From a virus: a stretch of DNA of 64,000 bases. The translations under genes and the position numbers were made by a program. Shown one piece after another: positions 1-64,000 of the stretch. The notes under the pieces are model-generated. The model was not told the DNA's origin, did not search any database, and saw only the letters and a program-made list of their open reading frames with translations. Where the stretch lies: IMG/VR virus record IMGVR_UViG_3300047478_000258, positions 6,566 to 70,565 of that record, one strand, 5' to 3'. How positions within the stretch are numbered: position 1 is the first letter of the stretch; each line of letters opens with the position of its first letter.

Positions 1-13
1 TTTTGTTGTTCCA

Positions 14-1294
14 CTAAGCACTTCTGGGCGTTTGCTCTTCTTCATTTCTTTCCTCCAGATCACTAATATTGATATTTCTCTCATCACTTATAGAGATATT
101 GTCATCAAATCCTTCGATTTCATGGAAGTCAGCATTCCGCCAGTCCCACATAATGTTTGAATACCCACAAGCACCATTTCTGTTGGCTATAACTTCCAGT
201 TTCTTCATATCAGGTCTACCAGGGATGTCAAATAAAGCTAAAACAGTAGATGCTATCTGTCCTATTGCATCGGAATGATGGATATCCTCCGTAGTCCCTT
301 TACCCTTGGAGCCCTGCCTATTGAACTGGTAAGTCCCAACTATAGGAACATCGTGCTTGCCTGCTAAAATCTTGATTTGCGAGATAATCTCTGTAGCTTT
401 CTCCCATACAGGCATCTTTAGTGAACCAGGGATTCTAAGAAGATAAGCTCCATCTATGAAGACTATGTCGGGTTTGTGTAGTTGAATTAAGAATCCTAAG
501 TCACTTACCCCAGTCTTTAAGAACCCTTCTTGGAAGATATACTCGCTTTCCCTGGTTTTATCACTTACTAAGTCCTGCAGGTAAGATTGCTCTATATTGC
601 AGATCTCGCCTTTAAATAAGTGATAGGATGGAATTCTGGATATTAATGACATGACTCTTGTGAAATACTCTTCCTTACCCATCTCCATAGACATGACCAA
701 TACCTTCTTACCTGCTCTGAAGGCTGCTTCAGCCATATAAGCAAGGATCATAGTCTTGCCCATCTTCATCCTTGCTACCATGATATAGACGTTTTTCTTT
801 ACAAATCCATTAGTTAGGCTATTGATAGTAGGATACCCAGTAGGAATTCCTATCAGTCCAGCTTCTCCTCTTCTTAGAAGAATAGTCCCAAACAGCTCCT
901 CTAATGCCTCCCCTCTTGTAATAGTACTACTGCTTTCACTCATGAAATGAACCTCATGAGCCAGCTTGCTTATCTCTGCAGTAGCATTTGGGGTATCCCC
1001 TTTGAAGATAAACGCATTTATCTTGGAGATAGACCTCTCATATATGAGACTTAATCTCACTTTTGAGAACTCAGACTCCCAGAATTGAGATTCTCCTTCT
1101 GGAACATCCAGCTTAAATCTGGTAGCTACAAGACTGACAGGAGGAAGTTTACCCAGATCCCTGTAATACATCATACAGAATTCATAAGTTTCCTTTTCTG
1201 TTTCAGCATTCAGATAATTGGCATCTAAAGTGAGGAACTTTTCTGGTTTGTTTTCGATCAGATATGATAATATTAGATTATTTCCTACACTCAT
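14..1294 (-). CDS. dnaB: DnaB-like replicative helicase
   Basis: GIPTGY, Walker A ARMKMGKT, SMEM, VFIDGAYL, QFNR, SDAIGQ and NRNG motifs. Confidence 0.93.
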   Translation of the reverse strand: MSVGNNLILSYLIENKPEKFLTLDANYLNAETEKETYEFCMMYYRDLGKLPPVSLVATRFKLDVPEGESQFWESEFSKVRLSLIYERSISKINAFIFKGDTPNATAEISKLAHEVHFMSESSSTITRGEALEELFGTILLRRGEAGLIGIPTGYPTINSLTNGFVKKNVYIMVARMKMGKTMILAYMAEAAFRAGKKVLVMSMEMGKEEYFTRVMSLISRIPSYHLFKGEICNIEQSYLQDLVSDKTRESEYIFQEGFLKTGVSDLGFLIQLHKPDIVFIDGAYLLRIPGSLKMPVWEKATEIISQIKILAGKHDVPIVGTYQFNRQGSKGKGTTEDIHHSDAIGQIASTVLALFDIPGRPDMKKLEVIANRNGACGYSNIMWDWRNADFHEIEGFDDNISISDERNINISDLEERNEEEQTPRSA

Positions 1295-1305
1295 GGTCTC
1301 TCTCC

Positions 1306-1319
1306 TGAAAACGTTTTCA
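1306..1319. repeat. TGAAAACGTTTTCA palindrome 1
   Basis: Contains upstream stop; abuts dnaB RBS. Confidence 0.95.
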
Positions 1320-1802
1320 TATTTTTACTCTTCGCATACTCTCAGTTGGAGCAGGAATAGATAACTGTAATATCCCTCTGGAAAAATCAGATATAAGGTC
1401 TTTCCCATATACGTTTGTAAGACTCATATCACTTTGGGCTCCTATTACTACTTTGCACCCTGCTCTTACTAATTTATGAACTGTTGATTTAAGGAAGGAT
1501 ACTACAAATGGGTTGGACGGCATATCATAACAGGAAAAATATGTATTCTTCTGTGGGATTACTTTCTTTGTATCCACTATATCTGGGGTATACTCATAAC
1601 AAAACCCAAATTTTAGTGCCAATTCTCCTACAAATCTATCCTTTTCCAGATTATTTGGTCCCAATACTATCAAAATCTTTGCATTTTCCAGCAGACTTTC
1701 CAGCTTCACTACCTTTTCTTCCTCTGCCCAAGCTGATAAGTCTGTCTCTACAACGCCTCTTGGATAACCGAACTTCTCCAGTATTCCCTGTACTTGTGTC
1801 AT
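1317..1802 (-). CDS. Degenerate DnaC/IstB-like helicase-loader ATPase
   Basis: Directly upstream of DnaB; eroded P-loop IVLGPNNLEKD. Confidence 0.45.
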   Translation of the reverse strand: MTQVQGILEKFGYPRGVVETDLSAWAEEEKVVKLESLLENAKILIVLGPNNLEKDRFVGELALKFGFCYEYTPDIVDTKKVIPQKNTYFSCYDMPSNPFVVSFLKSTVHKLVRAGCKVVIGAQSDMSLTNVYGKDLISDFSRGILQLSIPAPTESMRRVKI

Positions 1803-1885
1803 TCTCTCTCCTTTCTGTATTTCTACTACATTTTATACACGCTTTGCCATGACCACTATTGCATCTGGCTTCTCCCCATTCACAT

Positions 1886-2236
1886 TTAGAGTTGTTCAAT
1901 AGTATCATCTTCCCGTACCTCCTCTAAGTTAAACGATTCTTTGTAAACTCTCGGAAATAAAGATAAATCAGGTATCTTCCTATTATGCATTTTTACATAG
2001 GAAAATGTCTGCCAACCTTGGATTACTCTCTCTACCATAAGATGGATATCCAATCCGTTAGCTCTGCAGATCTTCTTTACTATTGCAATATCTTTAGAAG
2101 AGGGAGGAACCCACTTGGAATATCCATAGTCTTTACAGAGCTCTATAAATTTGATAGCAATGGCATTTACTGTTACTACATCTGCTTTGATCTTACTGCG
2201 GTATAACCTTACTAAGTTATCTGGTATCACTTCCAT
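1886..2236 (-). CDS. Hypothetical protein in replication operon
   Basis: 116-aa ORF with AGGAGG RBS. Confidence 0.65.
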   Translation of the reverse strand: MEVIPDNLVRLYRSKIKADVVTVNAIAIKFIELCKDYGYSKWVPPSSKDIAIVKKICRANGLDIHLMVERVIQGWQTFSYVKMHNRKIPDLSLFPRVYKESFNLEEVREDDTIEQL

Positions 2237-2245
2237 CTCTCCTCC

Positions 2246-2274
2246 TTGACTTGTTAATAGTTAGTTGATAGTAT
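2246..2274 (+). promoter_or_regulatory. Possible antisense sigma70 promoter TTGACT-17-TAGTAT
   Basis: Same -35 hexamer and spacing as promoters at 14499, 18463 and 31960; overlaps a minus-strand RBS so may be chance. Confidence 0.3.
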
Positions 2275-2292
2275 ACATATATCTCTCTCCTT

Positions 2293-2325
2293 GGGGGACT
2301 AAATTATCAGTCCCCCTCCCTTTTT
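2293..2325. terminator. Hairpin GGGGGACT/AGTCCCCC followed by T-run on plus strand
   Basis: 8-bp perfect stem between ORFs. Confidence 0.5.
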
Positions 2326-2854
2326 AGACAATCATTCCATCTGAAGAAGCCATAATAGCAGCATTCTTAGTCTTCTGGACATAATTATCTATTGTCTTCT
2401 GCAGTTCTGCACGTTTAGCTACCTCTTCTTTATAATACACTTCCATCCTCATTACATGGACAGCACCAATAAGCTCAGTAGCAATAGCTTCAAACTCTAT
2501 CTTACTCTTACAAGCAAGAAGCCTCTTCTTATTTTCCCTGCCAATATATGCACTATACTTATCATCTTCTATGCGGAAAGAATTTCTTTCAATAGTTGCA
2601 TAGCGATTAAAATGCTTAATATCACTGTGACCCTTTAATACTTCACTGATGTAAAAATTAAGGTCTGCTATCTTGGAATTGATAGTAAGAAGAACCTCAT
2701 CTGTAATAATGCTCTTAATACGCTCTTCTTCCTTCCTCTCTCTTTCTAACCTTACGTCTGGTAATTCCTCTTTGCTGTCCCAATGTCTTACATTGTTTCT
2801 TACATAAGCTCTGTGGATATCAATCCACTCTCTATCTGGGTTAACTTTAGGCAT
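2324..2854 (-). CDS. Hypothetical protein (C-terminus SSDGMIV)
   Basis: 176-aa ORF, AAGGAG RBS. Confidence 0.7.
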   Translation of the reverse strand: MPKVNPDREWIDIHRAYVRNNVRHWDSKEELPDVRLERERKEEERIKSIITDEVLLTINSKIADLNFYISEVLKGHSDIKHFNRYATIERNSFRIEDDKYSAYIGRENKKRLLACKSKIEFEAIATELIGAVHVMRMEVYYKEEVAKRAELQKTIDNYVQKTKNAAIMASSDGMIV

Positions 2855-2893
2855 ATATCTCTCCTTTTTATTTTATTTACTGCCCCAAACTCC

Positions 2894-2907
2894 TGAAAAC
2901 GTTTTCA
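2894..2907. repeat. TGAAAACGTTTTCA palindrome 2
   Basis: Intergenic, inside TGCCCC...GGGGCA inverted repeat. Confidence 0.95.
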
Positions 2908-2925
2908 GAAGCAAGGGGCAACAAA

Positions 2926-3141
2926 TCAAACAGCTTTCATTGCTATTGCTTTGATCTCTTCCAACTGCTCTGCAGTAAATAACTCATCATTTTCAACAGT
3001 TATCTCTGAAGACCATGAACCTGAGTTATCATCATACATATCAGATATGTTAACTTCTACCTCTGCTCCGTCTACTAGCAGGGCTACCCAATAGTAATTA
3101 GTAAGCCCTGTCTGTTGTACACAATCTACTACAATATTCAT
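2926..3141 (-). CDS. Hypothetical acidic protein
   Basis: 71-aa ORF, AGGAGGATGAGATG start. Confidence 0.65.
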   Translation of the reverse strand: MNIVVDCVQQTGLTNYYWVALLVDGAEVEVNISDMYDDNSGSWSSEITVENDELFTAEQLEEIKAIAMKAV

Positions 3142-3569
3142 CTCATCCTCCTTATTTCCATATTAGATATAAACCTGATAAGAGAACTGCTAACAAGGAA
3201 CAGAAGAAGATTACTAAAGCTACAGTGACAAGTTTAATATAGCTTTTAGCATCTGGGTGCAAAATTACAGGTAGTGACATTACTAAAAATATGAATGCTG
3301 TGATTATTATCTTGAATTCTATAATCATCTCAATCCTCCTTTAGTTATTTACAGGGTGAGGCAGAGCGGGATACCAACATGCGTTTATGTATCCTTCCTT
3401 ATGTTACCCTTCGGCACGTAGTTACTCTGCTTCTAATATTTCTCCTAATTGTTTTTGATAATAATCTTCGTTGATAGACCATCCCCATCCTTTCATCATC
3501 ATCAAAAGGCATTCTTTACATACTCTTGGGTCTGGTATGCCATCTTTAATGATAGATTGACATAATTCT

Positions 3570-3926
3570 TTATTCTCTCCACATCTTGCACAGGTCATTT
3601 TTCTCCTTTATAATCCTTGCCAGTTCTGTAGAGACAAGCAAGGGGATTTGGTCAGTGTTGTTCTTAAAAGTTATCTGATTACATATTAATAAATCTCCTA
3701 CATCATCAAGTATTTTTTTAGCTATATCTCTTAACCTTCCAAACTCTGACCATTGAGAGAAGTCGGGGTTTTGATTTGTAATACTTTCTACATTATCCCA
3801 ATGAGTTTCTATTCCGCACTTATTGCAGATAGACCAATCATTCAGATTAACTTCATGCCAGCACCCGCCCTCTTCATCAAGAAGTATCTTTCCTATGCGT
3901 TCAAGTTCTGGTGTCATGTATTTCAC
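3570..3926 (-). CDS. Hypothetical accessory protein (Cys/His N-terminus)
   Basis: 118-aa ORF in micro-gene cluster. Confidence 0.6.
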   Translation of the reverse strand: MKYMTPELERIGKILLDEEGGCWHEVNLNDWSICNKCGIETHWDNVESITNQNPDFSQWSEFGRLRDIAKKILDDVGDLLICNQITFKNNTDQIPLLVSTELARIIKEKNDLCKMWRE

Positions 3927-4162
3927 CCCATTTCTTTTCCACGTAATCCCATGCCCATGATTGAGCAGGAGGTAGTCTATGCAACTTACAATAATTCATC
4001 TTCCATAGCCATTTCTCAAGTTCTGGTGTCAACATTAATCCTCCTTTCTCTTTTTCATGCTCATATCCTTGAAATACTCGGTATATAGCTTGAAATTAAG
4101 ACCAAGAACTATCATGTTAGCGATAAGAAAAAGTATATTAGATAGTATTTCCAATTCTCTTG

Positions 4163-4411
4163 TCATCTCAATCCCATGTTTCTTACTATTGCCTTGGCAA
4201 TGGTGATTGGAATATCGCTTTGAATCTGAGCTTTTGGATTTTCTTTTTGCCATGCTTCAAACTCTGCATCACGACAGGCTTTTACTGGTCTAATTTTAAC
4301 TCCATTTCTACGTTTAGTAGAAAGCGGGCAAATAAGCTTTCCATAAAGAACTCTACTTAAATCGCACTCCCAACATTCTTTATCAGGAACTTCTACTATT
4401 ATCTTTCTCAT
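4163..4411 (-). CDS. Cys-rich hypothetical protein
   Basis: MRKIIVEV start after AGGAGG; CWEC...C...C. Confidence 0.55.
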   Translation of the reverse strand: MRKIIVEVPDKECWECDLSRVLYGKLICPLSTKRRNGVKIRPVKACRDAEFEAWQKENPKAQIQSDIPITIAKAIVRNMGLR

Positions 4412-4676
4412 ATCCCTCCTCCTTATTCCTTTTTCCCTTATGGACAATATAGACAGCTCCATCCTCATGCTTCATTACATATTCCTCTTTCCAAACATCA
4501 AGGCCATGGATGTCTGACATCTCTTTCCACCAGTCCTGTTCCTGTTTGATGAGTTCATTCTTTCTGTTCGTTGCGTAGTTGATAGCGATATTCAAAACTT
4601 CTTGAATAGCCCTCTTATCTCTGGCTAATTCATCCATCCACTGAATCTGCTTTGCTGATAGTTTTATTCTTTCCAT
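4383..4676 (-). CDS. Hypothetical protein
   Basis: 97-aa ORF, AGGAGGATCAAGATG start. Confidence 0.65.
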   Translation of the reverse strand: MERIKLSAKQIQWMDELARDKRAIQEVLNIAINYATNRKNELIKQEQDWWKEMSDIHGLDVWKEEYVMKHEDGAVYIVHKGKRNKEEGYEKDNSRSS

Positions 4677-4688
4677 CTTGATCCTCCT

Positions 4689-4919
4689 TTATCCTACATA
4701 CTTCAAGGCTACTATCCCTGCCAGACAGAAAATGCCAACAGCAATGGTATATAAAGCAATAATAATCTGTTGTACTTGTTCTTTTGTCATTTTACTCCTC
4801 CTAAGATCTTCAGGAAGCATGGTTACCTTATAATTACACGACTTGCTATGACATAGTGGTAATATGTCTTGTTCTTCACCTGCTCCTGTTTGACCACATT
4901 TAGGGCATTTGTATCTCAT
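4689..4919 (-). CDS. Zn-ribbon plus membrane peptide (possibly two fused micro-genes)
   Basis: CPKC...CxxxxC, then internal AGGAG/ATG before a hydrophobic helix. Confidence 0.5.
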   Translation of the reverse strand: MRYKCPKCGQTGAGEEQDILPLCHSKSCNYKVTMLPEDLRRSKMTKEQVQQIIIALYTIAVGIFCLAGIVALKYVG

Positions 4920-4920
4920 C

Positions 4921-5106
4921 TCACTCCTCCTCTTTTATATTACAAGGATTTCCACATTTGGAACACACATAATATTTAGTAGTATTGCCCTCAACTAATA
5001 CTTTTACGTTGCAACAGGTAGATACTGTCATCTCAATCCTCCCCAGTCCATCTACCTCTTCTATTTCATTGCAATTCTTGCAAATCTGCTGTCTTTCATC
5101 ACTCAT
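4921..5106 (-). CDS. Zn-finger micro-protein
   Basis: STCC...CSKCGNPC; second start cassette at 5031. Confidence 0.55.
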   Translation of the reverse strand: MSDERQQICKNCNEIEEVDGLGRIEMTVSTCCNVKVLVEGNTTKYYVCSKCGNPCNIKEEE

Positions 5107-5134
5107 CTCAATCCTCCTTTATCCGGTTCATATG

Positions 5135-5305
5135 TCATCTCGAATATGCCTTTACTAGCTTGTAGCCCAATCTGTCTGCTACATACTGCAAATTGGCTAC
5201 TTTCATTTTTGGCGTAGAATTATCAAGAGCATACACCAAAACATACAATGCCTTTATGTCTGGGTCAGTTACCTTTTTGCCATTAGTGTTTATTTCTATT
5301 CTCAT
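5135..5305 (-). CDS. Hypothetical 56-aa protein (MRIEINTNG...)
   Basis: Translated by hand; AAGGAG RBS. Confidence 0.55.
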   Translation of the reverse strand: MRIEINTNGKKVTDPDIKALYVLVYALDNSTPKMKVANLQYVADRLGYKLVKAYSR

Positions 5306-5314
5306 ATTCTCCTT

Positions 5315-5896
5315 TCACTCCTCCCTTATCCTTATTCCACATGTGCCACGTTTCAAGACCTCAGACTCCAACTTGTCCCACTTCTCTGCCTTCTCTTTCC
5401 ATCCTCGCATCACATTGAGATGGTCTTCATAGTCGTCAGAGTCTATTCCTGTCAAACTATAAAAATCATCAAGGCTTGTGCAGTCATAAAGCGTTGCTTT
5501 TCTTTTCCACTCCATGACAGTATCAACCCCCAAATTCATCGCCTGTATCGTTACTGCATCAGCTTGAATGTCATGGAGCTTCTTTTTGAGTTCTTTGTTT
5601 TCATGGAATAGCGTGTTGTTTTCCAATACTAAATTCAACCTTTCTTCTTTGAGTTTTTCTTTCTCTTTTTGGCACTCAACAAGATGTGTTGCATGGACAT
5701 CACCCTGATAAATAGCAAGCTGTGCTACCTGAAAGTTCTTTTCAGCACCCCTGTTGGCCTGCCTGAGATAGTTTTTATACATCTTGAGCTTCTCTTTGAG
5801 TGTTTGAATAATCTTAATATCCTCCATGATGCAGGCTTCAAGGGAAGCGATCTTCATTGTTAACCGTTCAAGCTCACTCATTTCACTCCTTTCCAC
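5315..5896 (-). CDS. Coiled-coil hypothetical protein
   Basis: Heptad-rich 193-aa ORF (start may be 5881). Confidence 0.65.
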   Translation of the reverse strand: MERSEMSELERLTMKIASLEACIMEDIKIIQTLKEKLKMYKNYLRQANRGAEKNFQVAQLAIYQGDVHATHLVECQKEKEKLKEERLNLVLENNTLFHENKELKKKLHDIQADAVTIQAMNLGVDTVMEWKRKATLYDCTSLDDFYSLTGIDSDDYEDHLNVMRGWKEKAEKWDKLESEVLKRGTCGIRIREE

Positions 5897-5994
5897 AATG
5901 CAAAAAGTATGGCTGTTCCATAAAACATAGATACAACTCCGATGAATTGAAAAAGTAATCCTACTATAAGTAGGGCGATACGTTCAGTGCTCAT
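5878..5994 (-). CDS. Small membrane protein (MSTERIALL...)
   Basis: AGGAGGATTGAGATG start; one hydrophobic helix. Confidence 0.55.
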   Translation of the reverse strand: MSTERIALLIVGLLFQFIGVVSMFYGTAILFALWKGVK

Positions 5995-6046
5995 CTCAAT
6001 CCTCCTTAGTTTATCCTCAAGAGATAAACTCGCTAAACTTTGTATA

Positions 6047-6227
6047 ATTGCAGGGAGTCGGGAGTTTAGGTCACTCGATTTACCCAGCGTGTTGTAGTCC
6101 ACTGGTATACCCTTAATGCTCCCTATCCCTGCTTCCCACGGCTCGGCTCTTTTCGCTCCCTTAACCGATAGTTGTAAGAAGACACCGTGGTTTCCACCTA
6201 CTTCAATGCTTCGGTGGATTACTTATG
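6047..6227 (-). ncRNA. Candidate structured RNA element, copy 1
   Basis: Conserved blocks shared with 6402-6600; stems CCACGG/CCGTGG, TCGG/CCGA and GCAGGGA/TCCCTGC. Confidence 0.55.
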
Positions 6228-6381
6228 ACCAAACAGACAATTCAAAGCCTTTCTCCTTGTCATTCTCAATGGAAAACAGGGAGAAATCCTTTCCGTCTGT
6301 AAAGTTCTGAATCTCACAAAGACTCATCCTCCAGCCCTGACTATGTTTGTAAATTTTTAATAGATAAAATTCAAATTCCAT
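6223..6381 (-). CDS. 52-aa protein between the two RNA-like elements (MEFEFYLL...)
   Basis: Translated by hand; AGGAGGAGTGAGATG start. Confidence 0.6.
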   Translation of the reverse strand: MEFEFYLLKIYKHSQGWRMSLCEIQNFTDGKDFSLFSIENDKEKGFELSVWS

Positions 6382-6401
6382 CTCACTCCTCCTTTTAGTT
6401 T

Positions 6402-6600
6402 ATTGCAGGGAGTCGGGGTAAGCGTTTTGGATTGCCTTTCAGCGTAACTTTCCATTTGCATCTCCCGAATTTCGTTCTCCCTGCTTCCCACGGCTCGGTA
6501 AGTTTCGCCACTATTGGCCCGATAGTCAAACAAAGGGACACCGTGGGTTTTTTGCGTGAGGGATGATCTACCCACAACACGCAAACTTCACTTACTTATG
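6402..6600 (-). ncRNA. Candidate structured RNA element, copy 2
   Basis: Same block order and pairings as copy 1 with different loop sequences. Confidence 0.55.
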
Positions 6601-6774
6601 ACATTTTATACAGAAACTACTGGTAAAAAACCTATTATGAGACTTATAAATTAGATCATCTTTGTCTGTCTGATTATGCTCATAATAAATAAAAAGACCA
6701 AGAATTCCTACCAATATTCCTGATAAGAATATAGATAGGAAGAATATAGCTACTGAAAACGTTTTCAGTGCCAT
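6592..6774 (-). CDS. Small membrane protein with C-terminal CxxCH
   Basis: N-terminal TM helix; ends CIKCHK. Confidence 0.5.
   Translation of the reverse strand: MALKTFSVAIFFLSIFLSGILVGILGLFIYYEHNQTDKDDLIYKSHNRFFTSSFCIKCHK
6754..6767. repeat. TGAAAACGTTTTCA palindrome 3
   Basis: Intragenic (LKTFS). Confidence 0.95.
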
Positions 6775-6934
6775 GTGCTTTTACCTAAGATATAACGAAG
6801 GGTATTCATAGAGATTTGAACTATTCTGCAGAATTCTGTATCTGAGATAGGATCTCTTGCTTCTTTAGCTTTGTTATATCTCTTAAGTATGGAAGCCTTT
6901 AACTCTTCTGACATCTTAGCTCCTCTTCCCATAA

Positions 6935-7360
6935 CTAATTCCAGGATTGGGAAGGAGGAACATTGAGCTTCTCATCAAACTCAGCTTCCGCCTGTTTAGG
7001 GTCTTTAACTTCCCCTGTCTTGAGATTAAAGCCCTCTTCTTCAAGGACTTTCTCTATCTTGGTTATTACTCTCTTCATCCTTGGAGCTTCCTTAATGGCA
7101 GACTCAATATCTTCTTTTACTGCCTTAGTCATGCTATCTCCTACCATCTTGGCGAAGTCTTCAATAGAAGTTTCTGGCTTCTTATCTTCTGTGTAGCCAG
7201 ACATATAGGCAGCAGCAGTCATATTGATGAACTCTGAGCCTATTGCAGACCCAGCTTCTACTATTTTGCCCTCATGAAGAAGATTCATTACCTTATTGAA
7301 CAGTTTCTGGTAATGAAGCTCCATCATCTTCAGATAGTTTATATCTTTGGGATTAAACAT
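6935..7360 (-). CDS. Hypothetical protein
   Basis: 141-aa ORF coupled to the AAA gene. Confidence 0.7.
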   Translation of the reverse strand: MFNPKDINYLKMMELHYQKLFNKVMNLLHEGKIVEAGSAIGSEFINMTAAAYMSGYTEDKKPETSIEDFAKMVGDSMTKAVKEDIESAIKEAPRMKRVITKIEKVLEEEGFNLKTGEVKDPKQAEAEFDEKLNVPPSQSWN

Positions 7361-8985
7361 CTATCCTCCTTTGCCTTGGGCTTATCATCGGTTATAATAG
7401 AGTCCTCAGTCTGCTTATACCATGCAGGGTGATTATTCTCTGTATAGTTAGCAATACGAGCTCTTCCCTTTGCCCATTGTCTGAGAGCTGTAATCTCCTT
7501 TTCTTTAGTCTTAGACAAAAGAGGCGTATTACTGACCGCTTCCAGTATATGTTCTGTAGTATACTCTACCTTCTCAGGAAATGCCTTATACATGGCATCC
7601 TTGATAAAGCCTTCTATCTCAGCACCAGTGCAACCCTCAGTCTTCCTGACTATTGCAGCCAGATCAAACTTCTCTGGGTCTCTCTTAGTCTTCTTGATAT
7701 GAATCTTGAGAATAGAGAGCCTTTCTTCATCTGTAGGAAGATCAAAGAACCACAGAGAATCTATCCTGCCTTTCCTCATTAACTCAGGAGGAAGCTTAGA
7801 TATATCATTTGCAGTGAAGATGAAGAAGCTATCTGACTTCTTCTCCTGCAGATACTCAAGCAATCTGCCCATAAGCCTTGAAGTAACACCAGCATCAGAC
7901 TGACCAGAGCTCTCTGTTCCTGATAATGCCTTCTCTACCTCATCCACAAGGATAATGCATGGAGAAACACTATCAATCTGCTTAAAGAACATGGCAGTAT
8001 TCTTCTCAGTCTCACCTACTAATGAACCAAACAGCTTGCCAATATCTGCTCTGAATAATGGGATACCAAAGATATTGGATAGAATCTTTGCAGTAAGAGA
8101 CTTACCTGTTCCAGATATACCTGTAACAAGCATACCTTTTGAGGATTTAAGACCATACTTCTTGGCTTCTTCCATATTATGATAGACATAAGCCAGATCA
8201 TTGAGATACTGCTTAAGGTTCTCAATACCACCAAGATCTTCTACTGTATACTCAGAAGGTTCATATTCAAGGAAACCCAGCTTCTTAACTGCCCTGGATT
8301 TCTCTTTCTGTATAACTTTAGGACTTATTTCTTTGCCCTTAGACTCTACTATTGCTACTCTGAAAGCATTCTCTGCCTCATACTTAGTCATACCAGAAGC
8401 AGCATCCACTATCTCTTTCTTCTCTTTAACAGACAGCTCCTTCTTCTTCTTTGCAAGAACAGAGGAGAACTTGTTCACTATTGTAAGAAGCTCCTCTTTA
8501 TCAGGTAGAGCAAAGTCTACTGTCATGAACAGATGTGATATATCAACAGGAATACAGGAAGACATACCTACAAACAGGATATGCCTATGTGGAGCTCTCT
8601 CATGAGCAAACTTCTTGATATACTCATAGATCATGGGCTTCATCATCTGGTCATCCCAATGATGATAGAAGGAATCCATGACATAGATACAGGCAGGGCA
8701 TTCCTTTCTATCCTTTTCGTCCAACAGAAATTGCATAGCTTTAACTGGGTCTTCTGAACCTTTATATAGGCTCTTACCGCCATCCATCCAACCATCAATC
8801 GCATTCCATGTTCTGACATTATAGCCATAAGTCTTGAGGACTTCATTAGCATTGGAATCTTTAAGTTCCTTGTTCCAATCTGAAATGATAGCTACAACAT
8901 CATCTATGACTCTTGCAGTTTCGACTGATGGTATTGCCATAACTGGGAATCCAGCTTTGATGTAGTTGACTAATTGTTCTTTCAT
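7339..8985 (-). CDS. Ycf46-like AAA+ ATPase
   Basis: Walker A GISGTGKS, Walker B ILVDEVEK, TAN, PPELMRKGRID; degenerate N-terminal AAA domain. Confidence 0.92.
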   Translation of the reverse strand: MKEQLVNYIKAGFPVMAIPSVETARVIDDVVAIISDWNKELKDSNANEVLKTYGYNVRTWNAIDGWMDGGKSLYKGSEDPVKAMQFLLDEKDRKECPACIYVMDSFYHHWDDQMMKPMIYEYIKKFAHERAPHRHILFVGMSSCIPVDISHLFMTVDFALPDKEELLTIVNKFSSVLAKKKKELSVKEKKEIVDAASGMTKYEAENAFRVAIVESKGKEISPKVIQKEKSRAVKKLGFLEYEPSEYTVEDLGGIENLKQYLNDLAYVYHNMEEAKKYGLKSSKGMLVTGISGTGKSLTAKILSNIFGIPLFRADIGKLFGSLVGETEKNTAMFFKQIDSVSPCIILVDEVEKALSGTESSGQSDAGVTSRLMGRLLEYLQEKKSDSFFIFTANDISKLPPELMRKGRIDSLWFFDLPTDEERLSILKIHIKKTKRDPEKFDLAAIVRKTEGCTGAEIEGFIKDAMYKAFPEKVEYTTEHILEAVSNTPLLSKTKEKEITALRQWAKGRARIANYTENNHPAWYKQTEDSIITDDKPKAKEDRCLIPKI

Positions 8986-9017
8986 CTCTTCTCCTTGACT
9001 ATTAGGGTTTATACGAC

Positions 9018-9031
9018 TGAAAACGTTTTCA
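9018..9031. repeat. TGAAAACGTTTTCA palindrome 4
   Basis: Contains MazG stop; upstream of AAA gene. Confidence 0.95.
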
Positions 9032-9328
9032 GCTCTTTACAAATGTTCCATTTATAATCTGTCCCTTTCTGTTCTTAATAACTCTGAAAGCCTGCTGTAA
9101 ACAGTATTCTATATCTACACCAGCAAGCTTACTAAGGATAATAAGGGTAACTGTGATATCTCCTATTGCATCTACTACTCCCAAAGTATCCTTGGTTGCT
9201 AATGCACTTGCCAACTCTCCTACTTCTTCTACTGTTTTAAGAAATTGCTTCTCAGGAGTTGATACTCCTTCTATGAATAAGCCTCTCTCTTCAGCCCAAT
9301 TCTCTACATTCTCTATCAGTGTTTGCAT
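9029..9328 (-). CDS. MazG-like nucleotide pyrophosphohydrolase
   Basis: KTVEEVGEL...DAIGD...IKNRKGQIINGTFVK. Confidence 0.9.
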   Translation of the reverse strand: MQTLIENVENWAEERGLFIEGVSTPEKQFLKTVEEVGELASALATKDTLGVVDAIGDITVTLIILSKLAGVDIEYCLQQAFRVIKNRKGQIINGTFVKS

Positions 9329-9542
9329 TCTACCTCCACATGGTCTATAAATCCTTGTTTATACATTACACAGCAGTCATCATTAGGTATATACCAAAAA
9401 CATAACTGCAGACAGTTTCTACAACATAACCACTCAACCACAGGGACAGAAGCATCCGTTTTGGGCTTCAACTCTTGAGTCATTTCCATCACACTCCTTG
9501 CCTAATTTATTGCACATAAGACAGCTTTCAAAGCCATCTATC

Positions 9543-10091
9543 TTAGCTGACAACTTCATCAAGTCTATCTCCAGATCCAGCAAGCTCCCCTTCTCTGCAT
9601 TCAGCATCGGTGCTTTCGGGTGTATCATCTCTATCCTCCACTGTTAGATTGTTATTAAGAACATCTGTTATGCTCTCTGCATACTTGGTAATAATAGGAG
9701 CACATAGACCCACTATCTTATTGCCTACTTTTACTACTATTGCAGCAGCTTCCCTGGTATAAAACTGGCATTTAGGAAAGAGCTCTTTGAACAATAAGTA
9801 ATACTCTTTCCTGATCTTTACATCACTATTGACAAACCTAAATGTATCCACATGGCTATTACCTACCATATGACCAGATTCTACTACTTTAATAGACTTC
9901 TTAAGGTTTTCTGTATCACACCCTATAAGCTCATCTATTACAACTGGGCATTCTTCTGCAGGAACATCAATATCTGCCAACCAATCAGGCATACCACCAT
10001 AGACCAAGAAGTATCTTGATCCCCAGCAGTTCTTGCCCTTAACTTTAGTGAAAACGTTTTCACCTACCTGAAACAGGTTCTTCCTTTCCAT
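9543..10091 (-). CDS. Hypothetical protein
   Basis: 182-aa ORF with AAGGAG RBS. Confidence 0.65.
   Translation of the reverse strand: MERKNLFQVGENVFTKVKGKNCWGSRYFLVYGGMPDWLADIDVPAEECPVVIDELIGCDTENLKKSIKVVESGHMVGNSHVDTFRFVNSDVKIRKEYYLLFKELFPKCQFYTREAAAIVVKVGNKIVGLCAPIITKYAESITDVLNNNLTVEDRDDTPESTDAECREGELAGSGDRLDEVVS
10049..10062. repeat. TGAAAACGTTTTCA palindrome 5
   Basis: Intragenic (ENVF). Confidence 0.95.
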
Positions 10092-10461
10092 TCTTAATCT
10101 CCTTTTCTATTCTTGTGGGGTCATTAGCCAAATAAATCCTAACATAAATATTCCTGCTGGTAATGAGTTCATCCAAAAACCAAAACTTGTTGCTGTAATT
10201 ATCCAAAATATAAATTTTAAATAGGCAATAGCCCCTCTTGCTACATCTGCATCCATATTTCTCTCCTTTATTCACATTTAGATAGAACATACTTGCTTGA
10301 GTCTTTCTTTAAAAATGTATCATGACAGTTTGAACACCATATCTTTTCATCTATTTCACTTGATTGACCCTGCATGAGCCTGCATTTGGGGCAAAGCCAT
10401 AAGACTAACAACGGTTTTTTGTCCATATTCACTCTCCTTTATTATTAAGATAACAGCATTA

Positions 10462-10500
10462 TACGCACAAAATGACGCAATATACGCCATTTTGTGCGTA
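10462..10500. repeat. 13-bp perfect inverted repeat TACGCACAAAATG/CATTTTGTGCGTA
   Basis: Intergenic, directly downstream of the DUF2997 gene. Confidence 0.75.
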
Positions 10501-10506
10501 GTGTGC

Positions 10507-10701
10507 TTATCTCTTAATACGCTGCACAGGAACTACTCTGGCATATTCAGGCTTAACCTTGTCAGATACTTTTGACAAGCCAAGAAGGGAAGATAAGTCA
10601 CTTACATCTATGACACACTTGCCTCCCTTATAGTTCATGGCTTCCATAGTGATATTGCCTGTCTCTTGGTCGATCTCTACTATCAGCTCAGGTGTATTCA
10701 T
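10507..10701 (-). CDS. DUF2997-like protein
   Basis: IxVEID..GNITMEAMNYKGGKC...KPEY pattern; follows DUF1257 gene. Confidence 0.75.
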   Translation of the reverse strand: MNTPELIVEIDQETGNITMEAMNYKGGKCVIDVSDLSSLLGLSKVSDKVKPEYARVVPVQRIKR

Positions 10702-11060
10702 TATGCCACCCTCCTTAATGAGATTCTCATCTTGTTACCCACTACTTTCTTCTCATTGAGCTTGTATCTGCCTCTTGTCCTCTTCTCGATGAGCCTCTCA
10801 AAGTAAGTGGACATGACCTGACCATACTCTTTGCCATCAATATGATCCATCATAACAGTAGTCTTGTCCTTACCCTTGATAAAGCCAATCTCTCTGTTTG
10901 AATTTCTGCACTTTATGACAAGATCACATACTTCCTTAGTCTTGTCATAATACATCTTTGCTGTTCTGTTCCTGTTAGTAGTATATCCCAGCTCAAAACA
11001 GGCATCTTCAAGGATATCAAAGTCAACTTCAGCTAAGTCTACGTTTCTTGTTACACTCAT
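10701..11060 (-). CDS. DUF1257 (Ycf35-like) protein
   Basis: MS...D.DILEDACFELGY...DLVI...IGF pattern; context with AAA and DUF2997. Confidence 0.7.
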   Translation of the reverse strand: MSVTRNVDLAEVDFDILEDACFELGYTTNRNRTAKMYYDKTKEVCDLVIKCRNSNREIGFIKGKDKTTVMMDHIDGKEYGQVMSTYFERLIEKRTRGRYKLNEKKVVGNKMRISLRRVA

Positions 11061-11062
11061 GA

Positions 11063-11356
11063 CTACCTCCTGTCTATGATTATACGATATTGATCTGGAG
11101 TGCTATGAAAGCTATATACCAGACCTTCCCCTTCTATCTTAGTAAGAATACCTTCCATAACAAGTCCAAAAGGAGTAAGAACCTCTTTATCATCAAGTTT
11201 AACGTCAGTCTGAACATCCTGATATTCCTCACTGGTAATCCTTGTAGGATCATCTATATGCTTTCTTCCCCATCTTACATGGTAACCTTCATACCAGTTC
11301 TTTGTTCTCTTATACTTCTTTTTCTTAACTGTTGCCATTTCTTCTCCTTTTACCAA
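11063..11356 (-). CDS. Hypothetical protein
   Basis: ORF with basic N-terminus. Confidence 0.6.
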   Translation of the reverse strand: MVKGEEMATVKKKKYKRTKNWYEGYHVRWGRKHIDDPTRITSEEYQDVQTDVKLDDKEVLTPFGLVMEGILTKIEGEGLVYSFHSTPDQYRIIIDRR

Positions 11357-11568
11357 TAAATAGTATCTTTAAGGGTTATTACGCAATTACTAAGGATAGG
11401 ATCATTAATAATCTCTTCTACTTCACTTGGATGTAGAGTTTGGGATATTTGACCATTAGTGAATTCATAGCCACTTGGGTTACTTCCTATATAGGTTATG
11501 ATTTCACCTAACTGGTAAGCATGGCTATATGTTCCTGGTGCTACTATTACTCTGAATTGTCTTGGCAT
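11350..11568 (-). CDS. Hypothetical protein
   Basis: 72-aa ORF in operon. Confidence 0.55.
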   Translation of the reverse strand: MPRQFRVIVAPGTYSHAYQLGEIITYIGSNPSGYEFTNGQISQTLHPSEVEEIINDPILSNCVITLKDTIYW

Positions 11569-11571
11569 AAA

Positions 11572-12033
11572 TCACCATATCAGTCCAGCATTATGAGAAT
11601 CCATCTTCTCTGTTACTGGAGGTCTAATGAGTTTATACGTAATTCCCCCAAATGCAGCATGGTTTATGTCAGTAATTACATGAGCTCTTCCCTCAAATCT
11701 CCCAAATCCCTGATATCCTGTAAGAGATATCTCTTCTCTCATTGACCATACATCCAGTTCAATATTAGCCTCATTTGTTGCTCTTCCACCAACTGTATAT
11801 ATGAACCTGACTCTTAGTATAAATGGCTGCAGGATCTTAACAGTACAATGAACAATCCTATTGCCATACTCTGTTGATTCTGGTTTAGTATACACATTTT
11901 TGGTAAAAGGATTTCTTTCTATACTAAAGAACTTATTTGTAGGAGAGACAGCAAAGAAATAAGCTCTCAATGCCTGCCTGCCTGTTGTTCTCATCTCTCC
12001 ATATTCTAGTGTTAGTATGTCATTTTCTGCCAT
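11572..12033 (-). CDS. Hypothetical protein (C-terminus SHNAGLIW)
   Basis: 153-aa ORF, AAGGAG RBS. Confidence 0.7.
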   Translation of the reverse strand: MAENDILTLEYGEMRTTGRQALRAYFFAVSPTNKFFSIERNPFTKNVYTKPESTEYGNRIVHCTVKILQPFILRVRFIYTVGGRATNEANIELDVWSMREEISLTGYQGFGRFEGRAHVITDINHAAFGGITYKLIRPPVTEKMDSHNAGLIW

Positions 12034-12042
12034 CTCTACTCC

Positions 12043-12696
12043 TTAAGGAGAAGGAAGAATACCTTTATCCTTATTTTCATAGGTTGATAAAAAGTCCAGC
12101 ATTATGAATTCCAGGCACTGCCCTGGTAATGCTGAACCACCCAGCATGATTTGAGCCTCACGCATTGCATGATCGTATGACTGCTTCTGCTCATCTATCA
12201 GCTTAATAGTAATACTATGAGTAGTAACAGCTCTTCCACCTACTACATCTACTCTATTCTTGGCAACAATCTCTTTAAGTTCAGAGACTGTCTTGCTCTT
12301 AGCATCTGCAAGAATAAGATTGAGCTTATCAGATGTAATTCCATCTTCTGTAAGCAAAGGCATGACAGTCTTGAACTTAGTCCAATCAGTAATGCCCTCA
12401 ATCTGCTCTGTTGTAATGCCCAAGCTAACAATAGTCTTACCTATTGCAACCTTATGACGCATATTACGATACTCTAAGCCAAGTTCCTCTTTGGCATAGT
12501 GCTCCATAGATTCATAATCATACTCTTCATAGAGCCTTCCTGACTCAATAAGATAGAGGTTCTTATATACGATAAACCAATTCTTATTGATAGACTCTAT
12601 ACAGTCTTTGGTTTCATCTCTGATATCCTTCTCTTCAGTCTTAAAGATTCTCTTTGTCGTTGCTGCCTGTATTGTTCCTTGTTGTAATCTAGCCAT
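12043..12696 (-). CDS. DUF3102-like helical putative DNA-binding protein
   Basis: LYLI....LY...Y.SM..Y...ELG..YR pattern. Confidence 0.5.
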   Translation of the reverse strand: MARLQQGTIQAATTKRIFKTEEKDIRDETKDCIESINKNWFIVYKNLYLIESGRLYEEYDYESMEHYAKEELGLEYRNMRHKVAIGKTIVSLGITTEQIEGITDWTKFKTVMPLLTEDGITSDKLNLILADAKSKTVSELKEIVAKNRVDVVGGRAVTTHSITIKLIDEQKQSYDHAMREAQIMLGGSALPGQCLEFIMLDFLSTYENKDKGILPSP

Positions 12697-12902
12697 TAGT
12701 CGTAGATCTCCTTTTTATGGATTGTTATTCCTTGTAAAGCAGCGAGAGTACTACCTGATACTATTGCCTCTTCCTTTGTATTGAACTTCTCATGGGATGT
12801 AATATCAACCTTATCCCATGCGTCAACTAGATCCCATGACCAATCATAATAAACTTGGTCATCTTTTACTTTGGTATAACGATAAATCTCAAGAATTGCC
12901 AT
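12696..12902 (-). CDS. Hypothetical protein
   Basis: 68-aa ORF with RBS. Confidence 0.6.
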   Translation of the reverse strand: MAILEIYRYTKVKDDQVYYDWSWDLVDAWDKVDITSHEKFNTKEEAIVSGSTLAALQGITIHKKEIYD

Positions 12903-12904
12903 AT

Positions 12905-13252
12905 CTATCTCCTTGCTTTGAAAGAATACTTCTTTGTAAAGACAGGTTCTTCTGAACAGATATCTATGAGTTCATCACCCATATATAACTTGCATCTCTC
13001 TTTTACTATTGTAATTACTGATAAGAATTGCGGGAGCTTCAGGTTATTATACACCTTTTCGGGGTTTAGTTTCACTGTTGCTACGTCAGAAATAGTAACT
13101 GCTCCATCATTTCCAACATGAGTTCCTGATGGAAGATCCAACAGCTTCAGCTCCGCTAACTTTGCTTCCTTCTTTGCTCCCAGCTCTTTGATGGTCTTGT
13201 CCAGGACAAATAACTCATCAATCAAATAATCTAACGGTAATTCTTTTCCCAT
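12905..13252 (-). CDS. Hypothetical phage protein
   Basis: 115-aa ORF with RBS. Confidence 0.65.
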   Translation of the reverse strand: MGKELPLDYLIDELFVLDKTIKELGAKKEAKLAELKLLDLPSGTHVGNDGAVTISDVATVKLNPEKVYNNLKLPQFLSVITIVKERCKLYMGDELIDICSEEPVFTKKYSFKARR

Positions 13253-13269
13253 GATCTCTCTCCTTTGGT

Positions 13270-13506
13270 TTAGGTTAACATTGGTATCCCTTTTTCTCTG
13301 AATAACTGTAATGCTTCAGCTCGTATTATTGATGCTTTAATCTTGCTATAGTTATGCAAGAATAAGACTGCTACTTTTGTGTGTTCTGTTACTGGTAACT
13401 TTCTATCTAATACTCTATTTATCTCCCTAAGAGCTAGAAGATAGGTCGCTTCCAACGTTGCTTCTGCGTTTTCTTGAGTCGAACACTTTCTTGTTCTTTT
13501 TGCCAT
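13270..13506 (-). CDS. Hypothetical protein
   Basis: 78-aa ORF, AGGAGG RBS. Confidence 0.6.
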   Translation of the reverse strand: MAKRTRKCSTQENAEATLEATYLLALREINRVLDRKLPVTEHTKVAVLFLHNYSKIKASIIRAEALQLFREKGIPMLT

Positions 13507-13861
13507 TGAATACCTCCTTGGTTACTCGTTTAATGGTTCTTTTTAGTAATAAGATTTTTCTATACTTTCTTAGAATCTTATCAGTACTCATTTCTTTTGG
13601 TAAATCACCACTTTGTACATTAAAAGATAAAGCAAAAAATACTTTAGCCATAGATAAAACACATACTTTTCTATTTTTTTCATTATATTTTCGACTTGAT
13701 TCTGAAAACACTTCTGTATTTTTCATAATCTTATAATGGTTTTTTGAGTAGTTACGATGCCACTCTTTTTCGTACTTGCTACGACATGGAATACATCTTA
13801 ATGTCTTACTTCGTTGTTCCTTATTAAACTCTGTATTACAATCAATACATTTTACTATCAT
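13427..13861 (-). CDS. Basic Zn-finger protein
   Basis: CIDC...CIPC; start after GGAGGAGG that abuts the palindrome. Confidence 0.6.
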   Translation of the reverse strand: MIVKCIDCNTEFNKEQRSKTLRCIPCRSKYEKEWHRNYSKNHYKIMKNTEVFSESSRKYNEKNRKVCVLSMAKVFFALSFNVQSGDLPKEMSTDKILRKYRKILLLKRTIKRVTKEVFNGKKNKKVFDSRKRRSNVGSDLSSSS

Positions 13862-13870
13862 ACCTCCTCC

Positions 13871-13884
13871 TGAAAACGTTTTCA
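13871..13884. repeat. TGAAAACGTTTTCA palindrome 6
   Basis: Between stop and GGAGGAGG RBS. Confidence 0.95.
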
Positions 13885-13888
13885 TTGT

Positions 13889-14182
13889 TTATACGATAAT
13901 GCCAAGATATCCATCTTCATATATCTTGACTTCCATTTCTGATACTCTCCATTGTTCCATTGTGAGAACAGTGATACCAAGATTAACATTCCTATAATAA
14001 GACTCATTTTCCGCCCACAAACCTCTGTAGTTTCCTAATCGTAAACAAAGATTAGGATACGATTTAAAAGTTAAAAAAGATTCAGTAGTAGATCCTTCCC
14101 AACCCTTTTCTTGGTAGTAAGTTATTACTTCCAATCTCTCTTCTTCTGTTGTAACTCTTACTACTTCTGTTACCATTTTCAT
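13889..14182 (-). CDS. Hypothetical protein (C-terminus DGYLGIIV)
   Basis: 97-aa ORF; similar layout to the next ORF. Confidence 0.65.
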   Translation of the reverse strand: MKMVTEVVRVTTEEERLEVITYYQEKGWEGSTTESFLTFKSYPNLCLRLGNYRGLWAENESYYRNVNLGITVLTMEQWRVSEMEVKIYEDGYLGIIV

Positions 14183-14191
14183 AGTTGCTCC

Positions 14192-14497
14192 TTAGAAGAC
14201 AATGCCAAAATTATGATCTGGCATTTTTGGTTTTTCAATAACAGGTTTATGTAACTCAAGGTAGGCTTCAAATGAAATAACAATATATTCTTCTTGTTGG
14301 AACCAACTTTCTGCACTATGAGACATATGATGCCCTAATTCGTTTCCTATTAAGAGAGTATCTCTTACTCCTTCAATAATTCTGCCACTTCTAACATATT
14401 CTGCTCTTTCACCCTCTATCTTACAAACTTCATCCCACTGATTTTGGGATCTTACTCTTACTGCTAATTTAGAAGGATATTCTTGCATAGCGTTCAC
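14192..14497 (-). CDS. Hypothetical protein (C-terminus PDHNFGIVF)
   Basis: 101-aa ORF. Confidence 0.65.
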   Translation of the reverse strand: MNAMQEYPSKLAVRVRSQNQWDEVCKIEGERAEYVRSGRIIEGVRDTLLIGNELGHHMSHSAESWFQQEEYIVISFEAYLELHKPVIEKPKMPDHNFGIVF

Positions 14498-14498
14498 C

Positions 14499-14527
14499 TT
14501 GACTTATTAGAGTTAATACTATATTCT
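14499..14527 (+). promoter_or_regulatory. Sigma70-type promoter TTGACT-17-TATTCT, leaderless
   Basis: ATG at 14534 lies 6 nt after the -10 box; no RBS. Confidence 0.65.
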
Positions 14528-14533
14528 TCTTTT

Positions 14534-15067
14534 ATGGCTGATGTAGATATAGAACAGGTATATAAACTCACCTTAAAGAAGAACACCCCTGCTGAAATTG
14601 CATTGATTATGGGCTGCAGCGATACCCATGTACGTAATATAATAGATGAACACCTGCCTTTTCTTAAAGATTTAGATATCTATGAGAAGCATAAGACAGA
14701 CATAATGAAGGGAGTTCAGAAAATGTCTCTGAATTACCTTATAAAGAAGATGCCTAATGCCTCTTTCAAGGATCTAACATACTTCTTCGCTATTGTTGAA
14801 GATAAAATAAACCTTCGAGAAGGAAAATCAACCCAAAATATAGGAATTGGGCTGAATATACGTCTTGAAGACTTAGTTACCAAGAAAGAAAAGATGGAGA
14901 AAGAGCTACTTTCCAGTGGTATTGCACACAGCCAGTTGGCATATGAAATAACAAAGAAAGTAGCCCTTCCAGAGATTACCAATCTTCCCTTTTACGAATT
15001 AAGGGAGGGTAACTTGCCAAAATGCACTCCTGTTTCTTTAGAGCAGTTAATGTCTCCTCTCTTTTGA
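14534..15067 (+). CDS. HTH protein, terminase small subunit-like or regulator
   Basis: HTH TPAEIALIMGCSDTHVRNII; AIVEDK..L.EGKSTQNI motif; lone plus-strand gene in the early region. Confidence 0.6.
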   Translation: MADVDIEQVYKLTLKKNTPAEIALIMGCSDTHVRNIIDEHLPFLKDLDIYEKHKTDIMKGVQKMSLNYLIKKMPNASFKDLTYFFAIVEDKINLREGKSTQNIGIGLNIRLEDLVTKKEKMEKELLSSGIAHSQLAYEITKKVALPEITNLPFYELREGNLPKCTPVSLEQLMSPLF

Positions 15068-15330
15068 CAACAGCTAAGTCCATAAGATATTCCATCTCAT
15101 GGATTGCAGAATCTACTGATAAGCTTAGGTCTACTTCATCAAACCAAAAAATATGATTATCCTCTATCCTTTCGTGCTTACCCATTTTACCTCCTCTGGG
15201 ATCATACCCAATTCTCTTACAGGAACAACACATTCTGCACAGTAATATACTTTTTCACAACCAAGCTTATAGAAATATACTGCGTCTTTTCCACACAAAT
15301 GACATTTAGCAACCACTATTGACCTCCTTC

Positions 15331-15552
15331 TTATTTGGGGTGTGAAAGAAAGTCTATTGATTCTTGCATATCAACAATATCTCTCTCAGACTCATATATA
15401 ATTCTTGCTTGTTGGTCAATCACATTGCAAAGAGAATCAATTACAGCCAGAATTCTGGCATCTGTCTTCGTGTAGTCTGATACTTCAGGTGGAATAGTAG
15501 AAATCATCTTCCGCACTTGTTCTGTTATCCTAATATCTCTCTCATCTTTCAT
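15331..15552 (-). CDS. Hypothetical protein
   Basis: 73-aa ORF with AGGAGG RBS. Confidence 0.6.
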   Translation of the reverse strand: MKDERDIRITEQVRKMISTIPPEVSDYTKTDARILAVIDSLCNVIDQQARIIYESERDIVDMQESIDFLSHPK

Positions 15553-15553
15553 A

Positions 15554-15754
15554 TCAATCCTCCTTTCTGGTTATGCGTGATAAGTAGCCAAGATAGCACA
15601 TTCTTATGTTTGTTCTTGAACAGTTATATTTGTTCATTAAAAATGCATCTATCTCGTCAACATCATCGTCTTGGTGGTCATTGATATAGTCAATGATTTC
15701 TTTTCTTTCTGTGTCAGTCAGCTCCCTGCCATTTCTAATTAATCCCAGTCTCAC
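15554..15754 (-). CDS. Small HTH-like protein
   Basis: LTDTERKEII...KYNCSRTNIR pattern. Confidence 0.45.
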   Translation of the reverse strand: MRLGLIRNGRELTDTERKEIIDYINDHQDDDVDEIDAFLMNKYNCSRTNIRMCYLGYLSRITRKED

Positions 15755-16124
15755 CTTATACCTCCTTTTCTTCTATTTTTTCTATACCATCAATACAATC
15801 CCATATTGCCCATTCATCTTGGTCTTCTTCCCAGTCTTTTTTACAACTATCACTACAAAATTCTAAACCAGGAATTTTTAGTCCTTTTACATTCCTATAA
15901 ACATATTGCTTACACCATTTACAATACATCTTTCCTTTTCCTTTAAAATTAAAGAGTTAATATAAGGGAAGGAGGCTAATAAGCTACTATTAGCCCCCTA
16001 TACCTAAAATAGCTCACAACTACTTAAGAGTTATGAGTGTATATAAAACACGATACTATCTCAGGAGAATTGCTATCCCTACAACTGCCAGGATAATAAG
16101 TTCTCCGAACATGATCTCCTCCTT

Positions 16125-16244
16125 TTAGAATAGCCATAATTGCTCAGGCTGCTCAATAGCATCCTGATACTGATCGAAGCTAATATACCCTTCTAAATGG
16201 AGGATGAAGGGATGCAGCTCATCTAAAGAGCCAATATGTTTCAT
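16125..16244 (-). CDS. 39-aa peptide ending QLWLF
   Basis: MKHIGSLDELHPFILHLEGYISFDQYQDAIEQPEQLWLF; AAGGAGG RBS. Confidence 0.6.
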   Translation of the reverse strand: MKHIGSLDELHPFILHLEGYISFDQYQDAIEQPEQLWLF

Positions 16245-16680
16245 AATTCCTCCTTCATAGACTTTTCAAAGCTATACCTTCCAAGTTCAGCTTTGAGTGC
16301 TTCTTCTGCCTCCTCCTTTCTATCAATTATAGGGGAATAATCCCCTTGCCAATGCCTACCTCTCTGGATATGCTTGATTGGATCTTGAGTTGCTTTGAGG
16401 GTTAGATATCTCATTGTATCTCCTCATAACTGTTGACCATTTAAGGTCTTTTAGGGTTTCTCTTAGCTCCCTGATAATAGTATCAAAGAACGCTCTCTCC
16501 TGAGCTGACATCTCTCTCACCTCCTTACATAATGCTTACATATCTCTCCTAAAAGGAGCTCGTCTATATCTAAATTCTTAAAGATATAGCAAACGGAGCG
16601 GTGGATACACTGGAAGCATGAGTCTGGATCTTTGGTAGGGCAATGATCTGGATGCATATTTACACCTCCTTTTTACTTAA

Positions 16681-16694
16681 TGAAAACGTTTTCA
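16681..16694. repeat. TGAAAACGTTTTCA palindrome 7
   Basis: Intergenic, paired with copy 8. Confidence 0.95.
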
Positions 16695-16785
16695 GAGCTT
16701 TATCCACTCTGGGCAAGTTACTACATCCAGTGTAGTTTTAACCCCTGAGTGCTGCCAAGGCAAAAGGCCACAGGCTCCGCTTACC

Positions 16786-16799
16786 TGAAAACGTTTTCA
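16786..16799. repeat. TGAAAACGTTTTCA palindrome 8
   Basis: Intergenic. Confidence 0.95.
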
Positions 16800-16850
16800 T
16801 TAAATAACCCAGATTCTGTTGCCAAGCTCTGGGTAAGCTCCGAATCTCAT

Positions 16851-17123
16851 TCATTTATAGGATATCCCACTCTTTTTGCAATTAGGAGTAAAGAAGAACC
16901 CATCACATGGACCTTTATCCCTATCGCAAAAGAGATAAGAATGTGACTTGTTATACAAACCAAGATCACAATCTCCAAGAACAGGGCGTACCATTTTTCC
17001 CCCATTCTTGGTTTCTATCTCTTGATAAGAGTGTGGGCATCTTACATAATGTGTCTTAATCTCAATGACTAAGCTCATTCTGCTGCCCTCTCCTACTACA
17101 TATGATCTATGCGTATTAATCAC
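16851..17123 (-). CDS. Cys-rich hypothetical protein
   Basis: ORF with several Cys; start uncertain. Confidence 0.5.
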   Translation of the reverse strand: MINTHRSYVVGEGSRMSLVIEIKTHYVRCPHSYQEIETKNGGKMVRPVLGDCDLGLYNKSHSYLFCDRDKGPCDGFFFTPNCKKSGISYK

Positions 17124-17644
17124 CTCCTCCTTTTAAGAGTTAATCTACAAGAATCCTCTCTTCTGAACCTATGTAGGTTATTACACAGGTGAGTCCTATC
17201 TGCTTTGCTCCATCCTCAAAGATCTCAGCATCTGGTAAAGTTTTAAAGAAAGCATACTTAGGAACTGAATCCTCTTCTAAATCATAAGTGTAAGCCTTCC
17301 ATTGATATTCCACTTTAATTCCCCCTTTTTTAAGCAAATAATACGATCATTACCATAACAAAGGTAATGAGAGCCCATACTCCAACAATAGTCTCCCAGA
17401 TAAACTCCCTAATCTGTGTTTTCATTGTATTTCTCCTTTTAGCTCAGTTTCTTGATGATTATCCCTATTACATAGAAGATAACCATGGTTAATACAATAG
17501 GTAGTAAAGAGAGTGCCATGCTTACCATACATAGAAGCATAACTACAGCGAATACTCCTAAGAATATGTTGCCTATTACATCTTCGCAGAAACTCATGAT
17601 TGAAATATCCTCCTTGTTTTGTATTCAAGTATAGAACTATGAAG

Positions 17645-17658
17645 TGAAAACGTTTTCA
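17645..17658. repeat. TGAAAACGTTTTCA palindrome 9
   Basis: Near the centre of imperfect inverted repeat 17617-17681. Confidence 0.95.
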
Positions 17659-17791
17659 TCGTTCTATATTTAGATACAAAAAATGGGATTCGCTATTGCT
17701 GATATAATATTAAAGAGGCAGAAGTCTTTGTATATAGGTTCTTCTTTATAATAGATTTTGTTTATCCATTTTCTTTGTCTCTTGGATACAC

Positions 17792-17830
17792 AAAAAAAGG
17801 GTGAGAGGGGCTTTCGCCCCCCTCTCTTTC
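17792..17830 (-). terminator. Rho-independent terminator
   Basis: GAGAGGGG..GCGAAAGC..CCCCTCTC stem followed by T7, downstream of 17835-18137. Confidence 0.8.
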
Positions 17831-17834
17831 AATA

Positions 17835-18137
17835 CTACGAATCCCCAAGAAGCTCCTTAGCCGATGCGGAAGCCCGCATCTCTTCCCCTTTGGCCTTCCT
17901 GTTAGCAATAACCGTTTCCATATCCTTCTCAGGACGGACACTGTGAAAGCTATCCTCTGTGAGATATGGACCAAACTTACCAGTTTTGAGACCAATCTGA
18001 AGAAAAACGTGTCCTGCACTCTTCGCTGCCTGGCAGATGCCCAACAGATAGTCAACACTAACAACGTTCCCCTGCACTACGTCTGACTTCGCAAATCCAT
18101 TCCCAACAACTCTGAACTCAACATTCTTCTTTTCCAT
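17835..18137 (-). CDS. First leftward early gene, hypothetical
   Basis: 100-aa ORF, GGAGG RBS, own terminator. Confidence 0.75.
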   Translation of the reverse strand: MEKKNVEFRVVGNGFAKSDVVQGNVVSVDYLLGICQAAKSAGHVFLQIGLKTGKFGPYLTEDSFHSVRPEKDMETVIANRKAKGEEMRASASAKELLGDS

Positions 18138-18201
18138 ACTACACCTCCAGTTAGATAAGACAGCACATAAGTCTGTCTTTCTTTATTATACAAGCACTTA
18201 T

Positions 18202-18236
18202 GCACGGTGCGGGGCCGTAAGGCCCCGTGCCGATGC
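18202..18236. other. GC-rich hairpin GCGGGGCC-GTAA-GGCCCCGT at the transcription divergence
   Basis: Strong stem-loop in a CpG-rich patch. Confidence 0.65.
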
Positions 18237-18462
18237 CAATATACCCAACGCCAATCAAACCCATACCTACCATCCGTAATCGGGTTCTAATAGCATAGTG
18301 CAACACCTCTAATAGATCGCTGTCCCTATACATACCCAGCCTATTTTATACTTTACCTACTCATATGTGACCTAAAATATACTTTATCTAAAAATTTTGT
18401 ATAAGAATTTTATACAACTGCCTAATTACTCCCATGTTTTTTAGGCAGATTTGAAATTCCTC

Positions 18463-18491
18463 TTGACTTTGCCTAATGAGAGTGCTATGAT
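18463..18491 (+). promoter_or_regulatory. Sigma70 promoter TTGACT-17-TATGAT with extended TG, leaderless
   Basis: ATG at 18497 lies 5 nt after the -10 box; heads the rightward operon. Confidence 0.75.
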
Positions 18492-18496
18492 TAGGC

Positions 18497-18790
18497 ATGG
18501 AAACAGAGAATATAGACATAGCTCAGTTCTATATATCTATAAGGGTAGATGAGCATGATATTACATATAATAAAAGCATGATAACCCGCAGGCTTATGGA
18601 TGAGATAGAGAAGGGGTTTATTCATGTATCTAATGTAGTTATGGAGAGAAGGCTAGATGAGAGTAGTTTTGCTTCTACATATACTGTATCTTTCAGAGGA
18701 GCCCGCAAACCGAAGGGGTATAACAACATATGGGAGCATAATATGATAAAGCCAGTCTTACCAGATGAGAACATGGGGATGATATTCTAA
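18497..18790 (+). CDS. Hypothetical protein (C-terminus PDENMGMIF)
   Basis: 97-aa ORF. Confidence 0.7.
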   Translation: METENIDIAQFYISIRVDEHDITYNKSMITRRLMDEIEKGFIHVSNVVMERRLDESSFASTYTVSFRGARKPKGYNNIWEHNMIKPVLPDENMGMIF

Positions 18791-18800
18791 AGGAGGAGAT

Positions 18801-19058
18801 ATGCTGTTAGAGAATAGGATAAACCAGGTAGGAGATGTATATGTATATTTATCAAGGAAATACCCAGATTTTCCCAGAAGGGTCTCTTTCAACGAGTTTT
18901 GGTGTCTTATCTATGATGGATTTCTTGAGACTCATACTATGCACAGCACTAAGATAATGTCTACAGAGTTTAAAGAAGCAGCTGATATTCTTGGGTTATC
19001 AGTAGCCTACCCCTATTTTGGTAGGATATCTTTTGAGAATCTGCAGATGGAGGTGTAA
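18801..19058 (+). CDS. Hypothetical protein
   Basis: 85-aa ORF, AGGAGG RBS. Confidence 0.65.
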   Translation: MLLENRINQVGDVYVYLSRKYPDFPRRVSFNEFWCLIYDGFLETHTMHSTKIMSTEFKEAADILGLSVAYPYFGRISFENLQMEV

Positions 19059-19059
19059 A

Positions 19060-19524
19060 ATGCCAGAAGAAGAGAGTCTAGATAATATAACTTTTACAGT
19101 AACATCAGATAACACTATTTCCCCTGACTCTTATACTGTTATTCCTAACAGACTGGAAAACCAGTATACTCATGCTCCTAATACTGCTACAGGAGTAGCC
19201 CAGCAGCAGTGGTTGTCTCCTCCTACTAGTAATGTATATGGTTACCCAGGACATGTTATTTATAATCCTTTGGGTACTCAGCCTATTATTCAATATCCAA
19301 GTCAAAATCCTTTCAACCAGAATGCAAGGGAACTGCAGGATAGGTATAACCAGTCTATGCAGAGACAGATGAATAATATGATTCCTGGATATGATGAAGC
19401 AGTAAGAAGAGCTGTTCAGGAACTTTCAGATACCATAGAGGATAATCTTGTTCAGGAGTATATGGAGCAGGACAGACTTGCAAAGAAGGCAATGCCAAAT
19501 GACGGATTCAATATCATCTATTAA
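19060..19524 (+). CDS. Q/N/P-rich hypothetical protein (C-terminus PNDGFNIIY)
   Basis: GGAGG RBS before ATG 19060. Confidence 0.65.
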   Translation: MPEEESLDNITFTVTSDNTISPDSYTVIPNRLENQYTHAPNTATGVAQQQWLSPPTSNVYGYPGHVIYNPLGTQPIIQYPSQNPFNQNARELQDRYNQSMQRQMNNMIPGYDEAVRRAVQELSDTIEDNLVQEYMEQDRLAKKAMPNDGFNIIY

Positions 19525-19696
19525 ATACAGGTTACCTATCACTTTGGAAGACGTAGCCAAAGAAGCTGGGGTTACCATGCATATGATCTATTCAGATATA
19601 AAGAGGGGAAAGTTGACAAAGGAGAAGCTATCCTCTATAGTTGATTATGTAAATAACCATAAGCAGCAGTTACAGCAGAAATCTTTCAACATATAG
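19499..19696 (+). CDS. Minimal HTH DNA-binding protein with LacI-like first helix
   Basis: ITLEDVAKEAGVTMHMIYSDIKRGKL. Confidence 0.65.
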   Translation: MTDSISSIKYRLPITLEDVAKEAGVTMHMIYSDIKRGKLTKEKLSSIVDYVNNHKQQLQQKSFNI

Positions 19697-19706
19697 GAGG
19701 GAGTAT

Positions 19707-19853
19707 ATGCCTGCAGTCAAAAAGGGAGAGAAGAGAAACGACTATGTCAGTAGATGTATTCCCACTGTTATGAAAGAAGGAAAAGATCAGAAAGCAGCAG
19801 TTGGTAAATGTGAAGGTATGTTTACCAATAAGTATGGTCAGAAAAAGAAATAA
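19707..19853 (+). CDS. 48-aa basic protein (MPAVKKGEKRNDYVSRCIP...)
   Basis: Translated by hand; AGGAGG RBS. Confidence 0.65.
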   Translation: MPAVKKGEKRNDYVSRCIPTVMKEGKDQKAAVGKCEGMFTNKYGQKKK

Positions 19854-19867
19854 AGGAGGTGATCTAA

Positions 19868-19918
19868 ATGGCTTGTGCTCCTAAGAAGAAGGGTGGAAAG
19901 AAACCCCCTAAGTGTTAG
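19868..19918 (+). CDS. 16-aa peptide MACAPKKKGGKKPPKC
   Basis: AGGAGGT RBS; stop abuts the palindrome. Confidence 0.45.
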   Translation: MACAPKKKGGKKPPKC

Positions 19919-19932
19919 TGAAAACGTTTTCA
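19919..19932. repeat. TGAAAACGTTTTCA palindrome 10
   Basis: Immediately after a stop; upstream of the Acb2/Tad1-like gene. Confidence 0.95.
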
Positions 19933-19965
19933 GCTGTACACTCTGTATAATAATAAGGAGAGAAG

Positions 19966-20181
19966 ATGGAATTAATTGATTACCCAGTAGAGAACAATTT
20001 TAAGTATCATGCTCCAAAAGGAGATCAGCCAGAGAAGTATGTAGCACTCAGGGAAAAAGCTAAAGAGCTTGCCTATTTGATTATAGAAAAATGCCCTCCT
20101 AGCAGGGAAAGATCTGTAGCTTTAACTAATCTAGAAGACTCTGTTATGTGGGCAAACGCTTCCATAGCAAGAAATGAGTAA
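19966..20181 (+). CDS. Acb2/Tad1-hairpin family protein (putative anti-defence nucleotide sponge)
   Basis: FKYHAP...CPPSRERSVALTNLEDSVMWANASIARN resembles the Tad1 SRE..ALT..EEA.MW.N helix. Confidence 0.65.
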   Translation: MELIDYPVENNFKYHAPKGDQPEKYVALREKAKELAYLIIEKCPPSRERSVALTNLEDSVMWANASIARNE

Positions 20182-20195
20182 AAAAGGAGAGTAAA

Positions 20196-20348
20196 ATGGC
20201 ATTCCCACCGAAGAAAGCAGCACCAACAAAGAAAGCAGCACTCCCTGGAACAGCACCTTTCGCAGCTCCACAGATGGGAAAGTTTCCTCCAGTACCAGCA
20301 GGAACAGGTATGCCTGCTAAGAAACCATTTCCTTCAAAGAAAAAGTGA
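20196..20348 (+). CDS. 50-aa Pro/Lys/Ala-rich peptide
   Basis: MAFPPKKAAPTKKAALPG...; AAGGAG RBS. Confidence 0.55.
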   Translation: MAFPPKKAAPTKKAALPGTAPFAAPQMGKFPPVPAGTGMPAKKPFPSKKK

Positions 20349-22148
20349 TTGGCTAAATCTCTCGGCAAGAAAGTAACGATTAAGTCTGCACAGGATCAGA
20401 ATACTCCTCCAACCCCTAATGATCCTGTGCAGGCTGCCGCACTGTCTAACTTCATTGTCAACTCTATGGTTGACTTTAACCTCTTCTCCTCCAGATTCCT
20501 CAAGATACAGACTAAGATAGGTGAGCTCAAGGACTTTGAGATCAATGAAGTTCAGGCTCTGATAGAACAGATCATTACAGAGATAAGAGAGAAGAAGAGA
20601 CTCGTAAGACTGGTTATTCTTAAGTCACGTAGAAAAGGTATCTCTACATGGGTATCTGGGAGATTCTTCTGGAAGACTATTACCAAGAAGAACCACTACT
20701 CCATGATAGTTACCCATGAGCCAGAGGCTACTGACTTTATCTTCAAGATGCACAAGAGATTCCTAGACCATCTCCCTGAGATACTCAAGCCCTCAGAGAG
20801 ATACAATAATAAAAGAATGCTTGAGTTCAACGACCAGAATGGTACTGGTCTGGATTCTTCAGTTAAAGTTGGGACAGCAGGGAAGGAAGACTTTGGATCT
20901 GGACAGCTTATACATGACTTACATTTATCTGAGTTAGCCAAGTATCCTTCATATACCTGTACTCCTCTCCTGCTGTCTCTCTTTCAGTGTGTACCTGAGC
21001 ACCCAGATACAGAGATAATTATAGAGTCTACTGCCAAAGGAATAGGTGGTGAGTTCTATGACAGATACTGGAGTTCAAGATATCGCTATGAATTCTACCT
21101 CGATCCAGAGGGAAATCCTACTTACAGGGAGACTATCAATGAGGATTCTTCAGAAGACAATGAGTTTTCATCTCTATTCATACCTTGGTTTGTTTTTAAA
21201 GAATACCAACAAGAGCCTAAAGGAACGCTTACATATACTGATGAAGAGCTGGAGCTCATCAAAAACCACCATGTAACAGACAGGCAGTTAGCTTGGAGGC
21301 GTTGGTGCATAGTAAATAAATGTAATGAAGATGTATCTTTGTTTAATCAGGAATACCCAGCTACTGCTATGGAAGCATTTATCTCTTCCTCTGATAATAT
21401 CTTTGATATCAGATTACTGCAGGAGAAGATAAAAGTTGCTCCAGCACCTAAAGCTATATACTCTGTAAATACAGTGACAGGAATTTTGGTAGCAGATCCT
21501 AAAGGGAAGTTAAAAGTCTGGGATGAACCTAAACCCTCCAGACAGTACATGGTATCTGGAGATCCTGCAGAAGGTATTGTAGGAAAGGACTTCTCTTCTT
21601 TAGATGTAGTAGATGTCCTAACAGGTAAACAGGTAGCTCACTACCATGCAACTGTTCCTCCTGACCTTTTTGGGTTTATCTCCTTACAGATAGCAAGAAG
21701 ATATAATAATGCCCAGATAGTAATAGAGAGAAACAACCATGGTCTTACAGTAATAGATAAGATTATTGATTTGGGGTATACCAACCTATATGCTGAGATG
21801 GTTATTGAACCTCCTGCAAGACCAAGAAAAAGATATGGCTGGCTTACCTCTAAAGTATCCAAGCCAAGGATAATAGATAATCTCATTGCTGAGTTCAGAG
21901 AGAACTTGGATGGGATAGTATGCAAGGAAACTTTGGAAGAGATGCTCTTCTTTAAACAGCATGAAGACATGACTCTGGGAGCAGAGGAAGGTCACAAGGA
22001 TGACAGAGTGATTTCTATAGCAATCGCTAAGTATGTCATAACCAAGTTACCTGTCACGAAAAACAGAGTTAGAATTGCTTTAAATGCTGCCAACTCCTAT
22101 ACTACTCAAAGAAAACAACAGGGAGTAAGTTCTGCGTCATGGACATGA
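20349..22148 (+). CDS. terL: Terminase large subunit
   Basis: LKSRRKGIST Walker A, HLSE Walker B, IESTAKG; RNase H-like GDPAEG, ERNNHG and HKDDRV. Confidence 0.95.
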   Translation: MAKSLGKKVTIKSAQDQNTPPTPNDPVQAAALSNFIVNSMVDFNLFSSRFLKIQTKIGELKDFEINEVQALIEQIITEIREKKRLVRLVILKSRRKGISTWVSGRFFWKTITKKNHYSMIVTHEPEATDFIFKMHKRFLDHLPEILKPSERYNNKRMLEFNDQNGTGLDSSVKVGTAGKEDFGSGQLIHDLHLSELAKYPSYTCTPLLLSLFQCVPEHPDTEIIIESTAKGIGGEFYDRYWSSRYRYEFYLDPEGNPTYRETINEDSSEDNEFSSLFIPWFVFKEYQQEPKGTLTYTDEELELIKNHHVTDRQLAWRRWCIVNKCNEDVSLFNQEYPATAMEAFISSSDNIFDIRLLQEKIKVAPAPKAIYSVNTVTGILVADPKGKLKVWDEPKPSRQYMVSGDPAEGIVGKDFSSLDVVDVLTGKQVAHYHATVPPDLFGFISLQIARRYNNAQIVIERNNHGLTVIDKIIDLGYTNLYAEMVIEPPARPRKRYGWLTSKVSKPRIIDNLIAEFRENLDGIVCKETLEEMLFFKQHEDMTLGAEEGHKDDRVISIAIAKYVITKLPVTKNRVRIALNAANSYTTQRKQQGVSSASWT

Positions 22149-22161
22149 GGAGGATACTTAA

Positions 22162-24264
22162 TTGGTACAATTTATTAACAACGAGCAGTTGGATCAGGAA
22201 CAAGCTATAACGGACCAAGAACTTGCACCACCAGCCCCTGAGTTCAGCACATCGGACTTAGCAAATTATGTAAGAAAGAATTGGTCTCAAGCTTATCAAC
22301 ACGCCTCTACAGTTCAAACCCGCTTACTTGCAAACCTAAGAAACTTCAACTCAATATATGAACCAGCTAAACTTGCAGAGATACGCAAGATGGTGGGCTC
22401 TGAAGTATTTATTCCTCTTACTGCAACGAAAGTAAATGCAGCTGTTGCATGGCTAATGGATATCTACTTCAATCCTGCAGGAGATAAACCGTGGGATTTG
22501 GATTCCACCCCTATCCCTGAACTGCCACTCTCTACAGAAGAAGAGATACGTGGGGAAGTTCTAAACGAAGTAATGCAGGTAGTAGTTCAGTATGCACGGA
22601 TGACCCAGCAAGATCCCCTTCAGTTAATGAACAAATACAAGCCCCAGATTCTGGATAGAGTATTTTTTAAACTCAGGGAAGTATCCCAGGATGCTATAGA
22701 AGATCTGAAAAGAGCTATAGACGACCAGCTTACAGAAGGTGGTTTCTACCCTGAGCTTAAAAGATGCATTATGGATGTTGTTATCTATGAATTCTCCTGC
22801 CTGAAGGGTCCAATTTACAGAAAAGAGAAGTATTTCAAAAGAATCCTCAACCCTATGACTGGTACATACTCCAATTCTATAGAAGAGAAGACAAAACCAG
22901 TATATGAAAGACGCTCCCCTTTCAATATATTCATTGAACCAGGGTCAGAGCACGTAAATAATGGGTATGTTTTCGACCTTTTATCCTATAAACTGAAAGA
23001 TTTATACGATATGATAGGTCTTGAAGGGTTCAAAGAAGAGGAAATAAGGGAAGTAATACAGAGATATAAAGATGGTAGACTCACAGAATGGACGAATTCC
23101 CTCACAGATATTAAGAATGAGAAGTCAAGAAGCACTCTTTCCACCTATGAACCCAAAGATACAGTAGATATTCTTGAGTTTTGGGGCTCTATAAATGGTC
23201 AATACCTGCTGGATTGGGGTATGACTGAGTTTGATATAGAAGATCCTGACAAATACTATGATGTTTGTGTCTGGTTGGTAGGTGAAGTAGTCATAAAAGC
23301 CATGTTAAACCCCGATCCTATGGGAAGAAAGCCCTTCCATATCACCTCATACATCAAGAATAACGATGCTGTTGTAGGTGGGAAGGGTTTATCTACTCTT
23401 TTAGAGGCTTTTCAGCTAATTTGTAACGCAATAGCAAGAGCAATCGTCAATAATGCTGCTATTTCCTCTGGTCCACTCGTAGAATACAACGAAGATAGAA
23501 TGGCTCCTGGCTATGACCCTGTTTTATACCCTTGGAAGACCTTTCCATCCACTGGTGGAGCTATGTCTGATTCCCCTGCAGTCAGATTTTATCAGGCACA
23601 GCCTGTTTCAGAGCAATTACTCAGAGTTTATGACTATTTCTCCAAATTAGCTGACCAATATTCAATCCCTTCCTATGCTCATGGTGATACCAAGGTAGGA
23701 GGTGGAGGTGATACAGCTTCTGGTCTCTCCATGCTCATGAATTCTGCAGATAGAGTTATCAAAAATGTAGTAAAGAACTTTGATGAGCTGATTGCTTCTG
23801 GAATAGAGCTTCTTTACCTTTATAATATGTCTTTCAATGAAGAGGCTTTTGATTATATAGGTGATGTAAGGATAGTTGCCCGTGGATCTGCAGCTCTTTT
23901 ACAGAAAGAACAACAGCAGGTTCGTAGAACTGAGTTCCTGCAGATGACAAATAACCCTGTTGATCTGCAGATTTTGGGACAAGAAGTACGGAGAGAACTC
24001 TTACTTGAAGTTGCGAATTCACTGAATCTTGAGTCTGTAACCAAGAAGTTCCCTATAGTAGATGAGATAGATGAACTTAAACTTGAGATTGAAAAGATCA
24101 TGGTAAATGCTCAGGCTCAGATAGCAAGCCAGCAGAATGCAGCAGGGGGTCCACCTCCTAAAGGACCACAGACATTAGATCAAGCTGGTAATCCTGCTTC
24201 TGGTCAAGAAACCAGATTAGTTACCCAAGAACAAGCTCCTCAGCAGAGGGCAGAGATAGCATGA
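22162..24264 (+). CDS. Portal protein
   Basis: 700 aa directly after terL; TASGLSMLM motif. Confidence 0.88.
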   Translation: MVQFINNEQLDQEQAITDQELAPPAPEFSTSDLANYVRKNWSQAYQHASTVQTRLLANLRNFNSIYEPAKLAEIRKMVGSEVFIPLTATKVNAAVAWLMDIYFNPAGDKPWDLDSTPIPELPLSTEEEIRGEVLNEVMQVVVQYARMTQQDPLQLMNKYKPQILDRVFFKLREVSQDAIEDLKRAIDDQLTEGGFYPELKRCIMDVVIYEFSCLKGPIYRKEKYFKRILNPMTGTYSNSIEEKTKPVYERRSPFNIFIEPGSEHVNNGYVFDLLSYKLKDLYDMIGLEGFKEEEIREVIQRYKDGRLTEWTNSLTDIKNEKSRSTLSTYEPKDTVDILEFWGSINGQYLLDWGMTEFDIEDPDKYYDVCVWLVGEVVIKAMLNPDPMGRKPFHITSYIKNNDAVVGGKGLSTLLEAFQLICNAIARAIVNNAAISSGPLVEYNEDRMAPGYDPVLYPWKTFPSTGGAMSDSPAVRFYQAQPVSEQLLRVYDYFSKLADQYSIPSYAHGDTKVGGGGDTASGLSMLMNSADRVIKNVVKNFDELIASGIELLYLYNMSFNEEAFDYIGDVRIVARGSAALLQKEQQQVRRTEFLQMTNNPVDLQILGQEVRRELLLEVANSLNLESVTKKFPIVDEIDELKLEIEKIMVNAQAQIASQQNAAGGPPPKGPQTLDQAGNPASGQETRLVTQEQAPQQRAEIA

Positions 24265-24518
24265 AGCAGCCATCTAAAGATGTACTGGAATCAATAGCAA
24301 ATCTCAAAGCTCTCCAATTACCTGACTTTGATAAGTTATATAGTTGGGTAGTAGACAGCTACAATGACATAGAGAAAATTACTTTAGAGACCCCAAAAGC
24401 TGAAAACGTTTTCACTCACTGGGTAGCCCTCGGTAATCTTCAAGTTCTCAAGACAATTCTTGACACGATAGATGGAGTAGAAGACAAGCTCATGAGATTA
24501 AAAGTAGGTAATAGATAA
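24261..24518 (+). CDS. Small post-portal protein
   Basis: 85-aa ORF coupled to portal. Confidence 0.7.
   Translation: MKQPSKDVLESIANLKALQLPDFDKLYSWVVDSYNDIEKITLETPKAENVFTHWVALGNLQVLKTILDTIDGVEDKLMRLKVGNR
24401..24414. repeat. TGAAAACGTTTTCA palindrome 11
   Basis: Intragenic (ENVF). Confidence 0.95.
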
Positions 24519-24669
24519 TGATAGATTACAACGAATTCTTTATCTGGGCTTACCAAATGATAAAAACAAAATGGTGTGCTGATAAGAAATGTAAAGAGCA
24601 TCTTAAATATGATGGACCAACAGCCTTCAATGAAGACTGCCAAAATTGCTTTAATAGGAGGAAAGAATC

Positions 24670-25041
24670 ATGAAGTACTTTTTACTCGTAGTCTTAATCG
24701 CACTTATCGTTACAACAGTATGGGATGGAAATGCTGAAGCTGCTTCAGTACCTCTCACATGGGATGCTCCTATTACTAATGCAGATGGGACACCTATTAC
24801 CAATTTTGTTGGTGGATACAGAATCTACCGTGGAACAGTAACTGGAACTTATACCACAAACACAACATTTACTAATCCAGCAGCTACAGTAACCACTAAC
24901 GTAACAGGACTTACTAATGGAACTCTTTACTTCTTTGTAGTAACAGCTGTCAATACCTTTGGTAATGAGAGTGGATATAGTAATGAAGTATCAAAGGTGG
25001 CAGTTGAAGCTACTCCAGGTAAGGCAACAAATTTAAGATGA
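24670..25041 (+). CDS. Signal peptide plus fibronectin type III domain protein
   Basis: AEA cleavage site; LTWDAP..GYRIY..VTGL..GTLYFFVVTAVN..GNES.YSNEV. Confidence 0.85.
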   Translation: MKYFLLVVLIALIVTTVWDGNAEAASVPLTWDAPITNADGTPITNFVGGYRIYRGTVTGTYTTNTTFTNPAATVTTNVTGLTNGTLYFFVVTAVNTFGNESGYSNEVSKVAVEATPGKATNLR

Positions 25042-25370
25042 GAACCCTCATAATCTTCCTTCTATTAACAGGATCTGCATTTGCAGCTGATCTTAACTGG
25101 CTCTGTGATCCACCAACTACCAATGACGATGGTCGTCCTCTTACAGATACTCCACTGACATTTGAGTGGACTTATGAACAGACAGGAGATAAGAAACCTA
25201 CATTTCGCACTACCACTACCTGTGCATTAACAGTGACTGGAGCTAAAGGTGGTGCTCAAGTCTGTGCAAATGTTGTCGTTGTAAATGCACTGGGGAGTAA
25301 GAGTGTATCAGCTGGTCAGCTTTGTAAGAAGGTAACAAAATCCACCCCAAGTAAAGCTACTTGGAAATAA
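25038..25370 (+). CDS. Second exported Fn3/Ig-like protein
   Basis: AFA signal peptide; DPPTTNDDG.PLT parallels previous ORF. Confidence 0.65.
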   Translation: MRTLIIFLLLTGSAFAADLNWLCDPPTTNDDGRPLTDTPLTFEWTYEQTGDKKPTFRTTTTCALTVTGAKGGAQVCANVVVVNALGSKSVSAGQLCKKVTKSTPSKATWK

Positions 25371-25379
25371 GGAGGAATC

Positions 25380-25511
25380 ATGTTTATTTTAGGATTTATC
25401 TTAGGTCTTGCTGTAGGTGGTGGGGTAATGGCATTTGTCTATTACAAGAATAAAACCAAGATGGATGCTCTTGTAGAAGACCTTCTTGCTAAGGCTAATT
25501 CAAAAGAATGA
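25380..25511 (+). CDS. 43-aa single-TM protein
   Basis: MFILGFILGLAVGGGVMAFVYY; AGGAGG RBS. Confidence 0.6.
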   Translation: MFILGFILGLAVGGGVMAFVYYKNKTKMDALVEDLLAKANSKE

Positions 25512-25945
25512 AAACTAATGAAGCTGGGCAGAGATTGATTAAAGAATTTGAAGGGCTATCCCTTAAAGCATACCTCTGTCCAGCTAACGTATTAACAATA
25601 GGGTATGGGCATACTGGACCCGATGTAACTCCTGGTCTTGAGATTACAATGTCAGATGCTGACTATTTACTGAGGAAAGACTTAGAGGAGTTTGAAAATG
25701 TCGTGGAGAACGAAGTATTGGTTCCGCTTACTGATAATCAGTTTGCTGCCCTTGTCTCTTTTACTTATAATGTTGGCAGTGATGCACTACATAAATCTAC
25801 TCTTCTACGCCTTCTAAATAGTGGAGATTATGTGGGTGCTTCTGGACAGTTTATCCGCTGGGATAAAGTAAATGGTAAGCCTCTTAATGGGCTTAGAAGA
25901 CGAAGAATTAAGGAAACAGAACTTTTCCTAGAGGGGATACTATAA
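25508..25945 (+). CDS. Endolysin, GH24 lysozyme
   Basis: FEGLSLKAYLCPANVLTIGYGHT, NQFAALVSFTYNVG, GLRRRR..E..LF. Confidence 0.95.
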   Translation: MKTNEAGQRLIKEFEGLSLKAYLCPANVLTIGYGHTGPDVTPGLEITMSDADYLLRKDLEEFENVVENEVLVPLTDNQFAALVSFTYNVGSDALHKSTLLRLLNSGDYVGASGQFIRWDKVNGKPLNGLRRRRIKETELFLEGIL

Positions 25946-26256
25946 TGTTATCAATCTTAAAAGTTCCTTATGAGAGGAAAGCAGATAGCTCTGAGGATAT
26001 AGTTAGCCTAAGAAGACTGATTGCTTTCATTGCCCTTGTAGCCATGACCATTGCATTTATCGCTATGGGACTTGGTAGATTAATGACTTGGCAGTTGATG
26101 ATAGCCTATCCATTTGGTCTTCTTATGGTTAGAATGATCTTCTACAAAATAGAGATGACTTCTGAAGTTGTAGTAAAAGTAATTAATGCATGGAGGGGAG
26201 TCCCTCAGACTGTAATACCAACTCAAGTAATAACTCCTCCTACGGGTGGAGTTTAA
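25945..26256 (+). CDS. Putative holin
   Basis: Two TM helices, next to endolysin. Confidence 0.6.
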   Translation: MLSILKVPYERKADSSEDIVSLRRLIAFIALVAMTIAFIAMGLGRLMTWQLMIAYPFGLLMVRMIFYKIEMTSEVVVKVINAWRGVPQTVIPTQVITPPTGGV

Positions 26257-26642
26257 TGGCGACTTCTGAGTGGTTATCACATGACAGTATGGTTGGTATC
26301 GTTATCTCTTTTGTTACTCTAAGCCTTGCAGCACTTGGATGGTTTGCAAAGAAGTGGGTAGTTAAGGTTGAAGAAGATATTAAGTTAAGGGTAACAAAAG
26401 ATATTTGTGAAAGTGAACATACTAAGCAGGAAGAATTAGGATCAAAGGAAGAGAAGATACGTAAAGAACGTAGGGAGACTGATAGAGAAAAAATGGAAGA
26501 GTTTATTCTTGGAGTAAAAGAACAGAGAGCAATAAATAAAAAACTTATTGATGATTTGTCTACAGATCTTAGGCAACTTGAAAAGAGGTTTAATGACCAT
26601 ATGGATGCCGTTAGAGATATGTTGATGAAGGATTGCCAATGA
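26256..26642 (+). CDS. TM plus coiled-coil protein (lysis module)
   Basis: N-terminal TM, charged coiled coil. Confidence 0.6.
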   Translation: MATSEWLSHDSMVGIVISFVTLSLAALGWFAKKWVVKVEEDIKLRVTKDICESEHTKQEELGSKEEKIRKERRETDREKMEEFILGVKEQRAINKKLIDDLSTDLRQLEKRFNDHMDAVRDMLMKDCQ

Positions 26643-27109
26643 GAGAATATATGAAAGAGCATCCAATGAAAATAGCCTTCTTATTCTACTGGATACTTGT
26701 TTTCATTTTAGTCTATTTTTTAATAGTAGCATTTTATCCTTTCAAGATATTTGAAATGGTAGAACCTATTACAATTATAGAACCAGCATATGCTGGTGAA
26801 GTAGCTTTCTATAAAGTTCATTATAAGAAGTATAGACAGGTTTCTGCAAGAGTAAGTAAGCAGTTAGTGAATGGTGTGAATATTGCTTTTGCTGAAGTAG
26901 TGGTTAATGCTCCAGTAGGTGAGAATGATTTAGGAGGATACTTACCTATTCCTGAATATGCAAAACCAGGAACACATACACTGATTTGGACAGTGACATA
27001 TGTTATGCACTTTCCTTTCTATGATAGGGATATAGAGTATAGACATGAAAGCAAACCTTTTACGATATTACCATCAAGGAGGCCAAATGCTCGGTTTACT
27101 GTTAAATAA
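26633..27109 (+). CDS. Membrane-anchored hypothetical protein
   Basis: N-terminal TM then beta-rich domain. Confidence 0.6.
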   Translation: MPMREYMKEHPMKIAFLFYWILVFILVYFLIVAFYPFKIFEMVEPITIIEPAYAGEVAFYKVHYKKYRQVSARVSKQLVNGVNIAFAEVVVNAPVGENDLGGYLPIPEYAKPGTHTLIWTVTYVMHFPFYDRDIEYRHESKPFTILPSRRPNARFTVK

Positions 27110-27455
27110 ATGGGTCTGGATTGCATTAGTCATAGGTGGTCTTATGACTACTATATGGATACAGGGTATTAGAGTAAAGAGTGCTAAGGCTGAAGTAGCT
27201 AAACTTTCTGTTGCAGTGGAGGCACTTCAAAATGCTAATGAAAGTAACATGACTACTATAGGAGAACTTAAGAATGAGAGTGAAAAACTTATGAAGTCCT
27301 ATGAATCCAGACTTAAACAGAAAGATAAATCTATTCAAGATGCAATAAGAATTTGTAATCTATCTCCTGTTGGATTAGGGAAAGGAGGAACTAATGCGTC
27401 ACCTACTGATGATCCTGTTTTGCTTGAGCTTAATCAGTTGTTCCCTGGCAACTAA
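27087..27455 (+). CDS. i-spanin (Rz-like)
   Basis: N-terminal TM plus coiled coil; overlaps lipoprotein ORF. Confidence 0.75.
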   Translation: MLGLLLNKWVWIALVIGGLMTTIWIQGIRVKSAKAEVAKLSVAVEALQNANESNMTTIGELKNESEKLMKSYESRLKQKDKSIQDAIRICNLSPVGLGKGGTNASPTDDPVLLELNQLFPGN

Positions 27456-27648
27456 GACAGTATATGTTCCTTGTATAGTTCCAGAGACTCCTCCTGTTCC
27501 ACAGATGTATGTAGCTCAGTGGGTTAATTTAGATGGAAGATATTGTTTCGCAGATACAGAGAGCTTCAAGGCTCTCATTACCAACATAAAAGAGATGAGA
27601 AGATATCAGGATGAGATGAGAACTATCCTTGAGAACCTTAAAAAGTGA
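27394..27648 (+). CDS. o-spanin (Rz1-like lipoprotein)
   Basis: Lipobox LISC, Pro-rich segment. Confidence 0.75.
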   Translation: MRHLLMILFCLSLISCSLATKTVYVPCIVPETPPVPQMYVAQWVNLDGRYCFADTESFKALITNIKEMRRYQDEMRTILENLKK

Positions 27649-27659
27649 AAACGTTTTCA
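27646..27659. repeat. TGAAAACGTTTTCA palindrome 12
   Basis: Begins with o-spanin stop; precedes fibre RBS. Confidence 0.95.
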
Positions 27660-27673
27660 GATAGGAGTTATTA

Positions 27674-29818
27674 ATGGCTACTATTACACATAAAAAAGTA
27701 AATGAAACTCCAGATGATTTAACCCTACTCCCGTTAGAAAACTGGGTTTTCCCTTCTGATTGGAATGACCCTCACGATATTACTCTTGGGGCAGACGAGA
27801 ACTTTCTGACAGATGCACAGGTATCTGCTTTACATACTCAGGGAACTGATGCTGGATTAGATACAGGTGGAGGTCATGCTGTAACTGCAGAAACTATAGT
27901 ACATCATATAGCAGAAACTACAACAGCTCATGGTGGGATACCTTCTATAGCTGGTCTACTTGATGAAACAGCTCATGATATTTTGGATCATACAGGCCTT
28001 ACTGGGGTTATCGCTTATACCCATCCTACAGGAGCAGGAAATCTTCATGTTCCTACTTCAGTAACCACTACAGATACAGGAAAGGTTCTTACAGCAGGAG
28101 CTACAGCTGGTGATCTGAGTTGGGTAAGTGCTGGTGGTCATACACAAGGTACTGATACTGGGTTAGACACTGGAGGGAGCCATGCTGTTACAGCTGAAAC
28201 TATTGTTCACCATATAGCAGAAACTAGCTCTGCTCACGGTGGAATCCCATCTATTGCTGGGTTACTTGATGAGTCAGCACATGATGGACTTGACCACACT
28301 GGTCTTACAGGTGTTCCTGCTGCTTACACTCATCCAACAGGGACAGGCAATCTTCATGTTCCTACATTTACAAATACTGTAGATACAGGAAAAGTATTAA
28401 CTGCTGGAGCTACAAATACTGATCTATCTTGGGTAGCTCTTGCAGCTGGTCATACCCAAGGAACTGATACAGGTCTTGATACTGGTGGTGGTCATGCAGT
28501 TACTGCCGAGACAATAGTGCATCATATAGATAATGTAACTACTGCTCATAACATGGATGATTATCTTGAAGGTAAGAAGGATAAGCATGGCTGGAATATT
28601 CATCCTCCAGTTAAGACTGAACTCAGTATAGCCAAGCCTGTAGCAAATTGGATCTTTACTCTTGATTGTGGTGCTTCATTTGAATACTATGTTAATGGAG
28701 TAGAGGTTATAGTTACAGGAACTAAGACCTACGATCTTGGAACTACTCCAACTGCTAATACTGCCTTACACTACCTATTCTTTGATGATGTTACAGGAAC
28801 TATTAAACATAGAGAAACAGCATGGAACTTATACACAGAAGTTCCTATATGCACCTGTTTCTTTAACGGAACTACTTGGGCAATAACAGAAGAGAGGCAT
28901 TATGCAATTAGAGATAGAAGCTGGCATCTCTGGGCACATCAGACTATAGGATCAAGACTCGGTAGTTTGACTGACTTCGCCATGACTCTCCCATCTATTG
29001 CTACTCCTAATGATATTAATATAGCAGGTGGAACTCTTTATGATGAAGACTTAGAGAATACTCCAAGTGCATCTACGGGAGTAAGACTTTGGTATAAGAC
29101 TGCTGTAGATTCATGGAGTTTTGTGGATTCTACAACTACTCCTTATGAAACTACAGTTAAATTTACCAATGATGCTTATACTCAAACAGATGTAGGAGCT
29201 GCTAAGTTTATTAATCAGTGGTGGTATGCTACTCCTGATATTGATTATCCTATATATGTTTTTAGAGAAAAAGTTACAGCTGAATATAATACAGTAGCAC
29301 TTGCAAGAGCAGTAACTCCTCCATCCCTTGCATCTCTTGGATTTACTGGTAGTGCAGAAGTTAAGTTACTCTATAGGTTAATCTGGAAGGGTGATGATAC
29401 TCTTCAGGAAATAACTGACTATAGGGCATCTTCTCCTATAGCTGGTGGTGCTACTGGAACCTCAAGTGCAGCAGCTACTTCATATTCTCCAACTGCTCCT
29501 GAGACAGTTGTTACAGTTCAAGGTGCATTAGATAACAGACCTAACTACAATGTCCTTGGAGCATTATCTACAGGGTTCTTAAAAGTAGCTACAACTACAG
29601 GTGCTCTGACTTCTGATACTACAGTATATGCTCCATTAGCTTCTCCTGTTCATACAGGAGTAGTTGAAACACCAGCTATTAAAATAACAACTGGAGCAGG
29701 TTTAGCTAAGATATTAACATCAGATGCTGATGGAGATGCAACGTGGGAAACTCCTGCAGTAGCAGCACCATCTACAGGATCAACATTATATGTCTATAAC
29801 TTCAATGGAGGCTATTAA
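27674..29818 (+). CDS. Tail fibre with His-rich internal repeats
   Basis: GKVLTAG and KILTSDADG fibre motifs; ~102-aa repeats. Confidence 0.75.
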   Translation: MATITHKKVNETPDDLTLLPLENWVFPSDWNDPHDITLGADENFLTDAQVSALHTQGTDAGLDTGGGHAVTAETIVHHIAETTTAHGGIPSIAGLLDETAHDILDHTGLTGVIAYTHPTGAGNLHVPTSVTTTDTGKVLTAGATAGDLSWVSAGGHTQGTDTGLDTGGSHAVTAETIVHHIAETSSAHGGIPSIAGLLDESAHDGLDHTGLTGVPAAYTHPTGTGNLHVPTFTNTVDTGKVLTAGATNTDLSWVALAAGHTQGTDTGLDTGGGHAVTAETIVHHIDNVTTAHNMDDYLEGKKDKHGWNIHPPVKTELSIAKPVANWIFTLDCGASFEYYVNGVEVIVTGTKTYDLGTTPTANTALHYLFFDDVTGTIKHRETAWNLYTEVPICTCFFNGTTWAITEERHYAIRDRSWHLWAHQTIGSRLGSLTDFAMTLPSIATPNDINIAGGTLYDEDLENTPSASTGVRLWYKTAVDSWSFVDSTTTPYETTVKFTNDAYTQTDVGAAKFINQWWYATPDIDYPIYVFREKVTAEYNTVALARAVTPPSLASLGFTGSAEVKLLYRLIWKGDDTLQEITDYRASSPIAGGATGTSSAAATSYSPTAPETVVTVQGALDNRPNYNVLGALSTGFLKVATTTGALTSDTTVYAPLASPVHTGVVETPAIKITTGAGLAKILTSDADGDATWETPAVAAPSTGSTLYVYNFNGGY
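27833..28528 (+). repeat. ~306-312 bp coding tandem repeat (2 full, 1 partial)
   Basis: HTQGTD.GLDTGG.HAVTAETIVHHI at 27833, 28139 and 28451. Confidence 0.85.
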
Positions 29819-29820
29819 TT

Positions 29821-30276
29821 ATGGCAACTAACACAACACCTGTATTTCCACTTACTCCTTATATAGCTATTGCAGATCTTTCTGCAGCTTCAGCGGCAAC
29901 ATCAAGAGTTCCGACTGCGACTGCAAGTATGACAGCTTCTGCTGTATATGGTATTGCACTTGGAACAGCAGCTCCTACAGCAGGTAGAAGGATTGATAAG
30001 ATAGTAGTGAAAGGATGTGCAACAGCTATTAATGGAGCAACTACAGCTGGGACAGTTATTATCTGGCTGGATAACGCCACAACATCCTTTCCTATCTGTG
30101 AAATCTTAACTCCTGTAGTTACTCCATCAGCTTCAGTAGCGAGTATAGAAGTTGAGAGGACATTTACAGACTTTGTAATCCCAAGTGGGTATAAACTTTG
30201 GGCATCTACAACTATAGCAGGTGCATCTGCAGCTCATGCACTTACTGTATATGCCTTCTGTGGCAACTTCGAGTAA
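29821..30276 (+). CDS. Virion/tail-associated protein
   Basis: Ala/Thr-rich beta protein. Confidence 0.6.
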   Translation: MATNTTPVFPLTPYIAIADLSAASAATSRVPTATASMTASAVYGIALGTAAPTAGRRIDKIVVKGCATAINGATTAGTVIIWLDNATTSFPICEILTPVVTPSASVASIEVERTFTDFVIPSGYKLWASTTIAGASAAHALTVYAFCGNFE

Positions 30277-30285
30277 GGAGATACT

Positions 30286-30681
30286 ATGTTTAATACTTTT
30301 CCAAAAAGACCTGTATTAGTATTAAGTCTTTATAGATCTTTAGACTTAGGAGTAGTAACTGGAGTATATACAGCTGACTTTAATAAGTCCTTATTCATAA
30401 AGGTAACTACTGGGGCAGCTGCAGCTACAGTTAATATTCCTGATTGGAAAGGTGATGGAATTGTAAGTGCTTGGCTCTATATAACTCAAGGAGCAACTGC
30501 AAGAATACAGACTTTAGGAGCAGCAACTACAGGTATGAATAATATTATATCTTCTGGTGGGCTTATGTCAGCTGGTGATGCTCTTCCTAATAGTGGATTA
30601 GGAACAGTTGATGCTTTTGAATTTACTTGGACTGGAACAAAGTGGTTTCCTACTAATGCTTTGTTCGACATAAAGGCATAG
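30286..30681 (+). CDS. Tail-fibre-associated protein
   Basis: ITQGATAR...VDAFEFTWTGTKW pattern. Confidence 0.6.
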   Translation: MFNTFPKRPVLVLSLYRSLDLGVVTGVYTADFNKSLFIKVTTGAAAATVNIPDWKGDGIVSAWLYITQGATARIQTLGAATTGMNNIISSGGLMSAGDALPNSGLGTVDAFEFTWTGTKWFPTNALFDIKA

Positions 30682-30682
30682 T

Positions 30683-31363
30683 ATGATTTGGCATCCTAAT
30701 TTAGTATTTTGGTTAAGAGGTGAAAGTAGTCTTACTGATTCCAAAGCAGGATTAGTTGGTACTACTAGAGGAACTGGTGCAGTAGCCTATGACACAGGAA
30801 TATTTGGTGCAGGAATAAAGTTTAATGGTACTAACTGGTTTAATTATGCTTCAAGTAAAACTACCCTTGATTTTACACAGAAAACAGGAATTGGCACAAT
30901 TTCATTTTTTAGGAAATCTGCTGTGCAGACTGCGTCATATGGTGGTTATACTTTTTCAACTACTAAAGATGGTGGAACTTATGGATTCTGGATTTGTCAG
31001 TATCCTGGTGCTTATCTTATGATGTTCATTCTCCAAGGTGCAGGAACAAGATTAATTTATAATGAGGTTACTATTGATAATAATGTATGGACTCATTGTG
31101 CTTGGTCTTTCAATAAGGCTGCGGATGTATGTGTAGGATATAAAAATGGGATTGCGTATAATTCAGGTTCAATGTCGGCATGGAGTACTACAGCGAATAC
31201 ATCTCAGTATGAACTTACTTCTGGAAATAATCCAGACCAGAATAATTATGAACGAGTGGTAAATAATTCAATGATAGATGACATTAGAGTTTATAATATA
31301 GCTCTTCCAGCATCTGATATTATAAGACTATCAAGAGGATTTGATCCCCTAACGAGAAGTTAA
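30683..31363 (+). CDS. LamG/ConA-like lectin domain protein
   Basis: WTHCAW...YKNG...IDDIRVYNIAL. Confidence 0.85.
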   Translation: MIWHPNLVFWLRGESSLTDSKAGLVGTTRGTGAVAYDTGIFGAGIKFNGTNWFNYASSKTTLDFTQKTGIGTISFFRKSAVQTASYGGYTFSTTKDGGTYGFWICQYPGAYLMMFILQGAGTRLIYNEVTIDNNVWTHCAWSFNKAADVCVGYKNGIAYNSGSMSAWSTTANTSQYELTSGNNPDQNNYERVVNNSMIDDIRVYNIALPASDIIRLSRGFDPLTRS

Positions 31364-31376
31364 AGGAGGAAGTAAA

Positions 31377-31607
31377 ATGAGCTTTCAGCCTAATACTTTT
31401 CAGCATAATGCATTCCAGACTGGGTTAAACCTTATTCTTAGGGGGACAAGGGAATTCTTCCTTACTATAAAAAGAAGTATGTCTGATGTTTTATCTATAG
31501 AGAATACTTTCTCTGGGACTGTTTCTATTAATCGTAGTATGTTTAGCATACTTCCAATAATAAGGACAGTTTCAGATATCCTTACCATAAAAAGGAGTAA
31601 CAAATGA
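31377..31607 (+). CDS. Hypothetical virion protein
   Basis: FQ.N.FQ.NAFQ N-terminus. Confidence 0.6.
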   Translation: MSFQPNTFQHNAFQTGLNLILRGTREFFLTIKRSMSDVLSIENTFSGTVSINRSMFSILPIIRTVSDILTIKRSNK

Positions 31608-31957
31608 CTAAAGACCCTATTTTCGTAAATGATTGGGGGCATCTCTTAAAAGTAACTATAGAGGAGAATGGAGATATAGTTGATGTAAGTACAGCTACTG
31701 CTAAAGTAATTATTCTTAAAAGTCCCTCTGGTGTATCTAAAACACGCACTGCCAGCTTTTTCACCAATGGAGTAGATGGGATTATTACTTATAGAACTAT
31801 AGATACAACTCCTGCAGTAGTGGGACCACCAGCGGTAGCTGAAATTCCTGCTGATCTGGATGAAGTAGGAGAGTGGGAGATTCAAGGTAAAGTTACTTTT
31901 TCTACAGGTAAGTTTCATACCTCAAGAGGAAAGTTTACTGTTTACAGTCATAACTAG
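31604..31957 (+). CDS. BppU-like Ig-fold virion protein
   Basis: GVDGIITY...DLDEVGEWEIQGKV. Confidence 0.6.
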   Translation: MTKDPIFVNDWGHLLKVTIEENGDIVDVSTATAKVIILKSPSGVSKTRTASFFTNGVDGIITYRTIDTTPAVVGPPAVAEIPADLDEVGEWEIQGKVTFSTGKFHTSRGKFTVYSHN

Positions 31958-31959
31958 AT

Positions 31960-31988
31960 TTGACTAAAGATCTTTGAAAATATAGGCT
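31960..31988 (+). promoter_or_regulatory. Sigma70-type promoter TTGACT-17-TAGGCT for scaffold/capsid operon
   Basis: Intergenic; palindrome lies ~55 bp downstream. Confidence 0.55.
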
Positions 31989-32041
31989 TTATATAGAAGG
32001 ATACTTGCAGAGCAAGCCCTTCGTTCACTGTTTGTATACAG

Positions 32042-32055
32042 TGAAAACGTTTTCA
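32042..32055. repeat. TGAAAACGTTTTCA palindrome 13
   Basis: Leader of scaffold/capsid operon. Confidence 0.95.
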
Positions 32056-32093
32056 GACATATGGACACTCGTAATGAGCCCATAGGAGGTTAG

Positions 32094-33032
32094 ATGTCGA
32101 TACCAAAAGCAGTAGAAGAACAAGAGAGAATAGCAGAGGAAATGATGAAAAATTTCCAAGCTGGAGACTTACAACCAGGAGCAGCAGATACGGAAACCCC
32201 GCCTGTAGAAGAGATTCCTGCTGAAGAGCCCAGTCCTACAGAAGTACAACCTTCACCAGATCGTACTGAAACCCTTGAATATTGGAGGCAAAGAGCCTCT
32301 ACTATAGAGGGAAAGTACAATGCAGAAACAGTAAGAGCACTTAATGAGCTTTCAAACTACAGAGGAGAGAATGCTGAACTTAAAACTCAGATTCTTGAAC
32401 TCAAATCCCAAATGATAGCCTTCCAGAATACACTCCCCAAACAGGAAACTCCTAAGAGCCCTGATTTAGAGTGGATGGAAGAACAATCTGCTTCTTTTAT
32501 ACCAGGTGTCAAATCTCTAATTGATATGGAATTAGAGAAGAGGATGCTTGAGATAGATAAGAAGATAGGGACTGTAGCAGAAAGAGCCCAGAAAGCAGAG
32601 GCTAACACCTTTTTCACAGATCTTTCAGGAAAAGTATCTGACTGGAAAGTTATCAATGACAATAAAGAGTTCATTGATTGGCTTTCCCAGAGAGATAAAT
32701 ACTCTGCAAGACCCAAGTTAGACCTCCTTAGAGATGCTGTTTCTCGTCAGGATTTGGAAACAACAGCTTCCTTCTTCACGGACTGGAAGGAATCCCTCGG
32801 AAAACAGGCTCAAGATACGGGTAAACCTAAACCCAATATTGATAAGTTTGCATCTCCATCAAAACCAACAGGAGGAGCTGCTAAACCTAAAGAGACAGAT
32901 CCTGTTTCCAGAGATTTCATCAAGAAATTCTACGAAGATTCTACCAAAGGTAAGTATCGTGGAAGAGAAGAAGAGGCTAAAAAGATAGAAGAAAGCATCA
33001 ATTTAGCCCTCTCTGAGGGTAAAATCTATTAA
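32094..33032 (+). CDS. Capsid scaffolding protein
   Basis: Acidic coiled coil directly before capsid; DWKVIN...F..WL; EGKIY end. Confidence 0.8.
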   Translation: MSIPKAVEEQERIAEEMMKNFQAGDLQPGAADTETPPVEEIPAEEPSPTEVQPSPDRTETLEYWRQRASTIEGKYNAETVRALNELSNYRGENAELKTQILELKSQMIAFQNTLPKQETPKSPDLEWMEEQSASFIPGVKSLIDMELEKRMLEIDKKIGTVAERAQKAEANTFFTDLSGKVSDWKVINDNKEFIDWLSQRDKYSARPKLDLLRDAVSRQDLETTASFFTDWKESLGKQAQDTGKPKPNIDKFASPSKPTGGAAKPKETDPVSRDFIKKFYEDSTKGKYRGREEEAKKIEESINLALSEGKIY

Positions 33033-33047
33033 CAGGAGGATTCACAA

Positions 33048-33986
33048 ATGGCATTTCCAAGAGTAGGTGGGCATCCAGATTATACAGGTTCAGGAGCTAG
33101 TAGGTTTATTCCTGAAATATGGTCAGGGAAACTAAATAAGAAGTTCTACGCAACTTCAGTTGTTCCTTCACTTTGCAACACAGACTATGAGGGTGAGATT
33201 AAGGCTCATGGTGATAAAGTCATCATCCGTCAGATTCCTACCCTTAACATCCGTACCTACAATAAAGGTATGGCTCTTAACTATGAACGCCCTGAGAGCA
33301 CAACTGTTGAGCTCTTGATTGACAAGGGCAAGTACTTCGCTTTCACCATTGACCATGTTGACAAGTTCCAGTCTGACCTGTCTCTCATGGATATGTGGTC
33401 AAGTGATGCTGCAGAGCAGATGAAGATCAGTGTTGATACTGATGTTCTTGCAGACCTCATTGATGATGGTCACGCAAGCAACCTCGGTGCAACTGCTGGT
33501 GCAATCTCTGCTAATATCAACCTTGGTACTTTTGCAGGAAGCTCTGTCCCTATCTCCAAGATAAACATCGTTGATAACCTTGTAGGTCTTGGTCAGGTTC
33601 TTGATGAGCAGAACGTTCCTGAGAATGACCGCTGGGTTGTTATCCCTGCATGGGCAGCAACCAGGATCAAGACATCTGATCTTAAAGATGCCTCCCTCTC
33701 TGGTGACGGAACTTCAATGCTCCGTAATGGTAGGATTGGAAGGATTGACAGGTTCACCCTGTACAGCTCCAACCTCCTGTATACTGCCAATGATGGCAAT
33801 GCTGTAAAGAGCTGGGGTATTCTCTTTGGTCAGAAGACTGCTCTCACATGGGCTTCTCAGATTACAGAGACAGAGACCCTCAAGGCTGAGTCAACTTTTG
33901 GTGACCTTGTCCGTGGATTGAATGTCTACGGTTACAAAGTTATCAAGCCTGAATCTCTCGGTATGTTGGTAGGTAGCCCTGCCTAA
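33048..33986 (+). CDS. Major capsid protein (HK97 fold)
   Basis: FIPEIWSGKL, NTDYEGEI..GDKV.I, LDEQNVP...R, FGDLVRGLNVYG. Confidence 0.92.
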   Translation: MAFPRVGGHPDYTGSGASRFIPEIWSGKLNKKFYATSVVPSLCNTDYEGEIKAHGDKVIIRQIPTLNIRTYNKGMALNYERPESTTVELLIDKGKYFAFTIDHVDKFQSDLSLMDMWSSDAAEQMKISVDTDVLADLIDDGHASNLGATAGAISANINLGTFAGSSVPISKINIVDNLVGLGQVLDEQNVPENDRWVVIPAWAATRIKTSDLKDASLSGDGTSMLRNGRIGRIDRFTLYSSNLLYTANDGNAVKSWGILFGQKTALTWASQITETETLKAESTFGDLVRGLNVYGYKVIKPESLGMLVGSPA

Positions 33987-34176
33987 TGTTTTTAACAAGG
34001 CAGGATAGAGAAAGAGCTCTATTAATAGATAAAGCGTTGGTTGATTGGGTATCTGAGTTTAAGGTATCCAATTACCAAAAGCCTCTTACTTCTACTATAG
34101 AGTTACTCTCTGGTTTAAGTAATGTAACAAAACAAGAGTTGCAAGACTCTAAAAATCGTATTAAGGAGGATGTAAA

Positions 34177-34626
34177 ATGGCAGATATTGATGTAACTGGA
34201 AGTGGTCCTCTGTTAGGGACACCTAATTGGGATGGGCAGGGAAAAGTTTATGTTCTTGCAGCTACTATTGACCTTACTGGGGATGTACTTGTTGAAAACG
34301 ATGTTTATCAGTGCTTGGCTGTTCCTGCTGATACCCTAGTAATGAATGTTAAAGTGGAGATACTCACTCCTGCTGTAGGTACTACTCTCACAATGGACGT
34401 AGGTGATGGTAGTGGGGTAGATAGCTGGGATGCAAACGTAGATGGCAAGGCAGTAGCAGGAACGTTTACTCACTCTGTAGTTGGTACAGATGCTTATGCA
34501 GCTGCTGCAGCTCAGGGTAAGTTCTACGATGCTGCTGATTCCATTGATATTGTAATGGACGTAGCAACTTCTATTACAGCTGGTCCTAAGTTCCGTATTT
34601 CAGCTCTCTGTGTAGATTACAATTAG
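34177..34626 (+). CDS. Capsid decoration or minor head protein
   Basis: Beta-rich 149 aa after capsid, strong RBS. Confidence 0.6.
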   Translation: MADIDVTGSGPLLGTPNWDGQGKVYVLAATIDLTGDVLVENDVYQCLAVPADTLVMNVKVEILTPAVGTTLTMDVGDGSGVDSWDANVDGKAVAGTFTHSVVGTDAYAAAAAQGKFYDAADSIDIVMDVATSITAGPKFRISALCVDYN

Positions 34627-34637
34627 TAGTAAAGGCA

Positions 34638-34670
34638 GAGGGGGTCAGGGCGTTGACCCGATTCCCCCTC
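34638..34670 (+). terminator. Hairpin after head genes
   Basis: GAGGGG...CCCCTC stem. Confidence 0.45.
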
Positions 34671-34697
34671 ACCTAGTTCTTTGAAGGAGGACAAACT

Positions 34698-35351
34698 ATG
34701 TCCAGATATGCAGAGTTTTCATGTGATAAGTTAATTCTTGGTGGAGCTACCCATTCTGCTAAAATAGCAGGGTCAGGATCTACAAGTATTAAAACAGAAT
34801 TAGGAACTACAGCAGGAAACGCTGTTGGCTACTTCTTAAATACCACTCATACTACAGGAGATATGAGAGGAGAATATCTTCGTCTTTACTTCTCTGGTAC
34901 AGGTGGTTCTGGTGAAGCTTTTAGAGCTATGTCTACTATTAACAATAAAACAGTTGCTACTGGTGGAACTGTTAATGGTGCTCATATTTCAATAGGAACA
35001 GCTGGAGCATCAGCTGCTGTTTCAGGTGCTGCTAATGCCTTGAGATGTACTTTTGGAATTGCTGCTGCTTCTACTACTCTTGGTGGAACCTGTTCAGTTA
35101 TCCAAGTAGATACAGACATGGATACTGCCGTAACTGTACCTACAAACTTTGCTTTCATCAGGTTTACTAACACTGGAGTAAAATACCCGAAGGCTCTATT
35201 TAGAGTTCCAAATGTTGCAGCTGAGGCAACAGGTCTTTTCTGTGCTCATGTAACAGATGCTATGACACATTCTCTTCGTATTGTAAGTGAAGCAGGGACT
35301 GCTTACCATATTATGTGCACTACTACTGTTACCAATAGGACTGTATCATAA
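34698..35351 (+). CDS. Virion structural protein
   Basis: Gly/Ala/Thr-rich 217 aa. Confidence 0.65.
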   Translation: MSRYAEFSCDKLILGGATHSAKIAGSGSTSIKTELGTTAGNAVGYFLNTTHTTGDMRGEYLRLYFSGTGGSGEAFRAMSTINNKTVATGGTVNGAHISIGTAGASAAVSGAANALRCTFGIAAASTTLGGTCSVIQVDTDMDTAVTVPTNFAFIRFTNTGVKYPKALFRVPNVAAEATGLFCAHVTDAMTHSLRIVSEAGTAYHIMCTTTVTNRTVS

Positions 35352-35539
35352 TGGATCTGAAAAAGGAGAAAGAGAGTCTTATAAGCCAAAGGGATAATGC
35401 CTTTGCTGTCTACCAGCAGACTATAGGAGCAATAGCTCTTATAGATGCTCTCTTAGCAGAAGAAACACCTTCTGTAACTGAAAAGGAATTTAAAGAACTG
35501 GTAGGAGCTAAAGAAGTAGAGTTTATCCCTGTAGAGTAG
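35351..35539 (+). CDS. Small fibre-chaperone-like protein
   Basis: 62 aa helical, coupled to previous gene. Confidence 0.55.
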   Translation: MDLKKEKESLISQRDNAFAVYQQTIGAIALIDALLAEETPSVTEKEFKELVGAKEVEFIPVE

Positions 35540-35544
35540 TAAAT

Positions 35545-35568
35545 AGAGGGGGCGTAAAAACCCCCTCT
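35545..35568 (+). terminator. Intrinsic terminator-like hairpin
   Basis: AGAGGGGG/CCCCCTCT stem. Confidence 0.65.
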
Positions 35569-35594
35569 TAAATTATCTTAAGAAGGGGGAACAA

Positions 35595-35912
35595 ATGCAA
35601 AGAATTAAGAATAAGTATCTTTTTACAGATACTGTGCAACATTTACACTCTACTCTTATGGAGAATGGCTTTGTAAGGAGTATTGTATACATCCTTCCTA
35701 ACCTAACTACAGCAGTATCTGGTGTTCTTACTGTCTATGACGAGGATGGTAACTTGATTTATACCTCTGGGACTATAAATGAGAATACTTCCACTCTAGT
35801 ATCAAGTTTAGCTATCCCAATAGGGGTTAATTATACAACTACTTTTACTCTGAATGCAGCATCAGGAGCATCAGATACAGTTACTATCAATATGTATGTA
35901 GAACAGGTCTGA
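35595..35912 (+). CDS. Hypothetical virion protein
   Basis: 105-aa ORF; stop lies within the palindrome. Confidence 0.65.
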   Translation: MQRIKNKYLFTDTVQHLHSTLMENGFVRSIVYILPNLTTAVSGVLTVYDEDGNLIYTSGTINENTSTLVSSLAIPIGVNYTTTFTLNAASGASDTVTINMYVEQV

Positions 35913-35923
35913 AAACGTTTTCA
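35910..35923. repeat. TGAAAACGTTTTCA palindrome 14
   Basis: Begins with stop; precedes adaptor RBS. Confidence 0.95.
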
Positions 35924-35937
35924 CATAGGAGACATGA

Positions 35938-36609
35938 ATGACTCTTGATGAACTTATTAATTCTGCAAGAAGCATATTGGATGATGAAGTAGGAGAAGAT
36001 TCAGAGAATCTATGGTCTGACATAGAGCTCACAGAGTATATAAATGACGCTATTTATAACCTCTGCAGGAGAACTCACAGGCTTATAGTAGACTCAACAA
36101 CTGCTGCTATCTGCCAGATTGCTGTAGTAGCAGGAACTAATCTTTATACTCTTAGCCCCAGAATCCTTGAGATTCAGAAAGCAAGACTTCCTTCTACAAC
36201 TAATTATGTAAGACCCGTGGCTCTTAATATCTTGGATCAGAGACAGGGTTGGGAAGTTACTACAGGAACTCCTACTTACTATTGTTTGGATTACCAGACT
36301 GGGAGTATCATGCTTTACCCTATTCCTATAGTAACAGAGACAATGTATCTTACTGTCTATAGATTACCTGTTACAGATCTGGTTTATACAACTGCAACAG
36401 CATCTCCTGAGATTCCTGTTCAATACCATCAAGACCTACTTCCTTGGGTTTATTACAAAGCTTACACCAAAAATGATGTAGAAACTGCTAATAAACTTAA
36501 GTCTGCAGAGTGGAAGCAGATAGCAGATGTCCAGTATGACAAGATCTATAGGGAATATCTCAGGAAAGTTCCTTCTCAGCCCTGCGGGACTATGTATGGT
36601 GCTCTTTAA
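35938..36609 (+). CDS. Head-tail adaptor / tail tubular protein A-like
   Basis: MTL.EL...R..LDD...WSD.EL..YINDA; GTP.YY; LYP.P; PEIP.QYH..L. Confidence 0.75.
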   Translation: MTLDELINSARSILDDEVGEDSENLWSDIELTEYINDAIYNLCRRTHRLIVDSTTAAICQIAVVAGTNLYTLSPRILEIQKARLPSTTNYVRPVALNILDQRQGWEVTTGTPTYYCLDYQTGSIMLYPIPIVTETMYLTVYRLPVTDLVYTTATASPEIPVQYHQDLLPWVYYKAYTKNDVETANKLKSAEWKQIADVQYDKIYREYLRKVPSQPCGTMYGAL

Positions 36610-37511
36610 TGGCACAACCATTATCAGTAACTTATAAGGGTTTTAAGGGCATAAATAATATAGACAGTTCCCATAGACTATCTATATTGAAGGGAAATGC
36701 TACTTACCTGAAAGATGCTGTTAACTGCAATATAGATAAGACAGGAGCTATTGAGACAAGAGAAGGGACTACCCAGATATGGAACCACTCTACTCATAGT
36801 CTCTATACAAATGGAATACAGACTCTTGGAGTAGTTGCTGATAACTTATCTATTATAGATCCATCAGCTGGGTGGTCTCATGAGACTATCTATTCAGGTG
36901 TAGGAGATTCCCAATGGTATTATGTTTCTATAGGAGATACAATATATGCTTCCAATGGAACTCTTATAGGGTATGTAACTACTTTTTGGCATAATTTCCC
37001 TACTTCTACCCAACTATACAAGAAGACATTTCCTGCTTGTACTAACCTGGAATACTATAAATCAAGGATGTATGGCTCTATAGATAATTTAGTTATTTTT
37101 TCTGATCCAATGTGGTTTATCTCTATAGATGAGAGAAATGATAAATCATATGTTCAGAGACCCTCTACTATTACTATGATTAAGGCAGTAGATGACGGAC
37201 TTTGGGTAAGTGACCAACACAATATCTTGTTCTTTAAAGGGAACTCTCCTACTGAATTTACTATGGAGTATGCAAAACCATATGGGATTATTCCTGGTAC
37301 TAGCAGTACTCTTCCCGCCTCTGTAGTAATAGATAAAGAGCTATGGCATACTCCTGTTATAGCTACTACTAGCGAGGGAGTAGTAATTATGGGTGATGGA
37401 GGTAAAATTAAGAATCTGACAGAGGGAACTTACAGTATTCCACCAATTAGTAAAGGAGTCTCTTGTATAACTAGAGGCAGGATTAACCAATACGTTTCAA
37501 TAGTTAAATAA
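36609..37511 (+). CDS. Tail nozzle/stabilisation protein (beta-propeller-like)
   Basis: F.GINN...L.DA.N..ID..G...R.G start; follows adaptor. Confidence 0.6.
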   Translation: MAQPLSVTYKGFKGINNIDSSHRLSILKGNATYLKDAVNCNIDKTGAIETREGTTQIWNHSTHSLYTNGIQTLGVVADNLSIIDPSAGWSHETIYSGVGDSQWYYVSIGDTIYASNGTLIGYVTTFWHNFPTSTQLYKKTFPACTNLEYYKSRMYGSIDNLVIFSDPMWFISIDERNDKSYVQRPSTITMIKAVDDGLWVSDQHNILFFKGNSPTEFTMEYAKPYGIIPGTSSTLPASVVIDKELWHTPVIATTSEGVVIMGDGGKIKNLTEGTYSIPPISKGVSCITRGRINQYVSIVK

Positions 37512-37525
37512 AAGGAGGAAGCAAA

Positions 37526-38320
37526 ATGGCAATGTGGTCAACAGCTTTACGGAATTACACAAATCATCAGGGTAGTGTGAAGAATGCTCTGGCAGGTGGT
37601 AAGTTCTGCCTGTATCAGGGAACTATTCCAACAAGTGCAGATAATGCAATCGTTGGAACACTCCTAACTACCTGCACAACTGGAAGTGCAACTCTTACTC
37701 CTGCAGTAGCTCCAAGATGGACTATCGTAGGTGATGCAGATGGAACAGGTATTGTAACTATCAATGCTCTTGCTATCCATGCAGGAACAGTAGCAGCAAC
37801 TGGAACAACTGCTGGAACTCTTACAGCCATTGCAAATGCAATTAATGCTTACAATGGTCCGATTCCTTTCAGAGCATGGTCAAGTGGGACTACTCTCTAT
37901 ATTGAAGGTCCAGCTGAGTTACTTCCTGTAGCTACTACAAACGCATGGGCTATTGCAGAGAGTGGGACTATGACTATCACTTCTGCCAATACTGCTGCAG
38001 CAGCTACTGCTGGATCAAGGGCAGGTGTGGCAAGTATCAATGGTCTTCAGTTTACTGGTTCAACTGCAGGTGTTCTTTCAACTGCAGGTGTATGGAGTGG
38101 GACTAATGCAGCTACAGGAACTGCAAACTTCTTCGTATACTATGCTAATCCTACTGATGATAGTGGTGTGGCAGATGCAACTCCTTATCATTGCAGAAGG
38201 ATTATAGGTAGTTGTGGGACATATACTGGAGTAGATTATCTCATGAAATCTACATCTCTTGTAGCAGCTGCAACTCATACAGTTGACACTTCTACTCTTA
38301 CAATGGATGAGACTGAATAA
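37526..38320 (+). CDS. Virion structural protein
   Basis: STALRN...Y.G..P.SAD....GTLL pattern. Confidence 0.65.
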   Translation: MAMWSTALRNYTNHQGSVKNALAGGKFCLYQGTIPTSADNAIVGTLLTTCTTGSATLTPAVAPRWTIVGDADGTGIVTINALAIHAGTVAATGTTAGTLTAIANAINAYNGPIPFRAWSSGTTLYIEGPAELLPVATTNAWAIAESGTMTITSANTAAAATAGSRAGVASINGLQFTGSTAGVLSTAGVWSGTNAATGTANFFVYYANPTDDSGVADATPYHCRRIIGSCGTYTGVDYLMKSTSLVAAATHTVDTSTLTMDETE

Positions 38321-38532
38321 TCATGGATACTACAACAAACTTTGCTCTCAATAAACCTATATATGGAGAACTTGCGAGTATATGGACAGCAGGACTTAAT
38401 ACAAATGCTGATACCATAGATACCTATTTGGCTATGATTCCTATTGTTCACTTTGGAAGTGTGCAGATAGGAATGGCTACTAACATAGGCAATACCATTC
38501 TAACACCTGTAGTTTACTAAAGGAGATAAACT

Positions 38533-38922
38533 ATGTATGAGCTTAAAGAGTATGCAATAGCAAGAGTTGCAAGTTTGACTATTGACTTTACCAGTGTAGC
38601 TGCACAGACCCTCTATACTGTTCCGACTGGTAAGTCATTTATTCCTTGCCTTGTAGTGATTAGAAATGCTTCTGGTAACTTCAATGATGTAGTTTGCACC
38701 TTTGGAGTATCTACAGCAAAGACTGATTTCAGACCTGCAACTACATTATCAGGCATTAGTGGAACGACTAAAGCTGTTGTTCTTTACCCTAACTATAATG
38801 CCACTCCTGCAGCTGGTAGTGGTCTTATTACTGTTATGGCAGCTGGAGCATTATTCCAGATTGATATAACAACTGGTGAAGCTATGACAGGCATAGTAGA
38901 CGTATTCGGATACCTTTACTAA
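38533..38922 (+). CDS. Virion protein
   Basis: LYTVPTGK motif. Confidence 0.6.
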   Translation: MYELKEYAIARVASLTIDFTSVAAQTLYTVPTGKSFIPCLVVIRNASGNFNDVVCTFGVSTAKTDFRPATTLSGISGTTKAVVLYPNYNATPAAGSGLITVMAAGALFQIDITTGEAMTGIVDVFGYLY

Positions 38923-40731
38923 ATGGCAATTCAGTTCCGTTACAGTGGAGATAGGGATAAGGCACAGAGCCTTGTCCCTTTTGCTGTTCGGAACTTTCTT
39001 GCTGGGTTCAAACAGAGGATGGGTTTCCAGAAGTTAAAGCAGAATAAAGAAACCTATATGGATACTGAAGGTAATATTATCCAGATAACTGCTCAGAATA
39101 TAACTGGAGAGAATTATCAGGTAAGTATATTTTGTCCTATAGTATCTGGTGGTATTACTTTAATTCCTAAAGTTCTTGAACCTTACATCTTAATTCTTAC
39201 AACAGTATCTAATGGGTGGGAACAATACTCAACTTTAGATGGTGCTGGGAATAGTATTTATAAGTCTTACTTCTATACCTTTAAAGAGAAAGAATCTAAG
39301 ATAGAAATAGTTAGAACTAAAGACTATGATATTAATTATGCTTGTGGTCTTAATCTATCTATTCAAACAGGAACTCCTAAAGCATCTGAAGGTAATTGGT
39401 ATGATGATAGTTATGTTGAAGCTGCTCCTGGAATATATTCAGTTGTAGCAGATAACTGGTTTCCTTATGAAGAAGAGATAGGAGCTATTGACTGGCGTAG
39501 ATATATGAACAGTCAAGGCACAGCTCCTGATTGGAACTTAAAATGGGGTGACTATACTTACGGTAGTGAGAGAACAGGATTTGCTCAATTAATAGAAGGT
39601 GCTGATAGATCACAATATTATCCTAAAAGTTCTTTAATTAAAACACCTCATAGCCGTCATGCCTTTATTCTGCAAGATAAGAAGGTATATGCAAGATGGT
39701 TTTCTATAGGTAGGAGTAGATATGAAGCTGCTCCAGAATACCCATTAAACTTTACTTATGATACAGGTATAATTCAAAATTTCTGTGGAAGACTTGAGTA
39801 TATCAGTCCAGCAAGAGATGGATTATTTGAGTGGTATATAGAATCTGCATTACTGGCAGAAGATGGAGTAAATGATGGAGAGCGTATTAGGTCTTCTGAA
39901 ACATGGAAAGATTTACATCCAGATATCTGCGACTGGACTTATCATGTTCCTATTGTTGCAGTAAGTCCAGAAGCTGCTTTAATAAGAAAAGTTGTGGGTG
40001 ATGGAGATCAGTCAAGATGGCCTTGTGGAGATATGAATGTTAAAGAAGAACTCTTCCTCGGTAATTTAACTATTGATACTGCAGAGTATGATAGTAATAC
40101 TGAATTTACTATAGGAACATTAACAGCTGATAAAACAGTCTTAGCATTAGGATATGATTCTTGTACTTTAACTCTTTCAGGATATACTTGTCCTGAACTT
40201 TTAATAGGATGGGCAATTACTTTCCCGCCTGTAGTCCCAGGTTATGTGCATCTTGAAAGAATGGGTGATACTTGTACTTTATGGGCTGTTGGAACAGGAT
40301 GTTTAGAAATAGTTGTAACTGCATCCTGTGGTGGTTGTGGTGATGTATCCCAAGTAATTACCATTGATCCTATTGGATGGTGTATACAAGGACAGTCAGT
40401 AGTTGTATCTACCTCAGATCCAGTATATGGCTGTTCTATTTGGGGTGGCCCTTTAATAGATCAGGTATTTGCTCCTCATGGAGCTACTCAATTAGATTGG
40501 CCTGCTTTAACTGTAGGAAACTGCACAGCAGGTTGGTATTATATCTTAAGTAATGCAGGATGCTGGGATCATTATTTAACTAAAACATGGAGAGTTGATA
40601 TAGGAGGTGGATGTGCTGCTCCTCCTGATGGAGATGATTTAGGAATTGGTAAAGGAACACAAATATATACTTGTTATCGAGCATCTTGCACTCATATAGG
40701 AGCTGCATGTGATGGAAGTTGGGGAATATGA
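38923..40731 (+). CDS. Tail-associated protein with Cys-rich C-terminus
   Basis: 602-aa ORF. Confidence 0.65.
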   Translation: MAIQFRYSGDRDKAQSLVPFAVRNFLAGFKQRMGFQKLKQNKETYMDTEGNIIQITAQNITGENYQVSIFCPIVSGGITLIPKVLEPYILILTTVSNGWEQYSTLDGAGNSIYKSYFYTFKEKESKIEIVRTKDYDINYACGLNLSIQTGTPKASEGNWYDDSYVEAAPGIYSVVADNWFPYEEEIGAIDWRRYMNSQGTAPDWNLKWGDYTYGSERTGFAQLIEGADRSQYYPKSSLIKTPHSRHAFILQDKKVYARWFSIGRSRYEAAPEYPLNFTYDTGIIQNFCGRLEYISPARDGLFEWYIESALLAEDGVNDGERIRSSETWKDLHPDICDWTYHVPIVAVSPEAALIRKVVGDGDQSRWPCGDMNVKEELFLGNLTIDTAEYDSNTEFTIGTLTADKTVLALGYDSCTLTLSGYTCPELLIGWAITFPPVVPGYVHLERMGDTCTLWAVGTGCLEIVVTASCGGCGDVSQVITIDPIGWCIQGQSVVVSTSDPVYGCSIWGGPLIDQVFAPHGATQLDWPALTVGNCTAGWYYILSNAGCWDHYLTKTWRVDIGGGCAAPPDGDDLGIGKGTQIYTCYRASCTHIGAACDGSWGI

Positions 40732-41165
40732 AAATAACTAAAGAAGTGCAATACTCAAGACCAATTTTAGATATAGCTACCTACTTATCTAAACAGCAGC
40801 CTCTTGCTGCAATAGAAGGAATCAAAGCTTTCTTACTTGGTGATGTTACTTCCTTACTATCTAAAATTAAGTGGGCTAAGTCTACTACCAGACCATTTGG
40901 TGTTCCTACATTAATTATAGATAATGAGTATTGGTATCCTACAGAACCATATGATGTATCTCCTATATTGGAGGATACGTTAGTAAATAAGAAATGTTCT
41001 CTTTGTAATAACTATATGACTGCTTATGAAGTAATGATAACTTGTCCGAAAGCTAATCCTAATGGATGGAAGTCGAGACTTGAGTGTTCTAACTTAGAGT
41101 GCCTTCATGAGGAGTATTACACTAAGTATAGAAAAGAACTCATTGATGAATATGGAAAACTATAA
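40728..41165 (+). CDS. Zn-ribbon protein
   Basis: CSLC...C...CxxxxC. Confidence 0.6.
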   Translation: MKITKEVQYSRPILDIATYLSKQQPLAAIEGIKAFLLGDVTSLLSKIKWAKSTTRPFGVPTLIIDNEYWYPTEPYDVSPILEDTLVNKKCSLCNNYMTAYEVMITCPKANPNGWKSRLECSNLECLHEEYYTKYRKELIDEYGKL

Positions 41166-41641
41166 TGTCATTTACAGCAAGTGGAACAGGAAGGATAAGG
41201 GTAATAGGGTTTGATAACTATGATGGTGAAAATAACTTTATTGTCGCTTGGAAGAAGAATACATATAAAGATGATGGAACAGTTGATAGTATTGAAACTA
41301 AACTTACTTATAGGATTACAACAACTGATGCAGAAGGTAATTCAGAAACTAAGGAGACCACAACTACTCTTCCAGAGGACACCTATAATTTCTCTTGTGC
41401 TATTACTTATCCCTACATGGTTTATACTTATAGTGATGGCAGTAGGACTATTGGAACTATTGAAAATAGAACACTTGTTGTTATCAATGTTAAAACAGGT
41501 GCAACTGGAACATTTGAGAATGAGCAGTTATTAATGACTACAAATGATCAGCCTGATTTAACATATGAAGGTTATGAAAGATATAGAACTCTTGTAGCTT
41601 GTGGTATAAAGGAAGGTGATATAGATGGCTTGGAACGGTAG
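41165..41641 (+). CDS. Hypothetical protein
   Basis: 158-aa ORF, translationally coupled. Confidence 0.6.
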   Translation: MSFTASGTGRIRVIGFDNYDGENNFIVAWKKNTYKDDGTVDSIETKLTYRITTTDAEGNSETKETTTTLPEDTYNFSCAITYPYMVYTYSDGSRTIGTIENRTLVVINVKTGATGTFENEQLLMTTNDQPDLTYEGYERYRTLVACGIKEGDIDGLER

Positions 41642-42632
41642 TTTAGAAGACTGGGGCAGGAATGCTTGGGGACTTGAAGGAGTAGAAGAAAACTACTTTA
41701 ACTTAACTATTCCTAAGCGTAGAGTATCCTTTGTTACAGAAACATCTTCTGGAGTATTTAACTTAAAGAAGCCAAAGATAGTTTTCAATATTAACCATGC
41801 CAGTAGCTTTAATTTAACAATTCCTCATAGGGTTTTTGCACTTACAGATGCCTCTAATGGTGTTTTCAATCTGTCTATTCCCAAGAGAGTCTTCTCACTA
41901 CAACAGGCAGGTCTTCTCAATGGCACTTTTGGTCTTACTATACCTAAGAGAAGGATTAGATTAGTAGAAGGAATCCCTAATAGTGGAGTATTTAACCTTA
42001 CTATTCCTCACAGGATCTTCGAGTTTAGTGGAGCAAGTAGCACAAGTGGAGTCTTTACTATTCATGTTCCTAAAAGAAGGTTCAACCTTACTGATAGAGC
42101 AACTGCAGGAACTGGTGGTATTACTGAATCTACTCCAGACTGGACTCCTGATTTCTATACAGATACCCTTACATTGGTTATGAATACAGATACTTTGGAT
42201 AGCCCAGTGACCTATAGCAACTGGGACTGGAATAGCATAATACAGATCAATGGTATAACATATGTATGTGATTCTACAGGATTATACCAAGTTGGAGGGA
42301 CTTTGGATAAGGGAACTACCCATATCTCCTCTTACTTTGTGATTCCTGACACAGATTTGGGATCTCCAAGTCTAAAAACTGTAACAGATATCTATTTAGG
42401 AGTAAAGGGAGGACCAGTAGGAGTGAAAACATTCCATGATGAAACCTATAGTCTTCCTGACTCAGCCTTTAGTACCTCTGGGGAGATCAAAACCAAGAGA
42501 CTATCATTTAGTAAGGGTATGAAACAGAGATACTGGGGAGTAAGAGTAGAGAATGTAGATGGTAGTGACTTTAAAATAGACTCTTTAGAACTATCTGGTA
42601 ACTCTTTTATCAGAAAGATTAACCAGAGATAG
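41625..42632 (+). CDS. Tail protein with FNLTIPKR repeats
   Basis: About seven FNL.IP.R.F units; C-terminal D.G....K...IYLG...RYW. Confidence 0.65.
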   Translation: MAWNGSLEDWGRNAWGLEGVEENYFNLTIPKRRVSFVTETSSGVFNLKKPKIVFNINHASSFNLTIPHRVFALTDASNGVFNLSIPKRVFSLQQAGLLNGTFGLTIPKRRIRLVEGIPNSGVFNLTIPHRIFEFSGASSTSGVFTIHVPKRRFNLTDRATAGTGGITESTPDWTPDFYTDTLTLVMNTDTLDSPVTYSNWDWNSIIQINGITYVCDSTGLYQVGGTLDKGTTHISSYFVIPDTDLGSPSLKTVTDIYLGVKGGPVGVKTFHDETYSLPDSAFSTSGEIKTKRLSFSKGMKQRYWGVRVENVDGSDFKIDSLELSGNSFIRKINQR

Positions 42633-42641
42633 GAGACAATT

Positions 42642-43934
42642 ATGGGTACTTTTCCACATGAGATAGTTCCTTCAACCCCTCATTTAACAGGGTATGCTAC
42701 AGATCCTGCTCCTTTCGTTGCAGCGAAAGCCCTTGAGAACACTGCCTTCGCTACTGATGCAGTAGCTATAGCTAACCAGTTTCTTTTGGATTGGTTGGCT
42801 TATCTTAAGACAATAACTGCTTTGGATACTACTATTACAGTTGATCCAATCAATACAACAGTAATAGTAGACCCGATTGATACTACTATTACTCCTACAG
42901 ATATCAATACAGATATAGGTATTGACCCTTTAGAGCTCATTGCAAAGATGCCTATTAGCCCCATTAAAGACTCAGATTATAACATTACTATCCCAGATGA
43001 GCTCCTCTGGATGTTCCAGAACGATAAGTTCTCAAGTACTCTTTTGGAGCAGATTAAAATCAGTCTTAACTATATTATCCTAAATGGTATCTCTATCCTT
43101 CCTAAACTTGAAACTGCTATCTATGATAGGGAAACTGAAAGAAATACTCTTGCCAATAATGATGCTAAGGAAAAAATAGCAGATGAGTGGGCTAAGAGAG
43201 GATTTGAACTCCCTGGGGTTGGATTATTTAACATGATGTCTCAGGTAGATATTGAATACCAGAACAAAAGACTGGATAAGGCAAGAGCTGTCGTGGAAGA
43301 GATGAGGAAGATGGAACTTCAGATGGAGCAGTTTGCCCTTGAAAATGGCAATAAGACAGTAGCTGTAGACCATGAAACTCACAAAGCTTATTATGATAGA
43401 AGCCTTGAAGCCAATAAAGCGATAGTTAACTATGGACTTGCCATAGCAGAAACACAGGTTAAGGTTCTTGTAGCAAAGGTGCAAGCTTGGGGAGAGGATA
43501 TCAAAGCTTATGCAACACAGGCAGATATCTATAAGACTGCAGCTAACATTGCTTCTACCGAAATTGAGTCAGAAGTTAAAGTATATACTGCAAATATGCA
43601 GGGAGAGATAGCGGAAATCAACGGGAATGTAGAGGAAGGTAAGCTAAAAGTAATGGGCAGGACTGCTGAACTTGATGCTAAGGTTAAAGACCAGGCTGAG
43701 AGAGTTACTGCTCAAATAGCTGAACTTGATGCACAGACTAAGTGGCTTGCCATGAAGTATGGCTATGATACAGATTACTTCAAGGTTCTCTCTGGTATTG
43801 AATCACAGATAGCTGCAAGTGCTCTTTCCGCTTTCCATGCAAGTGCTGCACTTTCATCTTCTTCCAGCTTTGGTATTAGTAATCAGCTTCAAGTTAGTGA
43901 GAACTTTAATCACAGCCAGACAGTGAGCACTTAA
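42642..43934 (+). CDS. Putative internal virion/ejection protein
   Basis: WAKRGFELP motif, Ala-rich helical C-terminal half. Confidence 0.6.
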   Translation: MGTFPHEIVPSTPHLTGYATDPAPFVAAKALENTAFATDAVAIANQFLLDWLAYLKTITALDTTITVDPINTTVIVDPIDTTITPTDINTDIGIDPLELIAKMPISPIKDSDYNITIPDELLWMFQNDKFSSTLLEQIKISLNYIILNGISILPKLETAIYDRETERNTLANNDAKEKIADEWAKRGFELPGVGLFNMMSQVDIEYQNKRLDKARAVVEEMRKMELQMEQFALENGNKTVAVDHETHKAYYDRSLEANKAIVNYGLAIAETQVKVLVAKVQAWGEDIKAYATQADIYKTAANIASTEIESEVKVYTANMQGEIAEINGNVEEGKLKVMGRTAELDAKVKDQAERVTAQIAELDAQTKWLAMKYGYDTDYFKVLSGIESQIAASALSAFHASAALSSSSSFGISNQLQVSENFNHSQTVST

Positions 43935-43948
43935 TGAAAACGTTTTCA
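43935..43948. repeat. TGAAAACGTTTTCA palindrome 15
   Basis: Between TAA and GGAGGT RBS. Confidence 0.95.
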
Positions 43949-43960
43949 GGAGGTAGATAG

Positions 43961-44536
43961 ATGGGATTAGGCAATAGTGGGTGGGAGAGCCCAGAACAAG
44001 CTGATTATAATGCTACCTCTGGGATTTTAACTAATAATGACAGAGCATTAGCTCCCACTTCAGCTATCCCTACTACTGAAGCTACTCCTCCTATATACAG
44101 AAATAGTGCATTAGGAGGAACTTTAAATGGAGCTATTCCTCCATTAGCACAAGATCCAAATAGTACAGGGAATACTCCCCCAGGAGATACAAGATCCTCT
44201 GCAATTTCCCCTACTACTCAAACTTCTTTTACTGATTCTGACCTATCTAAGTATGGAGATAAACCAGTAGAGGATACTGATCCTAATGCAAGAAACTGGG
44301 TTGGACCCTCTGGTAATGATGTATGGAAAGGATCTACGGCTGCTATCCCTACTGCTACCCCGCAGTTTATGGCTAATAATTTTAGCAATACTACTACAGC
44401 TACTGTTCCTAATAACTTTAATCCAGTAACAGCTCCTGATTTAGCTAAGGCAGAAGATACCAGAGTAGGCTATATGGGTAATTTATTAAGCCAACTTAGA
44501 AAAAATGTTTTAAATAAAGAGTATAAAGTAAAGTGA
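43961..44536 (+). CDS. Disordered P/T/N-rich protein (putative ejection protein)
   Basis: Flanked on both sides by the palindrome; GGAGGT RBS. Confidence 0.65.
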   Translation: MGLGNSGWESPEQADYNATSGILTNNDRALAPTSAIPTTEATPPIYRNSALGGTLNGAIPPLAQDPNSTGNTPPGDTRSSAISPTTQTSFTDSDLSKYGDKPVEDTDPNARNWVGPSGNDVWKGSTAAIPTATPQFMANNFSNTTTATVPNNFNPVTAPDLAKAEDTRVGYMGNLLSQLRKNVLNKEYKVK

Positions 44537-44547
44537 AAACGTTTTCA
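44534..44547. repeat. TGAAAACGTTTTCA palindrome 16
   Basis: Begins with stop; precedes RBS. Confidence 0.95.
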
Positions 44548-44561
44548 GAAGGAGTAATAAA

Positions 44562-46547
44562 ATGCCACCTATTAAATACAATTTAGAGAATGACCCTGCT
44601 TACAAACAGAGAGTAGCCAACCAAGCTATTAATAGAGAACAAATGGCTGCTAACTATGATAAGTTTGCAGCAGAAAAGAGAGGAGTAGCTAATCAACCTT
44701 CTGGTATTGACCCTGCTAAAACTGAATTTGATACTCATAGTAAGTATATAAAAGAGCAAAGAGCTGGAGTAGCAGCAGAAAGACAAGCTATTGCTACTAG
44801 GAGAAATTCTCCTGCTGGCAATATACCTCCTGATTACAAAAGCACTTGGGCAACTGAAGTAGGTCTGGAGAAAGAAGGAAATAGATTAAAGAAGGCATCT
44901 TCTTTTACAGAGAATATTGGTAAGGGTATTGAGAATAGGAATAAACCTATAGTAGAAGGTCTTAGAAATTCTCCTAAACAGGCAGCTCCCCCTACTCAAG
45001 CAATACCTCAAAAATGGCAAGGACCAGTAAAATATAATCCAAATGATGTTATGCAAGGACCAGTAAAATCTACTCAATGGCAAGGTCCAATAAAATATAA
45101 ATCAGGAGAAAGACTGGGACCTAGATTAGCAGACAAATTTTCTGCTTCAAATCCTGTAAGTGCAGTAAGTGAAGCACCCACAGGATTTGGTGACTTACCT
45201 GGGAAAGCTCAGAAATCTATTCCTATGGGAGAAAAGATTGCAAGAGGTGTAAAAACTGCTTGGAATAGCCCTGTTGCACAAGGAGTTAGAAAAGTAGCTG
45301 GCCCTTTAGGGGTAGCAATGACTGGAGCAGATATATTAACTGAAGGGGTAGTTCCTATTGGTGGGGCTATGTCTGACGCAGCATATGCAGGTCCACAGGC
45401 TATAAACTCTACCCAACCTGGTTCTACAATGGGGGTCTTTAGAGCTCCAAGAGGAGCATCTCAGGCTCAGACTCTTATCCCTCAAGGTGGTTATAGAGAT
45501 AATACTGCAGATATACCTAACCAAGCTATACAGACAGGAGTAAGTCATGGTCAAGTTCCTCCTACAGGATTACCTCCTACAACTCCTCCTCCAGGAGCTC
45601 CTCTTCCTGCTGGAGTTGTGCCTGGTTCTGCTGCTGCTGCAGCAGCGGCTGCTACTCCACAGAGTAACCCTAATGTGCTGGATCAGTCAAATCCAAATAG
45701 TAGTACTTCTGGGTTTGAAAGGGGAAACCCTGCTCATAATTCTGTTCTTAACCAAAGAGCAGATATGCAGAGGAGTGCCATACAAGATGAAGTAGCAGGA
45801 AGACCTTCTTACTACCAACCTTCTATGGGATCTAATATAGATTCTACTTTCCAGGACAACGCTAACAGAGCTATGAATATGCGTCTTAATCTCATGTCAG
45901 ATCTGCAGAGCAGACTTACAGGATTTCAGGATAAACAAAGTAAGGATGATTTTGGAGCAGGTATGGGAGGTGCTTTTGCAAGAGGAGCTAACAGAAGAGC
46001 TATTGATAACATCCTTGGCTCTTTAGGTCAGATGCAGAATATAGGGCAGGAGTTGGAAGCAGGACAGAGAAATGCCATAACAGAACAAAGTAACTTTGCT
46101 AATCAGTCTGATGCACAGAATAGAACAGGTATTATGGGTGGGGAACTTGCTCTTAGAGGGCAGAAGCAGGCATTTGAACAGGGTCCTGAATTTGCTGAAA
46201 AGCAAAGAGTAGCAGACCAGAATTCTGCTATTAACATGGAGCATTATAGATCAGCTTCTGAAGATAGAAAACTTGGATATGCTAATGCTGCAGCTATGAG
46301 ACAAGATGCTTTAGATTCTGCAGAATCTAGAAAAGCAAGTGATAACGCTCTTAAAGAGATAACTCTTGATAAGGATAATCAGTTAAGGAAGTTCATAGCT
46401 GCCAGAAAATTGAAGCCTGGAACTCCCGAAGCTGACGGTGAAATTGCTAAGTTTGCTCAAGACTATGAAGATTCTATTTATCAAAAACATTTAGGAAGAG
46501 TAAAAACCCTTAAGGGAACAGGAAATAAATCTGCTGGGGAACAATAA
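44562..46547 (+). CDS. Putative DNA ejection/internal core protein
   Basis: 661-aa low-complexity Q/G/A/P protein; QGPVK x3. Confidence 0.65.
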   Translation: MPPIKYNLENDPAYKQRVANQAINREQMAANYDKFAAEKRGVANQPSGIDPAKTEFDTHSKYIKEQRAGVAAERQAIATRRNSPAGNIPPDYKSTWATEVGLEKEGNRLKKASSFTENIGKGIENRNKPIVEGLRNSPKQAAPPTQAIPQKWQGPVKYNPNDVMQGPVKSTQWQGPIKYKSGERLGPRLADKFSASNPVSAVSEAPTGFGDLPGKAQKSIPMGEKIARGVKTAWNSPVAQGVRKVAGPLGVAMTGADILTEGVVPIGGAMSDAAYAGPQAINSTQPGSTMGVFRAPRGASQAQTLIPQGGYRDNTADIPNQAIQTGVSHGQVPPTGLPPTTPPPGAPLPAGVVPGSAAAAAAAATPQSNPNVLDQSNPNSSTSGFERGNPAHNSVLNQRADMQRSAIQDEVAGRPSYYQPSMGSNIDSTFQDNANRAMNMRLNLMSDLQSRLTGFQDKQSKDDFGAGMGGAFARGANRRAIDNILGSLGQMQNIGQELEAGQRNAITEQSNFANQSDAQNRTGIMGGELALRGQKQAFEQGPEFAEKQRVADQNSAINMEHYRSASEDRKLGYANAAAMRQDALDSAESRKASDNALKEITLDKDNQLRKFIAARKLKPGTPEADGEIAKFAQDYEDSIYQKHLGRVKTLKGTGNKSAGEQ

Positions 46548-49500
46548 ATGTATAGTATAGAGAAAGCAAGAGCAGCTGGGGAAAGTGATGACTACATAGC
46601 TAACTATCTTATAGAAAAGAATAAGATAGATCCAACTTCTTTACAAGGTATACCACAAGAGAAACTTCTAGACCATCTTGTAGGGGAAGATTCCCGTATT
46701 AACTATCCTATGAATGGTGCTCAGGCTATTAATACCAGACTTGAGCAGAAGAATCAGGAACTATACCCTGAAAAGTATACTGCTATTCCAGTTCCTTTTC
46801 AGGATACTCCTATTATGATGCCCAAGACTGAGGCTCAGAATGCTGAGTATGCTAAACAGAAAGCACTATATGATAAGTCTCCTAATATGCCAGGAATTGG
46901 TGGTGCTTTATGGGAAGCAGGAGCACAACCTATTAAGGGTGCTCTTAACTTACCAAAAAGACTTGTAGGGTCTAATCTTGAAGCAGCAGGAACTGCTATT
47001 GGTGGAGATACTGCAGTAGGTGGATTCTTACAAGAAGCTGGGAAAGCATGGTCTGGATTCTCTGATAAAGCCCAGGAATTTGCTCCTCCTTCACAGCAGA
47101 GTTTGGAGAGTCCTATTCGTAATACTCTTATTGGAGGAGTACAGTCTGCCTCTGAAATTCTACTTTCAGGACTTATACCTGGTGGAGCAATAGCTTATGG
47201 TGCTGGTATAGGATCAGAAGCTGGGTTAGGTCTCTATAAAGATATGGTAGCCAAAGGGAAGAGTCATGAAGAAGCCCTTTCTTATGGTGTTATTAATGGT
47301 GGAGTTCAGGGAGTATTAGAAACCTATCTGAATAAGATGACATTAGGACTGGCAAAACCTCTTACTGGACTGATAGGTAAAGCTATAGTTAATGAAGGGG
47401 AACAGGCTCTTAAGAGTACTGCCAAAGAACTTATTGGAGTTTATGGCTTTAAACAATTCTTCAAGAACATTGGCAAGATGGCTATGTGGGAAGGTACTGA
47501 GGAAGTAGCACAGCAGGGAACTGAGGATATCCTTAGAAAGATAGGTATGGATGAAACTAAGACTCCAGAAGCCTATGCTCAGGATTATGCTTTGCAGTTT
47601 CTTGGTGGTGCTTTTGCTGGGTTACTTATAGGTCATGCTTCTCAGGGTATGAACATGGTAGCTATGAAACCCTATATAGATGCCCTGCAGAATCCTGCTA
47701 CAGGACAGGATGTTAGGCTATCTGCCAAGGATGCTATTACTCAACTGCTTACTCCTCAGAGCTTGGAAGCTGCCAAAGCTTGGGATACTTTAGCTACAAG
47801 AGCTGTTATAGCAGGAGATCCTATTCCTGTAGATACCCAGTTTGCTGCTTTTATCAATGTATACAACAATAATAGAACTACTGCTTCTGTGAATATGCTT
47901 AATCCAGAGACCCCAAGGAAGCCTCTTGGTACTCCTCCAGTAGCTGCTCCTACTCCTGCAACTCCTCCAACAGGGAATCCTCCTATTGATTTACTATCTC
48001 CTGAAGTAGCAAGGAGTAAGCAGGTAGCAGAAGGAAGAGTATTAGCTGCAGAAGAGCAGATTATGAATACCTCTGATGAAGCAAAGATAGCAGAGTTACA
48101 GAATCTGCAGGAACAAGTTGGTCAACAGCAGGTTGCTTTAGAGGAATCTGAGAAGCCTATGGCTCTTAGCAAGACTGCCTTTACCTCTAAAATAGCAGAG
48201 AGGAAAGCAAAATTGGAGTTGAAAGCTAAGGATAAAACTATAACTCCTGCTGAAAAAGGTATGCTCAATGACATGAATAGATTGTCTACAGAAGACCTTG
48301 CTAAAGCATACAATATAGAACTTTCTACTCCTACTGTTCTTAAGCCTGTAGATATGACTAACCAGAAAATAGTAGAAAGAGAGCAGGCTATTCTTGCAGA
48401 ACAGCAAAAAACAGAAACACCCTTACCTGTTCAGGAGCAAGCTCCCGAACAAAAACAGCCTACAGAAAGAGAAACTCTTATCACTGGGTTAGAGAAAATG
48501 AGTGCAGAGATAGAAGCAAAAGAGGGAAGGGCAGCAGCTTCAAGTGCTGTTTTATCTTCAAAAGAGTTCCAGCGTCTTAAACAGATAGAGAAAGAAGAAG
48601 AAGTGAAAACGTTTTCACCTGAGAGACAGCAGATAATAGCAGTAGCTTCTAAGATGCCAGAAGAGAGAGTGCGTACAGAGATAGCAAAAGAAAAGGCAAA
48701 CCTTACAGTATTGCAAGATGCTATCTCTAAATACCCAAAAGAAGACCCCAATATTGCTCCTCTCCAAAAGGAAATGGAATTAGTCCAGCATACTATTAAA
48801 GCGTATGAGGATAGACTAAACTCTCTTTCTTGGGATAGCCACCTTGAAGCTGTTACTACTCCTGCTACTGAACCAAAAGTACAGGTAAAACAGATCACAG
48901 AGAGACTGAAAGTTCTCAATGTTGCTATGGAGAATACTTCAGATAAAGAGAAAATAAGTTCCATCCGTGTGCAGATTAAGAGAGAAGCAGACAAGTTAAA
49001 GGATCTTGACCCTGATAGATATGCAAAGATAGAAGCCAATATGAACCTCATTGATAAGATGGGGGAGCTTAAAAGTGTAAGTGTTTTCAAATCAGATAAA
49101 ACAACAACTACAGAACACCCTACTATTGGTAGGTTTCTTAATGATATATCAAGAAATTCTGATAGTGTAGCAATGAAGCAATTATCAACTTACTTGCTTA
49201 AAAAGATAGAGTCCCAACCCTCTAAGCTTAATATGAAGATAGTCCATTCTTCTGTACTTGAGCATGAACCTACCAAGAGAAATATAGAAGGTAAGGGGTC
49301 TGGTGCTTATTACCACTATGATTCTGATGAGATAAGAATCCTTAGAGGCTCTATTGCTCCTCGTGAGTATAATACTGCAGTTTTACATGAGGTAGTTCAC
49401 GCTCTTACATCTAAGAAAATAAGAGCTCATATGAGTGTAGAGTCAAAATACTATAATAAGATTTTCTACACTATAACTAAAGCTGCAAGTGAAGAGATGA

Positions 49501-52500
49501 AGATAACTCATGCCTATGCTTTCAGCAATCCCAGAGAATTTCTGGCTATGATATTTACAGACTCTCAGCTTATTCAGGATCTTGAGAAATTAAAGATAGA
49601 TATAAGTTGGATAAAAGAGGCTAGTCCAAATATACATACAGCATGGGAAGCTATACTTGATGTCTTTAAGAAGATACTCGGTATGGATGTAGCCAAAGAC
49701 AGTGCTCTTGGTCATTCTCTTAAAGCTCTTGATTCCCTCTTGAAAGAGGGAGCTAAGTTACAGGAGAAGCAGAAGGGTACAGATGAGATGTTCAATCCCT
49801 TCAATGAACCTACTGAAGAGAAAGAAACTACTGAAGATGTTACTGCTCTCTTTGATATCCCTTGGGATGATCTTACTACTGCTCAAAGAGATATCTTAGC
49901 AGATATTACTGATATTGATACTCTTGCTAAGTTCCCTCTCTCCCATCTTACTGCTAACCAGACTGGTATTATCTGGAACAAGATGGATACTACTGATGAG
50001 TTTCCTAGTGAGAGTAAAGCAACAGTAAAAGTAGGACCAATGGCTGAGATTAAGACCCTTCATAATGCAGGTAAGGGTGTCTATACCATGAGGGTATATG
50101 ATGACAGCTTTAAGAAGCTGGATAAAGATCACCACTTTGGCAACCCTTTTGGGGTTACTGGAGTAACTACCTCTTCTTCTGTTCCTAATGCTGGTACTAT
50201 AAAAGAAGTAAGCCAGAGGTATTATGACTGGTTATCAGGAAAAGCTGATAAGAATATAGAACCAGATAGAAGAGTTTGGATTAATAAAGTTATAGATATG
50301 GGCTTACTTGATGGAAAGAATCTCCTTTACTTCCAGCAGACTGAAATTAATCATGCTAAGATGCTGGCTAAGTATATAAATGAGAGAAGTATTAAAGAAA
50401 CTCTTGCTCCTTGGGAAGAGCAGAAAAAAGAAGTGAAAACGTTTTCAGATATCGTTGCAGGTACTCATAGGAATGTTAAGATTATAGAGTCTCCTATAAC
50501 AGCTTCTATGGCTGCTCTACTCCCAGATGCCAGATTTGGTTACTGGGCTAAAGATGGGGATTCTCCTATAACTCTGCCTACTTATGAAGAAATGAATAAG
50601 AAGACTAAGAAAATGGAGATAAAGCTTAAAGGATGGGAAACTCCAAGAATAGCTTCAAATGCCATCTCCCTTCCCATTAAAAAATCAATGGGCTCTTTCT
50701 ATACTGATGCTGAATTCTTAGGATCTAATAAACCTGAGAGCACATATAAGAAAGTAGTAATGGAAGAGACTACAGTAAAGGGAGTTACAAGAGCTAAGGT
50801 AACCAATATAGTCTCCCCAAAAACTTCTAATATAAGGATAAAACTGGACCAGCAGTTTGATACTCTTGAATCCTATGCCAGATCTGGTATAAGAGTAGTT
50901 CTTAGTGCACTGGATTTGACGGAAATATCTGCTCATTCCCCAGCTTTGGCTTCTTATCTGAAAGAAAGAGTAGCTAAGTTAGGTGCTATTAAGACTAATG
51001 AACAGAGCAAGAGGGATGTAGAAGTAGTAAAGAAGACTACTGTTCCTGCTGCTTCTCAAATATTGGATAAGAGAACAAAATATAAGGGCAACATCTCCAG
51101 GGAAAATCTCAAGAAGATGCAGGAAACTACTATCAAGCTGATAGCAGATATAAAAGAGGGCTTTACTCCTGAACGGGTAGCTGAACTAAAAACTTTCCAT
51201 AAGATGAAAGAGAAGGATCAGGTAAAGTACTTAAGAGAACTGAACAAGGAGACCAGAAACCAGATTACAGAAAGGATAGACCTAACCAATCTCTATGCAG
51301 ATACTATCCTGAGATTTGGGATAAAGGAAGGTAAGATATATAAGAGCTCTCTTCCTTATAAAATAAGTGCCAGGATAGTTGCAGCATACAATGATTACCA
51401 TGCTGACCTTGATAGTATTCCTTCTATGCTTAGGTCTATTGCAGTCAGCAATAATGAGTATGGAAAACACTATATCCCTACAGCTACAGGAGTTAGCACT
51501 TTCATAGAGAAGACAACTCCATTGATAGACCAAATATTCTCCAGTAAACATTGGGATACTACTACTGCCAAGACTGCTTCCCTTATGGCAATAGAGTCTT
51601 ACTTTGAAGGAAACCCTATGTCTTATGAGGACATAGTAGCGAAGATAACTAAATATGGAACTGAGTTCTCTACTATGTCCAGAAATCTTTGGAATGACCC
51701 AGAGTTTCAGAATGTCTTTTCTTTCCAAGGATATGACGTTCCTGTTCCTCCTTGGACTATGGATTCTGAAAATTTACTCCTATCTTTTGATAAGTTTGTT
51801 ACCCATATGGTAGATAAGTATGGGTTAGATCCTGCAGATGTAGTTAATTCCAATAAAATGCTGGAGTTATTCTTCGGAGGGTTCATTCATAATAGAGTAA
51901 AAGAGGAATGGAAGGATTCTAAAGGGAAGAAACACACTGTATATCATGACCAATCTATCATAAAAGAGGACATAGTAACAGAAGAAGTAGCCCATATTAA
52001 TGAACTGGAGTGGGTTAGATATACATTGAATAGGACTACTCCCATAATGACATGGAAAGGTGGAGAAATTAAGGAGAACTTCAAAGAGCTGGAGAACCTT
52101 CCTATTAACTTTGCACTGGGCTTAAGAGCCATGATTATATCAAGAATCAACCAGGCTAATAAAATAGATGACTCTTTATTTGAGTTCAAAGAGACAAGGG
52201 ATCTAAAGAGTAAAGCTAGAGTATTAGATAAGGATGACCAGTTAGTACCCAAATATGACAAGAGAGGTGCTATTGATGAGAAAAATATCCTCTGGGTTGA
52301 GCCAGAAACAGAGAAGGATAAGATAAATACGTCAAAGTACGCTGCCTATATCATGAAGCAGTTAGAAAAGACTGGAGATTGGCTATCTTTTGAGGACTCA
52401 TTAGGTGCAGTTTCTATCCAGGACTACCCTCTTATTATTGATTACATAACAAAGAATAATCCTGATCTCCTTCATTCTATCCTTGGTAGTGATAAACTTA

Positions 52501-55500
52501 TCTATCCCAGAGTATCTTTTGGTAAAGGGGAAAAAGGAAAGATAGAGACTCCTTATGACTTTAAACTGTGGCAGAACTCTGAGACATTAAGAAGCAACTT
52601 CAATTACCTTGTTGCTAATCTCCCTGAGTTTGTAAGGGATGGCTATACAATAGATATAGCATATTACGCTAATAAGGGTTACTTGAATGGTAGAGAGACT
52701 GTTGCTGTTAAAGATTTGGGAACTGTTCTTTTTATAAAACAAAGAGGTATAACTGTTCATACTATGCCTATGCCTTCAGATGGTAAGTATGATATTAAAA
52801 TGATGGTTCAACAACTGACTTCTTTCATGAAGAATATGCATTATATGACATCAGAAGAGGCTATTGACATCCATCTTCCTTCTATACCCAATAGGAGGGA
52901 CGATAGACCAAGTACACTTCCTAAAGTCTTTTTTAAGAAGGATCTTTCAAAGTCAGAAGATGATTATACTGCTCCTTATAGCTATATTAATGATACAGAA
53001 CTCTCTCACTTATATGATGCTTTGTTTAGTGGAGGGATTAAAGCAGAGTCATTATCAGATGAGGAACTCCAAGATCATATAACCAGAATGAGAAGTGTAT
53101 TAAAAGAAGACGTAATTTCTCAGAGAGAACTCTGGAGTAGGATAGATAAGTTAAAAGAAGCATTAGAGCAGGATAATTTAACTACTCAGGAGAAAGACCG
53201 CATTAACTCTTTGATTAAAGAGAATGAAAGTAAAGTTGAACTTTATTCTGGAGATCTTAAAGAGACTTATAACAGTCTTTTTAATGAGATAATGAAGATT
53301 AGAAGTGCCAAGTTTGAGTATAACTATGAGTCTTTTGCCTATATGGAGAAGATAGATAATGTAATGAACTATCTTAATGTCATAGAAAGGGAAAAGGCTA
53401 GATTTCTTACAGATGAGACTACCCAGAATGTATCTGATTTTGTTAAGGCTAATAAGGCAGTAGCTGTCAGTACCCAAGTAGGTCATTCTAAGAAGAATAA
53501 GGTATTAACTACAGATCAGTCTTTGTTCCAGGCTGCTATTAATAACCTGCAACTTCTGCAGAATCTAAAGAAACCTACTGCATTAGAGGTATTCAACACT
53601 ATTGTAGAGAAGGGTAAGTGGGTAGTTGAAACAAAGATAGATGGAATACAGCAGACTCTATCTATGACTAACACACTTGCAGAAGCTGCTTATGGAGAAG
53701 GGGATAAGACCATCTTAGTAGGAGCAAAGGGACTCTTCCATGACAGACCTGATATTGTCTATGCTCTTAATGAACTCAGCAGAATAGAAGCAGAGGCTCT
53801 TACTGTCTATGGTATAGATGCCCAGTTAAGCCAGCCTGGAATAGACAGGTATATAGACAGGACAATGGGTAAGTATATTAAGAGAAGTCTAGGTAGTGAC
53901 GTAGTTAGGTGGAAATCTCCTGAAAACGTTTTCAGAATAAACTCTCTTTATGGCAGGATTTATAGAGATCCTCTATCCAAGCATAGTATTAATAATGAGA
54001 GGGAAGTACTGGCTATGGCTATCTTGGCTACTATGAGAGAGAATGGCAATGAGAAAGCTACTTTAGCTGAAGCTATGGACTTGGCTTCTCTATATCAGGA
54101 AACTATCAGAGAAATAAGTAAGTCTACTCAAGGACCCGCTAATAAGTATATCATCTTTAACTTGGCTCTCAGGAAGTTCAATGAGGCTAAAGCTAATCCT
54201 CATGGAGTAGAATCTGCTGTTGTAGATAACTTAAATACCATAAGGAAAGAGTTGTCTGACCCTACATATAACCAGGAAGCAGTAAAACAGCTTGCTGATT
54301 ACTATAAGAGGACTCTCTCTAAAGAGTTGGGTATTTTAAGAATGAATGAGATTGTTCTTAAAAGCCTTACCCAGGATAACTTATACACCAAGGATATCTG
54401 GAATGCTGTAAAGACAGTAGACTCCCAAAAGTTTCTTACTGATATGGATAGGTATGCTACTGCAGATAAAGCTGTTCTTCCTAAAGAAGTAGCAGATAAG
54501 TTAGATTTAGACACTCTTTTCTTGGCTACTTCTAATGCTATTTTAGAACATATGCCTAAGTATAATACTCTCTACCTTGATTCTAAAGAAAAAGAGTATA
54601 CTTACAGAGCTGCTGCTGAGTTCGTAAGTAAGGCTGATAGTCTTGGGGCAATAAAGAAAGAGATTACAAATGCATTGCTTAATGTTGATGCTATTATTGC
54701 TAGAAAGACAGGTACTAAGAAAGACTTACAGAAAGCAGCTGTTGGGATGGTATATGCAGAAGCTCTTATGTCTGGTCAGATCTTCAGATTTGGAATGGCT
54801 AAAGAGACTGTTGATACTCTTATGACTTTTACTGACCCTATCTATGAAGAACTCAGTAAGGTAGACCCTGCTTTATATAGAGGAGAACCTTCCAAATTAA
54901 GAGCAGATATAGACATGAAGACTCTTTCTCTGCCATATACAGCTCTTTTAGACTTGTATGATTTTATACAACAGGGTTCTTTGTTCAAAGGAGTCCTTCT
55001 CAGACCTATTGATAAGATAGATTTTAAAGCTAGAAATATGTCCAAGGTCTACGATATGGCTATGGATATGTCCAAGTACGATGCTAATAATCTTACTCCT
55101 TACCATTATTTAGTAGCTGCAGTGGAAGCTGCTTATCAGAAGAATAAAGATCAGTTCAGAGCTAACATGAGAGGTCTTATTCCTGTTATTGATTATATAG
55201 GTCAGGATTTAAGGGATAAGTCTTTCATGAGAAAGAGGAAGCCTCGGAAGGATATTACAGGAAATGACCCTGCTGTTACTAAGAAACACAAGATAGATAC
55301 TGGTAAGCTAAAGGATAGTCTTCCTTATCTGACTAAGCAACAGCCTATTTTCAATCCTACTCTTATCCAGAATGAGGATGGAAGTTGGACATTTGAAACA
55401 GAGGAAGAACCAGGGGAATTACATAGAATTATTAGTCCTGAGACTCTTTACTATGATGAATTTATGGGTATGGATACTGAGTATCCTAATGTAGTTGGAA

Positions 55501-58490
55501 CTAGTCAGCATATTAAAGATAGAGTTCTAAGTATATGGACATCTATAAGAGAAGCAGCAAGAGTAAGAAGTAAAAGTGAAGGAGTTACCAGTTTTGATGC
55601 TTTACTTGATACTTATATAGGAACTACTGAGTATACTTCTGCCCAGTTAGCTCATACTGTTACAAATATGCAGGATAAGTTAGCGAGAATAGCCAAAGAC
55701 TGGCCTGCATTCAAGAAGATCTTTGATTTTGCAGGGTTACAAGGTAAGTATCTATTTGGGAATGAAGCTAAAAAGTTAGATCATATCCTCTATATCTACT
55801 ATGATCTATTTAGAGAAGCTTCTCTTAATAACAAGTTAACAAAATCAACTGACTTGTACAAGAAGCATATTGCTGACTTCAATGCTGGTCGTATTACAGG
55901 AGGGGAGCATGGAAATGCTTACCTTGATAAAAATAGAATATGGCTTCTTACCCAAGCTATCACTCTTGCAGAGAAGTTATCTACTCCTCAGTATGCTAAT
56001 GAAGCTAAGGTTATTAATGATCTCTTTAATGAAGTTCAGCATGAGTATAAAAGATTATGGGACTTAGCTAATGAAGCTGGAATTATAACCAAGTTCATTA
56101 CCCATTATCAGAGCAGGAGAACTGGAGAAGTAGCAAAAGGTATGAATGGCAACTATGCATTCAAGCAGGATACTACCCACTCCTTACAAAGAGAGTTCAA
56201 GGATATAGTGGAAGTATGGAGAAACAATAGAGATATCTCTATTACTGGTATGACCTCCAACCTTTCTGACTATGGGAAGGATATCCTTTCAACTATCAGT
56301 AGCACTAACCTTATACAGAAAGGGTTAGGAATAACTACCAGATATATAGATGAGCAGGAAAACCCTGTAATCTATAAGTTAGTTGAAGGAATTAATGGAG
56401 CTATCCGTAAACTCCCTGTATTTACTTACAAACTCAACCAGAAGGATGAGGATAACAGGAACTATGTAGATTTAGAGCATCCTAATGCTACTGTTTTTGT
56501 TCTTCGTCATGTACTGACTGCAGACCAGACAGCTCTTACAGAAGAACAGCTTAATGAGATGAATATGGTCCAGGTAATAGATAAAGAAACAAATATTAAG
56601 AAGGTCTATGACATTGTTAAGGTAAAGGCACACCCAGACATAGCTACTAGGCTGAATAACCTTATGTCTAAATCAGACCTTATGAAGTTCTCTACTGTCC
56701 AAAAAACGGTGCACTATAACTCTGCTATAAAAAGGACTATATTACAAGGTGACTTCTTCCACCACTTTGCCTTTATGAGGCAGTTCTTCTTCGGAACCCC
56801 TTATAATGAAGAGTTAGCTAAATCATTAGGAGTAGCAGGAACTGGGTTACTCAACCCAAGTAGTATCTATAAGAGAGGTCTTGCTCTATACAGTCAAGCA
56901 CTAAAAGACCCTAAAGATCCTACTATCCTTGCTTCTTTAGCTCCTACTGAAGTGCAGATAGTAAACATATTAAGGAATCTGATACATAGTGGCATCTCTT
57001 TTAATACTGCCCCTGACTGGGATGAGATGATGGAGTCCAAAGAAGGGAGAAAGAAGTTAGTTAATCTCTTAGTTAAGAAGGGAGTAGTAGCTAACTTTGC
57101 AGAAGGTTATACCTACATGATGGAAAATATGGAGAGCTTCCTCTTCAAAGAGTTTGGAACAGGTCTTAAGATAATCTCTGCTCTTGCTGTCTATATGGAT
57201 ATACAGAACAAGATAAAGAAGAATAAGTGGGAATTCAAGATATCCCCTTCTTTACTGTCTGAGATTAATGCTCTCCCTGAGACTGAAAGAGCAGCTAAGT
57301 TACAGGAAATACAGGACAGTGAAGTATATAAGGCAGTAGCAGAGTATACAAACATTAACTTTGGGGGACTTAACAAGAACAGATATAAGTCTTCTGATAG
57401 CAGAATGGCACAGTTCTGGTTCTCTCCTACTGTTACTCTCTTTAAGAGAATACTATTGCTGGCTCCTGACTGGACTGAATCTAATATAGCTGGAATTGTT
57501 AAGTACATTAAGGCTATAAAGACAGGTAATAAGATAGAGAGAGAACTATATCAGAGAGTTCTCTATACTACTGCAGTAAGAGCTACTATGTTGTTGATCT
57601 TAGGAAATATGCTCATGGCTGCAATCTCTGCTATGGGGGATGATGATGAAGACCAGTGGGATAGGATAGTAAAGAATTGGGATAATGAGGAGAAGTTAGC
57701 GAACAAGCTTATCTCTCTTATGGAGTTAGATATAACTGCTGCCTATACTGCTTTGGGTGGAGATCCTAAGTATACAAAGAAGTTAAATGTTCTTGGTCAT
57801 ATTATAGATCCAGTAAAAGCTGCTACTATGCCTTTTACTTTTACTAAGAACAAATTAGGAGTTATACCCCGCTTTGGTTATGAAGGAGTAACAGGAACTA
57901 ACTTTAAAGGTGAGACTTATACTACTTTGTCTGAGTATATAGGGAGAGACTTTGAGAAGGGAGTTTATGCTCAAAAGGCAGGGTTGTTTAATGCAGGAGA
58001 CCCCAAATTCGGAATGCTTGAGACAAGACTCACTAAGTTTGGAAAGTCTGAACCTGTCCATTGGGAAACTATTCCTACTTTTGCTATTAGTCAAGGTAAA
58101 GGGTGGACTCCTATCTATGTTCAGGAATCTTTGAATGTTATGTTTGGTTATAATACTGCTCTTGAAGCATTCATGAGAATAGGCGGAGCTCAGGTTAAAA
58201 CTAACTATCTTGCTCCTCTACCTGATATCAAAGTGGAGTACACCCCAAAAGAGAAGAAGGATATAACTCGTCATTTCAATAATAGATGGGAAAAACTGAA
58301 AACTGTAGTAAGAAAGAAAACCAGGGATAATGGGGAACTATCTTTTGAAGATACTAATATGCTGATTAAACAGTTGGATATGATTAACCAAGAAGCAGCT
58401 CCTTATGGTTATAAGAAACACACATTGAAATCTTTAATGAAGATAGAGACAGATATTATTAAATACCCCACACCAGATATGGCAGAATAG
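46548..58490 (+). CDS. Giant (3980 aa) polyvalent virion protein with zincin metallopeptidase and DUF4326-like domains
   Basis: ARAAGESDDYIANYL N-terminus; LHEVVHA...REFLA; FGNPF...YYDWL...LDGKNL...HAKML. Confidence 0.8.
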   Translation: MYSIEKARAAGESDDYIANYLIEKNKIDPTSLQGIPQEKLLDHLVGEDSRINYPMNGAQAINTRLEQKNQELYPEKYTAIPVPFQDTPIMMPKTEAQNAEYAKQKALYDKSPNMPGIGGALWEAGAQPIKGALNLPKRLVGSNLEAAGTAIGGDTAVGGFLQEAGKAWSGFSDKAQEFAPPSQQSLESPIRNTLIGGVQSASEILLSGLIPGGAIAYGAGIGSEAGLGLYKDMVAKGKSHEEALSYGVINGGVQGVLETYLNKMTLGLAKPLTGLIGKAIVNEGEQALKSTAKELIGVYGFKQFFKNIGKMAMWEGTEEVAQQGTEDILRKIGMDETKTPEAYAQDYALQFLGGAFAGLLIGHASQGMNMVAMKPYIDALQNPATGQDVRLSAKDAITQLLTPQSLEAAKAWDTLATRAVIAGDPIPVDTQFAAFINVYNNNRTTASVNMLNPETPRKPLGTPPVAAPTPATPPTGNPPIDLLSPEVARSKQVAEGRVLAAEEQIMNTSDEAKIAELQNLQEQVGQQQVALEESEKPMALSKTAFTSKIAERKAKLELKAKDKTITPAEKGMLNDMNRLSTEDLAKAYNIELSTPTVLKPVDMTNQKIVEREQAILAEQQKTETPLPVQEQAPEQKQPTERETLITGLEKMSAEIEAKEGRAAASSAVLSSKEFQRLKQIEKEEEVKTFSPERQQIIAVASKMPEERVRTEIAKEKANLTVLQDAISKYPKEDPNIAPLQKEMELVQHTIKAYEDRLNSLSWDSHLEAVTTPATEPKVQVKQITERLKVLNVAMENTSDKEKISSIRVQIKREADKLKDLDPDRYAKIEANMNLIDKMGELKSVSVFKSDKTTTTEHPTIGRFLNDISRNSDSVAMKQLSTYLLKKIESQPSKLNMKIVHSSVLEHEPTKRNIEGKGSGAYYHYDSDEIRILRGSIAPREYNTAVLHEVVHALTSKKIRAHMSVESKYYNKIFYTITKAASEEMKITHAYAFSNPREFLAMIFTDSQLIQDLEKLKIDISWIKEASPNIHTAWEAILDVFKKILGMDVAKDSALGHSLKALDSLLKEGAKLQEKQKGTDEMFNPFNEPTEEKETTEDVTALFDIPWDDLTTAQRDILADITDIDTLAKFPLSHLTANQTGIIWNKMDTTDEFPSESKATVKVGPMAEIKTLHNAGKGVYTMRVYDDSFKKLDKDHHFGNPFGVTGVTTSSSVPNAGTIKEVSQRYYDWLSGKADKNIEPDRRVWINKVIDMGLLDGKNLLYFQQTEINHAKMLAKYINERSIKETLAPWEEQKKEVKTFSDIVAGTHRNVKIIESPITASMAALLPDARFGYWAKDGDSPITLPTYEEMNKKTKKMEIKLKGWETPRIASNAISLPIKKSMGSFYTDAEFLGSNKPESTYKKVVMEETTVKGVTRAKVTNIVSPKTSNIRIKLDQQFDTLESYARSGIRVVLSALDLTEISAHSPALASYLKERVAKLGAIKTNEQSKRDVEVVKKTTVPAASQILDKRTKYKGNISRENLKKMQETTIKLIADIKEGFTPERVAELKTFHKMKEKDQVKYLRELNKETRNQITERIDLTNLYADTILRFGIKEGKIYKSSLPYKISARIVAAYNDYHADLDSIPSMLRSIAVSNNEYGKHYIPTATGVSTFIEKTTPLIDQIFSSKHWDTTTAKTASLMAIESYFEGNPMSYEDIVAKITKYGTEFSTMSRNLWNDPEFQNVFSFQGYDVPVPPWTMDSENLLLSFDKFVTHMVDKYGLDPADVVNSNKMLELFFGGFIHNRVKEEWKDSKGKKHTVYHDQSIIKEDIVTEEVAHINELEWVRYTLNRTTPIMTWKGGEIKENFKELENLPINFALGLRAMIISRINQANKIDDSLFEFKETRDLKSKARVLDKDDQLVPKYDKRGAIDEKNILWVEPETEKDKINTSKYAAYIMKQLEKTGDWLSFEDSLGAVSIQDYPLIIDYITKNNPDLLHSILGSDKLIYPRVSFGKGEKGKIETPYDFKLWQNSETLRSNFNYLVANLPEFVRDGYTIDIAYYANKGYLNGRETVAVKDLGTVLFIKQRGITVHTMPMPSDGKYDIKMMVQQLTSFMKNMHYMTSEEAIDIHLPSIPNRRDDRPSTLPKVFFKKDLSKSEDDYTAPYSYINDTELSHLYDALFSGGIKAESLSDEELQDHITRMRSVLKEDVISQRELWSRIDKLKEALEQDNLTTQEKDRINSLIKENESKVELYSGDLKETYNSLFNEIMKIRSAKFEYNYESFAYMEKIDNVMNYLNVIEREKARFLTDETTQNVSDFVKANKAVAVSTQVGHSKKNKVLTTDQSLFQAAINNLQLLQNLKKPTALEVFNTIVEKGKWVVETKIDGIQQTLSMTNTLAEAAYGEGDKTILVGAKGLFHDRPDIVYALNELSRIEAEALTVYGIDAQLSQPGIDRYIDRTMGKYIKRSLGSDVVRWKSPENVFRINSLYGRIYRDPLSKHSINNEREVLAMAILATMRENGNEKATLAEAMDLASLYQETIREISKSTQGPANKYIIFNLALRKFNEAKANPHGVESAVVDNLNTIRKELSDPTYNQEAVKQLADYYKRTLSKELGILRMNEIVLKSLTQDNLYTKDIWNAVKTVDSQKFLTDMDRYATADKAVLPKEVADKLDLDTLFLATSNAILEHMPKYNTLYLDSKEKEYTYRAAAEFVSKADSLGAIKKEITNALLNVDAIIARKTGTKKDLQKAAVGMVYAEALMSGQIFRFGMAKETVDTLMTFTDPIYEELSKVDPALYRGEPSKLRADIDMKTLSLPYTALLDLYDFIQQGSLFKGVLLRPIDKIDFKARNMSKVYDMAMDMSKYDANNLTPYHYLVAAVEAAYQKNKDQFRANMRGLIPVIDYIGQDLRDKSFMRKRKPRKDITGNDPAVTKKHKIDTGKLKDSLPYLTKQQPIFNPTLIQNEDGSWTFETEEEPGELHRIISPETLYYDEFMGMDTEYPNVVGTSQHIKDRVLSIWTSIREAARVRSKSEGVTSFDALLDTYIGTTEYTSAQLAHTVTNMQDKLARIAKDWPAFKKIFDFAGLQGKYLFGNEAKKLDHILYIYYDLFREASLNNKLTKSTDLYKKHIADFNAGRITGGEHGNAYLDKNRIWLLTQAITLAEKLSTPQYANEAKVINDLFNEVQHEYKRLWDLANEAGIITKFITHYQSRRTGEVAKGMNGNYAFKQDTTHSLQREFKDIVEVWRNNRDISITGMTSNLSDYGKDILSTISSTNLIQKGLGITTRYIDEQENPVIYKLVEGINGAIRKLPVFTYKLNQKDEDNRNYVDLEHPNATVFVLRHVLTADQTALTEEQLNEMNMVQVIDKETNIKKVYDIVKVKAHPDIATRLNNLMSKSDLMKFSTVQKTVHYNSAIKRTILQGDFFHHFAFMRQFFFGTPYNEELAKSLGVAGTGLLNPSSIYKRGLALYSQALKDPKDPTILASLAPTEVQIVNILRNLIHSGISFNTAPDWDEMMESKEGRKKLVNLLVKKGVVANFAEGYTYMMENMESFLFKEFGTGLKIISALAVYMDIQNKIKKNKWEFKISPSLLSEINALPETERAAKLQEIQDSEVYKAVAEYTNINFGGLNKNRYKSSDSRMAQFWFSPTVTLFKRILLLAPDWTESNIAGIVKYIKAIKTGNKIERELYQRVLYTTAVRATMLLILGNMLMAAISAMGDDDEDQWDRIVKNWDNEEKLANKLISLMELDITAAYTALGGDPKYTKKLNVLGHIIDPVKAATMPFTFTKNKLGVIPRFGYEGVTGTNFKGETYTTLSEYIGRDFEKGVYAQKAGLFNAGDPKFGMLETRLTKFGKSEPVHWETIPTFAISQGKGWTPIYVQESLNVMFGYNTALEAFMRIGGAQVKTNYLAPLPDIKVEYTPKEKKDITRHFNNRWEKLKTVVRKKTRDNGELSFEDTNMLIKQLDMINQEAAPYGYKKHTLKSLMKIETDIIKYPTPDMAE
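48604..48617. repeat. TGAAAACGTTTTCA palindrome 17
   Basis: Inside giant ORF (VKTFS). Confidence 0.95.
50434..50447. repeat. TGAAAACGTTTTCA palindrome 18
   Basis: Inside giant ORF (VKTFS). Confidence 0.95.
53921..53934. repeat. TGAAAACGTTTTCA palindrome 19
   Basis: Inside giant ORF (ENVF). Confidence 0.95.
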
Positions 58491-58498
58491 GGAGTAAG

Positions 58499-58536
58499 AA
58501 AAAAAGGGGGAAGAGCCCAATTAAGAGCTCTCCCCC
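58499..58536 (-). terminator. Terminator at convergent junction
   Basis: GGGGG.AGAGC stem with T7 on minus strand. Confidence 0.75.
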
Positions 58537-58550
58537 TGAAAACGTTTTCA
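58537..58550. repeat. TGAAAACGTTTTCA palindrome 20
   Basis: Abuts terminator at convergent junction. Confidence 0.95.
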
Positions 58551-58552
58551 CA

Positions 58553-58768
58553 TTATTCTATTCTCCACACTCTTATACTATCTTCCCCTATTACCCTTGA
58601 AGTAAAGATCATAGATTTATACCTTGCAGCACAAGCCATTACATTTACTTGTAGTTTGTGGGGTTTCTCTCCTTTTACCTCAAAAGAGTCTCCTACCTTC
58701 ATTTCTCTAAAAGGATATTTTTTCCTGAAAGCTTTTGGCATTGGTACTTCTTTATCAATCTTAATCAT
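58553..58768 (-). CDS. Small phage protein, putative DNA-binding
   Basis: IDKEVPMP...KYPF..M.VGDSF...IRVWR. Confidence 0.7.
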   Translation of the reverse strand: MIKIDKEVPMPKAFRKKYPFREMKVGDSFEVKGEKPHKLQVNVMACAARYKSMIFTSRVIGEDSIRVWRIE

Positions 58769-58779
58769 TTCTCTCCTCT

Positions 58780-61275
58780 TTACCAATAAATGTCGATTTC
58801 TTGATTATCTAATAAGAACTCATCTATAGACTTCATATTAGCCCAGTTATACCCTACCTTTGTTTCAGACTCTATAGGATAGTCTACAGTTACCCCAAAC
58901 TTAGAGAAGATATACGTCTTTGATGCTTTTTCTACTATCTCTTTCATTACCCCGCAAGCTTCTTTGAGATCCTCTACTTTAACTTGGCATATGATAGCAT
59001 CATGAATGAACCACATAGGTTTAATAATTCTATTCAGAACATATTGTGAGTCATTAATAAGCTTCATACCTATAAGACCAAGATCTGAACTAAAGCTCTG
59101 AACTGGGCTATTTATAGCTTGCCTCTCTGCTTCTGATGCTACTGAGAAGTCTACACTATTAATACCAGGGAGATTCCTCCTTCTACCAAGAGGACTTTCT
59201 ATATATCCCTGTTTTTGCACTTTAGATTTTACCTTTGCATAGTGAGTAGGAAGACCATAATAACCATCTGGGTATCCAAAGAAAGCTCCTCTTATCTCTA
59301 TGCATTGTTCAAGGGTATAATCTACATTGTAGTTAGACTTCAGATAATCTTTTAAGCTCTCTGCCTGCATACCATAGATAAGACCAAAGTTAACTCCTTT
59401 TGCATCTCTCCTCATTTCTTTGGTTACTTTATCTATAGATACCTTGTTAACAACAGCTGCAGTTTTGGTATGCAAATCTACACCATCTTTAAGAGCCTTT
59501 AGGATATTCTTATCATCAGCTAACCAACCCATAATTCTTAGTTCTGACTGGGACAGATCAATAGCTACCAAAGCATACCCTTTATCAGCTATTATTGCTT
59601 CCCTTATCAGAGCTGCGAACTCTCCTCTTGCTGGGTAAGTCTGGATAGGAGGATTAAGCATAACTGTCCTACCTGTAACAGTTCTGGTAATAGAAGTAGA
59701 AGGGTAGATACGCCCATCTGCTTTTATATACCTCTCTATAGAATTCAAATAGGAAGTAGATACTTTAGATAGCTTTTTCCATCTTAGATATTTCTCTACA
59801 AAAGGGTCATGCCTGAAATACTTAAGATGCTCTTCATTTACTTGTATCAACCCTGTCTTAGTCCTAAATTCAGGTCTGGGAACATTCAGCCTGAATACTA
59901 TATCTCTTACAAGATTAAGACGACTAAACTTGATACCCTTCTCTAAATGAGACATTCTTGTGCTTGGATCTATCAGGTCAGTCATCTGGGACTCAAGAAT
60001 CTCCATCTCCAGAGTAGCCTTTTGCTGATTCCTGAACAGCACATCTCTATCTACAAGACACCCTTGGTTACTGCATTCCATAAGCATATCCTGAACTGGC
60101 ATTACAAATTTTTCATAATACCTCTCCAGTACAGGAGAAAAGTCGTTAGATATTACCTCATATGCTCTAAGAGTAGCATCAGTATCTACTCCATTGTAAC
60201 GTATAAGAAGAGCTTCTTCAGCACCCTCTAAACTACCCCTCTGACCTTCAGCAACATCTTTGATGTTCTTCATCTCTGTATAGAGATTAGCTACATTCTC
60301 CAGATTAAAAGCATGATAGTTCTCATCTTTAACATGAGCCATAGAGAGGACATCATATACCTTCCCTCTCATATCTACACCTAATAGATGTTCACAGACA
60401 TTCTCATCAAAAGGTCTAGCAGCTACTATCTTGTTAATATTGTTATCATGGAGAATACCTTTAACTCTATTCCAGATACTAGAGTTTGGCTTAAGCTCTT
60501 TAGCTCTATTAACTACCACAAAAGACTCACCAAACTTCTTGGAGAATGAGACAGAAAGCATTCTATTATTAGGATCATGCACATCTGCATTGATAGTCTC
60601 AAAGTCTACTGCCAATAAGTGGTAAGCATGAAGCTTTATAAGGTCACCTAATGTAGCTTCCTTATAATTACTGGTATCAATAGTAGCAGAGATGAACCCA
60701 GCATCTATATACTCTTTAAGAGTCTTCATATCTGAATAGAAATCCTTCTCCCTATTAGACATGGTAGAGAACTCTTTATTAGGATAGTTGTTGGTAGCTT
60801 CTCTTAGAACTGCTGCAGGATGGATAGTAACGAATACATCACAGCCAAATTCTTCTGAGTAGAAGAACTTACCCCTCTTGTCTGTTACCTTAGACTTGCC
60901 AAGTATTTGTTTAAGGGCGTGATTACCAAGTACCACAATGACCTTCGGTTTAATAGACTGAATAAGCTGTTCAATATTAGGTCTACAACAATCAAGACTG
61001 GTAGTAAGAGGCTTACCAGTAAGAGCTGGATTACCCTCAAAACACCGCAACGCATTTGCCATATACCAGTCATCACGAGATAAGCCCACTGAGGTCATCA
61101 CCGAATTGAGCAGTTTCCCACTCTTCCCTTGGAACGGGAGTTGAATTGATACCTCCTCCTTCGCTGGGCTCTGACCTACTATCAGTAAGTTGTTTCCCGT
61201 GTTCTTCCCCTTCTGGTAAGGGACTTCCGACATCCTGTACAACGAGCAACCCTTGCAAGTCTCCTTTTTTGCCAT
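58780..61275 (-). CDS. Family A DNA polymerase with N-terminal family-4 UDG-like and 3'-5' exonuclease domains
   Basis: CKGC, GQSP..EE...PFQG.SG.LL, NALRC, HPAAVLR; VDFET; DLSQSELR, AKGVNFGLIYG, IHDAI. Confidence 0.93.
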   Translation of the reverse strand: MAKKETCKGCSLYRMSEVPYQKGKNTGNNLLIVGQSPAKEEVSIQLPFQGKSGKLLNSVMTSVGLSRDDWYMANALRCFEGNPALTGKPLTTSLDCCRPNIEQLIQSIKPKVIVVLGNHALKQILGKSKVTDKRGKFFYSEEFGCDVFVTIHPAAVLREATNNYPNKEFSTMSNREKDFYSDMKTLKEYIDAGFISATIDTSNYKEATLGDLIKLHAYHLLAVDFETINADVHDPNNRMLSVSFSKKFGESFVVVNRAKELKPNSSIWNRVKGILHDNNINKIVAARPFDENVCEHLLGVDMRGKVYDVLSMAHVKDENYHAFNLENVANLYTEMKNIKDVAEGQRGSLEGAEEALLIRYNGVDTDATLRAYEVISNDFSPVLERYYEKFVMPVQDMLMECSNQGCLVDRDVLFRNQQKATLEMEILESQMTDLIDPSTRMSHLEKGIKFSRLNLVRDIVFRLNVPRPEFRTKTGLIQVNEEHLKYFRHDPFVEKYLRWKKLSKVSTSYLNSIERYIKADGRIYPSTSITRTVTGRTVMLNPPIQTYPARGEFAALIREAIIADKGYALVAIDLSQSELRIMGWLADDKNILKALKDGVDLHTKTAAVVNKVSIDKVTKEMRRDAKGVNFGLIYGMQAESLKDYLKSNYNVDYTLEQCIEIRGAFFGYPDGYYGLPTHYAKVKSKVQKQGYIESPLGRRRNLPGINSVDFSVASEAERQAINSPVQSFSSDLGLIGMKLINDSQYVLNRIIKPMWFIHDAIICQVKVEDLKEACGVMKEIVEKASKTYIFSKFGVTVDYPIESETKVGYNWANMKSIDEFLLDNQEIDIYW

Positions 61276-61576
61276 TTTTCTCTCCTCCTAGGACGCTAAT
61301 GAAATCTTTCCTTCTAATCATGATGATATCATTATCGCCTTTTAGTCCTGTTTGGTGGACTACGACCATAGGTATTTTTTTACGTCTATTGTTACGATCA
61401 CACTGCTCAAACCACTTGATTCCTACGAACTTCTTTACTGACTTGGCTTCTATTGAATAGATATGATGGAATACATCCTCACCACCTAATACTCCAGTTC
61501 TCATCCCTTCAAGAGCTTCAGCTGTCCTTCTTTCATGCATCTTCCCTCTATTTCGATTTCGTCTTTGTAAAGTCAT
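61073..61576 (-). CDS. PD-(D/E)XK Holliday-junction resolvase-like nuclease
   Basis: RGK.HER..A...D....SIEAK...W.EQ...P.VV. Confidence 0.65.
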   Translation of the reverse strand: MTLQRRNRNRGKMHERRTAEALEGMRTGVLGGEDVFHHIYSIEAKSVKKFVGIKWFEQCDRNNRRKKIPMVVVHQTGLKGDNDIIMIRRKDFISVLGGEKNGKKGDLQGLLVVQDVGSPLPEGEEHGKQLTDSRSEPSEGGGINSTPVPREEWETAQFGDDLSGLIS

Positions 61577-61802
61577 CTATTGGGATTCTCCTTCCTTTAG
61601 TAGTTCCCATAGGAATTTCTCTATACTCTCTTGCTCTTACCTTACTCATGGTATATACATATGGATATAGTAATTCTCCTAACTTAGTCTTATAGGTACA
61701 AGTAACTATAATATCTCCTTCTCCTTCCAATTTGTAGTTAGCTATACCAAAAGATATTCCTCCTGCCCATAAAGGTTCTTTTTGGATATGTCTTGTACTC
61801 AT
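61548..61802 (-). CDS. Hypothetical protein
   Basis: 84-aa ORF, AGGAGG RBS. Confidence 0.65.
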   Translation of the reverse strand: MSTRHIQKEPLWAGGISFGIANYKLEGEGDIIVTCTYKTKLGELLYPYVYTMSKVRAREYREIPMGTTKGRRIPIDDFTKTKSK

Positions 61803-62032
61803 TTCTCCTCCTTTGTAAAGTCATATTTCTCCTTACTTAGTACAGCTACGTGTTTTTCTACTTCTTCTTCTGGAATAATATCATCAGGCTTATAAGGAGT
61901 AATTGCATTTAAAAGTCCCATACTCCTATTTTCTCTAATATTATCATAGTCTATAAGGTAGATATTCATATTAGTAGTAGCTCTAATAGAAGTAACTACC
62001 CCACCACTCACTGTAACAATTACAGATTCCAT
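61799..62032 (-). CDS. Hypothetical protein
   Basis: VxVxGGVV...IDYDN pattern. Confidence 0.6.
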   Translation of the reverse strand: MESVIVTVSGGVVTSIRATTNMNIYLIDYDNIRENRSMGLLNAITPYKPDDIIPEEEVEKHVAVLSKEKYDFTKEEK

Positions 62033-62033
62033 T

Positions 62034-62219
62034 TTACTTAATTCCCCCTATTGCATTAATCTTTTCATCTAAAGACATCCCTTTAAAATTACTACCAGGT
62101 ACTTTATTCTTCTTTTTCCACTGCTCAAAGTAGTTTTTAGCATACCTACGTAATACTCTCCTAGTAATAATAAAGTTAGGATCAAATTTACCCTCTTTCT
62201 TAGCCTGATTAATTGTCAT
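62034..62219 (-). CDS. Hypothetical basic protein
   Basis: 61-aa ORF with RBS. Confidence 0.55.
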   Translation of the reverse strand: MTINQAKKEGKFDPNFIITRRVLRRYAKNYFEQWKKKNKVPGSNFKGMSLDEKINAIGGIK

Positions 62220-62953
62220 TTCTCCTCCTCAAAGCATAGATTAGCACACTTGCAGTTCTTAGCCATAAGCCCAAACTTGTTCTTGCATACTCTCTTAGGC
62301 ATAGTTCCCTTTGCTGAAAACGTTTTCACTTCCTTAAGCTTTCTCTCCAGATCCTTAATGAAATCCTGGTTGTCAGCATAAGATACTTCAAATACCTTAA
62401 ACGGGCTCTGAGAATGTGCTTTAGAGACATAAATAACATACCCTTTCTCTACGTTCATTTTGGTTTTCATCTCTTTAGCCATCCACATATAGATAATTAA
62501 CTGTAATATATGGATAAGAAGAGGTTCAGTAAGGTTCTTGAACTCTTCCCCAGAGATACTCTTTACTTCTGCTATGAAATACTCATCATCCAGCTTAAGT
62601 ATAAGATCACACGTTCCCATTATCTTTATCTTATACTTCTTTACTTCCAGCCTTACTTCCTTAGCCCTTAGTATCTTCTCTAATGCCTTACCTGTTATTT
62701 CATGAATAGCATGTCCTATCTGAAAGGTAAGAGCAAGACCAGGATACATATCCATAGGATGGTTATAGCCAAGATCACCCTTGACCAGTATGGCATATTC
62801 TCTGGGGCAAAATCCCTTACTAAGAGAAGATGCATGGATAGAATTGCCATGTCTGCCTTTTGTCATATCCATAATACCCTTCCTAAGAGCATTACGGATA
62901 AGACCTACGTTATCTACCTGCTCAAATTCAGAGTCTAGGATAAATTCTGTCAT
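62216..62953 (-). CDS. Cas4-like PD-(D/E)XK exonuclease
   Basis: HASSL...CPR, G..IHE, GTCD..EVKS, QLIIY, C-terminal Cys cluster. Confidence 0.8.
   Translation of the reverse strand: MTEFILDSEFEQVDNVGLIRNALRKGIMDMTKGRHGNSIHASSLSKGFCPREYAILVKGDLGYNHPMDMYPGLALTFQIGHAIHEITGKALEKILRAKEVRLEVKKYKIKIMGTCDLILKLDDEYFIAEVKSISGEEFKNLTEPLLIHILQLIIYMWMAKEMKTKMNVEKGYVIYVSKAHSQSPFKVFEVSYADNQDFIKDLERKLKEVKTFSAKGTMPKRVCKNKFGLMAKNCKCANLCFEEEK
62315..62328. repeat. TGAAAACGTTTTCA palindrome 21
   Basis: Inside Cas4-like gene (VKTFS). Confidence 0.95.
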
Positions 62954-63245
62954 AGTGGCTCCGTAAAATAAGATGCTAGAGTAGTTTTATACCCTGCAGC
63001 TGAAAGAATAGGATCGAACAATACATCTATTATCTCCGTTACAGTCATACCATCTAACTTACTCTCTATGGTATAAGTCCCATTCTCATCTTCAAATGTT
63101 ATCTTAGTCATTATCTGCCTCCTTGGACTTACTCCAAATAACCTGTATACCTGCTTCTTCCAAGTTTGCTAATACATCATCAAGTATTTCACCGTCTGTT
63201 TCTGCAGAAGCATCTACTATAAGTAGATTAACAAAAGCTTTCATA

Positions 63246-63677
63246 CTACCTCCTTGGATACTTCTTTAAAATCTTGGTTAAAAACCAGTGGTTAACAAGG
63301 ACTACATTAGAGTGTTCTACAGTAAGATCGTGGAATTTCTTCCATGCACCCCTCTCCCATATACCCTTTACTTCTACGAAAGTATAATAATCAGGTAGAT
63401 AGTAGTCAGGAACATACCCTCTTAGGATATAAGCCTCATACTGATAAGCAATATTGTGGTCCTTAAGAAAAGATTCAAATGCTCTTTCATAATTACTTCT
63501 CCTGCCTTCTTCTGGTACATGAGGGTTTTTGAGTATTGCATAGGAAAACATCTCTTTAGGTTGTAAGAAAAGGAATTCTTTAAAGCAGTTAATAGAGCAG
63601 ACATTAGGGATAAACTCATTCCCTTTGTCTACTATACGGGTATAAGGCTTCTCACACATCTTACATAACTGCTTCAT
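63246..63677 (-). CDS. T7 endonuclease I-like nuclease with N-terminal Zn finger
   Basis: RS.YE......L......YQYE...YVPDY......VEVKG. Confidence 0.75.
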   Translation of the reverse strand: MKQLCKMCEKPYTRIVDKGNEFIPNVCSINCFKEFLFLQPKEMFSYAILKNPHVPEEGRRSNYERAFESFLKDHNIAYQYEAYILRGYVPDYYLPDYYTFVEVKGIWERGAWKKFHDLTVEHSNVVLVNHWFLTKILKKYPRR

Positions 63678-64000
63678 GAGTGATCTTCTTCTGCTAAATT
63701 AGGATTTGTAGCAGGTGTTGCTAAAAGTGGGCTCCTCCCTCTTCTTGGACCAATATTCCAGTCACTTATCATGCCCATATTATCATTAAGGTGTTTACTT
63801 GTTGCCTTAATTAAGTCATCTTTATTCACTTCTTTTAAGGGTTTATAAGGTTCTTGGTCTCTCTTTAACAGGTTGGGTAGATCCTTTTGGAGTGATTTTA
63901 TGTCAGGATAGACATAACAATCATCTTCTGTATACTGCCTTCCTACTGCATTAAAGTGGAATTTTATCTGTGTTATGTAACCATTGCCTACTGGATTAAT
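63674..64000 (-). CDS. Partial hypothetical protein (5' end outside window)
   Basis: Open frame of 108 sense codons, translated by hand. Confidence 0.5.
   Translation of the reverse strand: MNPVGNGYITQIKFHFNAVGRQYTEDDCYVYPDIKSLQKDLPNLLKRDQEPYKPLKEVNKDDLIKATSKHLNDNMGMISDWNIGPRRGRSPLLATPATNPNLAEEDHS

What the first reader, a model, noticed from the sequence alone, without database searches (positions are those of the whole stretch)
1306..62328. Genome-wide array of at least 21 perfect TGAAAACGTTTTCA palindromes: candidate stoperator-like or DNA-handling system
Seen: exact copies start at 1306, 2894, 6754, 9018, 10049, 13871, 16681, 16786, 17645, 19919, 24401, 27646, 32042, 35910, 43935, 44534, 48604, 50434, 53921, 58537 and 62315, roughly one per 3 kb across early, late and replication modules. 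A rough base-composition estimate gives far below one chance copy in 64 kb. Fourteen are intergenic or at junctions. In five the terminal TGA is the stop codon (1306, 9018, 27646, 35910, 44534), and several sit directly against the next RBS. Seven are inside genes in different frames (KTFS or ENVF), three of them in the 12-kb giant ORF, so selection acts on the nucleic acid rather than the peptide. The central CG is kept in a CpG-poor genome. Established: the motif fits LacI/GalR-family operator geometry (CcpA cre TGWAANCGNTNWCA). Many repressor sites at gene junctions recalls mycobacteriophage L5 stoperators, which however are asymmetric. Inference: either a dimeric protein coats the genome to silence it by roadblock, or the sites serve partition, condensation or ejection (parS/matS-like), or they couple the phage to a host LacI-family metabolic regulator.
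Basis: partly seen in the sequence, partly recalled or inferred. Interest (0 to 1): 0.92.

Follow-up and report, generated by a model that had tools for sequence, protein, structure and literature searches.

The report
Dispersed private palindrome sites in phage
This freshwater phage carries about 25 evenly spread copies of one 14-base mirror-symmetric DNA word, its relatives each carry their own version, and the sites most likely dock a paired DNA-binding protein that the phage encodes among its DNA-replication genes.

Summary
All 21 exact TGAAAACGTTTTCA copies are present (25 in the whole 70.5-kb virus record), none is expected by chance, and no copy has 1-2 mismatches.

It is not a CcpA/LacI operator set and not a stoperator array. 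Phages sharing this phage's replication-recombination gene module each carry their own 14-bp word of the form TGNAA-N4-TTNCA, about one per 3 kb and more evenly spaced than chance. They include five cultured phages of Pseudomonas, Aeromonas, Vibrio, Rhodobacter and Rhizobium.

The sites go with one conserved helical protein (window 12043-12696, minus strand), found in 17 of 17 palindrome-bearing genomes. Its model weakly resembles ParB/KorB DNA-binding domains, and a symmetric homodimer is supported by modelling. The residue after a conserved Tyr-Arg is Lys/Arg in 18 of 18 genomes with TGCAA/TGCAC arms and non-basic in 10 of 10 with TGAAA/TTAAA arms. These represent only two independent switches.

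The function is inferred: genome-wide landmarks for organising phage DNA or loading its machinery, or KorB-like silencing.

This scan has reported similar private dispersed palindromes in other phages. The closest published analogue is the unexplained 17-bp repeat of Cluster O mycobacteriophages.

The parts
1306..1319 (.). palindrome copy 1; its last 3 bases are the stop codon of the minus-strand ORF 1317-1802; sits just upstream of the RBS of the DnaB-like helicase gene (14-1294)
2894..2907 (.). palindrome copy 2, intergenic
6754..6767 (.). palindrome copy 3, inside or at the edge of small minus-strand ORFs
9018..9031 (.). palindrome copy 4; carries the stop codon of ORF 9029-9328; upstream of the AAA+ ATPase gene
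10049..10062 (.). palindrome copy 5, inside ORF 9543-10091
13871..13884 (.). palindrome copy 6, abuts the RBS of a minus-strand gene
16681..16694 (.). palindrome copy 7, left end of a 127-bp non-coding unit
16786..16799 (.). palindrome copy 8, right end of the 127-bp unit, 105 bp from copy 7
17645..17658 (.). palindrome copy 9, intergenic, downstream of the minus-strand terminator at 17803-17824
19919..19932 (.). palindrome copy 10, intergenic, before ORF 19966-20181
24401..24414 (.). palindrome copy 11, inside ORF 24261-24518
27646..27659 (.). palindrome copy 12; TGA is the stop of ORF 27394-27648; 14 nt before the next start codon
32042..32055 (.). palindrome copy 13, intergenic, before ORF 32094-33032
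35910..35923 (.). palindrome copy 14; TGA is the stop of ORF 35595-35912
43935..43948 (.). palindrome copy 15, directly after the TAA of ORF 42642-43934 and against the next RBS
44534..44547 (.). palindrome copy 16; TGA is the stop of ORF 43961-44536
48604..48617 (.). palindrome copy 17, inside the 3980-aa ORF (reads KTFS)
50434..50447 (.). palindrome copy 18, inside the 3980-aa ORF (reads KTFS)
53921..53934 (.). palindrome copy 19, inside the 3980-aa ORF (reads ENVF)
58537..58550 (.). palindrome copy 20, in the convergent intergenic gap next to a G+C-rich hairpin
62315..62328 (.). palindrome copy 21, inside the PD-(D/E)XK exonuclease gene 62216-62953
12043..12696 (-). candidate reader: a 217-aa all-helical protein with a helix-turn-helix (RcZahn gp66 family); modelled as a symmetric homodimer

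Best explanation
The 14-bp palindromes are high-affinity docking sites on double-stranded DNA for a symmetric dimer of a phage-encoded protein. The most likely protein is the 217-aa helical helix-turn-helix protein at window 12043-12696 (minus strand). It is a core gene of the phage's T4-like replication-recombination module, alongside a gp32-like SSB, a RecA-like recombinase, DnaB, primase, a UvsW-like helicase, a Cas4-like exonuclease, resolvases and an AAA+ ATPase. Each lineage of this module has its own word of the form TGNAA-N4-TTNCA, so protein and sites evolve together. Shown: the sites, their conservation, their lineage-specific change, their even spacing of about 3 kb, and their association with this gene. 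Inferred more weakly: the function. I read the sites as genome-wide landmarks that mark and organise the phage chromosome, by compaction or by recruiting replication and recombination proteins. I do not read them as promoter operators. Any blocking of transcription at gene junctions would be a side effect or a secondary use.
For: (1) The same exact word is enriched in distantly related records whose core proteins are 25-47% identical: 13, 9, 16 and 6 copies in G002, G003, G007 and G008. Its only frequent variants are CG>TG/CA/TA at the centre. (2) More distant relatives, found through the SSB, carry other exact words of the same architecture. G030 has 7 TGCAAGCGCTTGCA. G032 has 21 TGCAATCGATTGCA plus 3 one-base variants. 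L280 has 6 TGAAAT-CA/TG-ATTTCA. G034 has 6 TGCAAT-CA/TG-ATTGCA plus one with a GG centre. (3) All five cultured phages with the module have them: SM1 30, HJ05 24, RHph_I4 50, VH2_2019 about 10 and RcZahn about 9. The same word occurs in a Rhodobacter phage and a Vibrio phage, while three gammaproteobacterial phages have three different words. This argues against a host reader. (4) Background: the generic pattern occurs at 0.018 per kb in 950 kb of phages that share the capsid protein, against 0.30-0.46 per kb in most module-bearing genomes (0.13-0.17 in VH2 and G008). (5) Spacing is more even than random: CV 0.59 (P=0.004) in G000, 0.55 (P=0.00025) in SM1, 0.41 in HJ05 and 0.40 in G032 (no simulation reached the last two values). 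(6) A profile of the 217-aa protein finds a homologue in 17 of 17 palindrome-bearing genomes. Among 77 non-redundant loci that share the AAA+ ATPase, 17 of 24 with this gene have a 5+4+5 dyad in 3 or more copies, 16 of them of the T-G/T-N-A-A/C type. Only 6 of 53 without the gene have such a dyad, and none of those is of that type (Fisher P=3e-7, not corrected for relatedness). (7) Fold: VIA-align gives ParB DNA-binding domain with parS (6s6h_B, Z 6.0, rmsd 3.5, 99 residues aligned), KorB (8qa8_A, Z 5.6, rmsd 3.7, 98; 1r71_A, Z 5.3, rmsd 3.5, 96) and Spo0J (1vz0_A, Z 5.4, rmsd 2.9, 90). (8) Homodimer model: score 0.68, best of 3 controls 0.00. That mark was reached by 20 of 30 proteins solved as pairs of one chain and by 1 of 23 solved as single chains. 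The runs agree in at least 90% of contacts and the partner's pLDDT is at least 76. (9) Covariation: the residue after the conserved Tyr-Arg at the start of the second HTH helix is Lys/Arg in 18 of 18 genomes with TGCAA/TGCAC arms and N/I/V/M/T in 10 of 10 with TGAAA/TTAAA arms. L280 (TGAAAT, Thr) is the well-supported sister of G032 (TGCAAT, Arg).
Against: The covariation rests on only 2 independent switches (both concordant; sign test p=0.5). The second correlation (Leu/Met with a pyrimidine at position 6) goes the same way in 1-2 of 3 independent pairs and does not differ in the rest. Within the TGAAAA group the putative recognition helix differs strongly between G000 and G002/G003/G007, although the site is identical. 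The fold Z scores of 5.3-6.2 lie in the range the tool calls possibly a common helical arrangement. The top row was an unrelated photosystem chain, and Foldseek found nothing at E<=0.001. No curated family reaches its threshold for this protein. Seven of 24 loci with the gene show no repeated dyad within about 20 kb, and G033 has a homologue but essentially one full site. Several lineages keep an asymmetric inner tetranucleotide in every copy (TGCAATCGCTTGCA in L326, L328, L351; TGAAAACGCTTTCA in L353). In SM1, 21 of 30 sites combine two different half-sites. A simple symmetric homodimer does not explain this. The association with the gene is confounded by relatedness. Nothing here measures binding, and the proposed function is inference only.
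Confidence: 0.45

Rival explanations
1. Same phage-encoded reader, but its main job is global transcription control, like KorB on plasmid RK2. The bound dimers would repress promoters or block elongating RNA polymerase at gene junctions to time early and late expression.
For: In G002 an array of five sites lies 19 nt upstream of the -35 of a sigma-70-like promoter (TTGACT-17-TATATT). In G000 three copies lie in the regulatory stretch 16.6-17.7 kb. 14 of the 21 window sites are at junctions. 8 of 25 G000 sites lie within 30 nt upstream of an RBS plus start codon, against 12.9% of random positions.
Against: Family-wide, only 75 of 236 sites are close to a start codon, against 8-25% of random positions. 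In the cultured phages the excess is slight: SM1 24% against 16%, HJ05 30% against 23%, RHph_I4 26% against 22%. Most sites therefore lie inside genes, far from promoters. The sites travel with the replication module, not with any transcription gene. Even spacing is not needed for promoter control. No ParB_N (CTPase) domain, which KorB uses to act at a distance, is found in G000, G002, G007 or G008.
Confidence: 0.25
2. The sites are read by another phage product, not the 217-aa protein. One option is a small, fast-evolving DNA-binding protein. Another is one of the module's nucleases or resolvases, which would make the sites recombination or replication-initiation hot spots.
For: The module also always carries a Cas4-like PD-(D/E)XK exonuclease, resolvase-like endonucleases, a RecA-like recombinase and a small conserved protein between the helicase and RecA. 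The asymmetric inner tetranucleotides hint at something acting at the centre of the site. The covariation for the 217-aa protein is statistically weak.
Against: None of these proteins was tested for covariation here. No shared small HTH protein was found across lineages. Isolated half-sites are not enriched (TGAAAAC 30 and GTTTTCA 34, of which 25 each lie in full sites), so recognition of single-stranded DNA is unlikely.
Confidence: 0.17
3. The sites are cre-type operators that recruit or titrate a host LacI-family regulator such as CcpA, coupling the phage to host carbon status.
For: The word fits TGWAANCGNTNWCA perfectly. The only paper in the library holding the literal word is on Streptococcus thermophilus galactose use (search listing only). 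Unrelated phage contigs G025 and G026 have degenerate cre-type sites 11-16 nt upstream of the -35 of strong promoters.
Against: 74 of 74 cre-consensus matches in six family genomes are the identical word, whereas G025 and G026 show the expected degeneracy. Relatives use other words and non-CG centres: TA in VH2, CA/TG in L280 and G034, any dinucleotide in RHph_I4. Cultured relatives infect Proteobacteria. The same word occurs in phages of Rhodobacter and Vibrio.
Confidence: 0.05
4. The word works in RNA, as a hairpin that terminates transcription, directs processing or tunes translation next to the RBS.
For: Many G000 sites sit between a stop codon and the next RBS.
Against: The hairpin alone is worth only -1.4 to -1.5 kcal/mol, and folding is not better than shuffles (z -0.6 to -1.9 over five sites). 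No T-run follows. Positions 6 and 9, which would lie in the loop, are complementary in most lineages. About two thirds of the family's sites are not next to a start codon, and many lie inside ORFs.
Confidence: 0.03

Closest known systems
17-bp dyad repeat of Cluster O mycobacteriophages (5'-TGTTCGGNNNCCGAACA; 34 copies in Corndog). Cresawn et al. 2015, PMC4351075; passages read
   Same: There are dozens of copies throughout a roughly 70-kb phage genome. The inverted arms are invariant and the centre is variable. About one third of copies lie inside coding regions. There is no integrase or parAB. The authors predict a dimeric DNA-binding protein acting in a process other than transcription initiation, with function unknown.
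   Different: The word and geometry differ (7+3+7 against 5/6+4/2+5/6). That repeat is described within one cluster of close relatives, with no lineage-specific switching and no candidate reader. A tblastn with the 217-aa protein found only RcZahn among 50,697 phage records at E<=0.01, so no homologue was detected in Cluster O phages.
KorB and its OB operators on IncP plasmid RK2 (13-bp palindrome, 12 copies on about 60 kb; recalled from memory. PDB entries 1r71 and 8qa8 were among the fold matches)
   Same: Near-identical palindromes are dispersed over a mobile genome of similar size, some far from promoters and some inside genes. The modelled fold of the candidate reader aligns over 96-98 residues with KorB.
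   Different: No ParB_N/CTPase domain is found in G000, G002, G007 or G008, and no IncC/ParA partner was seen. The site density is 2-4 times higher and the spacing is even. The gene sits in a replication-recombination module of lytic-looking phages.
ParB-parS and Noc-NBS of bacterial chromosomes (recalled from memory)
   Same: Palindromic sites of 14-16 bp are read by dimers with a helix-turn-helix. Noc sites are scattered over most of the chromosome and serve DNA organisation, not transcription.
   Different: parS is nearly invariant across bacteria and clusters near the origin. Here each phage lineage has its own word, the sites cover the whole genome, and the N-terminal CTP-binding domain is missing.
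Stoperators of Cluster A mycobacteriophages (L5 gp71; as described in the discussion of PMC4351075, and recalled)
   Same: Some 25-30 near-identical short sites for one phage protein are spread through the genome, many in short intergenic gaps.
   Different: Stoperators are asymmetric, are oriented with transcription and serve prophage silencing. These sites are symmetric, and no lysogeny genes were recognised.
CcpA cre and other LacI/GalR-family operators
   Same: A 14-bp palindrome TG-AA-CG-TT-CA with a central pyrimidine-purine step. The G000 word is a perfect cre.
   Different: The sites show none of the degeneracy of a cre regulon, and the family has no LacI-type reader. The centre is not CG in several relatives, and the hosts of the cultured relatives are Proteobacteria.

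Membership tests
LacI/GalR-family operator (CcpA cre) | 14-bp palindrome fitting TGWAANCGNTNWCA with a central CG | tested here: met
   25 of 25 G000 sites fit
LacI/GalR-family operator (CcpA cre) | Sites of one regulon vary at the degenerate W/N positions | tested here: not met
   74 of 74 consensus matches in G000, G002, G003, G005, G007 and G008 are the identical word. The unrelated contigs G025 and G026 show 3-4 different variants each
   PF00356 six-frame search: one partial match in G000 (13 of 46 positions, 13.8 bits, cut-off 27) and none in G002, G007, G008 or G032. A host reader could not be tested because the host is unknown
LacI/GalR-family operator (CcpA cre) | The central CpG is required | tested here: not met
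   Dominant centres are TA in VH2_2019, CA/TG in L280, G034 and HJ05, and any dinucleotide in RHph_I4
Cluster A stoperators | Asymmetric site oriented with the direction of transcription | tested here: not met
   The word is a perfect palindrome and occurs in both transcription blocks
Cluster A stoperators | Temperate phage with an immunity repressor and an integrase or parABS | tested here: inconclusive
   No integrase, repressor-type HTH or ParA family among the Pfam hits of 94 G000 proteins. In one search only a summary over 74 proteins is returned. Small or novel proteins could be missed
ParB-parS / KorB-OB | Palindromic site of 13-16 bp read by a dimer | tested here: met
   14-bp palindrome. 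Homodimer model scores 0.68 against a best control of 0.00; the mark was reached by 20 of 30 known homodimers and 1 of 23 proteins solved as single chains
   PF02195 six-frame search: no match in G000, G002, G007 or G008. The one match, in G032, lies in a different ORF (24467-24703)
ParB-parS / KorB-OB | ParB/KorB-type helical DNA-binding domain | tested here: inconclusive
   VIA-align: 6s6h_B Z 6.0 (rmsd 3.5, 99 aligned); 8qa8_A Z 5.6 (rmsd 3.7, 98); 1vz0_A Z 5.4 (rmsd 2.9, 90); 1r71_A Z 5.3 (rmsd 3.5, 96). Foldseek found nothing at E<=0.001. Sub-threshold sequence hints only: DUF3102 at E 0.08 and Borrelia family 49 at E 2.8e-4, 21 bits against a cut-off of 60
ParB-parS / KorB-OB | Partner ParA/IncC ATPase | not tested
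   No ParA family appeared among the Pfam hits listed, but no dedicated search was made
Dispersed dyad repeats of phage genomes (Cluster O type) | Tens of copies with invariant inverted arms spread over the whole genome, partly inside genes, in a phage without lysogeny genes | tested here: met
   25 copies in 70.5 kb; 7 of the 21 window copies lie inside ORFs. Compared with passages of PMC4351075
Intrinsic terminator / structured RNA | A stable hairpin, followed by a T-run for a terminator | tested here: not met
   -1.4 to -1.5 kcal/mol for the word alone, not better than shuffles, and no T-run. No Rfam family reaches its gathering score in the window

The most novel reading that the evidence does not exclude
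The palindromes and the 217-aa protein form a widespread phage chromosome-landmark system that I found in none of the library searches I ran. A ParB/KorB-like DNA-binding dimer without the CTPase domain would be planted every 3 kb or so on private 14-bp words. It would mark phage DNA as self and gather or load the phage's T4-like replication-recombination machinery, or build a compacted phage nucleoid. In many homologues the protein carries a lysine-rich N-terminal tail and an acidic C-terminal tail. The system exists in cultured phages of Pseudomonas, Aeromonas, Vibrio, Rhodobacter and Rhizobium, so it can be tested directly.
Probability: 0.3. Interest if true: 0.85.

Novelty: new variant of a known kind. 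Interest (0 to 1): 0.72.

Why it matters
Dispersed dyad repeats have been an unexplained curiosity of a few phage clusters since at least 2015. Here the feature is tied to a defined, widely distributed replication-recombination module, and it changes its word from lineage to lineage. There is a single candidate reader with a specific residue-to-base prediction. It is present in easily grown phages: SM1 and its relatives on Pseudomonas, HJ05 on Aeromonas, VH2_2019 on Vibrio, RcZahn on Rhodobacter and RHph_I4 on Rhizobium. That makes an open question directly testable: what a lytic phage does with about 30 evenly spaced private protein-binding sites. If the landmark reading holds, it would be a new way for a virus to organise or mark its chromosome. 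It would also yield a set of orthogonal protein-DNA pairs.

Tried and rejected
Nearest phages: megablast of window 20000-44000 against 50,697 phage records gave no match.

Capsid relatives: 80 loci (950 kb) closest by capsid protein hold the G000 word in only 1 locus and the generic pattern at 0.018 per kb. The capsid is therefore not the carrier of the trait.

Host inference: no tRNA and no Rfam family at gathering score. The host of G000 remains unknown. Holders of the stretch are labelled freshwater or lake-water metagenomes.

RNA evidence: no RNA holder listed, so expression and transcript ends could not be examined.

Read laying: several 'loose ends' beside the sites turned out to be contigs from other copies of the palindrome cross-mapping. 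They are not junctions.

Giant ORF as a virion RNA polymerase with hairpin promoters: no Pfam or PHROG hit and no [DN]xD[GA]D motif in any of 7 giant ORFs. The idea was dropped because sites also cover late genes and relatives' giant ORFs are barely similar.

The 256-aa conserved protein next to the primase looked like a possible binder. It is a gp32-like SSB with a Cys cluster and an acidic tail ending in PF or F; RcZahn gp57 is annotated 'T4 gp32-like'.

Foldseek against the PDB for the 217-aa model gave nothing at E<=0.001. An hmmsearch of its profile against PDB sequences gave nothing below E 0.06. Pfam and NCBIfam gave only sub-threshold hits.

Literature: the literal words, ten 14-mers and one 12-mer in all, were searched in the full-text library. 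No phage paper holds them. The RcZahn paper (PMC8601537, 'find' mode only) has 0 occurrences of palindrom-, inverted repeat, repeated sequence, conserved repeat or motif in its main text. Papers on SM1, PG28 and the others were seen only as search listings.

I did not test whether sites coincide with mosaic breakpoints between relatives.

Full report
Observation. The word TGAAAACGTTTTCA occurs exactly 21 times in the window, at the coordinates given, against 0 in 100 dinucleotide-preserving shuffles. Allowing up to 2 mismatches adds nothing. The window is bases 6566-70565 of a 70,565-bp virus record with 25 copies. Its 127-nt 'terminal repeat' has the length of a common assembler k-mer, as I recall, and records G002, G007 and G008 show 123, 123 and 127 nt. 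So the genome is probably circularly permuted rather than truly repeat-ended. Fourteen window sites are at junctions and seven are inside ORFs. Five sites supply a TGA stop codon. The three sites in the 3980-aa ORF use two reading frames. The genome is strongly CpG-poor (observed/expected 0.22), yet every motif copy keeps its CpG. Contigs of four public runs hold the stretch, so it is not an artefact of one assembly, although the two best runs may be its source.

The word is older than this phage. A scan of IMG/VR for the exact word found other records with many copies: G002 13, G003 9, G007 16, G008 6, G005 5, G006 8, G004 6 and G001 14. Beyond one 169-bp match to G003, G000 shares no detectable nucleotide similarity with them. 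It does share a core of proteins at 25-47% identity. In these genomes nearly all near-variants change only the central CG, to TG, CA or TA. All 74 matches to the cre consensus in six genomes are the identical word. By contrast, two essentially unrelated phage contigs (G025, G026; only a weak primase match) show typical degenerate cre-type sites. These are clustered 11-16 nt upstream of the -35 of strong promoters. That is what use of a host LacI-type regulator looks like, and the G000 family does not look like it.

The word changes between lineages. Relatives found through the conserved SSB-like protein (alignment A3) carry other exact 14-mers of the same build. G030 and G031 have TGCAAGCGCTTGCA. 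G032 has TGCAATCGATTGCA (21 exact plus 3 one-base variants in 77 kb). L280 has TGAAAT-CA/TG-ATTTCA and G034 has TGCAAT-CA/TG-ATTGCA. Further loci add TGCAATCGCTTGCA, TGAAAACGCTTTCA, TGCACACGTGTGCA, TTAAATCGATTTAA, TGCAAACGTTTGCA and TGCAAT-AA-ATTGCA.

The module also exists in cultured phages, and all five that I scanned carry such words. Pseudomonas phage SM1 has 30 sites (TGCAARCGYTTGCA). Aeromonas phage HJ05 has 24 (TGCAAC-YR-GTTGCA). Rhizobium phage RHph_I4 has 50 (TGCAAC-NN-GTTGCA). Vibrio phage VH2_2019 has about 10 and Rhodobacter phage RcZahn about 9 (TGCAAT-TA/CA-ATTGCA). The generic pattern occurs at 0.30-0.46 per kb in most of these genomes, lower in VH2 and G008. It occurs at 0.018 per kb in 950 kb of phages that share only the capsid protein. 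Composition shuffles of five of the genomes expect 0.4-2.3 matches per genome where 24-50 are seen. A Rhodobacter phage and a Vibrio phage share one word, while three gammaproteobacterial phages have three different words. This speaks for a reader carried by the phage, not by the host.

Arrangement. Sites are spaced more evenly than chance. The CV of gaps is 0.59 in G000 (P=0.004), 0.55 in SM1 (P=0.00025), and 0.41 in HJ05 and 0.40 in G032 (no simulation reached either value). The mean gap is about 3 kb. VH2 and RcZahn, with few sites, are not distinguishable from random. In G000, 8 of 25 sites lie within 30 nt upstream of an RBS plus start codon, against 12.9% of random positions. Over twelve genomes the figure is 75 of 236, and in the cultured phages the excess is small. 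The RBS adjacency is therefore a local habit, probably because compact intergenic gaps are the cheapest place for a 14-bp word. It is not the function. As RNA the word is a hairpin of about -1.5 kcal/mol, no better than shuffles. Isolated half-sites are not enriched. The unit is the double-stranded dyad. In G002 five copies form an array beside iteron-like repeats, just upstream of a sigma-70-like promoter. In G000 two copies 105 bp apart bound a non-coding unit. So some copies probably also serve local control.

Who reads it. Pfam scans of 94 G000 proteins recognised no HTH regulator, ParB, integrase, methyltransferase or RNA polymerase. Six-frame searches with the LacI and ParB_N models were negative for the family. 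The proteins shared by all palindrome-bearing genomes are those of the replication-recombination module. Only two of them have no assigned function. One is a small protein between the helicase and RecA. The other is the 217-aa helical protein at window 12043-12696.

A profile of the 217-aa protein finds it in 17 of 17 palindrome genomes. Among 77 non-redundant loci that share the very widespread AAA+ ATPase, the repeated TGNAA-type dyads occur only where this gene is present. They are seen in 16 of 24 loci with the gene and 0 of 53 without it. For any dyad in 3 or more copies the counts are 17 of 24 against 6 of 53 (Fisher P=3e-7, uncorrected for relatedness).

Its AlphaFold model (mean pLDDT 74) is all-helical with a helix-turn-helix. 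Foldseek finds nothing. The exhaustive aligner places ParB, KorB and Spo0J DNA-binding domains among the top rows, aligning 90-99 residues at Z 5.3-6.0. This range needs caution. A symmetric homodimer is supported by modelling (score 0.68 against 0.00 for the best control).

In the alignment, the residue after a conserved Tyr-Arg at the start of the second HTH helix is Lys/Arg in 18 of 18 genomes with C at site position 3. It is non-basic in 10 of 10 genomes with A at that position. A Leu/Met against Phe/Tyr position tracks pyrimidine against purine at site position 6 within the TGCAA clade. On the tree these amount to only two and about three independent changes. All that differ are concordant, but this is far from significant. 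I therefore regard this protein as the probable reader, not as a shown one.

What remains odd. Several lineages keep an asymmetric inner tetranucleotide in all copies. SM1 favours sites built from two different half-sites: 21 of 30 are mixed, 7 are G/G and 1 is A/A. The putative recognition helix differs considerably between G000 and G002/G003/G007 although their word is identical. A simple symmetric reading head does not explain these points.

Function. Nothing here measures function. Four observations bear on it. The sites are inherited together with the replication-recombination module across different structural modules. Their spacing is even, at about 3 kb. Most sites are intragenic in the cultured relatives. 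Many homologues of the protein have lysine-rich N-terminal and acidic C-terminal tails. Together these make me favour a DNA-organising or loading role over promoter control. KorB-like silencing is the main rival.

Comparison with what is known. The nearest published case is the 17-bp dyad repeat of Cluster O mycobacteriophages. It has 34 copies with invariant arms, a third of them inside genes, and its function is unknown (PMC4351075, passages). KorB-OB of plasmid RK2 is the closest mechanistic model, and ParB-parS/Noc and stoperators are more distant. I found no paper in the library that holds any of these words in a phage context. The RcZahn paper does not mention repeats.

This report adds three things: the link to a defined module, a candidate reader with a residue-to-base prediction, and cultured members of the family.

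Noticed in passing
window 46548-58490 (+): A 3980-aa ORF at the end of the late operon has no Pfam or PHROG hit. Relatives have ORFs of 1759-2962 aa at the same place. Those are similar to one another, but the G000 ORF matches one of them (G002) over only 177 residues (E 3.5e-4).
   Followed up: partly
window 16677-16803: A 127-bp non-coding unit is bounded by two palindrome copies 105 bp apart, upstream of a 46-aa minus-strand ORF. In G002 the equivalent place holds five copies (one CG, one TG and three TA centres) next to iteron-like repeats and a sigma-70-like promoter.
   Followed up: partly
window 17803-17824 and 18463-18497: A strong minus-strand intrinsic terminator (9-pair stem plus T-run). 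Also a rightward promoter TTGACT-17-TATGAT, with TG before the -10, whose -10 ends 5 nt before the ATG at 18497. The first rightward gene may therefore be leaderless.
   Followed up: no
G000 3698-4468 (locus L003 108-878, minus strand; outside the window): A conserved 256-aa protein with a Cys cluster and an acidic tail ending in PF or F. RcZahn's homologue is annotated T4 gp32-like, so it is the phage SSB. Many homologues of the 217-aa protein also end in acidic tails.
   Followed up: partly
L105 1500-3240 (record G026) and record G025: Essentially unrelated low-GC phage contigs carry degenerate cre-type sites 11-16 nt upstream of the -35 of a row of strong TTGACA/TATAAT promoters. This looks like genuine use of a host CcpA/LacI-type regulator by a phage.
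   Followed up: partly
L326, L328, L351, L353; Pseudomonas phage SM1 (W02): All or nearly all copies in a genome share an asymmetric inner tetranucleotide (for example TGCAATCGCTTGCA). In SM1, 21 of 30 sites combine a TGCAAG half with a TGCAAA half, 7 are G/G and only 1 is A/A. A symmetric dimer does not explain this.
   Followed up: partly
L170 and L212 (capsid relatives): Other short words are repeated many times: a 12-mer 11 times in 17.8 kb of L170 and another 8 times in 13.2 kb of L212. They are not palindromes of the type studied here.
   Followed up: no
record G001 (137 kb): All 14 copies of the word lie between 85 and 134 kb, the part that matches G002. The rest of the record looks like a different genome, so the record may be a chimera or a join of two phages.
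   Followed up: no
window 19966-20181 and the other small ORFs scanned: Among 74 small proteins, Pfam finds an Acb2/Tad1 hairpin domain (E 1.3e-20), an SU10-type adaptor, a T4-type lysozyme and a MazG domain. The summary does not say which ORF carries which.
   Followed up: no
whole record G000 and relatives: CpG depletion is strong and variable: observed/expected 0.22 in G000, 0.33 in G003, 0.51 in G007 and 0.6-0.7 in G002, G005 and G008. Most decayed sites in the relatives are CG>TG/CA, which would fit deamination of methylated cytosine. No methyltransferase was recognised.
   Followed up: partly
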